A stretch of 64,000 bases of DNA from an uncultured Verrucomicrobiae bacterium (GTDB taxonomy: Bacteria; Verrucomicrobiota; Verrucomicrobiia; Limisphaerales; Palsa-1400). The notes beneath the pieces were generated by a model. It did not search any database. It saw nothing but the letters and a program-made list of their open reading frames with translations, and was not told the origin of the DNA. The stretch spans positions 5,408,001 through 5,472,000 of the forward strand of contig OY969763.1 in the NCBI GenBank assembly GCA_963702845.1, read 5' to 3'. The translations under genes and the position numbers were made by a program. Each line of letters begins with the position of its first letter. Positions within the stretch are counted from its first letter, which is position 1. This document shows, in pieces, positions 1-64,000 of this stretch.

Positions 1-30
1 GTCAATACTAAGAACCGACCCCTTTTTGAG

Positions 31-1224
31 CTACCCTTCTACAACTCTCGCCGTCTCGCGGTCATATCGAAAGTTTTCTAAGGTGCCTTCGATGAGTTTG
101 TCGATTGCTTGTTCGATCGCAGGCAATGGGACAAGAAACCATTCCCTTGGTTCGACTTGGCCACCAAAGCGGTCTTTTAATTCCAAATCCAAACGAGCGC
201 CTTGGAAAAACTTATGCAGAAGTGCTTCAAGTCGTTTCCGGTTGATATTCGCCAGTTTAAAAGTTGCTACGATTTCCACGTCCGCAAGTAGATATGTAGG
301 ATCCCGTTTGGCACTACCGACGCGAGTTTTTATATCCGCGCCGGTCACACCAATTTTGTGAATAACCGACCTATGCTCTGCTACGAATGGGTGTTCTGAT
401 TTGCTTCGCAATACATAGATGTATCCGGTTGGCAGGTCATCGGGTTCCTCGATGCCAGAAAAAAGCGGCCCGAAATCTCGAGGCATGATGCGCCGGCTGG
501 CTTTGTCCTTGTTTAAAGCACGCTGCAACGAACGAAGGAGAAGGTCGCTTTCGGTAGCATTGTCATAAATGACGCGCAGCCTGCGATCAGGGCGGCCGTA
601 ATCGGTTACAAAAGGCTCGTCCATTTCAGCAACAACTATCTTTTGCCCATCCAAGATGAAGAGGTCGCCCTTTTTGACTTCGGCGTTGTCCTCGTATTTC
701 GTTGTTTGTCTCTGTCCTTCTTTGAGCTCGCTTTGAACTTGCTCGAAGATCAGTTGGAAATCGGCGAAGTCTTTGCAGGGATTTCGCTGAGCGATTTCTT
801 CTGCGGCTTTTATTTCGTCGCGGGGCCGAACGTGTACGAGCTTGGTGACATCATCTTTCGGTTCAACGTCAACGCCGAGCATCGACAGCAAAGCCTCGTC
901 GGTAGGTTCGTCTTTCAACTGCGCAACGGCATGATCTGCTTCAGCACCAAGCAATCCGCGTGAATCCAACTCTCGTAACACCGCGCGACATTCTGCCGAC
1001 GCGCGAATTTGATCGAGCCGAACAGCGTAAAGACGCTCGAAAATGTCGCGATTTTCTCCATGCTGAGGTACACGCCCATTTTCCTCAATGAATTGAACAA
1101 TTTCCTCATAGCCGGCAATGATGCGCTGTTCTCGGGCAGGCCGCCCGCCGCTCGAAGTGGGTTCGGTATCGACACCAAGTTCGCCTAAAAGGTCCAAGTC
1201 ATCGTCGTTAATACGGTCAGCCAT
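31..1224 (-). CDS. GIY-YIG nuclease family / T5orf172-domain protein (YeeC-like)
   Basis: C-terminal GYIYVLRS...HKIGVT...LEALLHKFF...PREWFLV motifs typical of T5orf172/GIY-YIG; last gene of a yeeABC-like operon; start overlaps the helicase stop. Confidence 0.85.
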   Translation of the reverse strand: MADRINDDDLDLLGELGVDTEPTSSGGRPAREQRIIAGYEEIVQFIEENGRVPQHGENRDIFERLYAVRLDQIRASAECRAVLRELDSRGLLGAEADHAVAQLKDEPTDEALLSMLGVDVEPKDDVTKLVHVRPRDEIKAAEEIAQRNPCKDFADFQLIFEQVQSELKEGQRQTTKYEDNAEVKKGDLFILDGQKIVVAEMDEPFVTDYGRPDRRLRVIYDNATESDLLLRSLQRALNKDKASRRIMPRDFGPLFSGIEEPDDLPTGYIYVLRSKSEHPFVAEHRSVIHKIGVTGADIKTRVGSAKRDPTYLLADVEIVATFKLANINRKRLEALLHKFFQGARLDLELKDRFGGQVEPREWFLVPLPAIEQAIDKLIEGTLENFRYDRETARVVEG

Positions 1225-3417
1225 TTTTTTCTTCCTTCGCTTTCTGTTGTAGGAAAGCCACCCCTTCTGCCATCCTTTTCTCCCATGGATCTTGCGCGGT
1301 TAGCGAAGGCAGCCTGCCCTTTTCCTGCTTGAACCGTAGTGCCCGCTTTGCCAATTCGCGTGCGTCCTCAATCGTTAGGTTAATCCGCCGACCAGCGATG
1401 ACTGCAGCTACCTGTTTTAGGCGTTCTTCAGTCATTGACTTGGCGAGAATGGTGTACGCTTCCCCAAAAGGATTGATGCGGTCGATAAGATCAATGTCAA
1501 GTTCGGTCACAGACAGAGCGAACTTCCGGATACCATCAATCAACGATGTGTTTGGCGACGCCACATTTCCTGACTCAGTCAGCAATTTTTTTGCCTGCTG
1601 AACGATATTTAGAGCAGCGATAGCGTGTTGCCGGACAGCTTCCTGATCTTCATCATTTAGATTTGGGAACTTCTCTTTTACAATTTTCCCCATTCGCAAT
1701 TGCGTCAGTTCCTCTGGAACCAACTCTTCGTCAAACATCCCTCGCTCGATCGCTTGTTTGTCCTGCACAAAAGCAGTAATCAACTCAGTCAAATCCTCGC
1801 GGCAGATGCGCTCTGCCTCCTGGCTTTTTGGCTCGGCAAGGCCTTTAATTTCAAGTTGGATTCGACCCGTGTCGGAGTTAATGCCAACATTACATTTGCT
1901 CGGATCATAACCACCTTCACCGTAATTGAACCCCTCGCTTGGACCGCTGTTCTGGTTTTTTGGCTTGAACTCAAATCGCGGTGCTAATACCTGCTCCATT
2001 AACAGGCTGGCAGCGATCGCCTTCAATGTATCATTGACCGCTTCGGTCACTGCGCCTTCGGTCGCGTCGGGTTCGGCAATAAGATTGGTGAAACGGGCAC
2101 GCGTTTTGCCGGGCGCATCGCGAGTAGTGCGACCTATGATCTGGTACAATTTCGGTGAGGCTCGAGCGATAACCAACGGTGAGGGCGTGTTCGCACCATA
2201 TCCAATCGAAACCCTCCTTAGCCATCCCTAGAGCAATGATAATATCGACGTGGTCTCGATTGTTCTTTTGCGCCGAGTCCTTAAGGGCTGATGAAACCTT
2301 CTCCCGTTTTGAAGGAGTATCATCTACCAAATCCGCGATTTTCAGGATTTTTCCGCTCGCCGTTTTCACGAGCTGAAAACCAGTTTGAGGGTCCGCACCT
2401 TGCCATTCACCAAGTTCCTCGATGATATGCTCAACCTCTCGAATCTTATCTTTTGTGCTCTCCCGAGCGTTGACGTTAGGTATGTGGACAATCGTTTTCT
2501 CGTAAGGGTTTAGAACGTTTAGAATCTCGCTGGTGAAATTGCCCGCGTAAAAATAGTAACCAATGTCAAGCTGCTTCAGGTATTCGTAACCGTTTAGCTG
2601 CTCGTAATAAGTGTAAGTTACCGTATCAAACCTTGATTCGTCATCGGGGTGTAATACCGCTTCGGCGTCCCCACGAAAGTACGAACCGGTCATCGCGACG
2701 ATATGTGTTTTGTCACGCGCCATCAACTGCCGGATGTTTTCACCCAGCCTGTTGTCAGGATTCGCGGAAATATGATGAAATTCGTCCACAGCAATGAGTC
2801 GGTCGTCGAATGCTTCCACGCCAAACCGATCTACGGCAAACCGAAACGTTGCATGAGTGCAAACCAACGTTTTATCTATGGTTTGCAAAAACTTCTGTAC
2901 CGAATCTACCTTTCCGTTGGTATCGGAACCGGGTGCATCGCACAGATTCCACTTCGGTTTGTACTTTCCAATCGGCCCAAAAGCCAAACTGGCTTAACGG
3001 CTCATCGTGGAAGCTGGCCCCAATCGATCTCTCCGGCACAACGATGATCGCCTGCTGCAAGTTTTGGTTTGTAAGCTTATCTAAGGCTACGAACATTAGA
3101 GCCCGGCTTTTTCCTGAAGCTGGAGGTGATTTAATAAGGAGGTACTGTTCGCCGCGCTTTTGCCAAACGCGTTCCTGCATTGGGCGCATTCCCATGGCGT
3201 TGGGTTTTGTCGAGCTACCGTTATGAGCATATTTTACGGTAACGCACGGGATCGATTGTTTACTACGAAAGACCTCACGAGATTGCTCGACATCGCCGGA
3301 TCGCTCGTGGTGACGAGCGAGCAGGTCAGGCAATTCCTTTTCAAACTGATCGCGTATCGTTTGATATTCGGCAGCTTTATCAAGCGAAATATGTTGCTGG
3401 CGGATGATACGTTTCAT
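1217..3417 (-). CDS. YeeB-like SF2 DEAD/DEAH helicase, split by two +1 frameshifts (~2959 and ~2143), with an extra ~50-aa N-terminal extension
   Basis: Walker A SPPASGKS, DEFHH, MTGS, KEGFD and QIIGRTTR are spread across ORFs 2872-3417, 2031-2987 and 1217-2176. Removing one base at each junction restores WKVQPKWNLC and TEIVQIIGR. Confidence 0.85.
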
Positions 3418-3692
3418 GGTCGTTTCTTTCTCGGCACGTCGAAGGCTGTAACGGGATAAATGGTATCGCGGTCGATTTGCTCGTAGGCAACCATCAGGTG
3501 TCGACCCGCGACGGTATCTCCAAAGACGACCGGCCTACCGGAGGACCGGCTAATATCTGTGCCTTTAGGATTCTGCACGGCCTCTTCGACTTCCTCCTTA
3601 GTTATGCAGTGCTTCTTCGCGATATGTTGCACGTTTCCATTTGGGTCGTCGTCGCGGTCCCAAAGTATGCAATTGAAGTTCGGCCAGCTCAT
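3414..3692 (-). CDS. BrnT/RelE-fold-like toxin
   Basis: 92 aa; WD...GNVQHIAKKHCITKEEVEEAV...GDTVAGRHLMVAYE...IYPVTAF pattern of BrnT-like ribonucleases; ATGA overlaps with both neighbours. Confidence 0.7.
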   Translation of the reverse strand: MSWPNFNCILWDRDDDPNGNVQHIAKKHCITKEEVEEAVQNPKGTDISRSSGRPVVFGDTVAGRHLMVAYEQIDRDTIYPVTAFDVPRKKRP

Positions 3693-6460
3693 TCGACGCA
3701 GCCTTTCGTGTTGCCACCGGTGCCTTTTTTAACTGGCTCCGTCCGCGAAGTCATCTGCGTGTAAAGTTCAAAAAGTTTTTCAAGTCGCTCAGTGTCATTC
3801 TTAAAACGACGACCGATATAGATTCGTTCTAAAGTCTCATCGGTCCGTTGGTGTGCTTCGCACAAGTTTAACGGCATCGTCTCACCGTCGTAAAGTTCGG
3901 CTATTGTTGCCGGGAAATGAGACTCGCGTGCTAACAGGATTTCTTCGGCGCACCGTGTTAATTCTGCTTTGTTTCGCTCGGTAAGCATGGGAACCGGGAA
4001 AGTGTTCCAACCCAATGTATTCGAATACGAAAACCGCATTTCCAATCTTACGCAAACTGTACCAATCCAAACCCAATGGAGGCGGGACGCAACGAGCGCC
4101 ATTGTCCAAAGAGGTTGATCATACAATGCAAAGCACTTGTTCGAAACTACACTATCGTTTCTGAAGAGATCGACCGGCAGAACATCCCGATTCTCGGACG
4201 ATACAACAGGGATAGCTAGCAGGTGACGCTCACTTCGGTTCATTTCGCGGAACTGATGCAGGCGTTTAACCATGCCGTTTGACATTGCGTCCTTGGAGTT
4301 TGCGCGTTCCTTCGCACCACTTAGTAGACGCGCCCGAATGTCTGCGATCGCGACCACGTGGGGCTCGGGCTCGTTCTCGAACCAGAGACAGTAACGCGGT
4401 CTCCCGTTGATTACTTCGGTGGATCCATAGAAGCGTTTCACGTATTCTTTAGGAAAACCCGATTGAAGGTATCTATTTCTTTCGTTTTGGCTCAGCAACA
4501 GGTGTGCCGAAAGTCCATAATAGTTGCCTTTAACCATCGCAGGCACAGCCGAAATCGGCCGGCTTGCCGACGTGACCCAATGATTCGGCTGCGGCAGCAG
4601 GTAGGCATTTATGTTTTCGGCTTCTACCTTGAGATCACCATCAAAAATGATGGCCTTTCCTGTCTTAAATGCCGCGCCAATCACTACGACCGTCACACCG
4701 GCATCGTGCGCAGCCAGATTGCTCCACTTGAACGAACGCACGGCAAAAACAAACCTCAATCCACGATTAAAAAGTGGCAGCCAAAAATTCGAAACGTGCT
4801 GCCCTTGACAAATGCTATTCGTCGCGACAAATGCGAATTGAGCAGAGCTAAGTGCAGCGAACTCATACGCCTTGTAAAACCAGCCGCAAACGTAATCAAG
4901 CAGTCCCCATTTTTCCACCTTGCCCGCGAAGAGCCGCCGAAGGTCTTCTTTCTGTTGCAGCGATTTTCGCGCGTTTCCCTTGTACGGGGGGTTGCCGCAA
5001 ATGTAAATTTCTCCACCTTCGTTTTGAAACTGAATTTCGGCCTGGTCTAATGGTGTATTGAATAGATCATCGCCTTGGAGTTTCACCACCTTGCCTTCCG
5101 GTCGGCATACACTGACCCAATCAAGGCGCAGTGCGTTTCCACACGTAATCCAGTTCGCAGCTTCCAACGGCAGAAATTCGGCAAGAGCTAGTTTTTGCCC
5201 ACGATAAAGTACGTCACATTGATACTCGGCAATAATTAGCGCGAGGCGCGCGATTTCGGCGGGAAAGTCCCGAAGTTCGATACCGCGAAAATTCGTAAGT
5301 GGTATTTCGGATGAGTGTTCCAGTTCATTGCGGCGCCGATTGATTTCCGCTTCAATTTCTCGCATTGCCTTGTATGCGATAACAAGGAAATTGCCCGAGC
5401 CACACGCTGGATCGAAAACGCGGATTCGAGAAAGGCGCTGGCGAACGTTGAGAAGCTTGCGCGGATTGTCTCCTGCTTCCTGCAGTTTCGCCCGAAGATC
5501 ATCTAGGAAAAGCGGGTTTAGAACCTTGAGTATATTGGGGACACTTGTGTAATGCATGCCCAGCGCACCGCGTTCCTCATCGTCGGCGACGGCTTGGATC
5601 ATGGAGCCGAAAATATCCGGATTGATTTTTGTCCAGTCTAACCCACCAACGTGAAGAAGATATGAGCGCGCGATCTTGCTGAATCGAGGAACGTCGAGGG
5701 AGCCCGAAAAAAGGCCGCCATTTACGTACGGAAATAAGTTCGCCCAACTACGGATTTTGGCCGACTCGCGATCCGTAAGCTTGGTGTTCATCGAGCGAAA
5801 TAACTCGGCGATTACCTCATGTGTGTTGGAGGAATCCCTCGCGCTCATTTGATCGATCGTGGCTGTAAACAGGCCCTTTCCGTGAAAGATGTCAGTGTCT
5901 TCGGCAAAGAAGCAGAAGATGAGTCGCGCCATAAAATGATTCATGTCATGACGGCGTTGCTCAGTGCCCCAATCTGGATTGTCCTTGAGCAACTCAATGT
6001 AAAGGCGGTTCAGGCGGCCGGTGGCCTTGATGTCAAACGCGTTTTCCCGAATCTGTTTAACCGTGGTAATTCCAGCGAGCGTTAAGAAGAAGCCGAAATG
6101 GTCGGAAAAGTCGGCGTAAGCACAGGCAACGGTTTCGCCGTCGCCTACGTTTTCGGCCTCGAAGGTTTTGCCATCGGTCGCGAGGATGAATTTCGCCTTC
6201 TGACGGATAGTTGCGGGGCTTTGTCGCAGCGCCCCGAGCGTGGCGGTCACTTCACCTTCAGCGCAAACTTTAATGTGTATGTTATTCCGTTGAAGAATCG
6301 CTCCAGGCAAGTCGGACTGATTTGAGTTCCCGCTGCGCAGGCGTTTGATTGTCGTATCCTTGTTTCCAAATGCCTCAAGAAAGGCGTACGGAAAGTTGGC
6401 TGCGTCAAAGGGCGCTGCGGCAAGGTTTGAAACTGCTTCTTCGATCTCAACTGCGTTCAT
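3689..6460 (-). CDS. MmeI/YeeA-like N6-adenine DNA methyltransferase with C-terminal target recognition domain
   Basis: GMHYTS, motif I FDPACGSGNF, motif IV GNPPY, C-terminal YSNTLGWNTFPVP...LYD...AHQ..D...E pattern; N-terminus is YeeA-like (MNAVEIEEAVS). Confidence 0.92.
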   Translation of the reverse strand: MNAVEIEEAVSNLAAAPFDAANFPYAFLEAFGNKDTTIKRLRSGNSNQSDLPGAILQRNNIHIKVCAEGEVTATLGALRQSPATIRQKAKFILATDGKTFEAENVGDGETVACAYADFSDHFGFFLTLAGITTVKQIRENAFDIKATGRLNRLYIELLKDNPDWGTEQRRHDMNHFMARLIFCFFAEDTDIFHGKGLFTATIDQMSARDSSNTHEVIAELFRSMNTKLTDRESAKIRSWANLFPYVNGGLFSGSLDVPRFSKIARSYLLHVGGLDWTKINPDIFGSMIQAVADDEERGALGMHYTSVPNILKVLNPLFLDDLRAKLQEAGDNPRKLLNVRQRLSRIRVFDPACGSGNFLVIAYKAMREIEAEINRRRNELEHSSEIPLTNFRGIELRDFPAEIARLALIIAEYQCDVLYRGQKLALAEFLPLEAANWITCGNALRLDWVSVCRPEGKVVKLQGDDLFNTPLDQAEIQFQNEGGEIYICGNPPYKGNARKSLQQKEDLRRLFAGKVEKWGLLDYVCGWFYKAYEFAALSSAQFAFVATNSICQGQHVSNFWLPLFNRGLRFVFAVRSFKWSNLAAHDAGVTVVVIGAAFKTGKAIIFDGDLKVEAENINAYLLPQPNHWVTSASRPISAVPAMVKGNYYGLSAHLLLSQNERNRYLQSGFPKEYVKRFYGSTEVINGRPRYCLWFENEPEPHVVAIADIRARLLSGAKERANSKDAMSNGMVKRLHQFREMNRSERHLLAIPVVSSENRDVLPVDLFRNDSVVSNKCFALYDQPLWTMALVASRLHWVWIGTVCVRLEMRFSYSNTLGWNTFPVPMLTERNKAELTRCAEEILLARESHFPATIAELYDGETMPLNLCEAHQRTDETLERIYIGRRFKNDTERLEKLFELYTQMTSRTEPVKKGTGGNTKGCVE

Positions 6461-6890
6461 CTGGCAGTCCTATATCTTATCCCACCTCTGGTGGATTTGA
6501 AGGAGCAATCCGTTTTCACTTTTTTTTGCGTTCCGATGAGCGACAGTCTTATGCGAGAGATGGTTAAAGTGGAAGGAATTTTGCGCGTACGAGTATGCAA
6601 ACGAGCCGGTCTCTCGGCTGCCATGTTTCTGCCAAGTGGTAATTGCCGAGCGCAAAGAACTTCATCCGCTCGCAAATGCAGTTTCCCAAGCCCTGCTTGA
6701 CACAGTAGCGACTTTACTATATTCTGCAGCCGCTGCTGAATTTGCAGCTTTGGGCCGACACCCAAAAACGCTCTTTGAAAGTCATTTGAGCCACTGCGAC
6801 GGGACCGTTAAGAACACCAATTTAATGTTGTTCGTCTCGTGCCCGCCGACGTGATCAACGGAAACCCCTGCGTTCAATTCAGACGTAACC

Positions 6891-7072
6891 AAATATGACT
6901 AAATATGAGTAATTATGACCAAAAATATTTTTTCTTACCTTGGAAGTAGGGATTTAAATTTTCTCTGAAGTTGGTGGCCGCGTGCTAACGTAGGTGGCCG
7001 CGTGCTAACGCACCCGTCACGAAAGTCGCAACAAGTTGCCAGAAGTAGAAGGAAGTTGCAGGAAGTTGAAAC
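6891..7072. repeat. Cluster of 10-bp-phased short direct repeats and a 20-bp tandem duplication
   Basis: aaatatgact/aaatatgagt/aattatgacc; ggtggccgcgtgctaacg twice at 20-bp spacing (6973-7010); five aagt-containing decamers at 7021-7070. Confidence 0.7.
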
Positions 7073-7165
7073 ATTTTCGCATGTTTTTTTCCGCTTCGAA
7101 ATTCGATCGCGACCCGCACGTTCCTGTCCTTGCGTCTTTTTGGGGCCCTTGCGACTTTGCGTTGA

Positions 7166-10100
7166 TCACCGGCGCGTGGCTGCCAACTGCGCATCGAGAC
7201 GTTTAGATGAAACGGAAATTGCGGTGCCGAGCTCTTGCGCGAACAGAGAGACTTTATACTCCTCGACCATCCAACGATAAGTGTTGAGTTGGGTGCGCTG
7301 TTCGGTGGACCGGATTGGTTCCGCTTCAAGCTGTTTCAACGCTTCGACATAAGGCGCGAGTTGGCGCAATCGCTCCTGATTCTTAACTGGATTCAAGGCG
7401 GCGCGCTCAGCTCGAATCAGGAGCGCTTTGAGATAACGAGGCAAGTGCGTCAATCGTTCGTAATCGATTCGTTCCAGAAAACGCGATGGCATGAGATGAG
7501 TCAATTCATCGGTCAGCGGATTCACGCCCGCTGGACTCACGCCCGTTGGACCGGCAGCTCCAATTTGGCTGAAGGATGAAAGCGTCTGAGCACGTGGCTT
7601 CGTTATGGGAACGGACGCGCCAATTTTTTGTTGTACTTGTTGTCGCAATTGCAGAATCGGCCCGAGACGATCGATGAATTGCTGGGCAAGTCCGGGCAGC
7701 CGTTCTCGCGCAGCGGCGACGGCGGCTTGAAAATCTTTTTGGGTCAATGCGGCTAATGGTTCTGCCGGCAAAAGATAATGCTTCAGATGTTCCAGTGCAG
7801 TTTCGCGCAACTCCTCACTATCGCCCAGCGGCGCATAAAGCGCGTCGTAACGAGCCAAGGCGCGCAAATCTTTTTCCAACCACGCAAGATCTTTTTGAAT
7901 GGCGAGTTCAACAAGACGTTGCGTTCCGAGCAGACTCGAGTTTCGCGCAAGATCGGCGCTGCGAAACAAACGCAGGTTCACCACTCCTTCTGCGAATTCC
8001 AATCCCGGCCACGCGTAGAGAGGGAGGCCCGACCCTTCGCTGACCGTGATGCGTTCAGGCAAATCGCCGCACGTCCATTCCGTAACGCCAAAGCGTTCCC
8101 ATTTCTCAGCGGCACGCGTCCAATCTGCCGAGTCGGATTTCGGCGACGGCTCGGTTTTGGCTTGCTGGAGATTTCGTTGCAGTTGCGCGAGGTCGCGTCC
8201 GCTGCCGAGCGATTTGCGATTGTGATCGAGAATGTCGATGCGCGGTCGCAGGTGCGCCGGCAAGGCATTGGCAGGCCATGCCGAAACTGGAACTTCCACG
8301 CCATAACGCTTGTGAATAAAGCTGGCGAGATCCTGGAGAAACGAATTTCCCGACGGCTGAAAGTCGCTGACGATCTCGGAGACCTTCGGCGGAAAGGGCA
8401 TCAACTGCTTTCGAATCGCCTTTGGAAGTGCGCGTAAAAGTTCGCCGATCATTTCTTCGCGCAAACCGGGCACGGCCCACTCGATCAACGAAGCCGAAGT
8501 GGACTGCGCAATGGCGAAAGGTAATTCGATCGTCACGCCATCATGTTCTTCGCCTGGAGCATACGCATAAGCGAGCGGTACTGGCTGGCCTCCGATCGGC
8601 ACCACTTCGGGAAAAGCGTTCGCATCGAATTGCAACGTTTCGCCGCCGGCTAAATCAGCTTCAGAAATACAGAGACGTTCTTGCGCACCGGGTTCGCGCA
8701 AGAAACGGTTCAGGTCGTGAATCGAAGAAACGTTCTCGAGATGCTTCGCGTAAAACTCACTCAACACCTGGTCGAAATCACCGAGGTCATACTTACGAAC
8801 GCGCGTGCGCCAGTTCTCGATCTTTTCGCGAATGCTGCGGTTGTGAGCGAGAAAATTATATTGAGGCGGCAACTCTGGTTTGTTCTCCGCCGTCGGAGTG
8901 AGAATGCGAACTTCATCGCGGTCGGCGTCGCGCTCATCGCTTTGTCGAGCGCGCGAAGGAAATAAACTCTCCTCCACCAAAGCGGAGCGAATGAAAATTG
9001 CGGTGGCTTCTTTCGCGTTGATATTCCCGTAGGCAACTTTGCGACGCTGCACTTCCAATCCGTGCAACGTGATGATTTCTTCAACGAGCACATTTCCGGC
9101 AATTGGCGTTCCAATGCGGATTCTGGTGCGTGACTTTGCAGCAATGCGGTGCGAGTTGAAAAATCCATTGCGGATCAATGCCCGCCAAAGTGCGCGCAAA
9201 CAGTTGTGACGTTTCCACAATTTCCCCAGCGACAATCCATTGAGGCTGATTGGATTTTGGTTTCGGCGGCGGCTTGGTGCCTTTGGTGATTTGTTTTTTC
9301 TGCGGCTCGCCGCGCGAATAAAGAGCCGAACCAGGAAACACGGAGACCATGCGGTTGCCCGCCGCCTTGTAATTGTTGCGCTCTTCGAAACGCGCGACGT
9401 GGCCGATCAGTCCGGCGAGAATCGAGCGATGGATCGCGTCGTAAGCGGCGTTGCTCTCGTTCAGCTTGAACGTGCCGAGATCCTCGAGCGCATCGTGCAA
9501 TTGGGAATAAACGTCCTGCCATTCGCGCATCCGCAAGTAGGAAAGAAATGTTGGCTTGCAGAATTTGCGACGCTGGCCTTGCGTGCGCAGACGATCCCAC
9601 TGGTCATGAACGGCGTTCCAAATATTGAGCAGCGAAAGAAAATCCGATTGTGGATCGGTGAACTTTTGTGCGCGGCGGCGGCAGCCTCTTTTTGGTCGAG
9701 CGGACGTTCGCGGGGATCTTGAATGCTCAAACCGGCGGCGATGATCAATAATTCCGCGTCGCGTGTTCGTGCTGCGATTGGAGCAACATGCGGCCAAGCG
9801 TGGGATCAATCGGAAGCCGCGCGAGGTCTTCGCCGAGACGCGTGAGTGCGCGATGTGCATCCAGCGCGCCGAGTTCCTGCAAGCAGCGCATAGCCATTTG
9901 CAATCGCAGCGGGCGCGGGCGGTTGGACGAACGGAAATGTTTCGATGTCGCCGAGATGAAACGCTTTCATCCGCAGAATGACTTCCGCGAGATTGGCGCG
10001 TTGAATTTCCGGCTGCGTGAATGCGGGACGCGCGTTGAAATCCTCCTCGGAATAAAGCCGAATACAAACGCCGTCCTCGACGCGTCCGGCGCGACCTTTT

Positions 10101-11287
10101 CGTTGGTTCGCGCTGCTCTGCGAAACGGGCTCCACGGGCAAACGTTTCGTGCGCGTTCGCGGGTTGTAACGACTGATGCGCGCAAGTCCGGCGTCAATGA
10201 CATAACGGATTCCCGGAATGGTCAGCGATGTTTCCGCGATGTTCGTGGCGATAACAATTTTGCGTCGCGATGAAGGAGCGAAAACACGTTGTTGATCTCC
10301 CGCGCTGAGCCGGCCGAACAACGGAATCACCTCCGCTTCACCGGAAAAACGCCCTTCGAGTTGATCGCCGGTTTCGCGAATGTCGCGTTCCCCCGGCATG
10401 AAAATCAGCACGTCGCCGGAACTGATCTCATAAAGTATGCGCTCGGCTGCTTGCACTGCAGCATCCACGTAACTCATATCCCCGCGTTCCTCGGAGACGG
10501 CGTCGAGCGGTTGATACTGAACTTCGACGGGATAAAGCCGTCCGGAAACTTCGATGATCGGCGCGTCGCCGAAATGGCGCGAAAACATCTCCGTATCAAT
10601 CGTCGCCGAGGTGATGATCAGTTTTAAATCGTGACGGCGCGCCAGCAAGCCTTTCAAGTGGCCGAGCAGGAAATCGATGTTCAAACTGCGCTCGTGCGCT
10701 TCATCAATAATGATCGCGTTGTATTCCGAGAGATCAGGATCGCCCTGCGTTTCGGCGAGCAAAATTCCATCGGTCATCAGCTTGATATAAGTTTGCGCAC
10801 TGGACCGATCATCGAAACGGATTTTGCATCCGACTTCACGACCCCAACTGACGTTCAATTCTTCCGCAATACGTCGCGAAATAGAAAGCGCGGCGACGCG
10901 ACGCGGTTGGGTGCAACCAATTTTCGCTTCGATGCCCAACCCGGCTTCGAGACACATCTTGGGAATCTGCGTGGTCTTTCCTGAACCCGTTTCACCAGCA
11001 ATAACGACCACTTGATGCGCCCGAATCGCGGCAACGATTTCATCTTTCCGAGGAGTGATCGGAAGATCCGGCGGATACGTCACTCGCGGAACCTTGAGCC
11101 GACGCTCTTCGCGCAAAGCGATGGAGGTGCGAACTTGTTGGAGCAATCGATCCAACAACGCATCGCGCTGACCCGGATGATGTCGATCGCGCAGCAATCG
11201 TCCGACCCGCCGACCGAGTCGAACCCAGTCGGGCAAGAGACATTGCGGTAGCAGCTTTTTTAGTTCTTCGATTCGAGCGTCAACCAT
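7166..11287 (-). CDS. hrpA: ATP-dependent RNA helicase HrpA, with several frameshifts at ~9.1-9.9 kb
   Basis: [41 protein letters not shown]-terminal DUF3418-like region (WAVPGLREE...[19 protein letters not shown]); pieces in ORFs 9806-11287, 9461-9748, 9081-10067 and 7166-9235. Confidence 0.92.
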
Positions 11288-11397
11288 GCAAGCAAAGTAA
11301 GGATAGCTTGGTGGGACTACTCTGGAAAGCGCGGGAACTTTTTGGTTTTGTGCCGGGGGGTTCGCAATCAGTCCCCGACGATGATCGACAGAATTTT

Positions 11398-11445
11398 ATG
11401 AATGTATTTATCACAGGCCAGCGGTGGATCAGCGAATCAGAACCG
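11398..11445 (+). pseudogene. N-terminal remnant of RNA polymerase-associated protein RapA
   Basis: MNVFITGQRWISESEP matches the RapA start (GQRWISD/ExExELGLG); similarity stops after about 16 codons. Confidence 0.55.
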
Positions 11446-11646
11446 GATTGGAATCAAAATCCGCCAATACGACACGGGCAACCGCAACTAGTTGAGGCAC
11501 ACCTACCGTCCACAGTGGCGCACTTGCAGTGGACGGGTGCGAATCTGAGTAGCGTTGTGTCACGTCAATTCACCTTTCCTAATCTTCTGCATCCATATGG
11601 ACACGAGACGATGTTATGTTTAGTGGACCGGGCCTTCGGAGACTGA

Positions 11647-11739
11647 GGAGAAGGTGGCGACAATCCGGCGGATGCGTTTCGTTACCTGGTCGCGACGAAG
11701 TCGCGCGTGGTTGTGCAACGGAAGTTGAGCGGGTTGTGA
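11647..11739 (+). pseudogene. C-terminal remnant of a phage terminase large subunit
   Basis: GEGGDNPADAFRYLVATKSRVVVQRKLSGL* resembles the terminase nuclease-domain end DD/H..DAxRY; no start codon. Confidence 0.55.
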
Positions 11740-11835
11740 ACTAGGGCTCGCCTCTGGTTATTTCTTCGTTGTTAATGGTCTTCAGCCGCGTCAGCGCTGC
11801 CTCGGCCATAGGCTTTGGTTGCGAGGAAAAATGCG

Positions 11836-12147
11836 ATGATCTCAATTAAAACGGCAGAACATTACTGTTGGGCGGGGAAATGTGATGGATGGCATTTGTT
11901 AAAAGATAACGCCTGCAGCGTGATCCAGGAGCGAATGCCGCCAAAAACGTCAGAAATCGCGCACTATCACATTAAGTCGCGACAGTTCTTTTATGTTCTG
12001 TCTGGCGAACTTTCCATCGTGCTCGATGGTCAATTACATGAACTACACGTTGAAGAAGGGCTGGAAGTTCCTCCAAAAGCAACTCATCGGGTCTTCAATG
12101 GTGCAGACAATGAGGCTCGTTTCATAGTCATCCGCGTAAAAGTCTGA
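11836..12147 (+). CDS. Cupin-domain protein, probably truncated at the C-terminus
   Basis: AEHYCW...CDGWHLL...VIQERMPP...HYH...QFFYVLSG...H cupin motifs; last codons fall in a duplicated 48-bp element. Confidence 0.8.
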   Translation: MISIKTAEHYCWAGKCDGWHLLKDNACSVIQERMPPKTSEIAHYHIKSRQFFYVLSGELSIVLDGQLHELHVEEGLEVPPKATHRVFNGADNEARFIVIRVKV

Positions 12148-12176
12148 ACGTTGTCGCAGGCACTGCGCCGTTCACG
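12129..12176. repeat. ~48-bp dispersed repeat, copy 1
   Basis: catccgcgtaaaagtctgaacgttgtcgcaggcactgcgccgttcacg; nearly identical to 14221-14269. Confidence 0.85.
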
Positions 12177-12336
12177 AACGGTAAAGACAAACCCTTTCCT
12201 CCTTGCCGGACGGGCTAGTTGTTGGGCCTACGCAGCAATTAATTGAGACCTTGGCCTGCTGGGAGGTGTTTCGGAACTTCGAACGCGCGGTCATATCGGT
12301 AACGGGCCGCCTTTGACGCTGCGGCCCTGGGTGGTC

Positions 12337-12378
12337 GGGTTACACCTAATAGCGGATGGCAGCTTTATATCGTACGGT
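12337..12378 (+). promoter_or_regulatory. Island box plus -10 element
   Basis: GGGTTACACCTAAT, 22 bp, TACGGT; upstream of ORF 12432. Confidence 0.65.
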
Positions 12379-12431
12379 GTGAATGAAAGGGGTTATTACG
12401 ATGAATATTAATTCACTAACCCGCAAATTGT

Positions 12432-12617
12432 ATGAAAACTGATGATTCAAAAACCTTGCGGCGAGTAAAGTGGGATGAAGTCGTCAGGCAGGGCGACTTC
12501 GTCATTGCCGGAAAAGGTTTCGAGCCTTGGGAAGGGCCGACTGGTTTCCGAGCCGATTCGTTTCTGAAACCCATCTACCGCACGCGGCAGTCCATTCCAA
12601 CGCGACTTGAAAAATGA
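12432..12617 (+). CDS. Conserved microprotein A (WEGP motif), paralog of 61721-61942
   Basis: TLRRVK.DEVVRQGDFV.AG.GFEPWEGP.GFRA.SFLKPI shared by both copies. Confidence 0.8.
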   Translation: MKTDDSKTLRRVKWDEVVRQGDFVIAGKGFEPWEGPTGFRADSFLKPIYRTRQSIPTRLEK

Positions 12618-12653
12618 AGGTTTAAAAAGATTAGCGAACGACTGCAAGTTGTT

Positions 12654-12830
12654 GTGAACTTTTTAAAGACAATACTCCTGACCTGCGTCCAATTAATCAA
12701 ACAGGTTTGGTTACTTCCCGAGACAATCCTGAACGCGTTCCGCATGCGAGAGCGGGCAATCGTATTGGATGAACGTGAAGCCGAACGGCTCGACCGGTTG
12801 CGCAATCCGTCAAAGTATCGAGGAAAATAA
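12654..12830 (+). CDS. Conserved microprotein B (58 aa), paralog of 61949-62125; absent from the ORF track
   Basis: GTG start; MNFLKTILLTCVQLIKQVWLLP...LDEREAERLDRLRNPSKYRGK. Confidence 0.8.
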   Translation: MNFLKTILLTCVQLIKQVWLLPETILNAFRMRERAIVLDEREAERLDRLRNPSKYRGK

Positions 12831-12869
12831 TCAGCCCAGAAAGCTGCGGCTCAATTGACACGCCACTAC

Positions 12870-12900
12870 ACGACCCAAGCTCAGCGCTCTTGTGTTAGGC
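12870..12900 (-). mobile_element. Collapsed (internally deleted) attC remnant
   Basis: Minus strand GCCTAAC (R'' containing the cassette stop) is followed after only 8 bp by GCTGAGCTTGGGTCGT, a typical attC right end. Confidence 0.6.
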
Positions 12901-13116
12901 GTTGCCGTCATCAGGACGTCCAGAAAAAAGTCGGCGGATCGTTTGTCCCTTCCACATCCACAGCCCCGAGAGGAGCACGACGGGAAAATAGAAATAACGA
13001 AAAAAAGGGAGATACTGCCGTGTCTCTTCTGGCGGCCCGTAAATGTAGCCAAGAAGCGTCAGGCCGAAGACGATGTGAATCCAGCGAAGAATCGAACGTT
13101 TGGTTGTGTCTTTCAT
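12895..13116 (-). CDS. Small two-TM membrane protein, integron gene cassette
   Basis: ILRWIHIVFG...YIYGP...LSGLWMWKG; bounded by GTTAGGC and the complementary GCCTAAC. Confidence 0.75.
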   Translation of the reverse strand: MKDTTKRSILRWIHIVFGLTLLGYIYGPPEETRQYLPFFRYFYFPVVLLSGLWMWKGQTIRRLFSGRPDDGNA

Positions 13117-13172
13117 TGTGGATGAATGTGGTCTCGATTTTCTGTGCGAGTGTGGCGGCGTCTAACATTGGC

Positions 13173-13263
13173 GCCTAACACATAGCTCAGCGACCCGGCC
13201 CACGGGACGCACCGATTGCAACCAGAGCGCGCGTGCCGGGTTCGCTGCAGCGCATGGTTGGCG
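13173..13263 (-). mobile_element. Integron attC site (~91 bp)
   Basis: Minus strand CGCCAAC-CATGCGCTGCAGCGAACCCGGC...GCCGGGTCGCTGAGCTATGT-GTTAGGC: R''/L'' and L'/R' boxes with an imperfect inverted repeat. Confidence 0.85.
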
Positions 13264-13286
13264 GCTGGTATCGCATCTCAAAATCC

Positions 13287-13580
13287 CTACTGCTCGTGAA
13301 CAAGCTTGTCATCTACAAAAACCCGATACACCACCTGCGGACGAAAGCTTGCGTAAAGTAATGGTCGCTGCTTCTCCAAGACAACCTTGTGTTTTTCTGC
13401 ACTGCCGACCATGAACTCATATCGGCGCGGCAGCCTGAAACTAAAACGTGTGAAAATGGATGGACTCTGCGGTGCAACCTGCCGACCGTCCACAATAGCC
13501 CCCGGCGAACCCGTTAACCAATTCTGGGAGAACTCAATTTTCGATTTTTCTTTGTCACCAACCTCAATTGTAAATCTCAT
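13287..13580 (-). CDS. Hypothetical protein, first integron cassette
   Basis: 97-aa ORF with GGAG RBS, between GTTGGGC (13604-13610) and the attC. Confidence 0.75.
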   Translation of the reverse strand: MRFTIEVGDKEKSKIEFSQNWLTGSPGAIVDGRQVAPQSPSIFTRFSFRLPRRYEFMVGSAEKHKVVLEKQRPLLYASFRPQVVYRVFVDDKLVHEQ

Positions 13581-13603
13581 AAATGCTCCTGACGCTCGAA
13601 GTC

Positions 13604-13673
13604 GCCCAACAATTAATATACGACAACTGTTCGCATAATTTTAATAGGCGAACAAGGGTTTTATGGGGGCGCG
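13604..13673 (-). mobile_element. attI-like site with no adjacent integrase
   Basis: Minus strand ...cccttgttcgcctattaaaattatgcgaacagttgtcgtatattaattGTTGGGC precedes the first cassette; AT-rich; not an attC; related to 40985-41046 and 17414-17447. Confidence 0.55.
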
Positions 13674-13754
13674 GATTTGGAGGACTTGCCGAACATGCCT
13701 TATTAACTCCTTCGTCGCCGCTGCGCGAAAGTGAGAGAGGCTTTGTGGTTTGTT

Positions 13755-13855
13755 TCCCAAGGTAGCGCCCCGCATCCCTCCGCACATCAGAACAAGTTAT
13801 TTTGGGGACGCTTGCGCGTGGCCCTGGGCTGAGTGCTGTAACGCCTTTGGCGTAT
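13755..13855. repeat. REP-like palindromic element
   Basis: cccaaggtag...ccctgggctgagtgctgtaacgcctttggcgta; related copy at 17524-17590. Confidence 0.55.
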
Positions 13856-14220
13856 CAGAACCCTGTCATAACTTTTTTTCTGGTCGAAAAATTGCGCGTC
13901 GATGCGCGCCTATCAACCTGATTTCTCATCTTGCCCGGCTCATCGGAACGTCACCCAGTCCGATTGTGGGGGAGATATTTTATTGTCCCGATGCTACTGT
14001 GCATTGAAATGACCACTCTTGGCTGCCAGCGTCACAAATTTCAGATCCAGTTCGTCGACTTTGAATGGATGGACTTGAAATCCAATCCTGATTTCATCAC
14101 GGCATGGAACACTGATCAATTCAGCGCTTGCGCAAAAATCGCACGACGCTTGTTCAATCGCGCCGTGCCGTGGCGCAACCGCAAAACATGTTCCTGAAAC
14201 GGAACACCCTCTTCGTAAGC

Positions 14221-14269
14221 CATCAGCGTAAAAGTCTGACAGGTTGTCGCAGGCACTGCGCCGTTCACG
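14221..14269. repeat. ~48-bp dispersed repeat, copy 2
   Basis: catcagcgtaaaagtctgacaggttgtcgcaggcactgcgccgttcacg. Confidence 0.85.
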
Positions 14270-14408
14270 GCGTTAATCACGCGTGACATGTCGTGCGAAA
14301 CGGCCATACATATTGGCGGCGCGGGTGCGTTCAATGGACAGGTGAGCTACGTTGATTCCGGTTATCAGATCATGGGCATGCAGGCAGGTTGGACATGCCC
14401 ATTGCCCT

Positions 14409-17063
14409 ATGCCATCAACGAAAAATTCGGACTCACGCCCCCAGACTGCTGAGTTAATGCGGGACGCGGCGATGCAGGATGCCGCGACAATCTTGCAGCG
14501 CCTCGCGACATCGCTCAGCGGCTTGAGCGAAGAAGAAGCCGCGCGCCGGCTGGAAGCTTACGGCGTCAACGAAGTGGCGGAGGAACGACGGCACGGGTGG
14601 CTCGACCGATTCTGGCTCGCCGTTCGCAATCCGCTCGTCATCCTCCTGACTTTTCTTTCGATAGTTTCTTTCGCCACCGGCGACATGCGCGCGGGGGCAG
14701 TGATGATGTTGATGGTTATCCTCGGTGTTTCGCTACGCTTCGTGCAGGAAACGCGCGCGAACAAAGCCGCCGCGAAGCTCAAAGCGATGATCAGTGTCAC
14801 CGCGACGGTAGTGCGAGATGGGCAACAAAGAGAACTTCCACTGAAAGACCTCGTCCCTGGCGACATCATCAAACTGTGTTCCGGGGACATGGTTCCGGGA
14901 GACGTTCGACTCATCACAGCCAAGGACTTGTTCGTCACTCAAGCCACGCTTACGGGAGAATCTCTGCCGGTCGAAAAATCTGAAACTCCGGACACCCGAC
15001 CCAATCTTTCTCCCATCGAACGCAGCAATCTTTGTTTTCTCGGGACAAGCGTTGAATCAGGTTCGGCAACCGCGGTGATCATCGTGACGGGGCAGCACAC
15101 TTATTTTGGCCAGGTCGCGCGCAGCCTTGCCGACCAACCGGCCGATACGTCATTCGACAGAGGCGTCAAGAATTTCACCTGGATGATGATTCGTTTCATG
15201 TTGGTGATGGTCCCGTTGGTTTTCTTCATCAATGGTTTGACCAAGCACGATTGGAAAGAGGCGTTCTTCTTCGCGCTCGCCGTAGCAGTGGGGCTCACTC
15301 CAGAAATGTTGCCGATGATCGCCTCAGTGTGCTTATCCAAAGGCGCGATCGCGATGTCGCGCAAAAAAGTCATCGTCAAAAAACTCAACTCGATCCAGAA
15401 CTTCGGCGCGATGGACGTGTTGTGCACCGACAAAACGGGCACCCTCACCATCAACCACGTCATCCTCGAATTGTACGTGGACGTTTTTGGAAAGGAGAGT
15501 GAAGAGGTCCTTCGCGACGCTTACGTCATCAGCCATATCCAGACAGGACTTAAGAACGTCCTCGATCGCGCAATCCTCAAACACCAGGAGATACACCACG
15601 AATTGAACGTCGAGAAATATACCAAGCTCGACGAGTTGCCGTTCGATTTTTCGCGCCGAATGATGTCCGTGGTGGTCACCGATCCAGCCGGGCAAGCGCA
15701 ACTGTTCACCAAAGGCGCCCCCGAATCGGTCTTCGCCAAATGCACCCATTTTGAAAGTCAGGGAGAAATTTTTCCGATGGACCCGATTTTTGTCGGCGAC
15801 CTCATCGAAGAAGTCAACGATTTGTGCGAGGATGGATTTCGCGTCCTCGCCGTCGCCAGCAAGAACGTCGAGAAACGCGCCGTCTACACCAAAGATGACG
15901 AGTGCGAACTGGTCTTGACTGGTTATCTGGCTTTTCTTGATCCGCCTAAAGACAGCGCCCGCAAGGCGATTGAAGCACTGCGCCAGCATGGCGTCGCGGT
16001 CAAGGTCCTGACCGGCGACAACGACCTTGTCACACGCAAGGTTTGCAGTGAAGTCGGCATTCCCGCCGAAAAAATTGTGCTGGGCCACGAGGTCGAAACC
16101 ATGACCGATGCGCAATTATCGCAAGCGGTCGAAAGCGTCGACGTCTTCGCGCGACTTTCGCCCACGCACAAACAACGCGTCGTCAAAGCGCTGCAAAACA
16201 ACAAACACGTGGTCGGCTACATGGGTGATGGCATCAATGACGCCCCGGCATTGCGCGCGGCGGATGTCGGCATTTCGGTCGATAACGCCGTCGATATCGC
16301 AAAGGAATCGGCCGATATGATCCTGTTGGAAAAAAGTTTAATGGTGTTGGATGAAGGCGTCCTCGAAGGGCGCAAAGTCTTCGTCAACATCACGAAATAT
16401 GTTCGCATGGGGGCCAGCTCGAATTTCGGCAATATGTTCAGCGTCATCGGCGCGAGCGCCTGGCTTCCCTTCGTGCCCATGTCACCCATCCAGGTTCTGA
16501 CCAACAACTTGCTCTACGATTTTTCACAAGTGCCGATCCCAACGGACAACGTCGGCGAGCCACAGATCCAGCGGCCGCGACCGTGGAACATGGGCGAGAT
16601 CGGCAAGTTTATTGTCTTCATCGGCCCGATCAGTTCGATCTTCGACTACACCACCTATTTAATGATGTGGTTCGTATTCAAATGCAGCCAACTGACGCTG
16701 ATGCCACCGGCGGAACTAGGCGCGCGGTTTGCGCGCGTCACCTCACCAAACGCCACCTACGCCGCCGCATTGTTTCACACCGGGTGGTTCGTCGAGTCGC
16801 TCATGACGCAAACGCTGATTGTGCACGTCATCCGTACGAATCGTCTGCCCTTCATCCATTCGCGTGCGAGCTGGCAATTAACTATCACTACGGTGCTGAT
16901 CATGGCGATTGCAGCCTACTTACCGTATTCGCCACTCAGTGAAACGCTGGGTTTTGTTCCGCTGCCGCCTCTTTACTGGTTGTTATTGCTGCTCACGCTG
17001 ATTTGCTACGTGGCGTTCACCCAAATGGTAAAAACGCGGCTGCTACGAAAGTCCTGGATATAG
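14409..17063 (+). CDS. mgtA: Magnesium-translocating P-type ATPase
   Basis: LTGES, GLTPEMLP, DKTGTLT, PFDFSRRMMSV, GDGIND, ASSNFGNMFS, FHTGWFVESL (P3B subfamily); start uncertain (14409 or 14457). Confidence 0.95.
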   Translation: MPSTKNSDSRPQTAELMRDAAMQDAATILQRLATSLSGLSEEEAARRLEAYGVNEVAEERRHGWLDRFWLAVRNPLVILLTFLSIVSFATGDMRAGAVMMLMVILGVSLRFVQETRANKAAAKLKAMISVTATVVRDGQQRELPLKDLVPGDIIKLCSGDMVPGDVRLITAKDLFVTQATLTGESLPVEKSETPDTRPNLSPIERSNLCFLGTSVESGSATAVIIVTGQHTYFGQVARSLADQPADTSFDRGVKNFTWMMIRFMLVMVPLVFFINGLTKHDWKEAFFFALAVAVGLTPEMLPMIASVCLSKGAIAMSRKKVIVKKLNSIQNFGAMDVLCTDKTGTLTINHVILELYVDVFGKESEEVLRDAYVISHIQTGLKNVLDRAILKHQEIHHELNVEKYTKLDELPFDFSRRMMSVVVTDPAGQAQLFTKGAPESVFAKCTHFESQGEIFPMDPIFVGDLIEEVNDLCEDGFRVLAVASKNVEKRAVYTKDDECELVLTGYLAFLDPPKDSARKAIEALRQHGVAVKVLTGDNDLVTRKVCSEVGIPAEKIVLGHEVETMTDAQLSQAVESVDVFARLSPTHKQRVVKALQNNKHVVGYMGDGINDAPALRAADVGISVDNAVDIAKESADMILLEKSLMVLDEGVLEGRKVFVNITKYVRMGASSNFGNMFSVIGASAWLPFVPMSPIQVLTNNLLYDFSQVPIPTDNVGEPQIQRPRPWNMGEIGKFIVFIGPISSIFDYTTYLMMWFVFKCSQLTLMPPAELGARFARVTSPNATYAAALFHTGWFVESLMTQTLIVHVIRTNRLPFIHSRASWQLTITTVLIMAIAAYLPYSPLSETLGFVPLPPLYWLLLLLTLICYVAFTQMVKTRLLRKSWI

Positions 17064-17214
17064 AAGTTCCAGCGCGCGGCGAGGTGTCTTGAACTTTGCA
17101 CCCCCGATCGAGACGGGTCGTGGCAACCCAGTCATTGTCTCGCGACAAAACCAGCCGGAAAGAATGGTGTCAGAGCCCAACGAGGACGCCTTGCGAGCGA
17201 GGATGATAAAAACG

Positions 17215-17409
17215 GTTTGGGTAGGTAGTCCAGAAGCTGGGCGAAAACGGTGCGCCCTTCATTCATAAGGTGAAAACCCGCTGGCTGGCGGTAAAACACC
17301 TTTGAAAACCTGGCGTGAAATTGAAATCGAAAAACGTTCCTACAATGAGAAACCGCCGGTATTATCGACCCAAAATCACTGTCACTAGAAACTTAACCGG
17401 ACAGTAGTG
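17215..17409 (-). mobile_element. IS4-family (DUF4372-type) left-end remnant
   Basis: Terminal CACTACTGTCCGGTTAAG (17409-17392), then ATG at 17266: MNEGRTVFAQLLDYLPK, a typical DUF4372 transposase start; rest deleted. Confidence 0.65.
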
Positions 17410-17413
17410 AATC

Positions 17414-17590
17414 TTAATAGGCGAACAAGGGTTTTATAGGGGGCGCGCAGGTTTGCGGAACATGTCCGTGAAAATCACGCGCCCGCCGCGCCCGCCCGCC
17501 AAAAAAATATTTAGGGACGTTTTACCCAGGGTAGGTCCCTGTTGCCCTAACCAACCCTGGGCTGAGTTCTGTAACCCCTTCGGGGTTTCG
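17414..17590. repeat. Second copy of the attI-flank plus REP-like module
   Basis: ttaataggcgaacaagggttttataggggg cgcg matches 13641-13673; followed by cccagggtag...ccctgggctgagttctgtaaccccttcggggt. Confidence 0.75.
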
Positions 17591-17618
17591 GAGTAGCTTC
17601 GCGATTTTCGGAGAGCGG

Positions 17619-17682
17619 CACGGACTTTCACGGACGAACACGGACTGGCACGGAGATTTCAGATTTCAAATTTGAGATTTCG
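17619..17682. repeat. Short tandem repeats (4x 10-bp cacgga.., then 7-bp gatttca-type)
   Basis: cacggacttt cacggacgaa cacggactgg cacggagatt tcagatttcaaatttgagatttc. Confidence 0.75.
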
Positions 17683-17735
17683 AAGGCTGAGGAATACGGG
17701 CGAGGCGAAAGGCAGATGGGTGATCGGGAGGGTGC

Positions 17736-18467
17736 CTAAACAAACCGAATGGATGGTTTGTATTCGAACGTGGGTTTTTTGACTTCGAAAACTCTCCCCA
17801 GGAGCCAGTGGGTCGGCCAGTAGGCCAAAAGCCAGAGCGCACCAAGCCAGCCGATGACGTAAACGTTTTGGTTGATCCAGGTTTGCGGATGTTGATCGTT
17901 GAAGCCGTAAGTATAATTGAGATTGATCGGAATGTTGGGATCGGCCAGATGCGCGCCGGCGGGCGGCGTGAACCAATAGCAAATCAGCACGAGCGCGGCG
18001 GCCAGCGCGGTCCAGGCAATCAGCGCGCGTTTGTCGTAACCGAGCCGGCGCAGCAACCAGAGAAGTAACAGCGGCAGCCAGCCGTGAAACAAAGACAGCC
18101 CTCGCGTGAACAATGGCAGGTCGGAATCAAACATGTAAGTGGTCAAACCGAACAAGCGGAATCCCAGCAAGTGACTGCTGAAGTCCACGAGCCAAAGGCA
18201 TTGCGGAATGAGAATGCCGACGGCGCACATGCTGATGATGAGCGAACTTTCCATCCACATGCCCGCGACGGTGAGAATGAGCGCGGCATCGCAAAACCAC
18301 AAAAAATTCGTCGGCCCGTAAGAGTGCAAATAGACAGGGATGAGGACGGCAAGGAACGCAGTGACCGTTATCTTTGCGGTCAGTGGAATTTTTATGGGCG
18401 AGGCGTTCAAAGTGATGGAACTGCGTTTTGTCGCGGCGTCTCCATGTCCATCCCCAAGTAGCGGCAA
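17736..18467 (-). CDS. Integral membrane protein (uncharacterised)
   Basis: Multiple TM segments with NFLWFCD, YMFD...RGLSLFHGWLP and NINYxYG-like motifs; start uncertain. Confidence 0.8.
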   Translation of the reverse strand: MPLLGDGHGDAATKRSSITLNASPIKIPLTAKITVTAFLAVLIPVYLHSYGPTNFLWFCDAALILTVAGMWMESSLIISMCAVGILIPQCLWLVDFSSHLLGFRLFGLTTYMFDSDLPLFTRGLSLFHGWLPLLLLWLLRRLGYDKRALIAWTALAAALVLICYWFTPPAGAHLADPNIPINLNYTYGFNDQHPQTWINQNVYVIGWLGALWLLAYWPTHWLLGRVFEVKKPTFEYKPSIRFV

Positions 18468-18628
18468 ATATGGTGGGCCTCGGCCACGTCGACGAAACTA
18501 AGCGCGTCTTTGACTTCAGGCGTCCAACGGTGGACGCCGCGGAAATAATCGCTGGTGTCGATGTCTTGCAAGAACACGCGGTTGTCCGGGTCGAGATTGG
18601 AGACGCAGAGGACGGTTCGGTTGGTCAT
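18407..18628 (-). CDS. Small hypothetical protein
   Basis: ATG after an A-rich leader, downstream of the giant gene in the same orientation. Confidence 0.45.
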   Translation of the reverse strand: MTNRTVLCVSNLDPDNRVFLQDIDTSDYFRGVHRWTPEVKDALSFVDVAEAHHICRYLGMDMETPRQNAVPSL

Positions 18629-18678
18629 AAAATATTTTCTTTCGTTTGAATTTGGTTTCAGTGACTGCCCCCTAAAGG

Positions 18679-18721
18679 GCCAACCGAAGGAGCAGAATTT
18701 CTTCCGCCGCCTTCGGTTGGC
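18679..18721 (-). terminator. Stem-loop downstream of the giant repeat gene
   Basis: gccaaccgaagg...ccttcggttggc 12-bp inverted repeat; weak U-tract. Confidence 0.4.
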
Positions 18722-18745
18722 TGGGCACCTGGTGTTATTTAATCG

Positions 18746-21700
18746 TTATGGCGCGGCTTGAAACATGACGCGTCCGTTATCGTTGGTGCCGGGGAAGTAA
18801 CCCGCACCGAGGTTGGCCTTCTGCAAGACTGCTCCGCCGAAGGTCGTGCGATGGGTCGTGCCGGGTTCAACGAATGTTCCGCTGAACATTCCGCTGGAGA
18901 GCGTGAAGTAGAGCGTCACTTTGTTGATGCCGGCGCTGGTGACTTTGCTTCCGCTGCCGAGGGTGACGTCATTGTCCGAGGCTTCGGACAAGTTTCCTCC
19001 GCTGAGGCTGACGACACCGTTGGTGATGTTGAGCACGCGAGTGGCCAGGCCAATCGGCGCGACGTAACGGGAACCGGTTGATTCGGCGTCGGTCGCAAAA
19101 CCGGCGGCGAAGAGTCGGCTCGTGGCAACGGCGGGACGGATCCAGCTCAGTCGGCCGGAGACGTCGTCGCTGGTGCGGTTGGTGAATGTCAACCAACCCA
19201 ACAGTGAACCGCGTCCGGCATACAGCGAGACATAGACCGGCCATTCACCATTTTTGGAGATGGCTGAGGATTGCGAGACGTGTGTGCCGTCGGCGAGTGT
19301 TCCTGTGAGGAGCACTGTGCCATTAGCGTTGACTGTGACTGCGGCGTAGCCGTCGCCTTGACGTGAGACGGTCTTGCCGACATTGCCAGGGATGACGACG
19401 GTGTATTTTCCGGCCTGCAGTGCCGGCTGGGTGCGTGCATCGAAGGTGCCGCGATCGCCAGCGAGTAATGAGACCCATTTACCGTCGCTGACCGTGCCGG
19501 AGATGCTGTCGGAATTATCCAACGCAACATTCCAGTTGGCGGCGAGTGCAGTGGCGCCGGGGCGTGTGACGGAGCTGTTGCCAGTTCCATCAACGTTCAA
19601 GCGGCCGCTGGTGACGTAGCGTTTGCCTTCAGAGGAGAGCGCTGCGGTGTAAGCACCCTGGTCGCTGAGGACGAGAGTGAATGCGCCGGAGTTGGCGTTT
19701 TCGACTGAGGCCGCTCCCATGAACAGGCCGTTGAACGTGCCTTTGGCGCGGAGGAACGGATTAGGCACGAAGTTCGCGGTGATATAGACCCCGCCTTGCA
19801 TCGTGAAGGTCAGCACAGTTTGGCTGGAAGCTCCTGGGACACCTGTCCAGCTTGCCAACACCTGGCCTGTGCCAGGTTTCGCTGTGAGCGTGTAGGTCTT
19901 GCCGATCTGGAGGAATTGTCCGTCCAGGTTTGGAGTGACTGTTCCAATGCCGGTCGTGAAGAGGCGGAATTGGGCGAGCGTGATGGCTTTGATCGGACCG
20001 GCGCAATTGGCGGAGGCGACGGCTGTGCGTCCCTGGCAAGTGTCAGTGCCGCGGGCAGTGATGACTTCCGTTGCAGGATGCGTTGCCAATGTCATCGTAT
20101 AACTACCGCTGAAGTCCTCTGATTCACCGGGCGCGAGTTCGATCGGCCCGAGCAAGACAGTGTTCGTAACGGGGTAGCTGCTAACAACATAGACGTTGGT
20201 CAGGACGATATTGCCGGTGTTAGTGACCGAACCGGTGAACGCATACAAGCCGCCGAGAGGCACTGTGCCGGACGGACAGTTCTTGAACACTGCAATGAGC
20301 GGTGTCGTGAGCAACGGACATTCAGCGGACGAGGTCGCGGACACTGTGTCGCCTGAGCAACGGTCCTGGCCGGTGGCGGTGAGCGTGTCAACAATCTGGC
20401 AGCAGCAGAGCGGAGCTGTGTAAGTGTTACTGAAGCTTGCCGTGCCACCAGGAACGAGCGTGATAGGTCCGATAACCGGCGTATTGTTCGTCGGCATATC
20501 GTCAACCACGAACACGTTGGTGAGCGTTACATTTCCAGTATTGGTCACAGTGCCAGTGAATGTATAAGGCGCGCCGCGCGGAGTCGGGAACTGCGGGCAG
20601 TTCTTGATGACTGCGATTGCAGGGAGCGTCGCTTTGACAGGGCAGGTCGTCGTCACGCTATTGGAAACAGCGGATTGCGAGCATGCGTCGAATCCGATGG
20701 CAGTGACAGTGTCGTTGCCGCAGAAGTCTGCGATAACCGTGTAGGAACCGGTGTATTCAACGACTTCTCCCGGTGCGAGGGTGATGGGGCCGAACACGCG
20801 GGTGTTGTTGCGAGGCTGGGTGTTCACGATGGTCACGTTGACCAGGGTGATGTCGCCGGAGTTACTGACGCTGCCGCTATAGTGCAACACATCGCCAGGA
20901 TTGGTGATCGTTGGAGGACATTGTTTCGTAACAACGATTGCGGGCGTCGTGAGCACCGGACACGTTTTCGTATCGGTGTCGCTAACGATCATTCCGGTGC
21001 AAGGCACAACGCCTGTTGCGGTTGCCGTGCTGGACTGCGAGCAGCAGTTCAACGGCACATGATAGCTGCCGCTGAAGGTTGCGCTTGCGCCAGGGGCGAG
21101 GATGGGAACCGTCAGGATCGGCGCGGAGCCGCTGCGGTTATTGTAGACGAGGACGTTCGTCAGTGTGACGGTGCCGTCATTGGCCACGATGCCGGTGTAA
21201 TTCATTATACCACCGGGGCTCGGCGCGGTTGCGGGGCAGAACTGGGTGACTTCGATGCTCGGAAGTCCGCCGGTGACGGGGCAAGTGGTCGTTGCGGAGT
21301 TGCTTGCGATCGTGCCGTTACAATCGGCGCCGGTCGCAGTCGCGGTCGTAGTGACGGAGCAAGCTTCCGGAGGGACAACATAGGTTCCGACGAAGTTCGC
21401 TGTGGCGTTCGGCGCGAGTGAAGCGATCGTCGTTACCGGCGAACTGCCGGTGCGGTCGGTAGTCACGACGATGTTGGTGATTGTGACGTTACCGGTGTTT
21501 TTGACGCTGCCGGTAAATGCTAACGGGCTGCCTCCGCCGACCGGGACTGTCGAGCAGTTCAGGTTAACGACCAGGCGTGGATTCGTTGTGAGTGGGCAAG
21601 TTGCCGACGCTGTGTTTGTGATCGAACGCGAGGTGCAAACATCCGTGCCTCGGGCACTGACCGTGCTCGTGACGGAGCAGGAATTAGCCGGCGCAGTGAA

Positions 21701-24700
21701 CGTCGCGGTGAAGTTCGCGGATGCTCCGATGGCCAAATTCGCAACCGTGAGCACGGTGCTCGGCGACGCTTGAGTATCGGTGACGACCACGTTGTTCAAC
21801 GCGATATTGCCGGTATTGCTGACTGTGCCCGTGTAGGTGATCGAACCACCGGTCGACGCTTGTATCGCGGGACAATTCAACGAGACCGCAAGAGCCGGCG
21901 CTGTTGTCAGCGGACAGGTATTGGTGATCTTGTTTGTGACGTTGTTGCCGCTGCAAGTGTCGGTCGCAGTAATCGTGGCGATCGAGGTGACACTGCAAGT
22001 ATTGGTGATGGCGACAATGAAACTGCCGGTGAAGTTGGTGGACGCTCCAGGGGCGAGCGTTGGCGTTGTAAACACCGGTTGCTGCGCACCGTTTCCGCTG
22101 AGGAAGTAGAACAAGTTCGGGCCGAAACCGACGTCGGTCGCGGTAAACGTCAATTCATTCAGATTGTTTCCGATGGTAACGCGATCAGTGACGACGCCTG
22201 CACCGGTGATTGTCCCGAGCGTTGAATGGCCTGTGCCGTCATGGCGCAGGTAGTAGAACTGGTTGACGCCGAATCCGACATCAGTCACCGAGAACATTAA
22301 TGCGTCTGAATTGTTGGCGACCTGGAAACGATCGGTGATCGTGCCAGGTAGAGCGGGGTTGATCGTGCCGAAGAACGAACGTCCTGTGCTGTCATGGCGC
22401 AAGTAGTAGAACAAGTTGGCTCCATAACCAACGTCCGGAGCTGAGAATGTCAGGGCATCAAAGTTATTACCGAGCACAAACAAATCGGCAACCGTGCCAA
22501 CCACACCACCGGGTTTGATGACACCGAAACTGGACAGGCCAGAGCTGTCATGGCTGATGTAGTAGAAGTTCACCGGTCCATATCCGACATCGGGCGCGGC
22601 GAAGGTGAGGGCATCGAAGGCCTTAACGCCGAGATCAAATCGGGCAGTCACCGTTGCATTGGCATTGATGGTGACGAATGTTGAATTTCCCGACAATTCG
22701 CGGCGAATCGCATAGAACTGTGTCGCTCCGTAGCCTTCGTCCTGACCAGCGAAGGTCAATCCGGTGAAGTTGTTACCGACACCGAAACGGTCGGTGAGAA
22801 TACCAGCGGCGGAAAGTGTCCCGAAGGTGGAGGGGCCGCTATTGACGTTAAGCTGCGGTTGGTTATTCACCACGACGATGTTGCTCAAGGTGATGTTGCC
22901 GGCGTTGCTGATCGAGCCGGTGTAGGTGAGAATGCCGCCAGGCCCTGTGGGGTCGATCGGACAATTCTGCGTGATGACGATGGCCGGTGCGCTGATGAGC
23001 GGGCAAGTGATGGCCGCGGTGGCAATCAGGTTTTGGCCGCCGCATTGGTCGGTGGCGCGGGCGGTGACAGAGGTGTCGCTGGAACAAGCGTCGGTGCGCG
23101 CAACAGTGTAACTATTGGTGAATCGTGCGCTCCCGCCGACGGCGATGCTGGTTGCCGAGAAGATAACGGTGCCGGGCGCAGGCGTATCACGCGTTACGGT
23201 GACATTCGTCAGTGTAAGGCTTCCGGTATTGTTCACAACGCCGGTGTAAGTGAGAGTTCCGCCGAGCGCAGTCGCGCTGGTAGGACAGGTCAACGAGACG
23301 GCCAATGATGAATTGCCGGAAACCGAGCAAGTCGAAGTCACCGAAGCAGCGACATTCGCGCCGCTGCATTTGTTGTTGGCGTTCGCGGTAAGCGTTGAAG
23401 TAATTCCGCAGGCGCTGGTCAATGGGACGGTGTAGCTGCCGGTGAAATTGCGGGTTGCGCCGGGAGCGAGCGTCGCTGTCGTGAAAACCGGTGTTGAACC
23501 AGTGCGATCATTCGTCACAACAACGTTCGTCAAGGTGATCGTGCCTGCGTTGCTGACAGTACCGGTATAGGTAAGCGTTCCGCCCAAAGTCGCGGGAATG
23601 GCAGGGCAGTTTTCAGTTACGACCAAGCGCGGCGTATTCAGCAGCGGGCACGTCGTAGACGCGCTGTTGGTCACGATCGCAGATGTGCAATTATCGCTGC
23701 CGGTCGCAATAACCGTGCTGCTCACTGAGCAACTATCCGCAGGCGTGGTGAAAGTGGCGGTGAAAGCAGCTGAAGCTCCGGCCGCAAGGCTCGGTACGGT
23801 GAGGACGGTGCTCGGAGAGGCTTGGTTGTCGATAACGATGACGTTGTTCAACGTGACGTTACCCGTGTTATTGACGGTTCCAGTGTAGGTGATCGAACCG
23901 CCGCTGGTCGCAGTGGTCGCGGGACAAACCAACGAGACTGAAATCGCCGGTGTAGTGAGAACCGGGCAGATGGTCGTTGTGCTGTTGGTGACTGCGTTAA
24001 GAGTGCAAATATCGCGCGCGGTTCCTTTGAACGTCGTGCTAATCGAGCAACTATTCGCTGGAACAGAATAGGTTCCGGTGAAATTGGCGGACGCGCCAGG
24101 GGCGAGTGTGTTGACGGTGAAGACCGTTGTGTTTGGTGATGGGCGATCGCTCACTACGAGCACGTTGGTCAACGTAATGTTTCCAGCATTCTGGACCGTG
24201 CCGCTATAGGTTACGGAACCGCCGGATAAGACTGGCGTCCCGGGGCAATTCGCTGTCACGACGATCTGCGGTGTGGTCAAAATTGGGCAGGTCGTTGTCG
24301 CCGAGTTTGCGACAAGCACACCGCAAACGCTGCGAGCCGTCGCAGTCGAGGTGCTGGTGCTGGAGCAATTGGTTGGGGCCAAATAGCTGCCGGTGAAATT
24401 CGTAGTCGCGCCGGGTGCCAGGGTGGCCACGGTGAGGAGAGGCGTTGATCCGGTTTGATTGTTGAGAACAACGACGTTAGTGACGGTGATGTTGCCTGAA
24501 TTGCTGACTGAACCTGTGTAAGTCAGGACTGAACCGGGAGTTGCCGGGTTCGCGGGACAAAGCTGGGTGACGACAATGCTCGGCGTGCTACCCAAGGGGC
24601 AGGTGGCGGAGGCAACATTGCTGACGGGGTTGGCGGTGCAGGCGTCGCTACCGTTGGCTGTGACATTGGCGGTTACTGTGCAACCAGTGGCTGGGGCAGT

Positions 24701-26362
24701 GAAGCTCGAGCTAAAGTTGGCCGATGCTCCCGGTGCGAGACTGGCAACAGTCAACACCGTGCTCGGCGAGGACTGCGCGTTAACCACAGTGACGTTATTC
24801 AAAGTGACATTGCCCGTGTTATTGACGGCGCCAGTATAAGTGATCGTTCCGCCAGCAATCGCTGCGACAGCGGGACAATTCAACGAAACGGCGATGTTTG
24901 GAGTCGTGATTACATTGCAAGTCGTCGCGACCGAATTAGTGACGCGGTTTGCTGTGCAGACATCGCTGCCGATGCCGCTGAACGAGGCCGTGACTGAGCA
25001 GACGTTGGCCGGAACAATGACGCTAACAGTGAAACTGGCGGAAGCACCCGGAGCGAGTGACGGCGCAGTGAACACGGTGGTGTTCGGTGAGGGGCGGTCC
25101 GCGAGGACAACGACATTCGCCAAAGTGATATTTCCAGTATTCCGAACGGTGGCGTTATAAATTAGTGAACCACCAACCGAGGCCGGTGTGGCCGGGCAAG
25201 CCACTGTCACAGCGATTTGCGGAGTGGTTAAAATAGGGCAAGTGACGCTCGCTGTGCTGGTCACCGGGATGCCGCAGGTGCTCGAGGCATTAGCGGTCAA
25301 AGTATCGGATGTGGAACAGTTCGTCGGCGCGATGTAGCTGCCGGTGAAATTCGCTGATGCGCCAACGGCTAGCGTGGCCAATGTGAACACTGGTGTGTTG
25401 AGAGCCGGTTGATTGTCTACCACGATGATGTTGTTCAACGCGACGTTACCGGTATTGCTGACGCTGCCGGAGAAAACCAGCAACTGACCGGGCGACACTG
25501 GCTGTGCGGGACAAGCCTTCGTCACGTTGATTCCAGGGGTTAACGCCAGGCTGCAAGTGGTGTTGTTGCTGCTGGAAACGGTGCGGGGATGCGTCGTGAA
25601 TTGGTCAATGCCCTGAGCGACGAACGTTGCGGTGCTCGAAGCACACGGATTGGAGGGAACCCAGCTTCCACTGAAATTGGCGATCTGCCCCTGGAGAAGA
25701 TTCGTGATGAACGTGACTTGAAATTGGCCGCCGTTAACAAAATTCGTGACCGTCACACCGACCAATGTGTTATTGCCGCAATTGGTCACCGTGCCGGTAA
25801 AAGTGATCGCGCCATTTTCGCCGACGCCGCCGGCGCATTGCACCAGCAATTGAATACAAGGCAAGCTGACTTCCGTATTCACACCTTGATTACCGCCGCC
25901 CTGGCTGTCGGTATCGTTTTGGTGAATGACGCCAGTGTCGCTGGCGGTGGCGCGAACGGTGCCGTCGGGGCGCACATCCTGCGCGCGAACGACGTAGCTG
26001 ACGGTGTTCGAATAATAATCCGATTGGCCGTTAACCAGCGCGGTGTTCTGCAGAGTCAGCGGATGGGTCACACCGTCCGGCGTGACTATCGATGCGGTAA
26101 TGGCGGTCGCATCGCAAACGACAGGGCCGTTGCCAGTGCCGTTAAAGATCGTCGCGCTATAATTAAGCGTGTCGCCGATATGCACATCTGGCGAGTCGGT
26201 GAACAGCAAGATGCCCAAACCGCTGCCGGTGCAGCCCGGCGGATTGGCATGTGCGTGGGCGGAGGTCGCGCCGAATAAAACAAGCAGCAATCCCGCGAGC
26301 AGCGCTGCGAACGTGAAACGACCTGACGTCTTGCGTAAGGTCGTGAATATAGGGGTGGTCAT
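18746..26362 (-). CDS. Giant secreted Cys/Thr-rich protein with ~15+ tandem ~105-aa Ig-like (DUF11/DUF7507-like) repeats, an inserted 5-repeat domain and a distinct C-terminal region
   Basis: Signal peptide (MTTPIF...SAHA); repeats CP....G..LTYTGxVxNxGNxTLxNV...LAPGASxxFTGSY...C; start placed at ATG 26362 because a promoter box lies at 26466-26507. Confidence 0.9.
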   Translation of the reverse strand: MTTPIFTTLRKTSGRFTFAALLAGLLLVLFGATSAHAHANPPGCTGSGLGILLFTDSPDVHIGDTLNYSATIFNGTGNGPVVCDATAITASIVTPDGVTHPLTLQNTALVNGQSDYYSNTVSYVVRAQDVRPDGTVRATASDTGVIHQNDTDSQGGGNQGVNTEVSLPCIQLLVQCAGGVGENGAITFTGTVTNCGNNTLVGVTVTNFVNGGQFQVTFITNLLQGQIANFSGSWVPSNPCASSTATFVAQGIDQFTTHPRTVSSSNNTTCSLALTPGINVTKACPAQPVSPGQLLVFSGSVSNTGNVALNNIIVVDNQPALNTPVFTLATLAVGASANFTGSYIAPTNCSTSDTLTANASSTCGIPVTSTASVTCPILTTPQIAVTVACPATPASVGGSLIYNATVRNTGNITLANVVVLADRPSPNTTVFTAPSLAPGASASFTVSVIVPANVCSVTASFSGIGSDVCTANRVTNSVATTCNVITTPNIAVSLNCPAVAAIAGGTITYTGAVNNTGNVTLNNVTVVNAQSSPSTVLTVASLAPGASANFSSSFTAPATGCTVTANVTANGSDACTANPVSNVASATCPLGSTPSIVVTQLCPANPATPGSVLTYTGSVSNSGNITVTNVVVLNNQTGSTPLLTVATLAPGATTNFTGSYLAPTNCSSTSTSTATARSVCGVLVANSATTTCPILTTPQIVVTANCPGTPVLSGGSVTYSGTVQNAGNITLTNVLVVSDRPSPNTTVFTVNTLAPGASANFTGTYSVPANSCSISTTFKGTARDICTLNAVTNSTTTICPVLTTPAISVSLVCPATTATSGGSITYTGTVNNTGNVTLNNVIVIDNQASPSTVLTVPSLAAGASAAFTATFTTPADSCSVSSTVIATGSDNCTSAIVTNSASTTCPLLNTPRLVVTENCPAIPATLGGTLTYTGTVSNAGTITLTNVVVTNDRTGSTPVFTTATLAPGATRNFTGSYTVPLTSACGITSTLTANANNKCSGANVAASVTSTCSVSGNSSLAVSLTCPTSATALGGTLTYTGVVNNTGSLTLTNVTVTRDTPAPGTVIFSATSIAVGGSARFTNSYTVARTDACSSDTSVTARATDQCGGQNLIATAAITCPLISAPAIVITQNCPIDPTGPGGILTYTGSISNAGNITLSNIVVVNNQPQLNVNSGPSTFGTLSAAGILTDRFGVGNNFTGLTFAGQDEGYGATQFYAIRRELSGNSTFVTINANATVTARFDLGVKAFDALTFAAPDVGYGPVNFYYISHDSSGLSSFGVIKPGGVVGTVADLFVLGNNFDALTFSAPDVGYGANLFYYLRHDSTGRSFFGTINPALPGTITDRFQVANNSDALMFSVTDVGFGVNQFYYLRHDGTGHSTLGTITGAGVVTDRVTIGNNLNELTFTATDVGFGPNLFYFLSGNGAQQPVFTTPTLAPGASTNFTGSFIVAITNTCSVTSIATITATDTCSGNNVTNKITNTCPLTTAPALAVSLNCPAIQASTGGSITYTGTVSNTGNIALNNVVVTDTQASPSTVLTVANLAIGASANFTATFTAPANSCSVTSTVSARGTDVCTSRSITNTASATCPLTTNPRLVVNLNCSTVPVGGGSPLAFTGSVKNTGNVTITNIVVTTDRTGSSPVTTIASLAPNATANFVGTYVVPPEACSVTTTATATGADCNGTIASNSATTTCPVTGGLPSIEVTQFCPATAPSPGGIMNYTGIVANDGTVTLTNVLVYNNRSGSAPILTVPILAPGASATFSGSYHVPLNCCSQSSTATATGVVPCTGMIVSDTDTKTCPVLTTPAIVVTKQCPPTITNPGDVLHYSGSVSNSGDITLVNVTIVNTQPRNNTRVFGPITLAPGEVVEYTGSYTVIADFCGNDTVTAIGFDACSQSAVSNSVTTTCPVKATLPAIAVIKNCPQFPTPRGAPYTFTGTVTNTGNVTLTNVFVVDDMPTNNTPVIGPITLVPGGTASFSNTYTAPLCCCQIVDTLTATGQDRCSGDTVSATSSAECPLLTTPLIAVFKNCPSGTVPLGGLYAFTGSVTNTGNIVLTNVYVVSSYPVTNTVLLGPIELAPGESEDFSGSYTMTLATHPATEVITARGTDTCQGRTAVASANCAGPIKAITLAQFRLFTTGIGTVTPNLDGQFLQIGKTYTLTAKPGTGQVLASWTGVPGASSQTVLTFTMQGGVYITANFVPNPFLRAKGTFNGLFMGAASVENANSGAFTLVLSDQGAYTAALSSEGKRYVTSGRLNVDGTGNSSVTRPGATALAANWNVALDNSDSISGTVSDGKWVSLLAGDRGTFDARTQPALQAGKYTVVIPGNVGKTVSRQGDGYAAVTVNANGTVLLTGTLADGTHVSQSSAISKNGEWPVYVSLYAGRGSLLGWLTFTNRTSDDVSGRLSWIRPAVATSRLFAAGFATDAESTGSRYVAPIGLATRVLNITNGVVSLSGGNLSEASDNDVTLGSGSKVTSAGINKVTLYFTLSSGMFSGTFVEPGTTHRTTFGGAVLQKANLGAGYFPGTNDNGRVMFQAAP

Positions 26363-26465
26363 GATTTTTTTGATTTCCAATGGATGTGATTGCGAAGCCG
26401 ACGCGGGGTGAGAGTGCGCAGCCCAGACTGATGTTTGAAAATGGTTTTCGCGATTCACGGGTGCG

Positions 26466-26526
26466 AGAATAGGTGAACGCCGCGAGCCGGATAATGGGGT
26501 GTAACCCTCTGGGGATTTCACCCCAT
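26466..26526 (-). promoter_or_regulatory. Paired island boxes plus -10 for the giant gene
   Basis: Minus strand GGGTTACACCCCAT, 22 bp, TATTCT; second inverted box GGGGATTTCACCCCAT at 26511-26526. Confidence 0.7.
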
Positions 26527-26620
26527 ACGATTTTTTCCCGTTGATCGGAGCTTTCGTTGACAACGCAGGCGCGCTGTTACGATGGATTTGACAGACGCAG
26601 TCCTGGCACTGCCGGGCGCG

Positions 26621-27037
26621 TCACGGCGCGCAACTGACCACCACCACGTTGCTGAAGTTGCCGATTTCCTCGTCGTGCAAAACGTAGCGGCAACGGTACT
26701 GGCGCACTCCGGTTTGCCTTCGACCAACAGCGGGCGCTCGTCGAAAGCCGGCGGGTTCGTGTCGGTGGTCAACAGTTTCCATTCCGTTTCGTCGCCGCGT
26801 TGCGAATAAATATTCACGCCGTGGCTGAGCGATTTTTTGTAACGCAACAGCACGCGACTGCGCCCGAGATCGCACCCGTGCAACTCCGGCCTGGCCTCGC
26901 GCAATTTGACCGACGGCTCATGCCCGACGATGCTCATCAAACGCCCGAGCGGTTCGTTGTAACTGGGATGCGCCTTGGCGCGGCGGCCAAAAGCGCGCCT
27001 GAGCGACTCGAGTCGTTGACAGCGCCCGTGTCGTCAT
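26621..27037 (-). pseudogene. Fragment of an uncharacterised protein with a C-terminal FN3/Ig-like domain (paralog of 40278-40528)
   Basis: ...GVNIYSQRGDETEWKLLTTDTNPPAFDERPLLVEGKPE / RQYRCRYVLHDEEIGNFSNVVVVSCAP across frameshifts; N-terminus missing. Confidence 0.6.
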
Positions 27038-27213
27038 AAGATCACGCAAACGCCAGATCCGTGTCCTTAAGTCATTTGCCTCCCGCCCCATTTTTCCACG
27101 GCTTCCCCTCAGTATTTCACCCCATACAAATTGGTTTGGTGAATCACCAACCATGCAGCAGTGTGTGAGGTGTCTGCATTGACGGGTTGTCTGTGCCACA
27201 GGAAAACGTTTTC

Positions 27214-29496
27214 ATGCCGCTCACTTCTGCCATTCGCAAGGTCGCGTTTCTCGGGGATTATCTCCCGAGGAAATGTGGCATCGCCACCTTCACGACGGAC
27301 TTGCGTTGCGCGGTCGCAGCTGAGTTTCCGGCGATCCAATGCCCGGTCGTGCCGGTCAACGACATCGAGGAGGGTTACGATTATCCGAAGGAAGTGCGCT
27401 TCGAAATCGCCGAGCAGGACCTGCCTTCGTATCTGCGCGCGGCGGATTTCCTGAACATCAGCGACGTGGATGTAGTCTGTCTCGAACACGAGTTCGGGAT
27501 TTTTGGCGGCACGGCCGGCAGCCATGTCCTGGCGCTGTTGCGCGAGCTGCGGATGCCGATTGTCACCACGCTGCACACAGTCTTGCGCGAGCCCAATGCC
27601 GATCAGCGGCGCGTGATGCGTGAGTTGATCCGCCTGACCACGCGACTGGTCGTGATGAGCGAACGCGGCCGGGAATTTCTGCGCGATGTTTATCAGGCGC
27701 CGGAAAATAAAATCGATCTTATCCCGCACGGCATTCCCGACATGCCGTTTGCCGATCCGAATTTTTTCAAAGACGAATTCGCCGTTGCCGGCAAGCAGGT
27801 GATGCTCACGTTCGGTTTGCTCTCGCCTAACAAAGGGATTGAGTTCGCCTTGCGCGCGTTGCCCGACATCATCCGCGAATTTCCCAACGTCGTTTACATC
27901 GTGCTCGGCCAAACGCATCCGAATCTGCTGCGCAACGAGGGCGAAGCGTATCGCTTGAGCCTGGAGCGATTGGCCAAAGATCTGGGTGTGCAGAAACACG
28001 TCGTGTTCTTCAATCGGTTCGTTGAACTGGACGAATTGATGCGCTTCATCGGCGCGGCGGATATTTATCTCACGCCCTATCTGACCGAGGCACAGATTAC
28101 TTCTGGCACGCTGGCCTATGCCTTCGGCGCCGGAAACGCCGTGGTGTCGACGCCTTATTGGCATGCGGCAGAATTACTGACGGAAGAACGCGGCAAACTC
28201 GTGCCGTTCCGCGATGCGAAAGCGATCTCCACCGCCGTGGTCGAATTGCTGCGCGATGATCCGACGCGTCATTCGATGCGCAAGAACGCTTACAAGCTGG
28301 GCCGGGACATGGTCTGGAGCCGCGTGGCGCAACTTTATGTAAAATCCTTTGAACAGGCGCGGCACGACCACAGCTTCGTCGGGACCAAATCTTCGCCAAT
28401 CAAAACTCTCGACGAGCAACCCGGCCAATTGCCGGAGCTCAAGCTCGACCACCTGTTTCGTCTGAGCGATTCGACCGGCATGTTCCAACATGCCAGTTTC
28501 ACGGTGCCGAATTTTGCAGAGGGCTATTGCACCGATGACAACGCGCGCGCCCTGGTGCTGGCGATGATGTTGCGGCAATTGGGCCACAGCTCCACGCGGC
28601 TCGACGAGCGCGGGACCACCTATGCTGCTTTTTTAAACCACGCGTTCGACCGCGAGCGGAAGCGCTTTCGTAATTTCATGAGTTTCGACCGCCAATGGAT
28701 CGAACAAATGGGTTCGGAGGATTGTCACGGCCATGCCTTGTGGGCGCTTGGATTGTGCGTTGCGCAGGCGGGCCATAGCGGTTTTCAAATGCTGGCGGCA
28801 CAACTTTTTGAGCAGGCGATGCCGGGAGTCGTCGAGTTTTCGTCCCCGCGCGCGTGGGCGCTGACGCTCATCGGCATTGATCAATACCTCCGTCGATTGA
28901 GCGGCGACCGGCGCGTGACGCAGTTTCGCGAACTGCTCACCTCCAAACTCGTGCAGCGTTACAACGATGCCGCAACCGAGGACTGGCATTGGTTCGAGGA
29001 CACGGTTTCGTACGCGAACGCGAAGCTGCCGCATGCGTTGATTCTCAGCGGGCGCAGCATGGACAACAAATCCCTGCTCGACCTTGGGCTGAAAGCGTTG
29101 CGCTGGCTGGTAAAAGTTCAAACCTCGGACGCAGGTTCGTTTCGTCCGATCGGATCGAATGGATTTTATCCGCGCGGCAAGAAACCGGCGCTGTTCGATC
29201 AACAGCCCATCGAAGCTCAGGCCACTGTATCGGCCTGCATTGAAGCTTATCAGGCGACAAATGATATGTTCTGGGTCGCGGAAGCGCGCCGCGCCTTCGA
29301 ATGGTTTCTTGGCCGCAACGATTTGGGGCTGGCACTCTACGATTCGACCACCGGCGGTTGCCGCGACGGTTTGCACATCGATCGCTTGAGTCAAAACCAG
29401 GGCGCGGAATCCACCCTCGCATTCCTCCTTGCGCTCACGGAAATGCAGGGTTTGCAGAACACGCTGACCAGCTTCAAAGAGCCAGCCGGGAAATGA
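27214..29496 (+). CDS. Glycosyltransferase family 4 with a C-terminal glycosidase-like domain
   Basis: YLPRKCGIATFT, EHEFGIFGG, TFGLLSPNKGIE, QITSGTLAYA; C-terminal GYCTDDNARAL, FDQQPIE, NQGAESTL. Confidence 0.92.
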   Translation: MPLTSAIRKVAFLGDYLPRKCGIATFTTDLRCAVAAEFPAIQCPVVPVNDIEEGYDYPKEVRFEIAEQDLPSYLRAADFLNISDVDVVCLEHEFGIFGGTAGSHVLALLRELRMPIVTTLHTVLREPNADQRRVMRELIRLTTRLVVMSERGREFLRDVYQAPENKIDLIPHGIPDMPFADPNFFKDEFAVAGKQVMLTFGLLSPNKGIEFALRALPDIIREFPNVVYIVLGQTHPNLLRNEGEAYRLSLERLAKDLGVQKHVVFFNRFVELDELMRFIGAADIYLTPYLTEAQITSGTLAYAFGAGNAVVSTPYWHAAELLTEERGKLVPFRDAKAISTAVVELLRDDPTRHSMRKNAYKLGRDMVWSRVAQLYVKSFEQARHDHSFVGTKSSPIKTLDEQPGQLPELKLDHLFRLSDSTGMFQHASFTVPNFAEGYCTDDNARALVLAMMLRQLGHSSTRLDERGTTYAAFLNHAFDRERKRFRNFMSFDRQWIEQMGSEDCHGHALWALGLCVAQAGHSGFQMLAAQLFEQAMPGVVEFSSPRAWALTLIGIDQYLRRLSGDRRVTQFRELLTSKLVQRYNDAATEDWHWFEDTVSYANAKLPHALILSGRSMDNKSLLDLGLKALRWLVKVQTSDAGSFRPIGSNGFYPRGKKPALFDQQPIEAQATVSACIEAYQATNDMFWVAEARRAFEWFLGRNDLGLALYDSTTGGCRDGLHIDRLSQNQGAESTLAFLLALTEMQGLQNTLTSFKEPAGK

Positions 29497-29528
29497 TCGC
29501 GCCGTGAAGATCACGGCAGAAAAATTTT

Positions 29529-30998
29529 ATGACCAATCTCAATCCGTCCACCGTCCACGCCAAACGCATTGGCCCCACTCTTGTTCCCGATCGTTCACGG
29601 GTTTTGATGCGGCCTTTTCGTCCCTCCACGGAAGGCATCGCGCGCAGAATCGTGGTGCAAGTGATGGCGTTTTCAGAGGCAGAAGTAGCGCGGGTTCTTG
29701 GGGGTGTCATGGCGGAGTTCGGAGAGCGCCATCACGCGGTCGAGATTTTTTTCCGTAATCGATTTTCGCAGGTGAGCTATCTCATCGCTGGAAGACAAAA
29801 ATTATCAACGAAGCGCCAGTTGCTGATTGGCGCATATTTCACGCACGAATATTCGCCGGAATCGGCTGCGTTATTTAATCCGTCGATTGTGCCGCATCCC
29901 GACCAAAGCGAATTGCCAAATGGGGCAATGCGTTTTGTGATGAGCTTGCGGGCCACGGGCGAAGGGCACATTTCTTCAATTACATTTCGCGTTGGCGTCG
30001 TCAGTGCGCGCTACAAGGTGACGCTGACGGCACCGGTGGAATTCGCGACCGAGCCTGAGCGGGTGCCGAATGTCACTTACGACAAAGCCCTCTTCGGTCG
30101 TAAATTGCAGGAATTGGGAGTGCAGAACAGGTTTTGCCTGGGCGTCATGGAACAACTTCGCGATTCATTCACCATCACTGAACTGCGCCGAGTTCTTTCC
30201 GCATCCTTAAAGCATGCCGGGGAATCTGATGCAGCCGCGGCGCGCGCTGGTCGCGGAATCCTGCTCCTGGCAGAGTCCAATTACGAAGTGCGGTTCGCCA
30301 AAGGCCAGCCGGTTTCGCAGCGCGTGATCTTTCCATCCACTCCGAGCCAGAGTAACGGCATCGAGGACGCGAGGTTTGTCCGCTTCGCCAACGACGATGG
30401 CACTTTCACCTACTACGCCACTTACACCGCGTACGACGGCAAAATAATTTTACCGCAACTGTTGGAGACGCCGGATTTTGTCCATTTCAAATTCATCACG
30501 CTCAACGGTCCGGCCGTACAGAACAAAGGCATGGCGTTGTTCCCACGCAAGATTGATGGCCGTTACGCGATGATCTCGCGTCAGGACGACGAGAACATTC
30601 TCATCATGTTCTCCGACAACATCCACTTTTGGGCCGATCCAACAATTTTGCTTTCGCCGGCGCAACCCTGGGAATTGGTGAAGATGGGGAATTGCGGATC
30701 GCCAATCGAAACGGACGCGGGTTGGCTGGTGCTCAGCCACGGCGTGGGGGCGATGCGCAAATATTGTATCGGCGCATTCCTGCTCGACTTAAAAGATCCC
30801 ACCCGCGTGATAGGCCGCTTGCGCGAACCGCTGCTCTCCCCGAATGAAGCCGAGCGCGAAGGCTACGTGCCGAATGTGGTTTATACCTGCGGAGCCTTGT
30901 TGCACGGCAGGGAATTGATCATCCCCTACGCGATGAGTGATTCCGCGACCAGCTTTGCCAGCGTGCCATTGGACAAGCTGCTGGCCGCGATGGAATGA
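29529..30998 (+). CDS. Glycoside hydrolase family 130-like protein
   Basis: AALFNPSIV, GEGHISSI, NGIEDARFV, YYATYTAYDG, KGMALFPRKI, GYVPNVVYTCG. Confidence 0.9.
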   Translation: MTNLNPSTVHAKRIGPTLVPDRSRVLMRPFRPSTEGIARRIVVQVMAFSEAEVARVLGGVMAEFGERHHAVEIFFRNRFSQVSYLIAGRQKLSTKRQLLIGAYFTHEYSPESAALFNPSIVPHPDQSELPNGAMRFVMSLRATGEGHISSITFRVGVVSARYKVTLTAPVEFATEPERVPNVTYDKALFGRKLQELGVQNRFCLGVMEQLRDSFTITELRRVLSASLKHAGESDAAAARAGRGILLLAESNYEVRFAKGQPVSQRVIFPSTPSQSNGIEDARFVRFANDDGTFTYYATYTAYDGKIILPQLLETPDFVHFKFITLNGPAVQNKGMALFPRKIDGRYAMISRQDDENILIMFSDNIHFWADPTILLSPAQPWELVKMGNCGSPIETDAGWLVLSHGVGAMRKYCIGAFLLDLKDPTRVIGRLREPLLSPNEAEREGYVPNVVYTCGALLHGRELIIPYAMSDSATSFASVPLDKLLAAME

Positions 30999-31038
30999 AG
31001 CCGGCTATACAGCCGGCCGCAGCCATCGCGAAAGCAAA

Positions 31039-31263
31039 CTAATGAATAATGATTTCCGGGGGGCGCACGACGAGCACCGGGCGAGGTGGCGCAATTATGA
31101 CAGGGTGTTCGACGATGACCTCGGAATGGCTTTCATAGTGGGCGTGTCCGTAGGCATGACCGTGTCCGTGTCCTTCTTCAGCGACGAGGCAGCCTGTGGC
31201 GGTGAGGGCGAGGGCGGCGGCGCAACCGGCGACTAACAATGTTTTTTTCATATAACGTTTCAT
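31039..31263 (-). CDS. Small His/Pro-rich lipoprotein
   Basis: MKKTLLVAGCAAALALTATGC lipobox-like; GHGHGHAYGHAH; own promoter box. Confidence 0.75.
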   Translation of the reverse strand: MKRYMKKTLLVAGCAAALALTATGCLVAEEGHGHGHAYGHAHYESHSEVIVEHPVIIAPPRPVLVVRPPEIIIH

Positions 31264-31278
31264 ACTCTTTCTGTAGTA

Positions 31279-31320
31279 ACGTTATAACTTTGTGATACGG
31301 GTCTCAATGGGGTGTAACCC
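31279..31320 (-). promoter_or_regulatory. Island box plus -10
   Basis: Minus strand GGGTTACACCCCAT, 22 bp, TAACGT. Confidence 0.75.
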
Positions 31321-31335
31321 GCACAGACCGGCTCC

Positions 31336-33273
31336 CTACTCGGCTTTCGGAGAGGCTGGTTTCAACTCGCCGAGCGCTTCCAGAATGGTCTTTTGCACAA
31401 TCGGATTGAAAAGATTCCCGAGATGGCCGCCTTCGGTAAAGATCGTCAATTGTTCCGGGGCGAAGGTGGCGTGGAACCAATCGAGGTCCTTTTCCGTCAG
31501 GAGAAAATCGTTGTGATTGACGATGATGCGCACGTTGTGATTGGCGGCGAGTTGGCGCTCGTAGGTGTGCAAGTCCCCGGCTTTTTCCAACGCCTCAGCG
31601 GCAGGCGAGCCAATATCTCTGCTCTGGTAATATGGGCTGGCGAACTTCTCGAAATAATCTTTGTAGGAATATTGGAGAATTTCCTGATAGACCGGTTCAC
31701 GCCGAAAATCTCTGATCGGCTCCTGCAAAATATGCTGATTGTTTCGGCGCTGGCTGCTGTAGATCACGTCGCGCAGGATGAGTCGAAAGGTGAGGCCGAT
31801 GAGAAACTTTGATTCAATTTCGTTAAAGGGCAGAGAGATTTGCGGGGTGAGCGTGCTCTTGCTCAACGCGGCCACTTTCAGAAATGTATTCTCAATATTG
31901 GCAGTTCGATCGGCTGCAGGCCACTTCAAGGGCGCTCGGTAAAATTCGTCGAGCTTTCCGATGCCTTGCAACATTCGCACCGGCGTGTTGATGGCAACGT
32001 AGCGGTCGAAGTGGACTAGTTTATTCGTCGGTTCGGTGGCAGCGACAAATAAGGAATGGAGCGCGCCCATGGAGTAGCCCATCAATGCTTTTTCACCTAA
32101 GCGGTTTGGATACTGTTTACGCAATCGGCCATCAATCACAGTTAACGCAACGTGCAAATCGTGACCATCCACCGGCAGATACCCGGGCAGCGCAGCGGTG
32201 GAAGCGTGTTCCATGAATTCGGAATTGAAAGCGCTGCTGACGCATACAACGGAAAAGCCATTGCTGTGAACCAATTCGGCCAAAGCGAGTGATGTCTGCG
32301 CCATGCGATGAGAGCCTATTCCTGGAACGATATAAACGACGGGCGCCTGCTTCGGTTGCAGCCAATAAGTGAAGTCCAATTTACGACCGGTCGTTGGAAT
32401 TACGACTGAGCGCGTCTTGCCGATATGGGGAAAGTTCGGGTCTTTGTAGGTGAAGAAAACGGACTCGAGTGTTTCGAGCGATGCTTCGTCTTGTTTTCCT
32501 TTTACCTGAAAATCTGCCACGCGATTTTTTCTGGCGAATGTCCACGCATATTGAATTTCCGAGTAAGGATCCATCTCCGCGCGACTGAAGCGCACGAATT
32601 CGCCAACGCTGTCACTCAGATCGTTATACATGACCGCGTAGGTGAAATAACTATAGACACCAAAATAGGTGAGCGGGTTGTTTATATCGAAGCTGTAGGG
32701 CGTGACATAAACCAACGGATTGGACGCAGTATCGGCGGCCCAGCCCACGGCGTCGCGCTCGTTACTCGGTCCGAGAAACGGCAGCATCAAATAACACTTG
32801 GGATCCCAGCCCCATTGCCCGAAGGTCTGGCCAAAGTCCGCTTCTGATTTTGGAATTTTGCGTTTGCTGGCGACATCGATAAAACCCGCGACGCCGAATG
32901 TGGTGTTAAAAAGAAACCGCCGCGACTCATCACCCGCACCCGCCCATTTGCCCTGGAGCAGGTTATTGATCAAGCGTCCTGGGTAAGTGAGATTTTTGCC
33001 AAAATTTCCAATGCCGGTCCGGACCGGCTTGACCACGATGAATCGATAGACCCGGCTCGTCGGTCTGATGAGATCGGTCATGAAGGCTTTGTTGAAACCC
33101 CACATCAATCGATTGAATGGTTCAATCGGGTCAGGAACCGATTTGGGAAGGACAACTTTTTCCGTGATCGAGTTCGTCGCCGGGTGCGGCGACTCTTGTG
33201 CAGATGCGATGGATGCGACGCTCAATGAGAGAAGCATCAGTGCGACATTTAAAATCTTCAGAATTGGTTGCAT
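31336..33273 (-). CDS. MlaA/VacJ-family domain fused to an alpha/beta-hydrolase
   Basis: DPIEPFNR..FN, RFLFNTTFGVAG, DFGQTFGQWG, YLMLPFLGPSNERD; C-terminal GYSMG nucleophile elbow and GGHLGN. Confidence 0.85.
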   Translation of the reverse strand: MQPILKILNVALMLLSLSVASIASAQESPHPATNSITEKVVLPKSVPDPIEPFNRLMWGFNKAFMTDLIRPTSRVYRFIVVKPVRTGIGNFGKNLTYPGRLINNLLQGKWAGAGDESRRFLFNTTFGVAGFIDVASKRKIPKSEADFGQTFGQWGWDPKCYLMLPFLGPSNERDAVGWAADTASNPLVYVTPYSFDINNPLTYFGVYSYFTYAVMYNDLSDSVGEFVRFSRAEMDPYSEIQYAWTFARKNRVADFQVKGKQDEASLETLESVFFTYKDPNFPHIGKTRSVVIPTTGRKLDFTYWLQPKQAPVVYIVPGIGSHRMAQTSLALAELVHSNGFSVVCVSSAFNSEFMEHASTAALPGYLPVDGHDLHVALTVIDGRLRKQYPNRLGEKALMGYSMGALHSLFVAATEPTNKLVHFDRYVAINTPVRMLQGIGKLDEFYRAPLKWPAADRTANIENTFLKVAALSKSTLTPQISLPFNEIESKFLIGLTFRLILRDVIYSSQRRNNQHILQEPIRDFRREPVYQEILQYSYKDYFEKFASPYYQSRDIGSPAAEALEKAGDLHTYERQLAANHNVRIIVNHNDFLLTEKDLDWFHATFAPEQLTIFTEGGHLGNLFNPIVQKTILEALGELKPASPKAE

Positions 33274-34266
33274 TTAGGTGGTCAGTTTTTCCAACATTAC
33301 GCTGGGAGACGCGATGTGATCCCTGGTTAAAGGTTGTTTTAAGTATTCCGAAATACCGACACGGCTCACTTCACAGCCGGCCGCGGCGATGGAAGACAAC
33401 ACGCGGTCCTCGTCCATGATGACGCGGTCGCGCTTGTAAATCGGATAATTGGCGCGCGCCGCCTCTGGCGTCAGGTTAATCGTCGCCAGGTTCGCGCCAG
33501 CGTTGAAAGCGCGGACATAACCATCCTCGGCCACCAGGCTCATGGCACTGACGGCGGGGATGATCCATTGCGGTGCAGCTAACCGCATCTCCGCGACGCA
33601 ATCGAGAGTTCTTTCGATATCGCCGCAGGGCGCCCCGGCAAAAGGCGTATCCACACCGGCGACAAAAGGACTGACGCTGCAACCGGCCAGCGGCAGTTGT
33701 GAGAGTAATTCCAAAGTTTGATCAATGTGCGACGGTCTTTGGCCAGGAAGGCCGACGATAAAACCCGAAGACACTTTCCAGCCCGAGTCGGCGAGATAGC
33801 GAATGGCGGCAAGGCGTTTGGCCAAAGTACCGGGAGCGCCAATGTATTGAAAATGAGCGGCATCACCGGTTTCGATTTTTATGACGTAAAAATCGCCGCC
33901 CGCATCGCGGAGTTCGTCGTATTCAAACGGAGATAGCGTGCCGAGACAAAGCGTGATGCCGAGATTGGTGCGCTTGCGCAGCTCGCGAACGAGCGGGAGC
34001 ACTACTTCGCGCACGGCTACGGGATCTTCGCCGGCCTGGATGTCGATGTCGGTGATGGCAGCGGGACGATGATGGATGATCAATTCGGCCAGTTCATCGG
34101 CTTTGAGCCGGTAGCGATCAAGCGACCGATTGTCGCGGCGCATCGCGCAATACTGACAATTTTGGCGGCAGAAGCTGGAGACTTCGACTACTCCGCGCAC
34201 AAAGACGCGGCGTCCGAACACCTCGTCGCGCGCCTCCCGTGCCTGTTCATGCAAAATGGGTCTCAC
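33274..34266 (-). CDS. Radical SAM protein (BioB/HydE/PylB-like)
   Basis: VFVRGVVEVSSFCRQNCQYCAMRRDN CxxxCxxC, QAGED, IETGD, SGFIVGLPGQ, AGAN; start uncertain. Confidence 0.88.
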   Translation of the reverse strand: MRPILHEQAREARDEVFGRRVFVRGVVEVSSFCRQNCQYCAMRRDNRSLDRYRLKADELAELIIHHRPAAITDIDIQAGEDPVAVREVVLPLVRELRKRTNLGITLCLGTLSPFEYDELRDAGGDFYVIKIETGDAAHFQYIGAPGTLAKRLAAIRYLADSGWKVSSGFIVGLPGQRPSHIDQTLELLSQLPLAGCSVSPFVAGVDTPFAGAPCGDIERTLDCVAEMRLAAPQWIIPAVSAMSLVAEDGYVRAFNAGANLATINLTPEAARANYPIYKRDRVIMDEDRVLSSIAAAGCEVSRVGISEYLKQPLTRDHIASPSVMLEKLTT

Positions 34267-34834
34267 TTGGGCCTGCGCATCGAAACCGAGAACGGCTGTA
34301 GTTGAAAGTGGATGAGATGTGCGTTCACGGCCAGGCAGACGAATCCTGCGGCCTTTCTTTTTCCCTTGGCATCATAAACGGCGGTCACAAAGTCGCCGAA
34401 TGTTACCCGGTTTTTATGCTTCGATGCAATCACGTGTCAAGAGTAGGTCAGCGAGTGCCGGATACTCCATAAGGTGTTTCCCCCATCAGCGAAGATCGGG
34501 CCGCGCAGCCGGCGCTGGACCTTCCCGATGAACAAGGGTTTTTCCGCATTGGCGCAAGGAACCTCCCAGTTGTGAGGCGCCTCGCCGCGGTGAACTGTGA
34601 GTCATGAGAAAATTTCGTTCAGCTCCTGCAATGGCATCCGACGCGGCCAAAGTTTGCAGTGCCGAAACCCAACGAAAGTTAACTCAGTTGCAGATCCACT
34701 TCCGCAAACAAACGCGTTTCGAAGTCTTACGGATCATTGCTCTGAACGAACCGGTTAGTCTGTTCAAACACCGGATTGACTGAATCTGGCGGGTGGTGAT
34801 GGGATGAGTGCTTGACCTGTTAGACGCCCGAAGG

Positions 34835-35413
34835 TCAGGTTGCTTTTCCCTCGCCGCCCGTCACTTCTATTACGCCTGCGCCGATGGCAAACCGCACCAA
34901 CCCGGCAACATCATGGAGGTTGAGAGCGTCCATCAGTTTCATCCGATGATACTCGACAGTCTTGGGGCTCAAATCGAGAGCGGCGGCGATGGTTTTAGTG
35001 TTTTGGCCTTGAGCGATGAGACAAAGAATCTCGCGTTGACGCGCGGTCAACCGTTCCAACCCTTTGTGGCCATGGCAGCCTTTGCCCGGCGAAACTTTCG
35101 CAACGCTCGCCTTTTCCTCGTCACAATGTTCCATCGCCCGCTCTAACGCCGTTTCGGCCGCTTCAGTTCGAGTCTCGGCTTGTTCGGCGCGCGTTTCGGC
35201 CATCTCGGTCCGGGTTTGTGCTTGTTCAGTGCGAGTTTCGGCCTGTTCGGTCCTGGTCTCGGCCATTTCGGTGCGGGTTTCGGCGTGTTCCGTGCGAGCC
35301 TCGGCCTCGGCCGTGCGCAATTCCGCACGTTCCACCCGATCGGTATTTCCGGTGACGGGGATGTGTTGGGTCTTCTTCTGTTCGACTAAGGGAGTTTGCG
35401 CGGTTTTTGCCAT
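34835..35413 (-). CDS. LuxR C-terminal HTH regulator with an N-terminal heptad-repeat coiled coil
   Basis: LTARQREILCLIAQGQNTKTIAAALDLSPKTVEYHRMKLM; ~9 AETRTE(Q/M) heptads; no receiver domain. Confidence 0.88.
   Translation of the reverse strand: MAKTAQTPLVEQKKTQHIPVTGNTDRVERAELRTAEAEARTEHAETRTEMAETRTEQAETRTEQAQTRTEMAETRAEQAETRTEAAETALERAMEHCDEEKASVAKVSPGKGCHGHKGLERLTARQREILCLIAQGQNTKTIAAALDLSPKTVEYHRMKLMDALNLHDVAGLVRFAIGAGVIEVTGGEGKAT
35139..35326. repeat. 21-bp coding tandem repeat (AETRTEQ heptads)
   Basis: About 9 imperfect in-frame 21-bp units. Confidence 0.85.
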
Positions 35414-35423
35414 GACAACAGGC

Positions 35424-35469
35424 ACAATGAGCGAGGTAAACTGATTGGTCTATCAGGTGAACACCCTAC
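35424..35469 (-). promoter_or_regulatory. Degenerate island box upstream of the LuxR gene
   Basis: Minus strand AGGGTGTTCACCTGAT, 22 bp, CATTGT. Confidence 0.5.
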
Positions 35470-35499
35470 GGCGGTGCGTGGTCAGGAATAGTTTACGAT

Positions 35500-36018
35500 T
35501 TACGCATTATTGACGGCGCCGGCAAAACGTTCCCCCAACTTGCCGCGGCTAATGGTGGGCAGATGTTTCCCGGTCGAATCGACCTGCGGGATCTCGCAAG
35601 TCATCCAATAGTCGTAAAGTAACTTAAGTTGCGTGCGCATCATTTCAGGACTGCTGGGTTTGATATGATAGGAGCTCGCCCCCAACGCGTAGGCCTGTTT
35701 GATGTCGTCCAGATCGGACGACGCCGAGAAAATAACCGTGGGAATAATCGCCCATTGCGGGTTCTCCTTGAGATGATGTAACACGGCAAATCCATCCAAC
35801 TTCGGCATTTTCAAATCCATCAGAATGAACGTCGGGTATTGATAGGTCTCGCGGTCGGCAAACTGGCCTTCCCCCTGCAAATAGGCGAGGGCCTCTTCGC
35901 CGTTTCCGACAGCCTGGATCGGATCGGTCACTCCGATCTTGCCAAAGGCCGCCTTGATGAGGAACTGGTCGTTGGGGTCGTCTTCGACCAAGAGAATTGT
36001 GAAGTTAACGGTTTTCAT
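35500..36018 (-). CDS. Single-domain response regulator (Rcp1/CheY-like)
   Basis: ILLVEDDPND, ILMDLKMPKLDGF, IFSAS, YHIKP. Confidence 0.92.
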   Translation of the reverse strand: MKTVNFTILLVEDDPNDQFLIKAAFGKIGVTDPIQAVGNGEEALAYLQGEGQFADRETYQYPTFILMDLKMPKLDGFAVLHHLKENPQWAIIPTVIFSASSDLDDIKQAYALGASSYHIKPSSPEMMRTQLKLLYDYWMTCEIPQVDSTGKHLPTISRGKLGERFAGAVNNA

Positions 36019-36231
36019 GGAAGGTTCTCCCCGAATGAATTTTCGGCTATCTCGGGAGTTTGGCAATGGGGCCTTTATACTACTCTTTCCGGGACGAAAG
36101 CGGCACCCCTTGGGCTTCCACTTCGCGACGATCTGAGATTCCATTAAAAAGTTTGTGGCGACTGCGACTATTACCACCGGGGCCGGCGAGGCACGTGGAA
36201 ACTGAGGATGAGTTGTAAAAAACAACGATAG

Positions 36232-36330
36232 GAAAGCAGACCATCCTGCCATTCTACTCGTAGAAGACGGTCCCAACGACCAACTCCTGATCAAGCGCAC
36301 GTTCAAGACCCTTGGCATCGTCACTCCCAA
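36232..36330 (+). pseudogene. N-terminal remnant of a paralogous response regulator
   Basis: HPAILLVEDGPNDQLLIKRTFKTLGI resembles the starts of 35500-36018 and 63552; truncated. Confidence 0.6.
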
Positions 36331-36597
36331 GCGCAATCAGCGGCGTTAATGTCTACCCAAGATCCTGTTGGCGCCAACTCTCTCGAGCTGGCGCCAACTT
36401 GGGATTTCCGCGCACCAGCGCGGTTTGCCCGTTGACGGGCGTTGTCGGACATCCGCCAACGGAGAAAGCAGTTAGACCAACGACTCGCGCGAGCTTGCAG
36501 ATTGTCTCGCAAAGGCCGCCAAGAAGAGGATCGGATTCTTTGCCTTCGCGATCTTTGCGGACTTCGCGAGACATTTTTCCGACGTTGCCAAGCGGGC

Positions 36598-38559
36598 TCA
36601 AGTAATCGCCACCCTCTGCGCTGCATGATTGTTCGGTTCGCCTGCTTTGCGCAGTTCGAACCAAAAGCTCGATCCGTCCCCCGCCTTTGGTTCCACGCCT
36701 ACTCGGCCGCCCATCCGCTCGATTGCTCTTTCGACGATGGCCAGCCCAATGCCGGTTCCGGGGAACTCGCCGCCGTTCAAGCGTGTGAAAATTTTAAAGA
36801 TTTGGGGATGATATTCCAAAGAGATGCCCAAACCGTCGTCTTCCACCCACACACGCACGAATTCGCCTGCATCGGTGGTGCGCAATCGGATCGTTGGCGT
36901 CATCCCGGGACTGACAAATTTGAGCGCATTGGAAATCAAGTTCACGAAGACCTGGCCGATCGTTGCGTCATGCCCCTGCACCTCGCACCAAGGCCCGATG
37001 GAATCTACCACCGCTCGTTTGTCACGAATTTCGTCATGGAAAAACGAAAGCACCGAAGCGACCACCGCTTCCAGATTGACTGGATCGAGCTTCATTTCCT
37101 GTTGCGCGATGCGGCTGAAGGCCAGCAAATCTCGAAGCAGCCGGTCCATCTGCCCGGCAGATTTATTGATGCGCACGGCATAATCTTTTGCTTCGGGGTT
37201 GAGTGTGTCCTTTGCCTCTTGCAAGAGCATTTCGGAAAAGCCTTGCATGGCGCGCAGCGGCGCACGCAAGTCGTGGGCGATGGAATAGACAAACGCCTCC
37301 AAGTCTTTGTTGGAGGCCGTCAGTTGGGCGGTGCGCTCGGTGACCGCTTGTTCAAGATGCACGGCGCGATCGGCCAATTGCGATTGGGCCTGGCGCAAGG
37401 AGGCATCGGTGGCAACGCGTGCGGAAATATCGCTAAAAAGAACAGCCACTTTGCGATTTTCGTGGTCTGCGACCCGAAAGGCATAAACATCGAACCACCG
37501 ATTCATCGTTTTGGCCTCATCAATGAAACGAACCGGCTCACCGGTCAGGGCTACTTTCCCGTAAATTTCAAACCAATGCGCCTCGAGATCCGGAACCATT
37601 TCGCGCATGCGTTTGCCGGTCGCCTCTAGCAGGCCGGATTGCTTTTCGAACGATGGGTTCGATTCCAAAAAACGGTAATCGACGGGATAGCATTTCTCAT
37701 CAAACAGCACCTCGATCACGCAGAAGCCTTCATCGATCGAATTGAAGAGACTGCGATAACCTTCCTTGCTCCGGAAGAGTTCGCGATTGAGGGTCTCCAT
37801 GTCCTGCCGGGCACGCACGGCATCCTCCATCAAGTTGAGCGAGGCGCTGCGCGCATTTTTTGCTTCTAGATTCGCAATTTGAAGATCGGCCATGCTTCGC
37901 GCCAGTTGGCTGTGGTTGTGGCGCATCGTTTCGCCTTGCTGCGCGAAAGCTTCCATGAACGTCACAGCCTGATATGCCGAAGAGGCGAAGCGTCCCAAGC
38001 CGGTGAGCAAGCGCAGATCTTCCGCGTCGAACTTGCGCTCTTCATCATGCGCCACCGCCCAAATCGTGCCGACGGCCTTTCCTTCCACGTAAAACGGAAC
38101 CAATAGACACGTTGCCCCCGGCGGCATGACCGCTGCGAAATATCCGTATCGGCGTTCCGGATGACGCATCAGCAGCGGCCCATTGCAATCCAACACGTCT
38201 CCACAAGGGCCAAAATCCCGGAAAGTGCCGTTGCCGATATTTGGTTTCCATGCGCCGGCGATGGCCGGCCAATAAAATCTTTTTTCGTCTTTGGTTAACA
38301 AACTGATTCCGGCCGAACCGGCATCCAGCGCGACACGTATCGTATCGGCCAATGTTTGGAGAACTGACTGCGGCGAGTCAGCTAACGCCTGCGATAACAA
38401 AATCAGCGCACGGTTTTCCGTTTGATAATCCGGTGCGCGCAAAGGCCGCTGGTTTAATTCTTCCGTGCAAAGGACCTCTTTCAGCGGCGCGAGGGCGACA
38501 TGGGAAATATCCAGAGTGCTTTCGCTGGTCACTTCGGGGGTTGGCTTGTAGGCACTCAT
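36598..38559 (-). CDS. GAF/PAS sensor histidine kinase
   Basis: GAF, PAS (FNSIDEGFCVIE), H-box FVYSIAHDLRAPL, NLISNALKF, DDGLGI, GTGIGLAIV. Confidence 0.93.
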   Translation of the reverse strand: MSAYKPTPEVTSESTLDISHVALAPLKEVLCTEELNQRPLRAPDYQTENRALILLSQALADSPQSVLQTLADTIRVALDAGSAGISLLTKDEKRFYWPAIAGAWKPNIGNGTFRDFGPCGDVLDCNGPLLMRHPERRYGYFAAVMPPGATCLLVPFYVEGKAVGTIWAVAHDEERKFDAEDLRLLTGLGRFASSAYQAVTFMEAFAQQGETMRHNHSQLARSMADLQIANLEAKNARSASLNLMEDAVRARQDMETLNRELFRSKEGYRSLFNSIDEGFCVIEVLFDEKCYPVDYRFLESNPSFEKQSGLLEATGKRMREMVPDLEAHWFEIYGKVALTGEPVRFIDEAKTMNRWFDVYAFRVADHENRKVAVLFSDISARVATDASLRQAQSQLADRAVHLEQAVTERTAQLTASNKDLEAFVYSIAHDLRAPLRAMQGFSEMLLQEAKDTLNPEAKDYAVRINKSAGQMDRLLRDLLAFSRIAQQEMKLDPVNLEAVVASVLSFFHDEIRDKRAVVDSIGPWCEVQGHDATIGQVFVNLISNALKFVSPGMTPTIRLRTTDAGEFVRVWVEDDGLGISLEYHPQIFKIFTRLNGGEFPGTGIGLAIVERAIERMGGRVGVEPKAGDGSSFWFELRKAGEPNNHAAQRVAIT

Positions 38560-38579
38560 TTCGTTTTCCTTTCTTCTCC

Positions 38580-39938
38580 CTACGCACGGATCGCGGGGGG
38601 GGCGGGGGAGTGATTTTGCTCAAACTGGAGCGGGTAGGGCGGGTCTTCGCCGTGTTGCCGGTGCAGTTCGTTGATTTCTTTCTTTAATTCAATCATGCGC
38701 AACTCGCGGCCGACGGCGGCGCGATTGAACCTGCTTAACTCCTCTGCATGCGCCAACAGATCTTCATGCAGTTTTCGCGTGGCTTCCTCGGCGTGTTTGC
38801 GGGCGGTAACGTCGCGGATGTTGCACTGGATGATTTTCTTTTCACCCTCCGGATACAGGTTGCTGACAAATTCCACTTCGCGCCGTTGGCCGGTTTTTGT
38901 TTTCAAGGGCAGATCCTCGTAACGGATAAATCCATTCTCCTGCAGCTCTCGAAACGCTTCGCGGCTGGCCTCCTCATCTTTTAGGAGGCCGATCTCAAAC
39001 AATTCTTTGCCCAACAACATTTCGTGCGAGTAACCGAGCAGTTCGGACATGAACGGATTTGCGTCGAGGATCTTTCGTGTGTGAGGATCGACGATCAGGA
39101 CGCCGTCGCGGGCCGCTTCGAAAAGCCGGCGGTAACGCCGTTCCGAATAACGCATCTGCGCCTGGAAATGCAGCATTTGGGTGACGTCCTGAATTTCCAG
39201 CAACACTTTTCCGGGCTGACCGTTGGTGGCGATGAGTGTGCGACCGCTCAACAACATCGTGCGCTCGCCCAGGTCCGTGAACTGACCGGTCACCTCAAAA
39301 TTATCAAAGAAACTGTGGCGCGGTAGAATATCTCCCAGCAATTGGCGCAGGCGCGGGATGTTCCACTGCGCCTCGCCCAATGCGAAGAAAGATTGTCCTA
39401 CGACCTGGGCGGGCGACACGCGGAACGTCTGGCAAAACGGCTCGTTCGCCCAGTCCACGTTCAGGGCGGCGTCCAACACCAACACCGGGTTGCGCGCGCT
39501 GCGGACGATCGCTTCAGCATCACCACGGGCGGCGGCGAGCGTGGTCTGAGCGGCGTGCAATGCATTATTGCAACGCGCCTTGTCGATGTTGAGGGCCTGC
39601 ACCTCCGAATTTACTGATTGCAGGCTTTGTCTCGACGCGGCGAGGAATTCGTTGGCGTGGCGCAATTTCTCGTTCGACCGGCGCATTTCCAGAGTGGAAG
39701 CGTGCAGCTCCTCGGCCGCTTCCTGGCAGCGCTTTTCGAGGGTGTCGACCGAGTTGGCGGCCTCCACCAAACGCCGTTCAACCTTTTGGATCAAAGCGCT
39801 GTTGCCGGCGATGACGCCACGTTTACGCACGGGCGGTTTGCTTTGCGTCGGAGTGCTCCGCGTTGAGGCGAGGGACTTGAGTTCTTTCGCGGCCTTTCCA
39901 CTTGTGCTGCGGCCTTTGGGTTGTCGCGTCGTTTTCAT
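38580..39938 (-). CDS. Coiled-coil plus two PAS domains, no kinase output
   Basis: EELHASTLEMRRSNEKL coil, PAS (LGEAQWNIPRLR), PAS (YRRLFEAARDG...IQCNIRDVT), ends GRELRMIELKKEIN; start taken at ATG 39938. Confidence 0.82.
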   Translation of the reverse strand: MKTTRQPKGRSTSGKAAKELKSLASTRSTPTQSKPPVRKRGVIAGNSALIQKVERRLVEAANSVDTLEKRCQEAAEELHASTLEMRRSNEKLRHANEFLAASRQSLQSVNSEVQALNIDKARCNNALHAAQTTLAAARGDAEAIVRSARNPVLVLDAALNVDWANEPFCQTFRVSPAQVVGQSFFALGEAQWNIPRLRQLLGDILPRHSFFDNFEVTGQFTDLGERTMLLSGRTLIATNGQPGKVLLEIQDVTQMLHFQAQMRYSERRYRRLFEAARDGVLIVDPHTRKILDANPFMSELLGYSHEMLLGKELFEIGLLKDEEASREAFRELQENGFIRYEDLPLKTKTGQRREVEFVSNLYPEGEKKIIQCNIRDVTARKHAEEATRKLHEDLLAHAEELSRFNRAAVGRELRMIELKKEINELHRQHGEDPPYPLQFEQNHSPAPPAIRA

Positions 39939-39980
39939 TCCAGAAAATTTTCCGTCGGATTTTGTTCTTCCGAGACAGAA

Positions 39981-40027
39981 ACCATAGCTGTCTACGCGAA
40001 GGCGAACTAGTGGGGTGTTTTCCCCAT
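39981..40027 (-). promoter_or_regulatory. Island box plus -10
   Basis: Minus strand ATGGGGAAAACACCCCAC, 23 bp, TATGGT. Confidence 0.6.
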
Positions 40028-40196
40028 AGATTTTCCCGCCGCGAAACATCGGGGATACCATTAAGCCCGAGTTCACCCCCCCGCCTACCCTCGTGGCACC
40101 AATGGGTATTCACCTGACTAGATGCGGCCGGTGTGGCGCGACGCTGGGGACAACTTCAAGGCCGCGTTCGGTGGTCATAGTCGTAGCGGCTGAAAA

Positions 40197-40275
40197 GGTA
40201 GGGACGCGTTCCACCGCGTCCCCAATATTATTTTCGTGAAGGAAAGAATGGGACGACGTGGAAGTCGTCCCTACC
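40197..40275. repeat. GTAG-type REP doublet
   Basis: GGTAGGGACGCGTTCCACCGCGTCCC...GGGACGACGTGGAAGTCGTCCCTACC inverted pair. Confidence 0.8.
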
Positions 40276-40277
40276 GG

Positions 40278-40528
40278 TTACGGTTTGCAACTGATAACCA
40301 CTTCATTGCTGAAGTTGCCGACGACTTGGTCGTTGACCATGAATTTGGCGCGGTATTCGCGCAACTCGGCTTTGCCGACGGCGAGCATGGGCCGGTTATC
40401 GAGGTGAGGCGAATGCAGGGCGACGATCAAACGGGTGAAGTCCGGTTCATCGCCGCGTTTGTCTTGAAGTTATCGTGCCAGGCCAGGAAGGCATCGTCGC
40501 CACGGGGAATGAATCCATCTCTTTGCAT
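40278..40528 (-). pseudogene. Internally deleted gene with an FN3/Ig-like C-terminus (paralog of 26621-27037)
   Basis: MQRDGFIPRGDDAFLAWHDNFKTNAA joined out of frame to ...DNRPMLAVGKAELREYRAKFMVNDQVVGNFSNEVVISCKP*. Confidence 0.7.
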
Positions 40529-40593
40529 ATGTTGTTTATTTCTAAGTGTTTATACCATTGTTTAGGACTAGTTTTTGGAGGTTGGGAGGATTT

Positions 40594-40805
40594 GTACAGA
40601 GCCGCCGAACAACCGTACAGCGGCGCTGTGCAACTGTTCGGAGCGGCTGAACAACAGGTACAGAACCGCTGTACGGTTGCACGGCGGCGCTGAACAACAG
40701 GTACCGAGCCGCCGTCCAATTGCACGCCGCCGCCGAACAACCGTACAGAGCCGCCGTACAACAGGTACGGAGCCGCTGTGCAATTGAACGGAGGGATTGT
40801 ACAAA
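40594..40805. repeat. Non-coding array of ~10 degenerate 21/22-bp tandem repeats
   Basis: gtacagagccgccgaacaacc / gtacagcggcgctgtgcaact / gttcggagcggctgaacaacag ... Confidence 0.85.
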
Positions 40806-40984
40806 CGAACGAAGGAAGGACACGTCGCGCCCAAGCTCCGGATACCGATTCCGGAATGCCCACCCGTGCTTTTTTGAACCCGCCACATTTTCCGCCCGCG
40901 TTTGTGCCAAAGGCGCAAAGTGAGGTCAAGCGTTTGTTGCGCTTGATTCGCAGCGGCAGCAGAACAATAGTCTCCTCAACCAAT

Positions 40985-41046
40985 ATGAACCAACCGTTCG
41001 TATATCAAAATGACCGCGACACCCGGTCGCATAATCATTGTTAGGC
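40985..41046 (+). mobile_element. Second attI-like site
   Basis: gttcgtatatcaaaatgaccgcgacacccggtcgcataatcattGTTAGGC; same layout as 13604-13660 on the minus strand. Confidence 0.5.
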
Positions 41047-41049
41047 CAC

Positions 41050-41361
41050 ATGCGCGCACCACAGTTCAAACGCATAGCGCTGGTCTTCGCCGTCCAGTTG
41101 ATTCTGATACTCACTGTGGACACTTGGGGACGCAAGCCTTGGGGTTTGCCCGAGCGAGTTTGCTTCTTTGGCGCTTACGTGTTGCCGTTTGTTGGCTATA
41201 TCGCGTTTCTCTACGGCGCACCGATGTGCGCGACCATGTCCAGCATCCCGAAGATGGCGTGTCTGACGCTTCTGTCTTTTGTCATGACGATGGGCGGCAC
41301 GATGGTCATCCTTGTGCTTTGGTTCTTGTTGTCCGCCGTTACAGGAGTTCCATTGCGCTGA
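41050..41361 (+). CDS. Small membrane protein, cassette-like gene
   Basis: Starts 3 bp after GTTAGGC; 3 hydrophobic segments; ends in the attC right-end remnant CGCTGAGCTTGGGTC-CTTAGAC (41356-41377). Confidence 0.65.
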   Translation: MRAPQFKRIALVFAVQLILILTVDTWGRKPWGLPERVCFFGAYVLPFVGYIAFLYGAPMCATMSSIPKMACLTLLSFVMTMGGTMVILVLWFLLSAVTGVPLR

Positions 41362-41392
41362 GCTTGGGTCCTTAGACTGCTTCGCACTTTCC

Positions 41393-41626
41393 CTACGCGC
41401 TCCATTTCCAATCGCGAATATCCGGCATGTCGTCGCCGTGCTCGCGGATGTAATGTTTGTGTTCCATGAGTTTGTTTTGGATGGCCTGTTTGGCGTAGGC
41501 GGCCCGCGCGCCCAGTTGCGGCAGGCGGTCGATCACGTCGGCGAAGAGATGGAATCGGTCCAGGTCGTTCAAGACGACCATGTCGAAGGGCGTCGTGGTG
41601 GTGCCTTCCTCTTTGTAGCCGCGCAC
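41393..41626 (-). pseudogene. C-terminal remnant of phosphoketolase (Xfp)
   Basis: [26 protein letters not shown]...[13 protein letters not shown] is the Xfp C-terminus; the rest of the enzyme is absent. Confidence 0.88.
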
Positions 41627-41638
41627 GGCTCTGTTCGC

Positions 41639-42325
41639 TTAAATAATCGTCACCTGCACGCTGCTCTCGATGATGCCCGCGCTGATGGCGTAGCGGGTCA
41701 GGCCGGCGGTGTCGTGGATGTCCAGCTTTGACATCAGGTGTTCGCGATGTTTCTCGACAGTCTTGATCCCAATGCCCAGTTCGTCGGCCGTTTGTTTGTT
41801 GGCTTTGCCTTCGGCGATGAGTTGCAGGACTTCCAGCTCGCGCGAGGTCAGGGTGGAGTGGCGCGATTTGCGGGAACCGGTCCGGGGCGCTTCCTGGACG
41901 TCGCGGCCATTCATGCGTTTGGAGATTTCGTTGGAGAAAAAGCTATTGCCCTGCATGACTTGGCGAATGGCGTCGACGACGAGTTGGGAGGAGGTTTGCT
42001 TGATCAAAAATCCGCGCGCGCCGGCGGCAGCGGCTTCGTCGACATAGGCGTCGTCGCTGTGGGCGGAGAGCATGATGACTCTGGCGGCGGGCGTGGCCAG
42101 GACGATCTGGCGGGCGGCTTCCAGGCCGTTGAGCAAAGGCATGGCGATGTCCATGAGGACGACGTCGGGCCGCACCTTGGCGAACATGGCCACGGCTTCA
42201 CGACCGGTTTTGGCTTCGCCGATGACGTGCATGTCCGCTTCGAGATCGAGCATGCGATGGAAACCTTCGCGGACGATCGTGTGATCTTCGGCGAGGAGGA
42301 TCGAGATTTTCTTAGTGGGCTTCAT
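41639..42325 (-). CDS. NarL/LuxR-family DNA-binding response regulator
   Basis: LAEDHTIVREG, VLMDIAMP, LSAH, FLIK; HTH LTSRELEVLQLIAEGKANKQTADELGIGIKTVEKHR. Confidence 0.95.
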   Translation of the reverse strand: MKPTKKISILLAEDHTIVREGFHRMLDLEADMHVIGEAKTGREAVAMFAKVRPDVVLMDIAMPLLNGLEAARQIVLATPAARVIMLSAHSDDAYVDEAAAAGARGFLIKQTSSQLVVDAIRQVMQGNSFFSNEISKRMNGRDVQEAPRTGSRKSRHSTLTSRELEVLQLIAEGKANKQTADELGIGIKTVEKHREHLMSKLDIHDTAGLTRYAISAGIIESSVQVTII

Positions 42326-42334
42326 GATAGATTT

Positions 42335-43891
42335 CTAGTGGGTAGGGCGCGTCGCTCCGCGCGCGCCGTTTTGTTCGGTCTCGGCAGCGGCGCGCACGGA
42401 GCGACGCACCCTACCTGGAGCCGGGGTGACTGGTGCAATGAAAGGAATGATGGCGACGACGGCAGTGCCTTTGCCGGGAGTGGCCTCGATGGAAAATATG
42501 CCGCCAATCATTTCGATGCGCTCGCGCATGCCGAGCAGGCCGAGGCGTTTGCTGGCTTTGAGTTTGGCACTGGCGGTGTTCTTGAAAGATCGGCCGTCGT
42601 CCATGATGCGCATGGAAATGTTTTCGCCGACTCTCTCGATGCGCACTTCGACGCGGGTGGCGTGCGCATGGCGTGCGACGTTGTTGAGCGCTTCCTGCGC
42701 CACGCGGAAAAGAGCGGCGCGGCGGTCTTGATCGAGCTCTTCGATTTTGGCAAAGGCGACGAGGTTGCAATGCACGCCGGATTGCGCCGTGAAAGTCTTC
42801 ATGAACACGTGCAGCGCGGGGACGAGGCCAAGATCATCGAGCACGGCGGGACGAAGTTGGCGCGCGAAATTGTGGACGACATCGACGGCTTTGAGGACGA
42901 GCGCCTGGGTTTCGGCGACGCGGATGTCGAAGCCTTTGCCGAAGTTGCCGGCTTCCTTGGCGAGTAGCGCAAGGCGGACGTTGATGCCGGTGAGCGTCTG
43001 GGCAATGACATCGTGCAATTCGCGGCTGATGCGCTTGCGCTCTTCTTCCTGCGCGTGCAGGACCTGGCGCGAGAGGTTGCGGAGCTGTGCCTGCATGAAC
43101 TCCGATTGTGCCAAAAGGTGAACCTGGTGTTGCTCGCTTTTCTTGAGGGATTTCTCGACGGCCTGGCGTTGGACGATCTCGCGGCGGAGATCGCGGTTGG
43201 ACAAAGCCAATTCCTCGACGCGCAGTTGCGCCTCCTGCGCGCGCTTGAGGGCGGTGATGTCGGAGACGACGACGCGGCACCACTTTTTTGGGCCTTTGGC
43301 GGACGCGGAGCTCGTGCCGTGGAAGTCAGCCCAGAACTTCGTGCCGTTTCCCCGGACGAGCGGCGCTTCGCAAACTTGTTTGCCTGCCCCGCTGAAGACG
43401 CGCTTAAGAAACGCGAGAAAGATGACGCGACTTTCCTGGACGATGAACGACGGCAAATAGCGGTTGAGCAAGTGCGCGCGGCCCAAACCGAGCAGCGACG
43501 CGCCGGTCAGGTTGACTTCCAAAATGCGACCTGCTTCGTCGAGCGAGAGATAACCGACTGGCGCGAAATCGTAGAGGTCGGTGTATTTCTCCAGCAAAGA
43601 TTCCATGCGGCCGCGGGCTTCCTGGAGTTCGGCGTTCTGCATTTCCAGTTCGACATGGTGGACCTGCAACTCGTGCAGGACGCGTTGGGTGTTCACTGCC
43701 ACTTCCGCTTTGGAATGCGCAGCTGCATCTTTGCGCACTTTGATCCGCGCTTCGGCTCGAAGGTAAAGGCCGGTCGTGCCCTCGCGTTCCGCGCGCGGGT
43801 CACCGAACCACGCCTGCGCCGATCGCCGGCGGCGACCGTGATCAGTCGGCTTCGCCGGACGCGTGGGCTTTTTATGCAAGGGACGTTTCAC
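42335..43891 (-). CDS. PAS sensor histidine kinase, HisKA_3 (NarX/UhpB) type
   Basis: LHELQVHHVELEMQN coil, PAS (LYDFAPVGY), EEERKRISRELHD, QEALNNVARHA, DDG, LGLLGMRER. Confidence 0.93.
   Translation of the reverse strand: MKRPLHKKPTRPAKPTDHGRRRRSAQAWFGDPRAEREGTTGLYLRAEARIKVRKDAAAHSKAEVAVNTQRVLHELQVHHVELEMQNAELQEARGRMESLLEKYTDLYDFAPVGYLSLDEAGRILEVNLTGASLLGLGRAHLLNRYLPSFIVQESRVIFLAFLKRVFSGAGKQVCEAPLVRGNGTKFWADFHGTSSASAKGPKKWCRVVVSDITALKRAQEAQLRVEELALSNRDLRREIVQRQAVEKSLKKSEQHQVHLLAQSEFMQAQLRNLSRQVLHAQEEERKRISRELHDVIAQTLTGINVRLALLAKEAGNFGKGFDIRVAETQALVLKAVDVVHNFARQLRPAVLDDLGLVPALHVFMKTFTAQSGVHCNLVAFAKIEELDQDRRAALFRVAQEALNNVARHAHATRVEVRIERVGENISMRIMDDGRSFKNTASAKLKASKRLGLLGMRERIEMIGGIFSIEATPGKGTAVVAIIPFIAPVTPAPGRVRRSVRAAAETEQNGARGATRPTH
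42341..42415. repeat. GTAG-type REP doublet inside the 3' end of the kinase CDS
   Basis: GGTAGGGCGCGTCGCTCCGCGCGCGCCG...CGGCGCGCACGGAGCGACGCACCCTACC. Confidence 0.8.
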
Positions 43892-43894
43892 TGT

Positions 43895-46723
43895 TTAAGT
43901 TCGTTGCGATTTGAGAGCGTGTTTAGTTTTTTTCGGCGCGACGGCGAGGGCGACGGCGCGTTTGCCATCGCCGCCGTTGCCGCCAACTTTTGCGCCGCGG
44001 TCTACAATGAGTTTTTCCAGGGCGGCCTGTTGCTCGCGTAATTTAATTTCCAAATGCTTGGCAATGGTGATGTCCGCGAAGGTCATGACCACGCCGTCAA
44101 CGCGATCGTCGTTCGTTCGATAAGGCATGATGCGCACGCTGAACCAACGTCCGTCGCGTGTGCTGACCGCCTTTTCGACAAAGCCAAGGGAGCGCAATAC
44201 TTGGCGGGCGTCGGACACGAGTTGCGGGTAGAGCAGATCGGAGGCGAGATCGGTGATGGGCCGGCCGACGTCGCTTGGAATGAGTTTGATAATTTTCGTA
44301 GCCTGCGTGGTGAACCGGCGCACATTGAGGGCCAGATCCAAAAAGAGCGTGGCGATGTCGGTGCTGTTGAGCAGGTTCTTCATGTCGCTGCTCGTCCGGG
44401 ACAACTCGTCGACCTTGACCTGCAATTCGGCGTTGACCGTCTGGAGCTCTTCATTCAACGACTGCATTTCCTCTTTGGAAGTCGTGAGTTCTTCGTTGGC
44501 CGACTGAAGCTCTTCGTTGGTGGATTGTTGCTCCTCGTTGGTCGAGCGCAATTCTTCCTGCGACGTCTGCATTTCTTCCCGTACCGACTGCGCTTCAAGG
44601 CGAGCGAGTTGATATTTTCGCCCCAACTCTTCCATGCGCAAAGTGCGACCCGGATTTTTGTCGGCCTTGGTGGAACGCGGGGATGCGATGGGTTCGGCCG
44701 GCGTGCTAACGTCAGTGAAAACAATCATCACCAGGCCGCGCATCGCTTCCGGTTCGAAAAGCCGTTGCACGGAAATATCCATGAATTGCTGCCCGACGCT
44801 GGTCATGATGTGCAGTCCGCGAACGATTACAGGAGTTTTTTGGTCGAGCGCTTTGTGGAAGGCGTTGCTGATTTCGTCGCGCAAGCCTTCGCGTGCCATG
44901 GCGAAAATGTTCCAATTTGCTTTGCCGGCGGCAGGCTCCAGATATTTGCCCGTCCGTCCGCTGATATAGAGAATGTTGCCCTCTGAATCTGCGAGAACCG
45001 TGGGCGCGGCAAAATGTTCCAAAACAAATTGGTCCGCCACCGACTGAAGACTCACATTCGTTTTTGGTTCAGCAGGCAACTTGACGTCGTCCGGCATGGG
45101 AGAAGCGAACGACGTCGGGAACTGAATCGATTCGGAACGCAACGTGGCTGGCGTCCGTTGAAAGATTCGCAATTTATTGTTCAACGGCGTGAACAGATCG
45201 GAGAAGGTTCCGATAGTTTCCGCACTGCCGAGGAATAAAACGCCGCCGGGACTCAAGCTATAATGAAACAACGGAATGAGTTTCTTCTGCATCTCCGGCG
45301 CGAGATAGATCAGCAAATTGCGACAGCTCAAAACATCCAGTTTGGTAAAGGGCGGGTCCTGAATGAGGCTTTGTTCCGCGAAGATGACCATCTCGCGAAT
45401 CTCGGGCTTCACCCTGTAGCCGCTCTCGTTTTTGGAGAAAAAGCGGCTCATTTGTTTTGGCGAAACGTCAGCGCAAATATTTTCCGGGTAAATGCCCAGG
45501 CGCGCCTTGGCAATCGCGTCCTTGTCCAGGTCGGTGGCAAAAACCTGAAGAGTAATCTTTTTCTTCGGCTTGATCTTGTCCATGACCTCTTTGAAGACCA
45601 TGGCGATGGAATACGCTTCTTCACCCGTGGAACATCCCGGCACCCAAACGCGCAAGACGTGGCCAGCGGGCCTCTTGGCAATCAGTGCGGGAAGAATCTT
45701 TTTGCGCAGTTCTTCCCATGCGGCAGGGTCACGGAAAAAGCTGGTGACGCCGATCAGGAGCTCTTTGAAGAGCAGGTCCAACTCCTGGGAATTCTCCTGC
45801 AGGTAGCGGACGTAATCGGCCATCTTATGGATCTGATGGATCCCCATGCGGCGCTCGATCCGGCGAAAGAATGTGTTTTTCTTGTAAAGAGAAAAGTCGT
45901 GCCCGGTGTGAGTGCGCAGCAGAATGATCGCCTTCTCCACCGTTCCCTGGGCCTTGGTTTCCAGCGCGCTCTCGAGATTGCGTCCGAGCGGAGTGCGCTT
46001 GAGATACGCAACGATCCTGTCCGGCAGATCGTCGACGGGTGCCACGATGTCGGCCAAACCAGCATCAATTGCGCTGCGCGGCATGCCATCGAATTTGGCC
46101 GTTAACGGGTCCTGCACCAAAACGACGCCGCCTTTTTCTTTGATGGCGCGCAAGCCGAGCGTGCCGTCGGAGCCCATGCCGGAGAGAATCACGCCGATGC
46201 TCTGTTCCTGCTGGTCCTGCGCGAGAGAGCGAAGAAAAAAATCAATGGGAAGGCGCAAGCCTCGCGGCGAAGCGGGTGGCAGCAGATGAAGAGTCCGGTG
46301 CAGAATGGACATGTCCTTGTTCGGCGGAATGACATAGACGCGATTCTGCTCGACCTTCATGCGGTCCCTCACCTGGACAACTTTCATCCCGGTCGCACGC
46401 TGCAATAGTTCAGGCATGATGCCTTTGCGCGTCGGATCCAAATGTTGAACAATGACGAAGGCCATGCCGGCATTTTTCGGCACGCGATATAGAAAATGTT
46501 CCAAGGCCTCCAAACCACCGGCGGATGTGCCAATGCCAACTATCGGAAATTTGAGGCGCGATGAGGGTCCGACGGAGAGCTTGCGGCCAGCTTTGGCGGT
46601 CATTTTCGGAGCAATTCGCGCTTTGTTCTTTTTTTTCACATTAACCTTTTCACCGCTCACAGGAGACACAAGAGACTGGCCCTGCTTGCCTTTGAAAGTG
46701 ATGTTCTGACTCCCGCTATTCAT
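43895..46723 (-). CDS. CheB methylesterase / CheR methyltransferase fusion with coiled coil and PAS
   Basis: CheB triad GTSAGG, VQHLDP, GMGSDG; CheR IGVTSFFRD, GCSTGEEAYS, CRNLLIY; EELQSANEEL coil; PAS. Confidence 0.95.
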   Translation of the reverse strand: MNSGSQNITFKGKQGQSLVSPVSGEKVNVKKKNKARIAPKMTAKAGRKLSVGPSSRLKFPIVGIGTSAGGLEALEHFLYRVPKNAGMAFVIVQHLDPTRKGIMPELLQRATGMKVVQVRDRMKVEQNRVYVIPPNKDMSILHRTLHLLPPASPRGLRLPIDFFLRSLAQDQQEQSIGVILSGMGSDGTLGLRAIKEKGGVVLVQDPLTAKFDGMPRSAIDAGLADIVAPVDDLPDRIVAYLKRTPLGRNLESALETKAQGTVEKAIILLRTHTGHDFSLYKKNTFFRRIERRMGIHQIHKMADYVRYLQENSQELDLLFKELLIGVTSFFRDPAAWEELRKKILPALIAKRPAGHVLRVWVPGCSTGEEAYSIAMVFKEVMDKIKPKKKITLQVFATDLDKDAIAKARLGIYPENICADVSPKQMSRFFSKNESGYRVKPEIREMVIFAEQSLIQDPPFTKLDVLSCRNLLIYLAPEMQKKLIPLFHYSLSPGGVLFLGSAETIGTFSDLFTPLNNKLRIFQRTPATLRSESIQFPTSFASPMPDDVKLPAEPKTNVSLQSVADQFVLEHFAAPTVLADSEGNILYISGRTGKYLEPAAGKANWNIFAMAREGLRDEISNAFHKALDQKTPVIVRGLHIMTSVGQQFMDISVQRLFEPEAMRGLVMIVFTDVSTPAEPIASPRSTKADKNPGRTLRMEELGRKYQLARLEAQSVREEMQTSQEELRSTNEEQQSTNEELQSANEELTTSKEEMQSLNEELQTVNAELQVKVDELSRTSSDMKNLLNSTDIATLFLDLALNVRRFTTQATKIIKLIPSDVGRPITDLASDLLYPQLVSDARQVLRSLGFVEKAVSTRDGRWFSVRIMPYRTNDDRVDGVVMTFADITIAKHLEIKLREQQAALEKLIVDRGAKVGGNGGDGKRAVALAVAPKKTKHALKSQRT

Positions 46724-47423
46724 ACCGGTGGCTGTCCAGTTCGCTCGCGACCTCTCGAACGGATTTAACCGACTGTGACACGAGCCGCTGGGTGCTGGCG
46801 ATTTGATTCTTAAGACTTTTGGTATTGCCCTTGGCGCCGCGCCTTAACGACAGCAGCCGGACATTGATGCTCAACAACAACTGCGCCACGTCGTCCTGCA
46901 GTTCGTGGCTCATTTTTTTGCGCTCCGCTTCCTGCGCGGTCAGACCCTTCCGGGCCAACTGCCGCAAACCTTCCTGGAGTTGAAGCGAATCCTTCAGCAG
47001 CTCCATATAATGCTCGCCGCTTTTTTTCAACGTCACTTCCATCGTCTTGTATCGAACGATTCCCTTTTGCAGCAAACGATTGCTGTCGGCCAGTTCGGTC
47101 GTGCGGCGGCTGAGCATTTCGTTAAGCTGGATCACGTCACCATTGCTTTGGCGTGCGGAACGGTGCGTTTGAAAAATCGGAATGAGCGCCTGGGTGAAGA
47201 AAACCTGAGCACGCTTGTTCAGGCGTTCTGCTGTGGGTGATAACTTCAACGTGGCCAGGGCTTTTTCGTGGATGTCGGCCAGTTGCAACGTCTCAAGCCC
47301 AAGTAAAACGGCGCGCTGTCCCATTTGGAGAGCGGGTCGCGATGTTTTGGCCGCACCTTTTCCGAGGTGTTTTCGCAGGGCCGCGACATATTGCTGCGAC
47401 AACTTGTTAAAGTTTTCTTTCAT
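46716..47423 (-). CDS. RsbU N-terminal-like domain plus degenerate HisKA_3, no ATPase domain
   Basis: QYVAALRKHL...ALQMGQRAVLLGLETLQLADIHEKAL; AQEAERKKMSHELQDDVAQ (ELHD replaced by ELQD); ends after the dimerisation helices. Confidence 0.75.
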   Translation of the reverse strand: MKENFNKLSQQYVAALRKHLGKGAAKTSRPALQMGQRAVLLGLETLQLADIHEKALATLKLSPTAERLNKRAQVFFTQALIPIFQTHRSARQSNGDVIQLNEMLSRRTTELADSNRLLQKGIVRYKTMEVTLKKSGEHYMELLKDSLQLQEGLRQLARKGLTAQEAERKKMSHELQDDVAQLLLSINVRLLSLRRGAKGNTKSLKNQIASTQRLVSQSVKSVREVASELDSHRYE

Positions 47424-47530
47424 TCTGATTGCCCAACCCATCGCGTCAGTTCGGAGGTTTAACACCCCCCACCTCCCTGGCGCGGGCATTAAATCCACAC
47501 TCAATATCGGGTCAAACCTTCGGGATGTAT

Positions 47531-47576
47531 ATGGGGTAAACACCCCATTGGCCGCCGCTGGATAAGTCGCTAACTT
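47531..47576 (+). promoter_or_regulatory. Island box with perfect palindromic arms plus -10 upstream of ohr
   Basis: ATGGGGT-AAAC-ACCCCAT, 22 bp, TAACTT; lies between the divergent signalling operon and ohr. Confidence 0.8.
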
Positions 47577-47637
47577 CGATGAACTGGCGGAAAATCACGG
47601 AATCATCAACCCCTCGCTCCCGCTAACACTTACCGAC

Positions 47638-48051
47638 ATGAAAACTTTATTTACATCAGAAGCCATTTCCAAAGGCGCACGGTCCGGGACAGTTAAAACG
47701 CCGGACGGCTTGCTCGACGTTACGTTGGGAAATCCTTTGGAACCGGGCATTGAGAAACGCGGGCCCAATCCCGAACATCTGTTTGCCGCCGCTTACTCGG
47801 CCTGTTACCACGGGGCGCTGATCAATGCCGCGAAAAAACTGGGCACATCAATGGGTGCCTCAACCGTCCGCGCGCTGGTGAGTTTGATTGAGGATGATCA
47901 AGGGGGCTACCGTTTGTCGGTGGAACTTCATGCGCTGATGCCCGGAGTCGAACATAGCCAAGCCGGACGCATCATGGAAGAAGCGCACAAAACCTGCCCT
48001 TATTCCAAAGCGCTCCGCGGCGATACTGCGGTTGAGTTGTTGGTGGACTAG
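47638..48051 (+). CDS. ohr: Organic hydroperoxide resistance protein (Ohr/OsmC family)
   Basis: GARSG, PNPEHLFAAAYSACY, AHKTCPYSKA. Confidence 0.92.
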   Translation: MKTLFTSEAISKGARSGTVKTPDGLLDVTLGNPLEPGIEKRGPNPEHLFAAAYSACYHGALINAAKKLGTSMGASTVRALVSLIEDDQGGYRLSVELHALMPGVEHSQAGRIMEEAHKTCPYSKALRGDTAVELLVD

Positions 48052-48196
48052 CAGCTCCGCAGGTCATACAGCGTTTCTCTTTAATCGGACGCCGCCCGCC
48101 CGGGAATTCTCCCCAAGGAATAGCCTAGCAGAACATTCCTAGTCGTGGGGTTATGCTCTGTAAAGAGAATATCGGTAATTCAACAATGCGAAATGT

Positions 48197-48511
48197 ATGA
48201 TCTCAAACGAACGCCCCTCGCCATATGGTTCCCCCTCTGAACGGTCGTTCCACGATCGCTCCTATGGGAATGGCCCGCCCAAACCGCGCGCGGACGAAGA
48301 CACGTTAAGAAGGGTAACCTTCAAGATCGAACGCAAAACTTTTATACTTACGCTGAAAGAAAATCCGCGCGGTCGTTTTCTTCGAATCACTGAAGACGTC
48401 AACGGTCGCCGTGACAACGTGATTATTCCTTCGACGGGCCTGGATGAGTTTTCCAAGATCCTGGGCGAGATGGTTAAAGCATCCGCCGAAATTCCGGTGA
48501 AGCCGGCTTAG
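48197..48511 (+). CDS. PUR-family (PurA/DUF3276-like) nucleic-acid-binding protein
   Basis: IERKTFILTLKENPRGRFLRITEDVNGRRDNVIIPSTGLDEF single PUR repeat. Confidence 0.88.
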   Translation: MISNERPSPYGSPSERSFHDRSYGNGPPKPRADEDTLRRVTFKIERKTFILTLKENPRGRFLRITEDVNGRRDNVIIPSTGLDEFSKILGEMVKASAEIPVKPA

Positions 48512-48565
48512 CTGTCGCTGAAAAAATTCCCCGCTGGGGATTAACGCTAGTCGACGACGATCGGA

Positions 48566-48607
48566 AGGGTTACACCCCATAGCGAACGTTCCTGAATGCC
48601 GTAGCAT
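48566..48607 (+). promoter_or_regulatory. Island box plus -10
   Basis: AGGGTTACACCCCAT, 21 bp, TAGCAT. Confidence 0.7.
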
Positions 48608-48614
48608 CGCGGCC

Positions 48615-49160
48615 ATGAATCGATTCATACACAACCAAATCATAATTGCAGCAGCGGTCGCGCTACTTGCATCCACCGCAGCTTTCGCCGAAGGGAGCAC
48701 TGGATATTCCCAATGCGACCTTTACCGTCCGAATGAACTGTCGCTCGACATGTTCGGCACTGCTTCAGTGGGCAAATACACCATTCACCATTTGTCAGGC
48801 GAACGTATCAGAGACAACACCCGGCTGGGCGCGGGTCTGGGCGGCAACTTTTTCTTCACTAAGTACCTCGGCATTGGCGCCGATGTTTATTCGGAAAATC
48901 TGACGGGCGCATTTATCGACAGCGTCTCGGCCAATGTGATTTTCCGTTTTCCATTGGGCAATAGTGGATTTGCTCCTTATGGCTTTGGCGGCGGCGGCCA
49001 TCAGTTCGATCCGGCTGACGTTTGGTTCGCTCAGTTCGGAACCGGCATGGAATATCGCTTCACTCCGAACATCGGTGCGTTCCTGGATGGCCGCATGGTG
49101 TTTCCGAATGAGACAAAATATTTCGGCGTCCTTCGTCTCGGCTTGCGTTTTCCTTTCTAA
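48615..49160 (+). CDS. Small outer-membrane beta-barrel protein
   Basis: Signal peptide, alternating beta strands, APYGFGGGG, C-terminal RLGLRFPF. Confidence 0.85.
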   Translation: MNRFIHNQIIIAAAVALLASTAAFAEGSTGYSQCDLYRPNELSLDMFGTASVGKYTIHHLSGERIRDNTRLGAGLGGNFFFTKYLGIGADVYSENLTGAFIDSVSANVIFRFPLGNSGFAPYGFGGGGHQFDPADVWFAQFGTGMEYRFTPNIGAFLDGRMVFPNETKYFGVLRLGLRFPF

Positions 49161-49179
49161 ATAAACCCAGTTCCATTTG

Positions 49180-49215
49180 AGCGCCGGAGGCAATCCTCCG
49201 GCGCTTTTTGTTTTC
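49180..49215 (+). terminator. Rho-independent terminator
   Basis: AGCGCCGGAGG-caat-CCTCCGGCGCT followed by TTTTGTTTT. Confidence 0.85.
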
Positions 49216-49265
49216 GGGATCGACGTTCGTGGTCCGACAAAATTTGGGACCAACCAACCACGAGT

Positions 49266-49309
49266 AGGGTTTCACCTAATAGGTTTATGCCCTGGTGAAG
49301 ACGTAGCCT
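49266..49309 (+). promoter_or_regulatory. Island box plus -10
   Basis: AGGGTTTCACCTAAT, 23 bp, TAGCCT. Confidence 0.65.
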
Positions 49310-49355
49310 CAGCATTATCAAAAAAGAGCAATCAATCACCAAAACCAAAATCACT

Positions 49356-49799
49356 ATGAAACATAAAGTATTATTCCTCACCCTTCTTTCTGCCGGCGCA
49401 CTTGTCGTCGGATGCAATCAAGACTCCGCCTCGAAGCAACTCGACAAGGTCGAGGTCAAAACGGCAAACGCGGCCGATGACATGAAAGATTACACTTTCG
49501 CGCAGAAAGCAGAATTTACTGCAAAAATGCAGGCGCAGTTGGTCGACATCAACAAGGACCTCGACACGCTCCAGGCCAAGATTGACAAGTCCAGCGACGC
49601 CGTTAAGGCCGAGTGTAAACCCAAGCTTCAAGTCTTGCGCGATCAGCAGTCCGCACTGGGCAAACAACTGGACCAGGTCAAAGACGCGACTGAATCCACC
49701 TGGGACTCCGTCAAATCCGGCACCAGCAAAGCGTACGCTTCCTTGAAAGAAGGCTTCCAACAATCTCGCCAATGGGTAAGCGACAAAATCGCCCCATAA
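49356..49799 (+). CDS. Helical coiled-coil lipoprotein (stress-protein-like)
   Basis: Lipobox LVVGC; amphipathic helices, TESTWDSVKSG. Confidence 0.85.
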   Translation: MKHKVLFLTLLSAGALVVGCNQDSASKQLDKVEVKTANAADDMKDYTFAQKAEFTAKMQAQLVDINKDLDTLQAKIDKSSDAVKAECKPKLQVLRDQQSALGKQLDQVKDATESTWDSVKSGTSKAYASLKEGFQQSRQWVSDKIAP

Positions 49800-49839
49800 G
49801 CTGCGCACAATTTAAGAATCAAAGGAGGTGAGTGCATTT

Positions 49840-49959
49840 ATGGCAAAGAAAAGTCGAGGCGGTCGAATGACTGCCGCTAAGAAACGGGCCGCAAAAGGAC
49901 CCGGTGGAAAAGGAATGGTCAAAAACCGTCCCGCAGGTCGAAAAATCATGAGCACTTAA
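49840..49959 (+). CDS. 39-aa Lys/Arg-rich micropeptide; absent from the ORF track
   Basis: Perfect SD AAAGGAGGTGA; MAKKSRGGRMTAAKKRAAKGPGGKGMVKNRPAGRKIMST; strong hairpin follows. Confidence 0.75.
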   Translation: MAKKSRGGRMTAAKKRAAKGPGGKGMVKNRPAGRKIMST

Positions 49960-49981
49960 TACTGCTCGAATACAAAAACCG

Positions 49982-50021
49982 CTCAAGCGCGCCCAGGTTG
50001 AAAAACCTGGGCGCGCTTGAG
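49982..50021 (+). terminator. Perfect 18-bp stem with GAAA loop
   Basis: ctcaagcgcgcccaggtt-gaaa-aacctgggcgcgcttgag; no U-tract, so possibly an mRNA stabiliser. Confidence 0.55.
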
Positions 50022-50034
50022 GTCACAATAAAAT

Positions 50035-50280
50035 ATGAAACACAGAAGACATCAGGATCAGGATCAGAAACCCCTCGGCACACCACGCTCAACGGCGGTC
50101 GCCGCCCCAGCAACCAACGCCATCCCCCACGCGCTAACGGTCGAAGAAGTGGCCAGAAAAGCATACTTCATCTATTTGAGTCAGGGTTCGCCGCACGGAC
50201 GCGAAATGGATCACTGGCTGTCAGCCGAAGCCGAGTTGATCGCCAATGCCAAACCGAATCAACCGCCATTATTTTCCTGA
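50035..50280 (+). CDS. DUF2934-domain protein
   Basis: EEVARKAYFIYLSQGSPHGREMDHWLSAEAEL. Confidence 0.88.
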   Translation: MKHRRHQDQDQKPLGTPRSTAVAAPATNAIPHALTVEEVARKAYFIYLSQGSPHGREMDHWLSAEAELIANAKPNQPPLFS

Positions 50281-50374
50281 TCGCGCCTTTATGAAAACTG
50301 CCAAGAGGTCGGAAGTACCGGTTTTCGCACAGGCCCTCCATTACATTCGCCAGCGGACCGCGTCGAAGACCGTC

Positions 50375-50497
50375 ATGCCTGGCAAATCAAAGAAGCGCGA
50401 CAATACTTTTTCCAAATCCCGCGACACCCGTGAAGACCGCGGCACCCGCCAGGCCAAGACCATGCATAGTTCACGGACGCAATCGCGCGGGCGCTAA
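50375..50497 (+). CDS. 40-aa basic hydrophilic micropeptide
   Basis: MPGKSKKRDNTFSKSRDTREDRGTRQAKTMHSSRTQSRGR; alternative start at 50291. Confidence 0.5.
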   Translation: MPGKSKKRDNTFSKSRDTREDRGTRQAKTMHSSRTQSRGR

Positions 50498-50537
50498 GGA
50501 GCGCCGCCGAAAAGCTGCTGCCTAAGTGTGCTCAGTA

Positions 50538-50580
50538 AGGGTTACACCCCATTGGGCATTCGAAGCCGATCAACTACTCT
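50538..50580 (+). promoter_or_regulatory. Island box plus -10
   Basis: AGGGTTACACCCCAT, 22 bp, TACTCT. Confidence 0.72.
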
Positions 50581-50630
50581 CTCCTCTGCGCGGAAACTCC
50601 CGTTCGCGGTATCACACGAAAGACACAATT

Positions 50631-51357
50631 ATGAAAAGCAAAACCCTTTTCGTCCGATTCAGTGCAATGAGCGTGTGGCTCGTTAACATTGCTTTGTTCG
50701 CTCAATCCGAAATACCCGGAACAAAAAAGTACGCCACCACCGTCCAAATAGTCGAAACGTCGACTTTACCTCAGGCCATCGTCGTTCGGGTAAGCGGGAA
50801 ATGTGAATATTCAGAGGACGGCACAACTTTCCGGGCCGTAAAAGTAAATAATGTCTTTAAAGAAGGCGTCACTTTCCGGACTGCCGTTAATTCGCGACTA
50901 GATATGTTTTTCAGGAGGATCGGCACCAGCGTTCGGTTGCAAGAAGGCACTGAGGTGAAGCTCGAAAAATTGGAGCGTCACCTGAAAGAAGGAACGCCGC
51001 AAATGGAGACCTTGCTCGACCTGCGCGCGGGCAGAATTTTTACCGTGGTGCGTGCCCTGGTGCCCGGATGCACGTTCGAAATCAATAATGCCGCCGGACG
51101 CTCAGTGGTCGAAGGCGGAGGTGCCGAGGGTAGATACATTATCACCGCCGATGGCACGCATGTGACGGAGAAACACTCCACCACGCCACTTAAATTGATC
51201 CGCGAAACCGGCGTCACCGTCATTGCTCCCGGAATGCGATACGATGCGAAGGAAGGTAAAACATTTTCTCTTCGTCACTCCTGAATCAGTGAAGTCTCTC
51301 ATCGAATTTGATGAGTTGCACTCGCTAGTGGAACAAGAGGACGGGAAGAAAGAATAG
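50631..51357 (+). CDS. Secreted FecR-like beta-domain protein; probable frameshift near 51265
   Basis: Signal peptide; RTAVNSRLDMF...VRLQEGTEVKLE...LDLRAGRIF; an alternative frame continues to TAG 51357. Confidence 0.65.
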
Positions 51358-51383
51358 ATTCAACCAACACCAAAATACACTTT

Positions 51384-52388
51384 ATGAAAAACATTAGATG
51401 CTCCGCAGGCAAAATTGCGATTGCTCTTTGCAGCGCGCTGCTGAACTCCTCAAGTTACGGACAGCCCACTATTGAAGTCAGCGCACCGTCGGTGCACGTG
51501 GCACTACCCTCGATCGAAATTCGCACAGAGAGCGATTTCTACGAACCGCTCGCCCCACAGGGAGAATGGGTTATTGTCGGCTCGTATGGGCGTTGCTGGC
51601 GGCCCGCTCATGTCGCGCGCGATTGGCGTCCTTATTGTAACGGCAATTGGGAGCAGACAGATGCCGGTTGGTACTGGGTCAGCGACGAACCTTGGGCCTG
51701 GGCGACGTATCATTATGGCCGCTGGGATTATACTGACACATTCGGCTGGTATTGGGTACCGCAAATTCAGTGGGCACCGGCTTGGGTATCGTGGCACCAG
51801 GGCGGCGGTTATATTGGCTGGGCGCCATTGCAACCGTCCGTAAGAATTTCCGCTAGCGGTTACGTCGGATTCAACCAGAGCAGACTCCCGGCTCGCGCCT
51901 ATGTCTTCGTGCAACCCGGTCACTTTCTGGAACCGGTCCGCCCCACAACAGTGGTTGTGAATACAACCACGATCATCAACAAGACCGTCATTATCTCGAA
52001 CACGAAGGTCGTAAACAACACCGTCATTAACGGCGGCCCGGCCACAGCGGTTATCGAAAAAGCCAGTGGCCGAAAAGTCCAGGCGGTTGCCGTCCACCAA
52101 TTGCGCCAAAGGGAAGAAGCGCCGGTCGCTCAACATGGCTCCGCTACTCACGCCGCGAATACGAAGTCCGCTCCCGGTGGTGTGGAACCTCGAACTACGG
52201 TCACTCATCCTGCGCCAATTAAAGAAGCAGCGGGTAAGAAATTCGATGGCCAACTTCAAAAACAAGCGAAGCCTGTCAAACAACAAAAGCAACCGGCGCA
52301 CGAAGAACAGCACGTCCACGAACAACCGGCTGCACGTGAAAGACAGGAAGCGAACCCCAATTCGGAAAAAGAACACGGAAAGCCCTGA
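51384..52388 (+). CDS. DUF6600-domain secreted protein
   Basis: FYEPLAPQGEW...WRPYCNGNW...GWYWVSDEPWAWATYHYGRW...WAPAWVSW...GWAPL; low-complexity tail. Confidence 0.85.
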   Translation: MKNIRCSAGKIAIALCSALLNSSSYGQPTIEVSAPSVHVALPSIEIRTESDFYEPLAPQGEWVIVGSYGRCWRPAHVARDWRPYCNGNWEQTDAGWYWVSDEPWAWATYHYGRWDYTDTFGWYWVPQIQWAPAWVSWHQGGGYIGWAPLQPSVRISASGYVGFNQSRLPARAYVFVQPGHFLEPVRPTTVVVNTTTIINKTVIISNTKVVNNTVINGGPATAVIEKASGRKVQAVAVHQLRQREEAPVAQHGSATHAANTKSAPGGVEPRTTVTHPAPIKEAAGKKFDGQLQKQAKPVKQQKQPAHEEQHVHEQPAARERQEANPNSEKEHGKP

Positions 52389-52647
52389 TCGTATGCAACC
52401 AACTTTGATCGACAAAGAACCGTCACGAAGCCACCATACCCTCACCAAACCTAAACGAGTCGGCGCGTCCGTCGGTTTAAGTTTGGTTTGTTGGTTTTTG
52501 ATGGGGCCGCCAGGATGCGTTTCGCCCGGCGGTTTGCCACATCCGCCCGGTTTAGGCGCGGTAGGCCAACACAACAAAGCACTCGTAAGGATGACCGAGA
52601 GCCTGGCACCCCGTGAGAATGCCGTGTTCTAAGGTTAAAAATTGTCT

Positions 52648-53985
52648 ATGAAATTATCCCAACGCCTCGGCGGAAAAATAGCGATTGTGACATGCAGCGC
52701 TTTAACAGCCTGCACGACCTATGTCGAACAGCCGCGTCCACGGGAAGTCTACGTCGCACCGCCACCACCAGTCTACGAACAACCTGCGCCCGTAGTAGTG
52801 GAGCCTGTCGCGTCGGTCGGAGTTGTCATTCAAACCGAAGCTGATTTTTATGAGCCACTCACTCCTTACGGAACGTGGGAAGTGGTTCCTGGTTATGGCC
52901 GTTGTTGGGTTCCGAGAAATGTCGATCGCAACTGGCGTCCGTATTGCAACGGTAACTGGGAGCGCACTGACGCGGGTTGGTATTGGCAGAGCGACGAACC
53001 GTGGGCATGGGCGACATATCACTATGGTCGCTGGGACTTGAGCCCACAATTTGGCTGGTATTGGGTGCCGCAAACACAATGGTCGCCAGCGTGGGTTTCG
53101 TGGCACGAAGGCGGCGGTTATGTCGGCTGGGCGCCGTTGCAACCAAGCCAGAGATTTTCGGGCGGCGCGATGGTGGTGAATGTTGCGGTCATCGCACCGC
53201 AAGCTTATGTCTTTGTCGAACCCCGGTATTTCATGCAGCCCGTTCGTCCAACGACTGTGGTTATCAATAACACCACCATCATCAACAAGACGGTAAACAT
53301 CACGAATATTAAAATCGTAAACAACACCGTGATCAACGAAGGGCCGCGCACGCAAATCATCGAACAGGCGAGCGGAACTACAGTGCGTTCGGTTCCAGCT
53401 CGTGACTTGCGTCGCAAACAGGAGGCTGCCGTTGTGGTCCGTAGACCAGCAGCGCCAGTAGCTCGCGAAAAAGTTCAAAAGAACATTCCACCACCGGCCC
53501 GAGTTGAAATTCAGCCGCGTCCAACCACAAATCCGGCGGACGCGCAACGTCGCGCGAATGAAGCCCAGGTGCGAGCGCATCAACAAGCAACGCTCGACGC
53601 AAAACAAGCCGAACTTCAAGCGCAACGCAACGAGGCCGAAACGAAACGAGCAGCCTTGGCCGAATCTCAAAAACAGGCGAGAGAAGCCGGAGTGAAAGCA
53701 CAGCAACAAGCGCGTGTCGACGCCAACGAAGCCCGACTTGAGGCACAACGGAAATCCGTCGAGGCCGCGAAGCTGAAACCTGTGTCTCCCCGCGCCAAAG
53801 AAACCCCGACCAATTTGCGTCCACCCGTCGCGCCGCAATCACAGCAAGCGTTGCAACAACCACACGGCAAACAAAATCTGAACGCGAAAAACGTGCCGCA
53901 GAAGAACGGTAAGAAATTTCAGCCAGCGGCGGAAAAACCTGCTGCCGATACTCGCACGCTCGAACCGGTTTCGGAGAAAAAGTAG
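52648..53985 (+). CDS. DUF6600-domain lipoprotein (paralog)
   Basis: Lipobox LTAC; same Trp-rich domain; Gln/Ala-rich coiled tail. Confidence 0.85.
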   Translation: MKLSQRLGGKIAIVTCSALTACTTYVEQPRPREVYVAPPPPVYEQPAPVVVEPVASVGVVIQTEADFYEPLTPYGTWEVVPGYGRCWVPRNVDRNWRPYCNGNWERTDAGWYWQSDEPWAWATYHYGRWDLSPQFGWYWVPQTQWSPAWVSWHEGGGYVGWAPLQPSQRFSGGAMVVNVAVIAPQAYVFVEPRYFMQPVRPTTVVINNTTIINKTVNITNIKIVNNTVINEGPRTQIIEQASGTTVRSVPARDLRRKQEAAVVVRRPAAPVAREKVQKNIPPPARVEIQPRPTTNPADAQRRANEAQVRAHQQATLDAKQAELQAQRNEAETKRAALAESQKQAREAGVKAQQQARVDANEARLEAQRKSVEAAKLKPVSPRAKETPTNLRPPVAPQSQQALQQPHGKQNLNAKNVPQKNGKKFQPAAEKPAADTRTLEPVSEKK

Positions 53986-54051
53986 TCGCGCCGGGCCAGA
54001 TTAGCCGGTGCTTGGATGCAAGACGGACCGTGCGCGCTAAAGTTAAAATTC

Positions 54052-56731
54052 ATGACCCCAGTTGCATTACCGAATACCTCCGCTGAAAAACAGCGCATCG
54101 CCGACGACAAATCAGGCAAACAAAACTGGCGGCAATGGGGGCCATATTTGTCCGAACGGCAATGGGGAACCGTGCGCGAGGATTATTCGCCCGACGGCGA
54201 CGGCGTGGGATTATTTTCCGCACGAGCACGCACGGAGCAGAGCATATCGCTGGGGCGAGGACGGCATAGCAGGTTTCAGCGACAATTGGCAGCACCTTTG
54301 TTTTTCGCTGGCGCTCTGGAACGGCAAGGATCCGATTCTTAAAGAGCGGCTTTTCGGCCTCAACAACGCCGAAGGCAATCACGGCGAGGACGTGAAGGAA
54401 CTATACTATTATCTCGACGCCACCCCGACGCATTCCTACCTGAAGATGCTCTACAAATATCCGCAGGGAGAATTTCCCTATGCGCGGCTCGTTGATGAGA
54501 ACAGCCGTCGTGGCGCGGATCAGCCAGAATTTGAATTGCTCGACGCCGGTATGTTCGATGAAGACCGTTACTTCGATGTATTTGTCGAATATGTCAAAGC
54601 CGCGCCGGACGACATTTTAGTTTTGATAACGGTTCACAACCGCGGGCCGGAAGCGGCAAAACTTTCGCTGCTGCCACAACTGTTTTTTCGGAACACCTGG
54701 TCCTGGAAATCAAATTCGTCCAAGCCGAAACTCACAGCGGAAAACGGCGGCGTTAAAATTGAACACAGCCAATTGGGAAATTTCCAACTCGATTGCGACG
54801 GCAACCCGACGTTGCTTTTTTGCGAGAACGAAACGAATGTCCGCCGGCTTTTTGGCGAGCGGGACGCGCCAGGTTTTTTCAAAGACGCATTCCACGAATA
54901 CATTGTCGACGGCAATCACAGCGCGGTAAATCCGAAACAGACCGGAACAAAAGCCGGGGCGCTGTATGAATTGAACGTTGCGGCGAACGGTTCAGCAACG
55001 GTGCGATTGCGGCTAAGAAAATCAGAGGCCTCTTCCCAAAATCCATGGACAGACTTCGATAAAAGTTTTTCTGAACGCAAACGGGAAGCGGACGAATTTT
55101 ACGCCGCGTTGCAGGTAAAAATTACGGACGCCGATGCGCGGCTCGTCCAGCGCCAGGCTTTCGCCGGACTGATTTGGAGCAAACAATTTTTCCATTACGA
55201 CGTTGATCTTTGGTTGCGAGGCGACCCTGCGCAACCGCCGCCGCCAGCGCAACGCAAACGTGGTCGCAACTGCGATTGGAAACATTTGAACAACGCGGAA
55301 ATCATTTCCATGCCCGACAAATGGGAATATCCGTGGTTTGCAGCGTGGGACTTGGCGTTTCATTGCATCGCCTTCGCGGAAATTGATTCCGAATTTGCCA
55401 AATCGCAACTGCTCATGCTCACGCGCGAATGGTATATGCACCCCAACGGCCAATTGCCCGCTTACGAATGGGCGTTCGGCGACGTGAATCCGCCCGTGCA
55501 CGCATGGTCGGCCTTTCGCGTGTTTGAAATCGACCGACGGCAGCGGCGGGAAGCCGATCCAAAAGACGCAGGCGATTTGATGTTTCTGGAGCGCGTGTTT
55601 CAAAAATTGCTTTTGAATTTCACGTGGTGGGTCAATCGCAAAGACGCGCAAGGACGGAATATTTTCCAAGGAGGATTTCTCGGGCTCGACAATATCGGCG
55701 TGTTCGACCGCAGCAAACCGTTGCCGACCGGCGGCTTCATCAATCAAGCCGATGGCACGAGTTGGATGGCGATGTATTGCCTGAACCTCTTGCGCATTGC
55801 TCTGGAACTGGCGTTGCACAATCACGTTTATGAAGATATCGCCACTAAGTTTTTCGAGCACTTTCTGGCAATCGCCGGCGCCATTAATGGCGTTGGTGAC
55901 GATGCGCTCGGACTTTGGGACGAAGCCGACCAATTCTACTACGACCATCTCAATTTAACAGACGGCGAAAATGTGCCGATGAAAATTCAATCCGCTGTCG
56001 GGCTGATTCCATTGCTGGCCGTCGAAACGCTTGAGCCGGACATGCTCAAACAATTGCCCGAATTTTCCGCGCGGATGGAATGGTATCTCAAGCATCGCCC
56101 GCAATTGGCAGCGTTGATTTCCGATTGGAAAATTCCCGGCGCCGGCGACCGCCGTCTACTTTCTTTGCTGCGCGGCCATCGCATGAAAGCGTTGCTCAAA
56201 CGGATGCTTGATGAAACGCAGTTCCTGTCCGCTCAAGGCGTGCGCTCCGTTTCAAAAGTTCATGAGCAACATCCTTTTCGTTTTGACGCCGGAGGACAAA
56301 CTTACGAAGTGAAATATTGGCCTGCCGAATCAGAAAGCCGAGTGTTCGGCGGCAATTCCAATTGGCGCGGCCCGGTTTGGATGCCGATCAATTATCTCAT
56401 CATCGAGGCGCTGCAAAAATTCCATCACTATTACGGCGACGATTTTAAAATCGAATGTCCAACCGGCTCGGGAAAATTTATGAGCATCAAAGACGTGTCC
56501 AATGAATTGTCGCGCCGGCTCACAAAACTATGTTTGAAAGGCGGCGACGGCCAACGCCCCGTTTTGAAAAGTCATCCGAAACTCGCGGGCGATCCGCATT
56601 TTAAGGATTACATTTTGTTCCACGAATATTTTCACGGCGACAACGGTCGCGGCGTTGGCGCATCGCATCAGACCGGTTGGACGGCCCTGGTAGGCAAGCT
56701 GCTTTGTCCTCGAGAATCGCGCCCGAATTAA
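54052..56731 (+). CDS. MGH1/GH63-like glucosidase; frameshift near 54200
   Basis: WGPYLSERQWGTVREDYS, GNHGEDVKE, MPDKWEYPWFAAWDLAFH, GGNSNWRGPVW, EYFHGDNGRGVGASHQTGWT. Confidence 0.92.
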
Positions 56732-56749
56732 ATTGAACTGAAAACAACT

Positions 56750-57517
56750 ATGAATTTAAAAGACAAAGTCGCCATCGTCACCGGCGGCAACAGCGGCATC
56801 GGCAAGGCCATCGTTTTGGAATTGGCGCGGGAAGGTGCAAATATCGTCATTGATTACGTCGCGCATCCCGAAGCGACTGAAGAATTGGAAAAACAAATTC
56901 GTGCGTTAGGCGATAACGTCATCGGCGTAAAAGCGGACGTCAGTCAAACCGCCGAACTGCAAAACCTATTCGCAACGGCCTTAAAAGAATTTGGCCGCGT
57001 GGACATCATGGTCAACAACGCCGGCATTGAAACGCGCACTTCCATTCTCGACACGACCGAAGCCCAATACGAACGCGTTCTGGCCATCAATCTCAAGAGT
57101 GCATTTTTCGGCACACAACTCGCCGCGCAACAAATGATCAAACAAGGCGGAGGCGGACGCATCATCAATATCACTTCCGTGCATGAAGACTGGCCGATGC
57201 CGGGCAATACGGCTTATTGTCTTTCCAAAGGCGGAATGAGGATGTTGACGCGCACGGCGGGCGTCGAGCTTGCCCCGCACAATATTTTGGTCGTTGGCGT
57301 CGGTCCTGGCGCGGTCGCAACGCCGATCAATTCGGGCACGATGAATGACCCGGCGCTTTTGAAAAAACTCGACAGCACAATTCCGCTCGGACGAATGGCC
57401 AAGCCGGAGGAAATTGCCAGCCTCGTCGCATTTCTCGCGAGCGACGGCGCCAGTTACATTACCGCGACAACTATTTTTGCCGATGGCGGCATTATGCAGA
57501 GCGGTCCTGGACTGTAA
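56750..57517 (+). CDS. SDR oxidoreductase, glucose 1-dehydrogenase-like
   Basis: TGGNSGIG, NNAG, SVHE, YCLSKGG, PGAVATPIN. Confidence 0.92.
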   Translation: MNLKDKVAIVTGGNSGIGKAIVLELAREGANIVIDYVAHPEATEELEKQIRALGDNVIGVKADVSQTAELQNLFATALKEFGRVDIMVNNAGIETRTSILDTTEAQYERVLAINLKSAFFGTQLAAQQMIKQGGGGRIINITSVHEDWPMPGNTAYCLSKGGMRMLTRTAGVELAPHNILVVGVGPGAVATPINSGTMNDPALLKKLDSTIPLGRMAKPEEIASLVAFLASDGASYITATTIFADGGIMQSGPGL

Positions 57518-57544
57518 AATCCACCTGCATCCGCTCGTCACAAC

Positions 57545-57589
57545 TGGGGTGAACACCCCATGCCGCCGAACGCGCTGGAAAGTTATAGT
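57545..57589 (+). promoter_or_regulatory. Island box plus -10
   Basis: TGGGGTGAACACCCCAT, 22 bp, TATAGT. Confidence 0.75.
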
Positions 57590-57598
57590 TGGAGAGTT

Positions 57599-58405
57599 AT
57601 GTCTCCAAATCCTTCCCTCAACGTAGTCGGCAGGTTGGGCGCGGGAGTTTGGGGGCTGTGGGATCAATTGCGGCATATTGCGGCAGTTGTGGGAACCGTC
57701 CTTTTAGTTTCCGTTCAGCCGCGAAATTGGGTGGCATCGGTTCGGAAAGCCTTTTCCATGCAAGTGCTGTCGATCGGCATCGAACCGCTTTGGTTTGTTG
57801 GCGTGGCAGCAGTGTTCGTCGGCATTTCAGTTGTCGTCCAACTTTCATTTTGGAGCGGCATCGCCGGTCAGTCGCAAATGGTCGGGCCGCTGTTGGTAAC
57901 AGTCATCGCCCGCGAACTTGGTCCGGTGCTAATCAACCTCATCGTCATTGTCCGCAGCGGCAGCTCTATGACGACCGAACTAGGCGTCCTGAAAATCAAC
58001 GGGCAAGTGCGCGCGCTGGAGAAGCAACGATGCGATCCATTCCTGCACCTGGTTTTGCCGCGTGTGCTGGGTATGGCGGTCTCCACGTTTTGTCTGACGA
58101 TTGTCTTTATCATCATTGCGTTCGCGAGCGGTTATTTTTTCGCGGCATGGATGGGCAAAGGCAGCCGTGATTTATTTCTGTTCGTCGATAGCGTGGCCAG
58201 CGCGCTTCAGTTCAAGGACGTCTTGAATATTCTCGCCAAAAGTATTTTACCCGCACTGTTTGCGAGCGCCTGCTGTTGTATCGGCGGGCTGGGCGTGGGC
58301 GGATCGGATACGGAAATTCCGCAAGCGACGCAACGGGCGCTGACCTGGTCGATGGCTGGGCTGTTCGTCATCTCCGCGGCAGTATCGGTTCTCACTTATT
58401 TCTGA
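57599..58405 (+). CDS. MlaE-family ABC permease
   Basis: ARELGPVL..LIVIVRSGSSMTTELG.LKINGQVRAL...P...LVLPR. Confidence 0.9.
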   Translation: MSPNPSLNVVGRLGAGVWGLWDQLRHIAAVVGTVLLVSVQPRNWVASVRKAFSMQVLSIGIEPLWFVGVAAVFVGISVVVQLSFWSGIAGQSQMVGPLLVTVIARELGPVLINLIVIVRSGSSMTTELGVLKINGQVRALEKQRCDPFLHLVLPRVLGMAVSTFCLTIVFIIIAFASGYFFAAWMGKGSRDLFLFVDSVASALQFKDVLNILAKSILPALFASACCCIGGLGVGGSDTEIPQATQRALTWSMAGLFVISAAVSVLTYF

Positions 58406-58407
58406 TT

Positions 58408-59448
58408 ATGAACGAAGCGCCTGACATCTTAGATCCGTTGCGTCAAGACGAACCAAAAAAGGAACGGTTCAAGTTTCGCCGCGTCAACGAAATCACCGGC
58501 GTGTTCGTTCTAGTCATCGTTGCGGTGCTGGTCGCCGCCATTGTTTGGGCGGACCGAAGCCAGCGCTGGTTCAAGAGTAATGTTACCTTGCGCATCGTTC
58601 TTCCCGAAAACGGCGCGGCCGGTATTCGGCAAGGTTCGGAAGTTTACTTTCTCGGCACGCTCGTCGGCTCCGTGTCTGATGTCATCGTCGCGCCCACAGG
58701 GCGGATGGAGGCCGAGACGCATATCCGGCACGACTTTTTTCGTTTCGTTCGCGAGGATTCGTCAGCGGTGGTCAAAAAGAAATTTGGCGTTGCTGGCGAT
58801 TCATTTTTTGAAATCACGCGGGGCGTGGGCAAGCCACTGCCTGAAGTTGATGCGTCCATCGTTTGCAACGAGCAGTTTCAAAATGCACTTGAATCCGCCA
58901 TCGAAGAAATCCGACGCGAAACGTTGCTCGTTTTGAAAAAAACCAGCACTGGCCTGGATACGTGGACCAAATTGGGAGCGGACCTGGTCGAAACGCGCAA
59001 GCACCTGGACCAACTCACCGTCCGTATGGAAAATATGGCCGCTGGAATCGAAGCGGGTAAAGGCACGGTGGGCAAATTGATTACCGACACCGCAGTTGTC
59101 GACGACGCTCAGGCTCTTCTCGCCCGCGCCAACGCCACCATGACCGAATTCCAAGGCATGCTGACAAATCTGAATGTAGCCGTGAAAAACGTAGAGAAAG
59201 GCACAGTGCGTTTGCCAGAAATTTCTGATGCTGTTGCAATCGATGCGAAAAGCCTCGCTGCACTTATTCTGCAGTCACACACCTCTATGCGCGAGTTCCA
59301 GCGTTTGACTGAAGCCGCGCAACACCATTGGCTCTTGCGCAAGTATGTCAACCAAACCAACCCGCCGTCCGATCGTCCGCTCGAAATTGGGGCGTCAGAA
59401 AAGAAACTGTTGAAAACGCTTCGTTCACCTAATCAGTCTCCGAACTAA
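58408..59448 (+). CDS. MlaD/MCE-family protein
   Basis: TM anchor; AAGIRQGSEVYFLGTLVGSV; GKGTVGKLI helical region. Confidence 0.9.
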   Translation: MNEAPDILDPLRQDEPKKERFKFRRVNEITGVFVLVIVAVLVAAIVWADRSQRWFKSNVTLRIVLPENGAAGIRQGSEVYFLGTLVGSVSDVIVAPTGRMEAETHIRHDFFRFVREDSSAVVKKKFGVAGDSFFEITRGVGKPLPEVDASIVCNEQFQNALESAIEEIRRETLLVLKKTSTGLDTWTKLGADLVETRKHLDQLTVRMENMAAGIEAGKGTVGKLITDTAVVDDAQALLARANATMTEFQGMLTNLNVAVKNVEKGTVRLPEISDAVAIDAKSLAALILQSHTSMREFQRLTEAAQHHWLLRKYVNQTNPPSDRPLEIGASEKKLLKTLRSPNQSPN

Positions 59449-59501
59449 GTTCGATTTGAAGCGGCGAGGAGGTTATAGCTGCCGGCTATCAAATAGGCGG
59501 T

Positions 59502-59544
59502 CGGGTTAGACCCCATAGCAGTGGGACAGTCAGCGACGTAACGT
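59502..59544 (+). promoter_or_regulatory. Island box plus -10
   Basis: CGGGTTAGACCCCAT, 22 bp, TAACGT. Confidence 0.75.
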
Positions 59545-59596
59545 AGCTTCGTATTACTAATCGGAATATCACAACAATCAATTGAAAGTAAATTTA

Positions 59597-60394
59597 ATGA
59601 CTATCACTTCACAGTATTCAAACAACGTCGCAGCAACAAAGAAGCAACGTTCCATCCACATACCTCTAGCGGCCGCGCTCCTTGCACTGCTTTGCAGCCC
59701 CTTTTTAGGAATCGCGGCACCCCACCAGCCTCCAACGGCTAAGCTGGCGCCAGTTCAGCTCGGCTCGGCGGGAAATTTCGCGATTCTTTCGAAATCAGGC
59801 ATTACCGACGTTCCTTCATCTGCGATTTTCGGAAACATTGGGACGAGTCCGATCACAGGCGCAGCCATTGGCGTCACTTGTCCAGAGGTTAGCGGTAGAA
59901 TCTACACAGTTGATGCAGCCGGCCCGGCCTGCAGGTTGGTAGCGCCAGTCTTATTGACGACGGCTATCGGCGACATGCAGACCGCGTATTCCGACGCTGC
60001 TGGACGAAAACTGCCCGACTTCACTGAACTCGGCGCAGGAAATATTAGCGGTTTGACACTTACTCCTGGCCTCTACAAATGGGGAACCGGAGTGCAAATC
60101 AACACTGACGTCACCCTCTCGGGCGGTAAAAACGACGTCTGGATTTTCCAGATCGCTCAAGGTCTTACCGTGGGTAATAACGTCACCGTTACGCTGGCCG
60201 GCGGTGCACAGGCCAAGAATATCTTCTGGCAGGTCGCTGGCGGAACGACACTCGGAACAACGGCAGACTTCAAGGGCGTCATTTTGTGCAAAACGTTGAT
60301 CGCGATGAACACACACGCGACGTTGATCGGCAGAGCCCTTGCTCAGACCGCAGTTACTTTGCAGATGAATGCGATTTCGACGCCTGCAAAATAA
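59597..60394 (+). CDS. DUF3494 ice-binding-like secreted protein
   Basis: VQLGSAGNFAILSKSGI, DMQTAYSDAAGR, LTPGLYKW, VWIFQI, AQAKNIFWQVAG, GRALAQTAVTL. Confidence 0.93.
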   Translation: MTITSQYSNNVAATKKQRSIHIPLAAALLALLCSPFLGIAAPHQPPTAKLAPVQLGSAGNFAILSKSGITDVPSSAIFGNIGTSPITGAAIGVTCPEVSGRIYTVDAAGPACRLVAPVLLTTAIGDMQTAYSDAAGRKLPDFTELGAGNISGLTLTPGLYKWGTGVQINTDVTLSGGKNDVWIFQIAQGLTVGNNVTVTLAGGAQAKNIFWQVAGGTTLGTTADFKGVILCKTLIAMNTHATLIGRALAQTAVTLQMNAISTPAK

Positions 60395-60454
60395 TAAAAT
60401 CCTCAAAAACGCAGATTCATTTCACTAAAAACTAAACAAGAAAATAAGATTATC

Positions 60455-61240
60455 ATGAAAATCAAATCAACAATCCCACTCGCGCTGATTGCAGCGACGA
60501 GTTCTTTATTGCTCGCGAACACTTCGGTGCGCGCCAACGAAACCGACGACCGCATTGTGTCCTCGGCAAAATCGTCCTACGTGTTCAAAACGTATCTGAA
60601 AGATGACTCCATCAAAACCAAGTCCAAAGATGGCGCGGTCACTTTGAGCGGCTCCGTCGCCGATGCGTCCCACAAGACGTTGGCCGAGAACACGGTCGAA
60701 AGTCTTCCCGGAGTCGTTAGCGTGAACAATCGCATCAAGGTCAAAGGTGAAAATCCGCCTGAACATTCTGATTCCTGGATCACGACAAAAGTGAAGTCAG
60801 TGCTGCTGTTCCATCGCAACGTCAGCTCCAGCGGAACCTCAGTTTCGACCAAAGATGGAGTCGTCACCTTGACGGGTGAAGCTTCCAGCATGGCCCAGAA
60901 AGAATTGACCACCGAATACGCCAGGGACATCGATAACGTCAAAGAAGTCGATAACCAGATGACCGTAGTCGCGACCCCAGCTAAGGCTGATGAAACTATT
61001 GGCGAAAAAATGGACGACGCGTCCATCACGGCTGAAGTCAAATCGACCTTGATGTCGCATCGCTCAACGAGTGCGATCAAGACCAAAGTCTCCACCACCG
61101 ACGGCGTGGTCACCTTGAGCGGCATCGCCAAAAACGACGCCGAGAAAGCTCTCGTCACCAAGCTCGTCACCGATATCAATGGTGTCACCAGCGTAGTCAA
61201 CAACATGACCGTCGAAGTCAAAGCCGCGTCAAACAACTAA
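60455..61240 (+). CDS. Triple BON-domain (OsmY-like) periplasmic protein
   Basis: Signal peptide; three D..IT..VKS.L...V.T.DGVVTL.G...V..V.N units. Confidence 0.93.
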   Translation: MKIKSTIPLALIAATSSLLLANTSVRANETDDRIVSSAKSSYVFKTYLKDDSIKTKSKDGAVTLSGSVADASHKTLAENTVESLPGVVSVNNRIKVKGENPPEHSDSWITTKVKSVLLFHRNVSSSGTSVSTKDGVVTLTGEASSMAQKELTTEYARDIDNVKEVDNQMTVVATPAKADETIGEKMDDASITAEVKSTLMSHRSTSAIKTKVSTTDGVVTLSGIAKNDAEKALVTKLVTDINGVTSVVNNMTVEVKAASNN

Positions 61241-61251
61241 CCAACCCGTGA

Positions 61252-61283
61252 CTGTCGGCTGGCGTGAGAGCGCCAGTCGGCAG
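61252..61283 (+). other. Intra-operon stem-loop
   Basis: CTGTCGGCTGGCG-tgagag-CGCCAGTCGGCAG. Confidence 0.55.
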
Positions 61284-61309
61284 GCATAAATAAAATCGAA
61301 AGAAACAAT

Positions 61310-61462
61310 ATGTTATACACAATTGCCGTCGTCTTGATCATCCTCTGGCTCCTCGGCCTCGTCACTGGCTACACCATGGGTTCATTCATTCACGTTCTCC
61401 TCGTCATTGCGGTCATCATGATTCTGGTGAATCTCATCTCTGGGAAGAAACGCCTCTTGTAA
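61310..61462 (+). CDS. lmo0937-family small membrane protein; absent from the ORF track
   Basis: MLYTIAVVLIILWLLGLVTGYTMGSFIHVLLVIAVIMILVNLISGKKRLL. Confidence 0.92.
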   Translation: MLYTIAVVLIILWLLGLVTGYTMGSFIHVLLVIAVIMILVNLISGKKRLL

Positions 61463-61501
61463 TTCGACTTCAACAAACAAATTCAAAATCGAAAGCTCAC
61501 T

Positions 61502-61708
61502 ATGAATAAAATATTTTCCTTGGCTATCCTTGCCGGCGGAATTGCCCTGATAATCGTAGGCATCAACGCCACAAACTCTTTCAGTTCAGATGTGTCCCGC
61601 TTCTTTACCGGTTCGCCGACAGACAAAGCCGTCTGGATGCTCATCGGCGGAATTGTCGCCACCCTGATCGGTTTTACGACGTTGATGCGCAATGCAAAGC
61701 AAACATAA
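61502..61708 (+). CDS. DUF3185-family small membrane protein
   Basis: SFSSDVSRFFTGSPTDKAVWMLIGG. Confidence 0.9.
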   Translation: MNKIFSLAILAGGIALIIVGINATNSFSSDVSRFFTGSPTDKAVWMLIGGIVATLIGFTTLMRNAKQT

Positions 61709-61720
61709 CCCGGAGATTGT

Positions 61721-61942
61721 ATGAAAACCGCTGCTTCAAGAACATTGCGGAGAGTGAAATCAGACGAAGTCGTCAGGCAGGGTGACTTCGTCGTGGCCGG
61801 AAATGGTTTCGAACCATGGGAAGGACCGAGCGGTTTCCGGGCCAATTCATTTTTAAAACCCATCTTCCGTGCGCTAGCCGTGCCTGCGGGCACGAGCGAG
61901 AAAACTAAGGAACCGGATCAAAATGTCCGCAAACGGCTGTAA
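61721..61942 (+). CDS. Conserved microprotein A (WEGP motif)
   Basis: Paralog of 12432-12617. Confidence 0.8.
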   Translation: MKTAASRTLRRVKSDEVVRQGDFVVAGNGFEPWEGPSGFRANSFLKPIFRALAVPAGTSEKTKEPDQNVRKRL

Positions 61943-61948
61943 ATAACT

Positions 61949-62125
61949 ATGAATCGCCTAAAGGTTTTTGGCTTAGCCTGCGTTCAATTGATCAAACAAG
62001 CCTGGCAACTTCCCCAGTCAATAGCGACTGCGTTCCGAGCGCGCCAGCAGGCGTTAGTGCTGGATGAACGCGAAGCCGAACGACTCGACCGGTTACGTAA
62101 CCCATCGAAGTACCTGGGGAGGTAA
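61949..62125 (+). CDS. Conserved microprotein B (58 aa); absent from the ORF track
   Basis: MNRLKVFGLACVQLIKQAWQLP...LDEREAERLDRLRNPSKYLGR; paralog of 12654-12830. Confidence 0.8.
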   Translation: MNRLKVFGLACVQLIKQAWQLPQSIATAFRARQQALVLDEREAERLDRLRNPSKYLGR

Positions 62126-62398
62126 TCATTTTTGATTTCACAGGGGCAAATTCCTCTTCTCATTTGTTCGCCGATTCCTTGCGTTTTAATCACACTGCGG
62201 AGTGATTGTTTTCTTTCAACTGTCCAGCAGCTGCTGAGGTGCAGCGCGTGGTCCTATAAGGACGGCGGCTCTGCGTATCAGGTAAACTCCCCATGCGGCG
62301 TTCGGCGACTTGCCTTGCATCGAGCGGCACAATGTGCGACTCTGTGCCTGCTGCCTCGGGATCTATGTTCCGGTTATCCGGCGGTGAACACGCTTTCT

Positions 62399-62857
62399 AT
62401 GAACAAAACCCTTCTTTACGTTGAAAACGATCCCGCTGATGTCATCGTTGTCCGCAAGGCGCTCCTTGGCTCTGATATCCCTTTCAATCTCCATGTCGTC
62501 GGCGAAGGCCTCCCCGCCATGGCTTATCTGAGCGGCAAAGGGATTTATTCGGATCGCGAGAATTTTCCTCTGCCCGACGTCCTGCTGTTAAATGTCCGCC
62601 CAGAGAACAAGCGGCCCTTTGAAGTTTTGGAAGGCGTGCGCGATGAAAAGCAGTTTCGCAATCTTCCCATCCTGGTTCAGTCGAATGGCTTTCGCGCGGG
62701 GGATATCAAGGACGCGACTGACTCAGGCGCGACAGCCTGTTTTCGCAAGACGGCCGATTGCGGCAAGCTCCTCGATTTTCTGCAAGCGAAGGTTCGCACT
62801 TACGCCATGCGCGACGCTTGCGCGGCCCGCGACCGCGCGACCCGGGCCAACGCCTAA
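62399..62857 (+). CDS. Atypical single-domain receiver (phospho-Asp replaced by Asn)
   Basis: LLYVEND...YLSGKGIYSDRENFPLPDVLLLNVRP. Confidence 0.8.
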   Translation: MNKTLLYVENDPADVIVVRKALLGSDIPFNLHVVGEGLPAMAYLSGKGIYSDRENFPLPDVLLLNVRPENKRPFEVLEGVRDEKQFRNLPILVQSNGFRAGDIKDATDSGATACFRKTADCGKLLDFLQAKVRTYAMRDACAARDRATRANA

Positions 62858-62881
62858 GTCACCCGCCCGATTTCGCTCGCA

Positions 62882-63337
62882 TCACTTGCATTTGAAGCCG
62901 GTGTCGAGAATCGGCAACTCCGCGAGCCGCCAATAACGGTCGAGCGCTTCGATCCCTTCGGACATTTCATCGACGCTCTGCGGTTTCTTGAAGACCGTGT
63001 TCACGTCGAGTTGATAGGCCTTCCTCACTTGTTCGGGCGCGGGATCATCGCTCAGCAGGATGGCAGGAATGACGTTACATATTGGATTTTTTCTCAGCCA
63101 TTGCATCACCTCGATCGCGGAGCGGACGGGCATGTCGAAATTCAAAACCAACCAACTTGGGAACGGATAGGCAAGTCGATCGCGGTATTTGCCCTTGGCC
63201 TGGAGGTATTCAATCACTTCGCCGCCGTCGAGGACGATGTGGAATCCAACGCCGCGCAATTTGAGGAAGGCAAGGTTGAAGACCTGCGCCTCTTCGACGC
63301 TTCGTTCGCCGACCAGAACAAAGACGCGCTTGTTCAT
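62882..63337 (-). CDS. Atypical single-domain receiver (phospho-Asp replaced by Asn)
   Basis: YLQAKGKYRDRLAYPFPSWLVLNFDMP...FKKP; acidic pocket degenerate. Confidence 0.8.
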   Translation of the reverse strand: MNKRVFVLVGERSVEEAQVFNLAFLKLRGVGFHIVLDGGEVIEYLQAKGKYRDRLAYPFPSWLVLNFDMPVRSAIEVMQWLRKNPICNVIPAILLSDDPAPEQVRKAYQLDVNTVFKKPQSVDEMSEGIEALDRYWRLAELPILDTGFKCK

Positions 63338-63551
63338 GTACTGAAAGCTCGGCTTTGCTATGGGTTGCGCAAGGGGGCTGACCCAGTTTTTTCGCAGCGG
63401 CAAATGGATAATGTCGACTGCCCGATCTGAACGCGAACGGTGACAATTAAGGGCTGCGCCTGCCTTGCGCAGAATGTATTCACCGACACGAGAAACCTCG
63501 TTGCGTAAAAGCGCGCTCGGACCGACCGTTCAAGGTGGCTTGAGCCACTCT

Positions 63552-64000
63552 ATGAAAGCTCAACGTCCTGTCATTCTACTTATCGAAGACGACCGGAACG
63601 ACCAGCTTTTGATTGAACACGCATTCAGGAGCATTGGCGTTGAAATGCCCATTCGCATCGTTGACAACGGACAGCAAGCGCTCGATTACTTGAACGGCGA
63701 TGGCAAATATCAGGATCGTGAGCGCTTCCCTTTTCCCACCACCATCATCACCGATTTGAAGATGCCGAAATTAGACGGGTTTGGGGTGCTGGAACGGCTG
63801 AAAGACAATCCGCACTGAGCTGTTATTCCGACGGTCGTCCTGTCCGCCTCGGCGGAATCTCGACGACATCAAGAAAGCCTACATGCTGGGCGCGTCGGCT
63901 TTTCACACCAAGCCGAACGAGACCGACGATTTGCGCGAGCTGCTGAGACGGTTCCACGATTATTGGTGCACAGTTGAAGTCCCGGAGTCCGACGTGCACG
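63552..64000 (+). pseudogene. Rcp1-like response regulator with an in-frame TGA (63816) and a frameshift (~63855); runs off the window
   Basis: LLIEDDRND, IITDLKMPKLDGF, NPH*AVIPTVVLSAS, DDIKKAYMLGASAFHTKP; close paralog of 35500-36018. Confidence 0.75.

Follow-up and report, generated by a model that had tools for sequence, protein, structure and literature searches.

Why would a restriction-like yeeABC operon carry a small toxin-like gene between its methyltransferase and its helicase, and what are the extra residues with which that helicase begins? We examined these questions in a 64,000-nucleotide stretch of DNA from an uncultured Verrucomicrobiae bacterium (the window) and in related loci from other genomes, metagenomes and plasmids, combining homology searches, locus surveys, codon comparisons, phylogenetics and structure prediction.

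Locus architecture and recurrence of the fusion

The locus lies entirely on the minus strand and comprises the following features (window coordinates):

3689..6460, minus strand: intact yeeA/dnmA-type gene (923 aa) for an MmeI-like N6-adenine methyltransferase that includes a target-recognition domain; matched above cut-off by five Pfam MmeI domains
3414..3692, minus strand: 92-aa BrnT/DUF4258-like (BECR/RelE-fold) putative RNase toxin; weak Pfam BrnT match, fold match
3301..3417, minus strand: peptide of antitoxin origin (by homology), forming helicase residues 1-39, with toxin binding predicted by co-folding
3253..3300, minus strand: variable linker, helicase residues 40-55, with neither an in-frame start codon nor a stop in the window copy
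1217..3252, minus strand: YeeB SF2 helicase core, broken in the window by two single-base insertions
31..1224, minus strand: yeeC T5orf172/GIY-YIG-type nuclease, 397 aa; Pfam T5orf172 and MUG113 above cut-off

The available text of Morgan 2009 (PMC2731913) describes the gene order YeeA-YeeB-YeeC, and the window shares with YeeA(DnmA)-YeeB-YeeC an MmeI-like methyltransferase, an SF2 helicase and a GIY-YIG/T5orf172 gene in the same order; PADLOC matched the window yeeA to REase_MTase_IIG (1e-260). Unlike the operon as set out in that text, the window adds a toxin gene between yeeA and yeeB and an antitoxin-like peptide on YeeB. As claimed in an earlier note based on the sequence alone, the 92-aa gene has an ATGA overlap on each side, and both 4-nt overlaps were located, at 3689-3692 with yeeA and at 3414-3417 with the helicase. 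The note had also put the additional helicase residues at about 50, in the absence of a free antitoxin ORF; counting from the start codon at 3417 (minus strand), we found 55 residues ahead of the IPxV strand, and no separate antitoxin ORF follows the window toxin. In unfused YeeB proteins the lead-in to this strand is short, a few residues and no more than about 15.

The operon's gene order was thus correctly described, but the earlier note had overlooked two frameshifts in the helicase. Single extra bases near 2960 and 2144, identified by reference to intact relatives, split the window helicase into three ORFs (181, 318 and 319 aa), with the peptide-helicase junction remaining in frame. In most relatives the YeeB core is intact (723-734 aa), and Pfam DEAD and ResIII were matched on the intact relative P0002. 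The source genome was assembled as one 6.03-Mb contig. Motif searches located 23 marker genes in it, and 10 of them, including RpoC and EF-G, are truncated relative to their expected lengths; the adjacent hrpA-like helicase gene (7166-11287, minus strand) is also broken into three ORFs, which fits indel errors. Because of these truncated markers and the split hrpA-like gene, the breaks in the window helicase are probably assembly errors. The window helicase may be a pseudogene; since the peptide lies at the N-terminus, damage further down the gene would leave it intact.

The same architecture is found elsewhere. In a Chthoniobacterales MAG (L016), a gene for the same toxin precedes an uninterrupted fused helicase of 728 aa, the junction being 12 nt shorter than in the window. 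NCBI annotation places the start of this helicase later (681 aa vs 728), an example of how automatic annotation conceals the fused peptide. When residues 1-62 of the L016 helicase were used as a protein query, 14 of 27 candidates matched, every match being a fused helicase; the window peptide as query returned the window's own protein alone among 22 candidates. Of the 120 YeeB proteins nearest the L016 helicase, the peptide is present in 28 and absent from 92, and no other long extension was seen in any of them. From this set, 18 of the 28 were new, and fused protein clusters total 32. Scanning metagenomes with a DNA pattern that covers the peptide and the helicase start gave 14 loci, including one near-identical pair; together with L016 and the window they make up the 16 fused loci analysed below. 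The fusion is rare: the pattern was present in 1 of 401 genomes of the phylum, and while YeeB matches were obtained in 3/101, 3/401, 14/351 and 9/351 genomes, fused copies occurred in two of these only (G000 and G817).

An indel-rich assembly with so many truncated markers, and with two further frameshifts in the helicase itself, invites the suspicion that a sequencing indel joined a short separate antitoxin ORF to the helicase, an outcome that the earlier note had itself raised. To this we give almost no credence. The same in-frame fusion occurs in 15 independent loci and in all 32 protein clusters, and the linkers, 7-17 aa long in fused relatives, differ from one another by whole codons; for the family, these independent loci refute a frameshift artefact. 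We conclude that the fusion occurs naturally and is conserved.

The toxin, the peptide and their predicted contact

The small gene had been called BrnT-like, which holds for its predicted fold but not for its sequence score. The window toxin matches Pfam BrnT with E = 0.0039 and 17.9 bits, below the gathering cut-off of 34.5, and all 51 of its 51 relatives give a weak BrnT family match at E ≤ 0.1. Its structure model (pLDDT 89.5), compared with 48,161 chains, was closest to 7vd7_A, a Salmonella toxin-antitoxin toxin (Z 8.9, rmsd 2.9, 82 aligned), and then to BrnT 3u97_A (Z 8.4, rmsd 2.6, 75 aligned), with the third-ranked match at Z 6.2. PADLOC and NCBIfam searches with the window toxin gave no match, and PDB sequence searches found no relative. 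In the Atlas, the toxin is positioned near DUF4258-like clusters, a family termed undescribed in the accessible part of PMC11980606. Residues W11, D12, P17, G19, N20, H23, S48, P54 and G58 are invariant across the 51 relatives. For BrnT, the available sections of PMC13284704 name K16, H17 and R72 as residues required for toxicity. In the window toxin, K27-H28 correspond to K16-H17 by position only, not by residue-level alignment; H28 is conserved in 87% of fused-locus toxins and 100% of free toxins, position 27 is variable, and an equivalent of R72 could not be placed, the PDB sequence search having given no BrnT alignment. From the modelled fold we infer that the toxin is an RNase. BrnT/BrnA of Brucella and RelS/RelI (PMC11980606, PMC13284704) are alike in offering the closest folds (BrnT and 7vd7) and in being toxin-first. 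Unlike BrnT, the window toxin scores under the Pfam BrnT cut-off, and its cognate antitoxin is of XRE-HTH type, where BrnA, going by the accessible portions of these papers, is an RHH protein.

The identity of that cognate antitoxin comes from the relatives of the toxin. Across 59 toxin-relative loci, mostly from Planctomycetota, 53 encode a homologue of the helicase peptide (identity 33-55%, E ≤ 2.1e-5), nearly always directly downstream of the toxin and as the N-terminus of a roughly 112-aa protein. This free antitoxin ends in an XRE-type HTH (Pfam HTH_3), so that a resemblance which the earlier note had suggested, to the N-termini of HTH antitoxins following such toxins, proves to be one of homology. 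Fused helicases keep residues 1-39 of the antitoxin alone, and the 16 fused loci gave no HTH match. Leaving out pattern-fixed positions, we compared column conservation between 26 fused N-termini and 35 free antitoxins: residues 1-39 scored 0.76 and 0.78, respectively, and residues 40-50 scored 0.35 and 0.68, although this comparison was ungapped and overstates the drop. This drop past residue 39 of the fused proteins coincides with the end of the interface predicted below. Taken together, these comparisons support the view that the peptide corresponds to the N-terminal half of an antitoxin of the XRE-HTH type. A second copy of the antitoxin was not found in genomes G000 (90% complete) and G817. 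An in-frame start codon after residue 29 and before the core is absent in 6 of the 16 fused loci, including the window, and unfused YeeB therefore cannot be made there.

A division of labour of this kind within an antitoxin is known from Vibrio cholerae, where, according to the accessible text of PMC5416850, the N-terminal peptide of HigA2 alone neutralises VcHigB2. HigBA2 resembles the predicted parent pair in being toxin-first, with a RelE-superfamily fold and an antitoxin composed of an N-terminal binding segment and a C-terminal HTH. It differs in that the window toxin appears to belong to another subfamily (the fold matches are weak) and in that, in the fused loci, the antitoxin HTH is replaced by the restriction helicase YeeB.

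Co-folding of the toxin with the peptide, one of the checks the earlier note had proposed, predicted binding, with a score of 0.77 vs 0.30 for the best control. Among solved complexes 116 of 157 attained the score mark, as did 2 of 215 mismatched pairs; these counts apply only approximately, our own alignment having been used. Contacts agreed between runs by at least 93%, with partner pLDDT of at least 82. The predicted interface takes up peptide residues 1-40, which are modelled over the conserved sheet face of the toxin, including H23, S48, R53 and T82; H28, the position-equivalent of BrnT H17, is absent from the listed interface residues. The model supports binding of the toxin by the peptide, and the pass may reflect similarity to solved toxin-antitoxin complexes. 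A model of the whole fused helicase (pTM 0.34) was too poor for use. The suggestion that the helicase itself holds the toxin is supported by homology, by selection (see below) and by this structure model, and we regard the fused architecture, with the toxin tethered by the helicase, as very probable.

Tethering need not imply release. Predicted stable binding, coupled translation and conservation of the small protein would equally be expected if the BrnT-fold protein were a nuclease subunit docked on the helicase, acting on phage RNA or nearby nucleic acid and never set free, and the position of H28 outside the listed interface residues would suit such a subunit. What makes a docked effector improbable is the peptide, which is unchanged relative to canonical antitoxins and is modelled on the conserved sheet face (H23, S48, R53, T82), as an inhibitor binds.

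Linkage, selection and history of the fused loci

A survey of yeeABC loci, also suggested in the earlier note, tied the toxin closely to the fusion. An intact toxin gene lies directly upstream of fused yeeB in 16/16 loci, the toxin being absent from the search pattern; yeeA follows further upstream in 15 of the 16, and yeeC is found downstream in all six fused loci long enough to show it. The 32 unfused yeeB loci contain neither toxin nor peptide; in one of them the upstream sequence amounts to only 148 nt. Among 105 pairs from 15 loci, the toxin had a median dN/dS of 0.17 (89 unsaturated pairs), the peptide 0.15 (93) and the helicase start 0.07 (84), and pN ≥ pS was seen in 0/105 pairs. The peptide value was 0.18 when pattern-fixed codons were left out, and linker codons 40-46 gave 0.55. 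Toxin divergence across the fused loci is considerable (mean pS 0.64, near-saturated at synonymous sites; mean pN 0.20). Toxin and peptide are co-inherited and under purifying selection.

Two departures from the usual layout were observed upstream. In L081 (1-690), yeeA is replaced by another gene ahead of the toxin, which we take to be RhuM-like, and the contig ends there. In L016 (1219-4004) and L078, yeeA is frameshifted, through error or decay, with the toxin and fused helicase intact.

A sparse tree was built from toxin plus peptide, leaving out 15 toxin loci whose toxins were unparsed or short and 7 that lacked a usable antitoxin. It sets the fused loci together on one side of a weakly supported branch (79) and in two well-supported groups, so that one or two origins are allowed. 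The sparse helicase tree, with four short helicases left out, also has them on one side of a branch (support 98). A single origin of the fusion, with which both sparse trees agree, is not supported by the dense helicase tree (137 rows), and we make no claim to a single vertical lineage: in the dense tree the fused state takes 11 changes, at least 8 of them forced, and unfused YeeB proteins that branch within fused groups have ordinary N-termini. Because the dense tree needs 11 changes, the cassette is, by this phylogeny, repeatedly lost or exchanged, and the fused state, scattered as it is over the YeeB tree, is therefore dispensable.

The slot between yeeA and yeeB also accommodates other genes, with inserts in 8 of the 22 measurable unfused loci. 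Given the many unrelated passengers, location alone implies little. A Synechococcus plasmid (L093:3119-3648) carries an intact two-gene TA pair in the slot (Unstab_antitox plus a ParE-family toxin), and two plasmids have a HigA-family antitoxin gene that runs into the start of yeeA (L089:379-657 and L094:770-1063). Assorted uncharacterised inserts occur in L101, L107, L116, L121, L089, L091 and L092; a Pfam scan of three yeeA-yeeB inserts gave no match, and those of L101 and L121 are presumably YhcG/DUF1016-like. In L073, a tRNA gene lies just past yeeC.

A profile search with the peptide returned 489 representatives at E ≤ 0.001. The best 150 of the 489 consist of 35 HTH antitoxins, 4 YeeB proteins, 73 proteins with short tails and 38 with long unrelated tails; with the peptide on so many unrelated long-tailed proteins, such fusions may arise easily. 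One could accordingly picture the locus as a frozen accident, in which a deletion fused the remnant of a TA pair to yeeB and the cassette was carried on without benefit: one-off fusions of the peptide to other tails are many (all 10 of those checked were singletons), and the yeeA-yeeB slot is an insertion hotspot. A useless toxin could decay cost-free, yet it is intact in 16/16 fused loci, and we find a history without benefit highly improbable.

From antitoxin to candidate guard of YeeABC

Homology, synteny and codon comparisons together show the capture of a TA pair, the loss of its HTH, the fusion to YeeB, co-inheritance and selection. In the mechanism we propose, a toxin-first type II toxin-antitoxin pair entered the yeeA-yeeB accessory slot. 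The antitoxin then shed its DNA-binding HTH half, its toxin-binding N-terminal 39 residues becoming the N-terminus of YeeB, as homology and synteny show. Translational coupling would ensure that toxin and fused YeeB are produced together. YeeB would then serve as the antitoxin, and probably as the only one for this toxin, with the peptide covering the toxin (as predicted by co-folding) and presumably neutralising it. If, during phage infection, YeeB became bound, remodelled or degraded, or ceased to be made, the toxin would be freed, and the released RNase would halt growth, backing up the restriction-like YeeABC system. The argument for release is that a toxin kept under selection must be useful when it is let go. 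We give the explanation as a whole, with fused YeeB as antitoxin and phage-triggered release of the toxin, an even chance. Its functional core, the toxin as an anti-phage guard of YeeABC, is plausible if not quite probable; the 92 of 120 nearest helicases that do without the peptide count against it.

The main rival to a guard role is addiction, which accounts for the same genomic pattern. Here the toxin and fused peptide would do no more than keep the yeeABC island in place: if the operon were lost or silenced, YeeB would be depleted and the toxin freed, with no sensing of phage. The same co-occurrence and purifying selection would be expected, and repeated gain and loss of the cassette, the presence of other TA genes within or ahead of yeeABC operons on plasmids, and the tRNA gene just beyond yeeC in L073 would all be in keeping with it. 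However, addiction usually requires a short-lived antitoxin, and fusion to a 680-aa folded enzyme should prolong the life of the antitoxin, while loss of the HTH also abolishes autoregulation. An unfused pair would moreover be equally suitable, yet yeeB was found in the fetched flanks of 0/58 unfused toxin loci. We consider addiction unlikely on these grounds.

The preferred reading, in which the toxin guards YeeABC, has parallels among restriction-modification (RM) systems, which PrrC and Ronin guard according to the available portions of PMC12707154 and 10.1101/2023.04.06.535777. As in PrrC-EcoprrI and Ronin, going by the same portions, an effector gene lies inside a restriction-type locus and is thought to be held by subunits of the system. 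The difference is that the window effector is a predicted 92-aa BECR fold, which would be held by a type II antitoxin peptide on the helicase. The likeness to PrrC, which the earlier note had invoked, is one of analogy, and the fused locus is a member of neither PrrC nor Ronin. Whether YeeABC itself defends against phage seems to differ between hosts in the accessible texts: V. crassostreae yeeAB is credited with phage resistance (10.1101/2021.05.05.442762), and B. subtilis YeeABC gave no phage protection (PMC9973331). The system is widespread, and its mechanism is still called speculative in the portions of the literature available.

Each part of the locus falls in a known class, and guards of RM systems are known; what appears to be new is the antitoxin-helicase fusion. 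In the literature covered, which took in few subscription papers, we found no restriction helicase bearing an antitoxin domain. Fused toxin-antitoxin genes are described in PMC11980606, with no antitoxin-helicase fusion in its accessible sections, and the fusion is also absent from those of 10.1101/2024.10.26.620412 and PMC13284704. The free pairs and the unfused and fused helicases are living intermediates that would show a TA pair being built into a restriction-like system, and if the toxin reports the state of YeeB, it would offer a simple growth read-out for activators and inhibitors of YeeABC.

A broader version of this mechanism would make the 39-residue peptide a portable tether, with YeeB as both sensor and antitoxin, from which foreign DNA or a phage inhibitor strips the RNase, aborting infection, and with the same tag perhaps on other proteins; we hold this as possible but rather doubtful. 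The peptide may act as a tag that moves between proteins, or as a sponge with which phages take up the toxin. It heads a range of unrelated proteins (P0121, P0171, P0101, P0160 and others), and the peptide-headed proteins include a phage-like DNA methyltransferase, an RNA ligase and a YezG-like immunity protein; one of them has an apparent zinc-finger antitoxin domain. A phage-borne peptide was not confirmed: IMG/VR scans and a plasmid search gave none, and the search of GenBank phages gave one match with E = 0.6. On one IMG/VR viral contig (L086:2950-3566), a distant toxin is paired with an HTH-type partner.

What the first reader, a model, noticed from the sequence alone, without database searches (positions are those of the whole stretch)
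12337..59544. Undescribed island-wide regulon: GGGT-N3/4-ACCCCAT box ~22 bp upstream of TAnnnT
Seen: one quasi-palindrome (best copy ATGGGGT-AAAC-ACCCCAT, 47531) recurs in intergenic DNA at 12337(+), 26494(-), 31307(-), 40011(-), 47531(+), 48566(+), 49266(+), 50538(+), 57545(+) and 59502(+). Each copy is followed at 21-23 bp (seven at exactly 22) by a TAnnnT hexamer: TACGGT, TATTCT, TAACGT, TATGGT, TAACTT, TAGCAT, TAGCCT, TACTCT, TATAGT, TAACGT. Each points at the next gene. Weaker copies lie at 26511, 27111, 34472, 35452, 40102 and 62280. Established: a dyad centred near -43 and abutting the -35 is class II activator geometry, as for the lux box. Targets include ohr, BON/OsmY, lmo0937, DUF2934, an SDR-adjacent Mla pair and a DUF3494 protein; several belong to families controlled by SigB, RpoS or EcfG elsewhere. 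Inference: a general stress response run by a NarL/LuxR activator, probably 41639-42325 and/or 34835-35413.
Basis: partly seen in the sequence, partly recalled or inferred. Interest (0 to 1): 0.88.

Follow-up and report, generated by a model that had tools for sequence, protein, structure and literature searches.

The report
Clustered stress regulon with conserved activator box
A 14-18 bp inverted-repeat box sits at a fixed distance upstream of the -10 element of at least 12 promoters packed into one 64-kb stress-gene cluster of a soil Verrucomicrobium, and it is likely the binding site of a two-component response regulator encoded in the same cluster, which would give this little-studied phylum a sigma-independent general stress switch.

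Summary
Observation confirmed and extended. The box (right-anchored GGGTTACACCCCAT) occurs at all ten stated places. TAnnnT follows at 22 nt in 7 sites and at 21 or 23 nt in 3. The 11 best matrix hits in the 6.03-Mb genome all lie within 64 kb.

It is a true dyad with arms ACCC(C/T)A(T/C) and a 3- or 4-nt spacer, centred near -43. The promoters lack the TTGAC-type -35 seen at this genome's tRNA promoters.

In 78 of 230 box promoters from the window and relatives, a start codon lies 5-9 nt after the -10. These are likely leaderless mRNAs, which independently places the start site.

The box travels with orthologues of the REC+GerE regulator at 41639-42325. There are 369 boxes against 3 control hits in 1.19 Mb around 80 orthologues, and other classes of the phylum show the same link. 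No sigma gene is linked. The coiled-coil GerE protein at 34835-35425 fits the box distribution poorly.

Targets are stress-type genes: BON, OsmC, ice-binding-like, PRC-barrel, YflT, Dps, Mla and DUF5670, plus many signalling genes.

Most likely this is a DosR/OsdR-like, self-activating, locally clustered regulon. Binding, start sites and inducing signals are untested. My searches found no paper on it.

The parts
12337..12378 (+). Box (12337-12350, 20.5 bits) plus -10 TACGGT (12373-12378); next gene is the 61-aa ORF 12432-12617
   Evidence: homologues of the 61-aa ORF lie in box loci L031 and L050
26466..26507 (-). Box (26494-26507, 23.8 bits) plus -10 TATTCT (26466-26471); GTG at 26458 lies 7 nt after the -10 and opens the giant roughly 2570-aa protein gene (18746-26458)
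26513..26526 (+). Divergent second box (18.6 bits) back to back with the previous one; no TAnnnT at 21-23 nt
31279..31320 (-). Box (31307-31320, 23.8 bits) plus -10 TAACGT; next gene is the 74-aa ORF 31039-31263
34440..34482 (-). Weaker box (34469-34482, 14.4 bits) plus TACTCT at 23 nt; points at the radical-SAM gene (33274-34266) and MlaA (31336-33273)
39981..40023 (-). Box (40010-40023, 15.6 bits) plus -10 TATGGT at 23 nt. It heads the run PAS protein (38580-39938), GAF-PAS histidine kinase (36598-38559) and receiver protein (35500-36336); the GerE-solo gene (34835-35425) follows
47531..47548 (.). Best palindrome ATGGGGT-AAAC-ACCCCAT, shared by two divergent promoters. On the + strand the -10 is TAACTT (47571-47576), leading to OsmC/Ohr (47638-48051). 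On the - strand the -10-like hexamer is GATATT (47503-47508), leading to the kinase/regulator operon
   Evidence: a box heads this operon in 35 of 63 relatives' loci
41639..42325 (-). Predicted box-binding activator: response regulator with REC plus GerE (LuxR/FixJ-type HTH), 228 aa
   Evidence: Pfam Response_reg 4e-26 and GerE 5.2e-18; linkage to boxes; recognition helix KTVEKHREHLM nearly invariant among the full-length orthologues listed
42335..47498 (-). Upstream genes of the same operon: HisKA_3 protein without ATPase domain (46716 to about 47498), CheB-CheR-PAS fusion (43895-46723), PAS-HisKA_3-HATPase kinase (42335-43891)
34835..35425 (-). Coiled-coil (AETRTEQ-type repeats) plus GerE protein. 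A degenerate box lies near 35452
48567..48607 (+). Box (23.8 bits) plus -10 TAGCAT; ATG 48615 lies 7 nt after the -10 (likely leaderless), 181-aa protein of no known family
49267..49309 (+). Box (17.6 bits) plus -10 TAGCCT; next gene 49356-49799, a 147-aa helical protein with a weak, below-cut-off apolipoprotein-type match
   Evidence: 8 box-preceded homologues
50539..50580 (+). Box (23.8 bits) plus -10 TACTCT; next gene 50631-51281 has a weak DUF7354 match below Pfam's cut-off, followed by two DUF6600 genes, an MGH1-like glycosidase and an SDR
57548..57589 (+). Box (18.5 bits) plus -10 TATAGT; ATG 57599 lies 9 nt after the -10; MlaE (to 58405) and MlaD-like (58276-59448)
59503..59544 (+). Box (21.0 bits) plus -10 TAACGT; ice-binding-like protein (59582-60394), BON protein (60455-61240), DUF5670 (61310-61462)

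Best explanation
The box is a conserved inverted repeat placed about 43 bp upstream of the inferred start of at least 12 promoters in one gene cluster. It is likely the binding site of the cluster's own two-component response regulator (41639-42325), which would act as a dimer to recruit RNA polymerase carrying the housekeeping sigma factor.

Shown:
- The dyad has arms ACCC(C/T)A(T/C) with a 3- or 4-nt spacer.
- The promoter-proximal arm ends 21-23 nt before a TAnnnT hexamer.
- The hexamer where a -35 would lie (TAGCGn-like) is poor compared with the TTGAC-type -35 of this genome's tRNA promoters.
- A start codon very often lies 5-9 nt after the -10.
- The box and the regulator gene are inherited together across orders and classes of Verrucomicrobiota.

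Inferred:
- The phosphorylated regulator binds the dyad and contacts polymerase as DosR does at a site centred at -43.5.
- It activates its own kinase/regulator operon from the palindrome at 47531-47548 (positive feedback).
- It switches on a set of envelope, osmotic, oxidative and dormancy-type proteins, plus further kinases, single-domain receivers and a GerE protein that would tune the response.
- Many of the mRNAs would be leaderless.

The inducing signal is unknown.
For: Site reality and clustering.

Dyad shown without selecting on the left arm. Among 241 distinct sites chosen only by ACCCCAT plus TAnnnT at 21-23 nt, G is present at -14 in 100% and at -13 in 96%. There are two registers: 143 of type GGTAGGGTWAC-ACCCCAT and 71 perfect ATGGGGTRAAC-ACCCCAT palindromes.

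Spacing: among 193 loosely chosen sites, TAnnnT offsets peak at 22 (58), 23 (26) and 21 (12). No other offset exceeds 6.

Start-site proxy: among 230 box-plus--10 sites with a downstream ORF, the start codon lies 5-9 nt after the -10 in 78 (6-7 nt in 58). The codon is ATG in 62 of those 78.

Housekeeping promoter type: tRNA genes here carry TTGAC(A/G)-N16-17-TAnnnT.

Linkage to the regulator:
- In 1.19 Mb around 80 orthologues (65-71% identity) there are 369 boxes at 15 bits or more, against 3 with the reversed matrix. 74 of the 80 loci have a box.
- All 17 genomes (of 41) with 3 or more strict boxes have an orthologue at 59% identity or more. 18 of the 24 genomes with 2 or fewer have none.
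- 8 of 20 loci chosen by boxes alone hold a full-length orthologue.
- In other classes of the phylum, 4 of 7 box-rich genomes show the orthologue inside the 12-20 kb stretches fetched around their boxes.

Autoregulation: a same-strand box lies 1.0-3.5 kb upstream of the regulator, at the operon head, in 35 of 63 loci. None lies between about -1.5 kb and -1 kb, and only two are closer in.

No sigma: none of the 43 sigma-70-family genes lies within 50 kb of the cluster. Only 3 of 108 loci hold a sigma-like hit.

Precedent: the DosR box at hspX is centred at -43.5 with a suboptimal -35 and a consensus -10, and DosR contacts sigma region 4 and alpha (PMC13486717, abstract and passage).

Stress-type targets.
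Against: - No binding, start-site or expression data.
- Two genomes have an orthologue with the same recognition helix but no consensus box: G012 (66% identity) and G031 (61%). G012 carries diverged boxes (CACCTGAT, CACCGGAT) at the syntenic places. So helix and box do not co-vary in a simple way.
- The 3- or 4-nt spacing and the much stronger proximal arm are unusual for a rigid symmetric dimer.
- A second GerE protein with a similar recognition helix (KTVEYHR against KTVEKHR; 53% identity over 62 aa) is encoded in the cluster.
- Loci were chosen by box or by regulator, and related genomes are not independent.
- Only 35 of 63 loci show the operon-head box at 15 bits. The window's own scores 11.6 bits on that strand.
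Confidence: 0.7

Rival explanations
1. The box is read by another GerE-type protein of the cluster. The candidate is the coiled-coil plus GerE protein (34835-35425) or a paralogue, alone or together with the response regulator.
For: Its HTH is 53% identical to the regulator's and shares KTVE-HR in the recognition helix. Its homologues are themselves preceded by boxes and look leaderless.
Against: Matches at E of 1e-44 or better were found in only 5 of the 40 other genomes: G011, G005, G013, G017 and G002 (the last cut by a contig end). None was found with this query in box-rich G003, G006, G007, G008 and G023.
Confidence: 0.12
2. The box is a repressor operator that overlaps the -35 region. 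The genes would be switched on by release of the protein, not by recruitment of polymerase.
For: A site covering -51 to -35 could block polymerase. GerE-family proteins can repress.
Against: The -35 position is poor (TAGCGn-like), whereas tRNA promoters in the same genome carry TTGAC-type -35 hexamers. The fixed phasing to the -10 and the DosR precedent at -43.5 fit activation.
Confidence: 0.08
3. The box is the upstream (-35-type) element of an alternative sigma factor, such as an ECF or SigB-like general stress sigma.
For: The proximal arm is far better conserved than the distal one. The AAC/TAC core resembles ECF-type -35 elements (this resemblance is recalled, not tested). The stress gene content matches sigma-run regulons elsewhere.
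Against: The inverted-repeat symmetry includes 71 perfect palindromes, some shared by divergent promoters. The conserved core ends 21-23 nt before the -10, too far for one sigma to span. No sigma gene lies in the cluster or is linked to it in relatives. The -10 is of the housekeeping TAnnnT type.
Confidence: 0.04
4. The copies are remnants of a short mobile repeat with no regulatory role.
For: There are many copies within a limited region.
Against: Only 14-18 nt are conserved and the flanks differ. Every copy is oriented toward a gene, with fixed spacing to a -10 and often to a start codon. The box is conserved upstream of the same gene families in different genera and classes.
Confidence: 0.01

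Closest known systems
DosR/DevR dormancy regulon of Mycobacterium tuberculosis (NarL-family response regulator)
   Same: Both have a REC plus GerE regulator with a HisKA_3-type kinase partner. Both use a G-run/C-run inverted repeat centred near -43.5 at a promoter with a suboptimal -35 and a good -10 (PMC13486717). Both control a stress or dormancy set of some tens of genes, part of it near the regulator gene.
   Different: It is not an orthologue. The closest solved relatives are VraR (1e-39) and DesR; DevR scores only 9.6e-27. The recognition helix differs (KTVEKHREHL here, KTVKNYVSRL in DevR) and so does the box. No USP, nitroreductase or nitrate-reductase genes were seen among the window ORFs scanned. 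The phylum is different. Many targets look leaderless.
OsdR/OsdK of Streptomyces coelicolor
   Same: A palindromic box was found by comparing regions upstream of the regulator's orthologues. The regulator gene itself carries a site. Eight sites near osdR cover 20 of the 22 genes between SCO0198 and SCO0219, so the core regulon is physically clustered (PMC5069765, section 7).
   Different: The OsdR consensus AGGGCCGATCGGCCCT is not this box. Gene content and phylum differ. Here almost the whole predicted regulon of the genome, not only its core, lies in one 64-kb stretch.
General stress regulons run by alternative sigma factors (SigB, RpoS, EcfG/PhyR)
   Same: The target families overlap: BON/OsmY-like, OsmC/Ohr, YflT, Dps/ferritin, PRC-barrel, DUF883/ElaB-like. 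That these families belong to those regulons is recalled knowledge. As in the PhyR system (also recalled), several kinases and single-domain receivers are attached.
   Different: No sigma factor is linked. Control appears to run through a DNA-binding response regulator at housekeeping-type promoters.
lux box / LuxR-type quorum-sensing activators
   Different: The regulator has a receiver domain, not an autoinducer-binding domain. No synthase gene was seen.

Membership tests
NarL/FixJ-type (LuxR-superfamily) response regulators, for protein 41639-42325 | N-terminal receiver domain with the conserved acidic pocket | tested here: met
   Pfam Response_reg 4e-26 over residues 9-120. It aligns end to end with VraR, DesR, DevR and NarL, including the LMD motif at the phospho-acceptor position.
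NarL/FixJ-type (LuxR-superfamily) response regulators, for protein 41639-42325 | C-terminal GerE-type helix-turn-helix | tested here: met
   Pfam GerE 5.2e-18 over residues 158-213.
NarL/FixJ-type (LuxR-superfamily) response regulators, for protein 41639-42325 | Cognate HisKA_3 histidine kinase encoded beside it | tested here: met
   A PAS-HisKA_3-HATPase kinase lies directly upstream. All 38 kinases of 360-440 aa found directly upstream of orthologues carry HisKA_3 and HATPase_c.
NarL/FixJ-type (LuxR-superfamily) response regulators, for protein 41639-42325 | Sequence-specific binding to the box | not testable with these tools
   Only linkage evidence is available.
Activator-dependent promoter with the site overlapping -35 (class II geometry) | Operator centred about 41-44 bp upstream of the start site | tested here: inconclusive
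   The box ends 21-23 nt before the -10. Taking the start as the codon 6-7 nt after the -10, the centre falls at about -42 to -44.5.
Activator-dependent promoter with the site overlapping -35 (class II geometry) | Weak -35 with a good -10 of the housekeeping type | tested here: met
   The -35 position reads T+AGCGn-like. The -10 is TAnnnT. tRNA promoters of the same genome carry TTGAC(A/G)-N16-17-TAnnnT.
DosR/DevR-OsdR regulon | Regulator orthologous to DosR, with the same recognition helix and the same box | tested here: not met
   DevR is only the fifth solved hit (9.6e-27). The recognition helix differs. The box differs from the OsdR/DevR consensus printed in PMC5069765.
DosR/DevR-OsdR regulon | Autoregulated regulator with targets clustered around it | tested here: met
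   The palindrome sits at the operon head. 12 of the genome's 24 best sites lie in 64 kb.
Alternative-sigma promoter | A cognate sigma gene that is linked, and two asymmetric elements 15-19 nt apart | tested here: not met
   No sigma gene in the cluster and sigma-like hits in only 3 of 108 loci. The element is a dyad whose core ends 21-23 nt before the -10.
LuxR-type quorum-sensing regulator and lux box | N-terminal autoinducer-binding domain | tested here: not met
   Pfam finds a receiver domain in 41639-42325, and only coiled-coil plus GerE in 34835-35425.

The most novel reading that the evidence does not exclude
This is the general stress response of Limisphaerales-type Verrucomicrobiota. 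It is a self-contained cassette in which one NarL-type response regulator replaces the alternative sigma factor used by other phyla. The cassette carries its own kinases, a dozen or more box promoters and largely leaderless mRNAs in one block. It has moved as a unit between classes of the phylum. Box clusters with the regulator occur in the window's order and in several other classes, but in none of 66 sampled genomes of other orders of its own class.
Probability: 0.4. Interest if true: 0.72.

Novelty: new member of a known kind. Interest (0 to 1): 0.6.

Why it matters
No general stress regulator or promoter logic for free-living Verrucomicrobiota turned up in my literature searches. These are abundant soil and freshwater bacteria.

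This finding supplies:
- a precise cis-element;
- a named candidate regulator;
- predicted start sites;
- a target list covering envelope, osmotic, oxidative and dormancy-type proteins.

All of these can be tested directly by gel shift, DAP-seq and 5'-end mapping. A candidate organism is a cultured relative such as Pedosphaera parvula; a genome bin bearing that name carries 8 boxes around the regulator gene.

It also extends the DosR/OsdR design to a distant phylum. That design is a response regulator whose core regulon sits beside its own gene. The finding further links it to widespread leaderless translation. Finally, it gives annotators a simple marker for stress genes among the many proteins of unknown family in these genomes.

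Tried and rejected
- Stressosome lead: 25 of 38 kinases upstream of regulator orthologues carry an RsbU_N-like N-terminal domain. The own genome has only one sub-threshold RsbU_N hit, in the cluster's 275-aa HisKA_3 protein. Its STAS proteins are not in RsbR/S/T-type clusters. No support for a stressosome input.
- Alternative sigma: rejected.
- Mobile repeat: rejected.
- Quorum-sensing LuxR: rejected.
- Strict pattern counts under-report boxes. For example, G018 has 2 strict matches but 6 matrix hits at 15 bits or more in one 11.7-kb locus.
- A looser pattern in G012, G031, G009, G010 and G015 gave chance-level counts.
- Single-linkage clustering of downstream proteins merged unrelated families. 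The 49-member cluster is a mix of receiver-only proteins, coiled-coil proteins, PAS kinases and DUF7354 proteins. I therefore give no exact count for those families.
- Earlier notes of this scan held nothing on this motif.

Full report
**1. Observation**

The pattern GGGT-N3/4-ACCCC occurs 9 times in the window. These are 7 places, two of them palindromes counted on both strands. Dinucleotide-preserving shuffles give 0.62 expected, and none of 100 shuffles reaches 9.

Anchored on the last base of ...CCCAT, a TAnnnT hexamer begins exactly 22 nt later in 7 copies. It begins at 21 nt in one copy (48567) and at 23 nt in two (40010, 49267).

TAnnnT occurs at 0.0057 per position in this genome. Ten of ten within a three-position window is therefore not chance. 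Each copy points at the next gene on its strand.

**2. Confinement to one cluster**

The window is G000:C1:5408001-5472000 of a single-contig 6,027,559-bp genome with 54% G+C.

A position matrix built from the ten 14-mers was scanned over both strands of the genome. The 11 best hits, and 12 of the 24 hits at 15 bits or more, lie between 5403872 and 5467503. That stretch is 1% of the genome.

Two of those sites were not used to build the matrix. One is a divergent second box at window 26513(+). The other is at genome 5403872(-), 4 kb left of the window. It precedes a DUF883_C/holin-X-type membrane protein gene and an AI-2E transporter gene.

TAnnnT at 21-23 nt follows 11 of the 12 cluster sites but only 1 of the 12 sites elsewhere. 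"Island-wide" is thus literally true. The ranking of the ten training sites themselves is circular.

**3. Anatomy**

To avoid bias, I collected every distinct ACCCCAT in the window and the fetched loci of relatives. There were 577, and I kept the 241 followed by TAnnnT at 21-23 nt. The left side was not used for selection.

That left side shows G at -14 in 100% and at -13 in 96% of sites. It falls into two registers:
- 143 sites of type GGTAGGGTWAC-ACCCCAT, with a 3-nt spacer. The -10 is at 22 nt in 108 of them.
- 71 perfect palindromes of type ATGGGGTRAAC-ACCCCAT, with a 4-nt spacer. The -10 is at 23 nt in 37 and at 22 nt in 28.

The remaining 27 sites fit neither register.

So the element is a real dyad with arms ACCC(C/T)A(T/C). 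The promoter-proximal arm is nearly invariant and the distal arm is looser.

Directly after the box, A-G-C(-G) is moderately conserved. The hexamer where a -35 would lie, with a 17-nt spacer, is the last T of the box plus these bases. It resembles TTGACA poorly. tRNA genes of the same genome carry TTGAC(A/G)-N16-17-TAnnnT close to their 5' ends. The box promoters therefore have a housekeeping-type -10 but no proper -35.

**4. An independent pointer to the start site**

There are 230 box-plus--10 sites with a downstream ORF (window and relatives). In 78 of them the first start codon lies 5-9 nt after the -10, and in 58 it lies at 6-7 nt. The codon is ATG in 62 of the 78, and the encoded N-termini look normal (MK..., MN...).

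My ORF rule would have spread artefacts evenly over the distances, so the sharp peak is real. It is what leaderless mRNAs look like. It places +1 about 7 nt after the hexamer, the box end at about -35, and the dyad centre at about -42 to -44.5.

Window examples:
- 48615: ATG, 7 nt after the -10.
- 57599: ATG, 9 nt after the -10, MlaE.
- 26458: GTG, 7 nt after the -10, the giant protein.

**5. Conservation**

The strict pattern GGKWWWCACCCCAT is found in 27 of 41 genomes (G000 and its 40 relatives), including 19 of 24 of the same family. The same pattern read backwards gives 0-1 per genome. Matches are clustered on contigs.

Among 193 loosely chosen sites from relatives' loci and the window, the TAnnnT offset peaks at 22 (58), 23 (26) and 21 (12). 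No other offset exceeds 6.

Record titles place the relatives in Verrucomicrobiota: Limisphaerales, "subdivision 3" and Pedosphaera. A few titles look mislabelled.

In a sample of 200 further genomes of the phylum:
- none of the 66 "same class" rows has more than 2 matches;
- 7 of the 134 "same phylum" rows have 3-11 matches, again clustered.

Fragments fetched from those 7 genomes show the same box, the same 22-nt spacing, and BON and ice-binding-like targets.

**6. Which protein reads the box?**

The cluster encodes two GerE-type proteins:
- a REC+GerE response regulator at 41639-42325;
- a coiled-coil+GerE protein at 34835-35425.

*Evidence for the response regulator*

- Of 20 loci chosen only because they held box clusters, 8 contain a full-length orthologue at 65-68% identity, and one more contains a copy cut by the contig end.
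- All 17 genomes with 3 or more strict boxes have an orthologue at 59% identity or more. 18 of the 24 genomes with 2 or fewer have none above 55%.
- Around 80 orthologues from other species (1.19 Mb) there are 369 boxes at 15 bits or more, against 3 with the reversed matrix. 74 of the 80 loci have at least one box. The six without are contigs of 2.5-9.9 kb.
- 4 of the 7 distant box-rich genomes show an orthologue (57-67% identity) inside the fragments fetched.
- Boxes have preferred places. In 35 of 63 loci one lies on the regulator's strand 1.0-3.5 kb upstream, at the head of the operon [HisKA_3 protein without ATPase]-[kinase]-[regulator], and almost none lies inside the operon. In 24 of 79 loci another lies within 300 nt after the stop codon.
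- In the window, the best palindrome (47531-47548) sits between ohr and this operon. GATATT lies at 22 nt on the operon side, with GTG and ATG codons 4 and 13 nt further on.

*Evidence on the coiled-coil GerE protein*

Matches at E of 1e-44 or better were found in only 5 of the 40 other genomes. None was found with this query in several box-rich genomes. Its homologues are themselves box-controlled. It is better seen as a target or second-tier regulator. However, its recognition helix resembles the regulator's, so shared binding is not excluded.

*No sigma factor fits*

None of the 43 sigma-70-family genes lies within 50 kb of the cluster. Only 3 of 108 relatives' loci contain a sigma-like hit.

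**7. Results against the reading**

- G012 and G031 have orthologues (66% and 61% identity) with the same recognition helix. Neither has a matrix hit at 12 bits or more within 10 kb or a consensus box genome-wide.
- In G012 the syntenic positions carry diverged boxes ending CACCTGAT and CACCGGAT, with a -10-like hexamer and a nearby ATG. The system is retained there but the box has drifted without an obvious change in the helix.
- The variable half-site spacing and the asymmetric conservation are not explained.
- All linkage counts come from loci chosen by box or by regulator, and from related genomes.

**8. Gene content**

*Window targets*

- OsmC/Ohr.
- A PurA-like small protein.
- Proteins of no known family.
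- An apolipoprotein-like helical protein (weak, below-cut-off match).
- A protein with a weak DUF7354 match, and two DUF6600 proteins.
- An MGH1-like glycosidase and an SDR.
- MlaE and MlaD.
- An ice-binding-like protein, a BON protein and DUF5670.
- MlaA with a radical-SAM protein.
- A giant surface-type protein.
- A PAS/GAF kinase-receiver set.

*Families downstream of boxes in relatives*

- BON (a cluster of 20).
- Receiver-only proteins of about 165 aa.
- Coiled-coil kinases and coiled-coil GerE proteins.
- Ice-binding-like, PRC-barrel, YflT, OsmC, MlaA, DUF5670, DUF2934 and ferritin/Dps proteins.
- A glycogen-binding module, a GT4 glycosyltransferase, a P-type ATPase and others.

That many of these belong to SigB, RpoS or EcfG regulons elsewhere is recalled knowledge. 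On that basis, "general stress/dormancy regulon" is a reasonable inference but not a result.

**9. Comparison with known systems**

By sequence, the regulator is a NarL/FixJ-type response regulator. The closest solved relatives are VraR (1e-39) and DesR, then DevR (9.6e-27) and NarL.

The nearest functional precedents are two:
- DosR/DevR. At hspX its box is centred at -43.5, beside a suboptimal -35 and a consensus -10. The dimer contacts sigma region 4 and the alpha subunit (PMC13486717; I read the abstract, outline and two passages).
- OsdR of Streptomyces. Its 16-nt palindrome was found upstream of the regulator's orthologues. Eight sites near osdR cover 20 of the 22 neighbouring genes (PMC5069765; abstract, outline and section 7).

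The present system works like these but is not a member. The recognition helix differs, the box differs, and the hallmark USP, nitroreductase and nitrate-reductase genes were not seen.

I found no paper on this motif or on a general stress regulator of Verrucomicrobia with three searches:
- "Verrucomicrobia" + "general stress response" + "response regulator": 12 papers, none relevant by title or abstract.
- The 9-mer of the proximal arm, matched anywhere: 193 papers, of which the 15 listed are unrelated.
- "Verrucomicrobia" + "leaderless" + "transcription start sites": 0 papers.

Subscription-journal papers are not covered by these searches.

**10. Verdict**

The mechanism is of a known kind: a two-component activator at a -35-overlapping dyad, with a self-activating and locally clustered regulon. 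The case itself is new. It involves a different phylum, box and gene set, and a striking share of likely leaderless transcripts.

Binding, start sites, the inducing signal and the direction of control (activation rather than repression) remain to be shown.

Noticed in passing
window 31-11287 and genome 5403872 (L137 7860-7873): The stress cluster appears interrupted by a defence-type block: T5orf172, an MmeI-type restriction-modification enzyme, DEAD/DUF3418 helicases, and an AAA ATPase just left of the window. A further strong box lies beyond it at genome 5403872(-), upstream of a DUF883_C/holin-X-type gene. A tRNA-Tyr gene lies at 5401519.
   Followed up: partly
window 7166-9235 and 9806-11287 (-): A DUF3418 protein (HrpA C-terminal type, 689 aa) and a DEAD/Helicase_C protein (493 aa) lie on the same strand, about 570 bp apart. 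This may be a split or disrupted HrpA-like helicase.
   Followed up: no
window 41393-41626 (-): A 77-aa ORF matches only the C-terminal end of phosphoketolase (XFP_C) directly after the regulator gene. Homologues of the same length (63-68% identity) lie in box clusters of two distant genomes (L149, L152). It therefore looks like a conserved small gene rather than a remnant.
   Followed up: partly
window 42335-47543 (-): In most relatives the operon is [about 260-aa HisKA_3 protein without ATPase domain]-[about 390-aa kinase]-[regulator]. In this genome a 942-aa CheB-CheR-PAS fusion and a PAS kinase take the place of the usual kinase. A homologue of the fusion (71% identity) was seen only in G035 among the 20 loci searched.
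   Followed up: partly
loci L051-L130, kinases upstream of the regulator: 25 of 38 cognate kinases have an N-terminal RsbU_N-like domain (best E 8.6e-07) and 12 have PAS instead. No RsbR/S/T-type stressosome genes were found in the own genome.
   Followed up: yes
relatives, e.g. L035 16821(-), L040 6430(+), L039 16793(-): Promoters of the receiver-only, kinase and GerE signalling genes share extra conservation in the spacer between box and -10 (AGCGCC.GCAAGG.TT..C.G.CT). It often forms a short inverted repeat whose arms vary in a matched way. The meaning is unknown; it could be a second operator, a terminator of the preceding gene, or paralogy.
   Followed up: no
window 26494-26526: Two boxes lie back to back on opposite strands, 5 nt apart. 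One drives the giant protein gene. The other has no TAnnnT at 21-23 nt and faces a 75-aa ORF (26582-26809) and, 660 nt away, a GT4 glycosyltransferase.
   Followed up: no
L131 (G012) 8040-8085 and 10685-10745: A relative keeps the regulator with the same recognition helix, but its syntenic boxes end in CACCTGAT or CACCGGAT instead of CACCCCAT. The window's weak copy near 35452 has the same CACCTGAT variant.
   Followed up: partly
genome-wide, upstream of tRNA genes: Housekeeping-type promoters of this Verrucomicrobium read TTGAC(A/G) or TTGAA(C/T), then N16-17, then TAnnnT, ending 9-16 nt before the mature tRNA 5' ends.
   Followed up: partly
phylum sample: The distribution is patchy. Box clusters occur in the window's order and in 7 of 134 sampled genomes of other classes, but in none of 66 sampled genomes of other orders of the same class. 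This may point to transfer of the whole cassette.
   Followed up: partly
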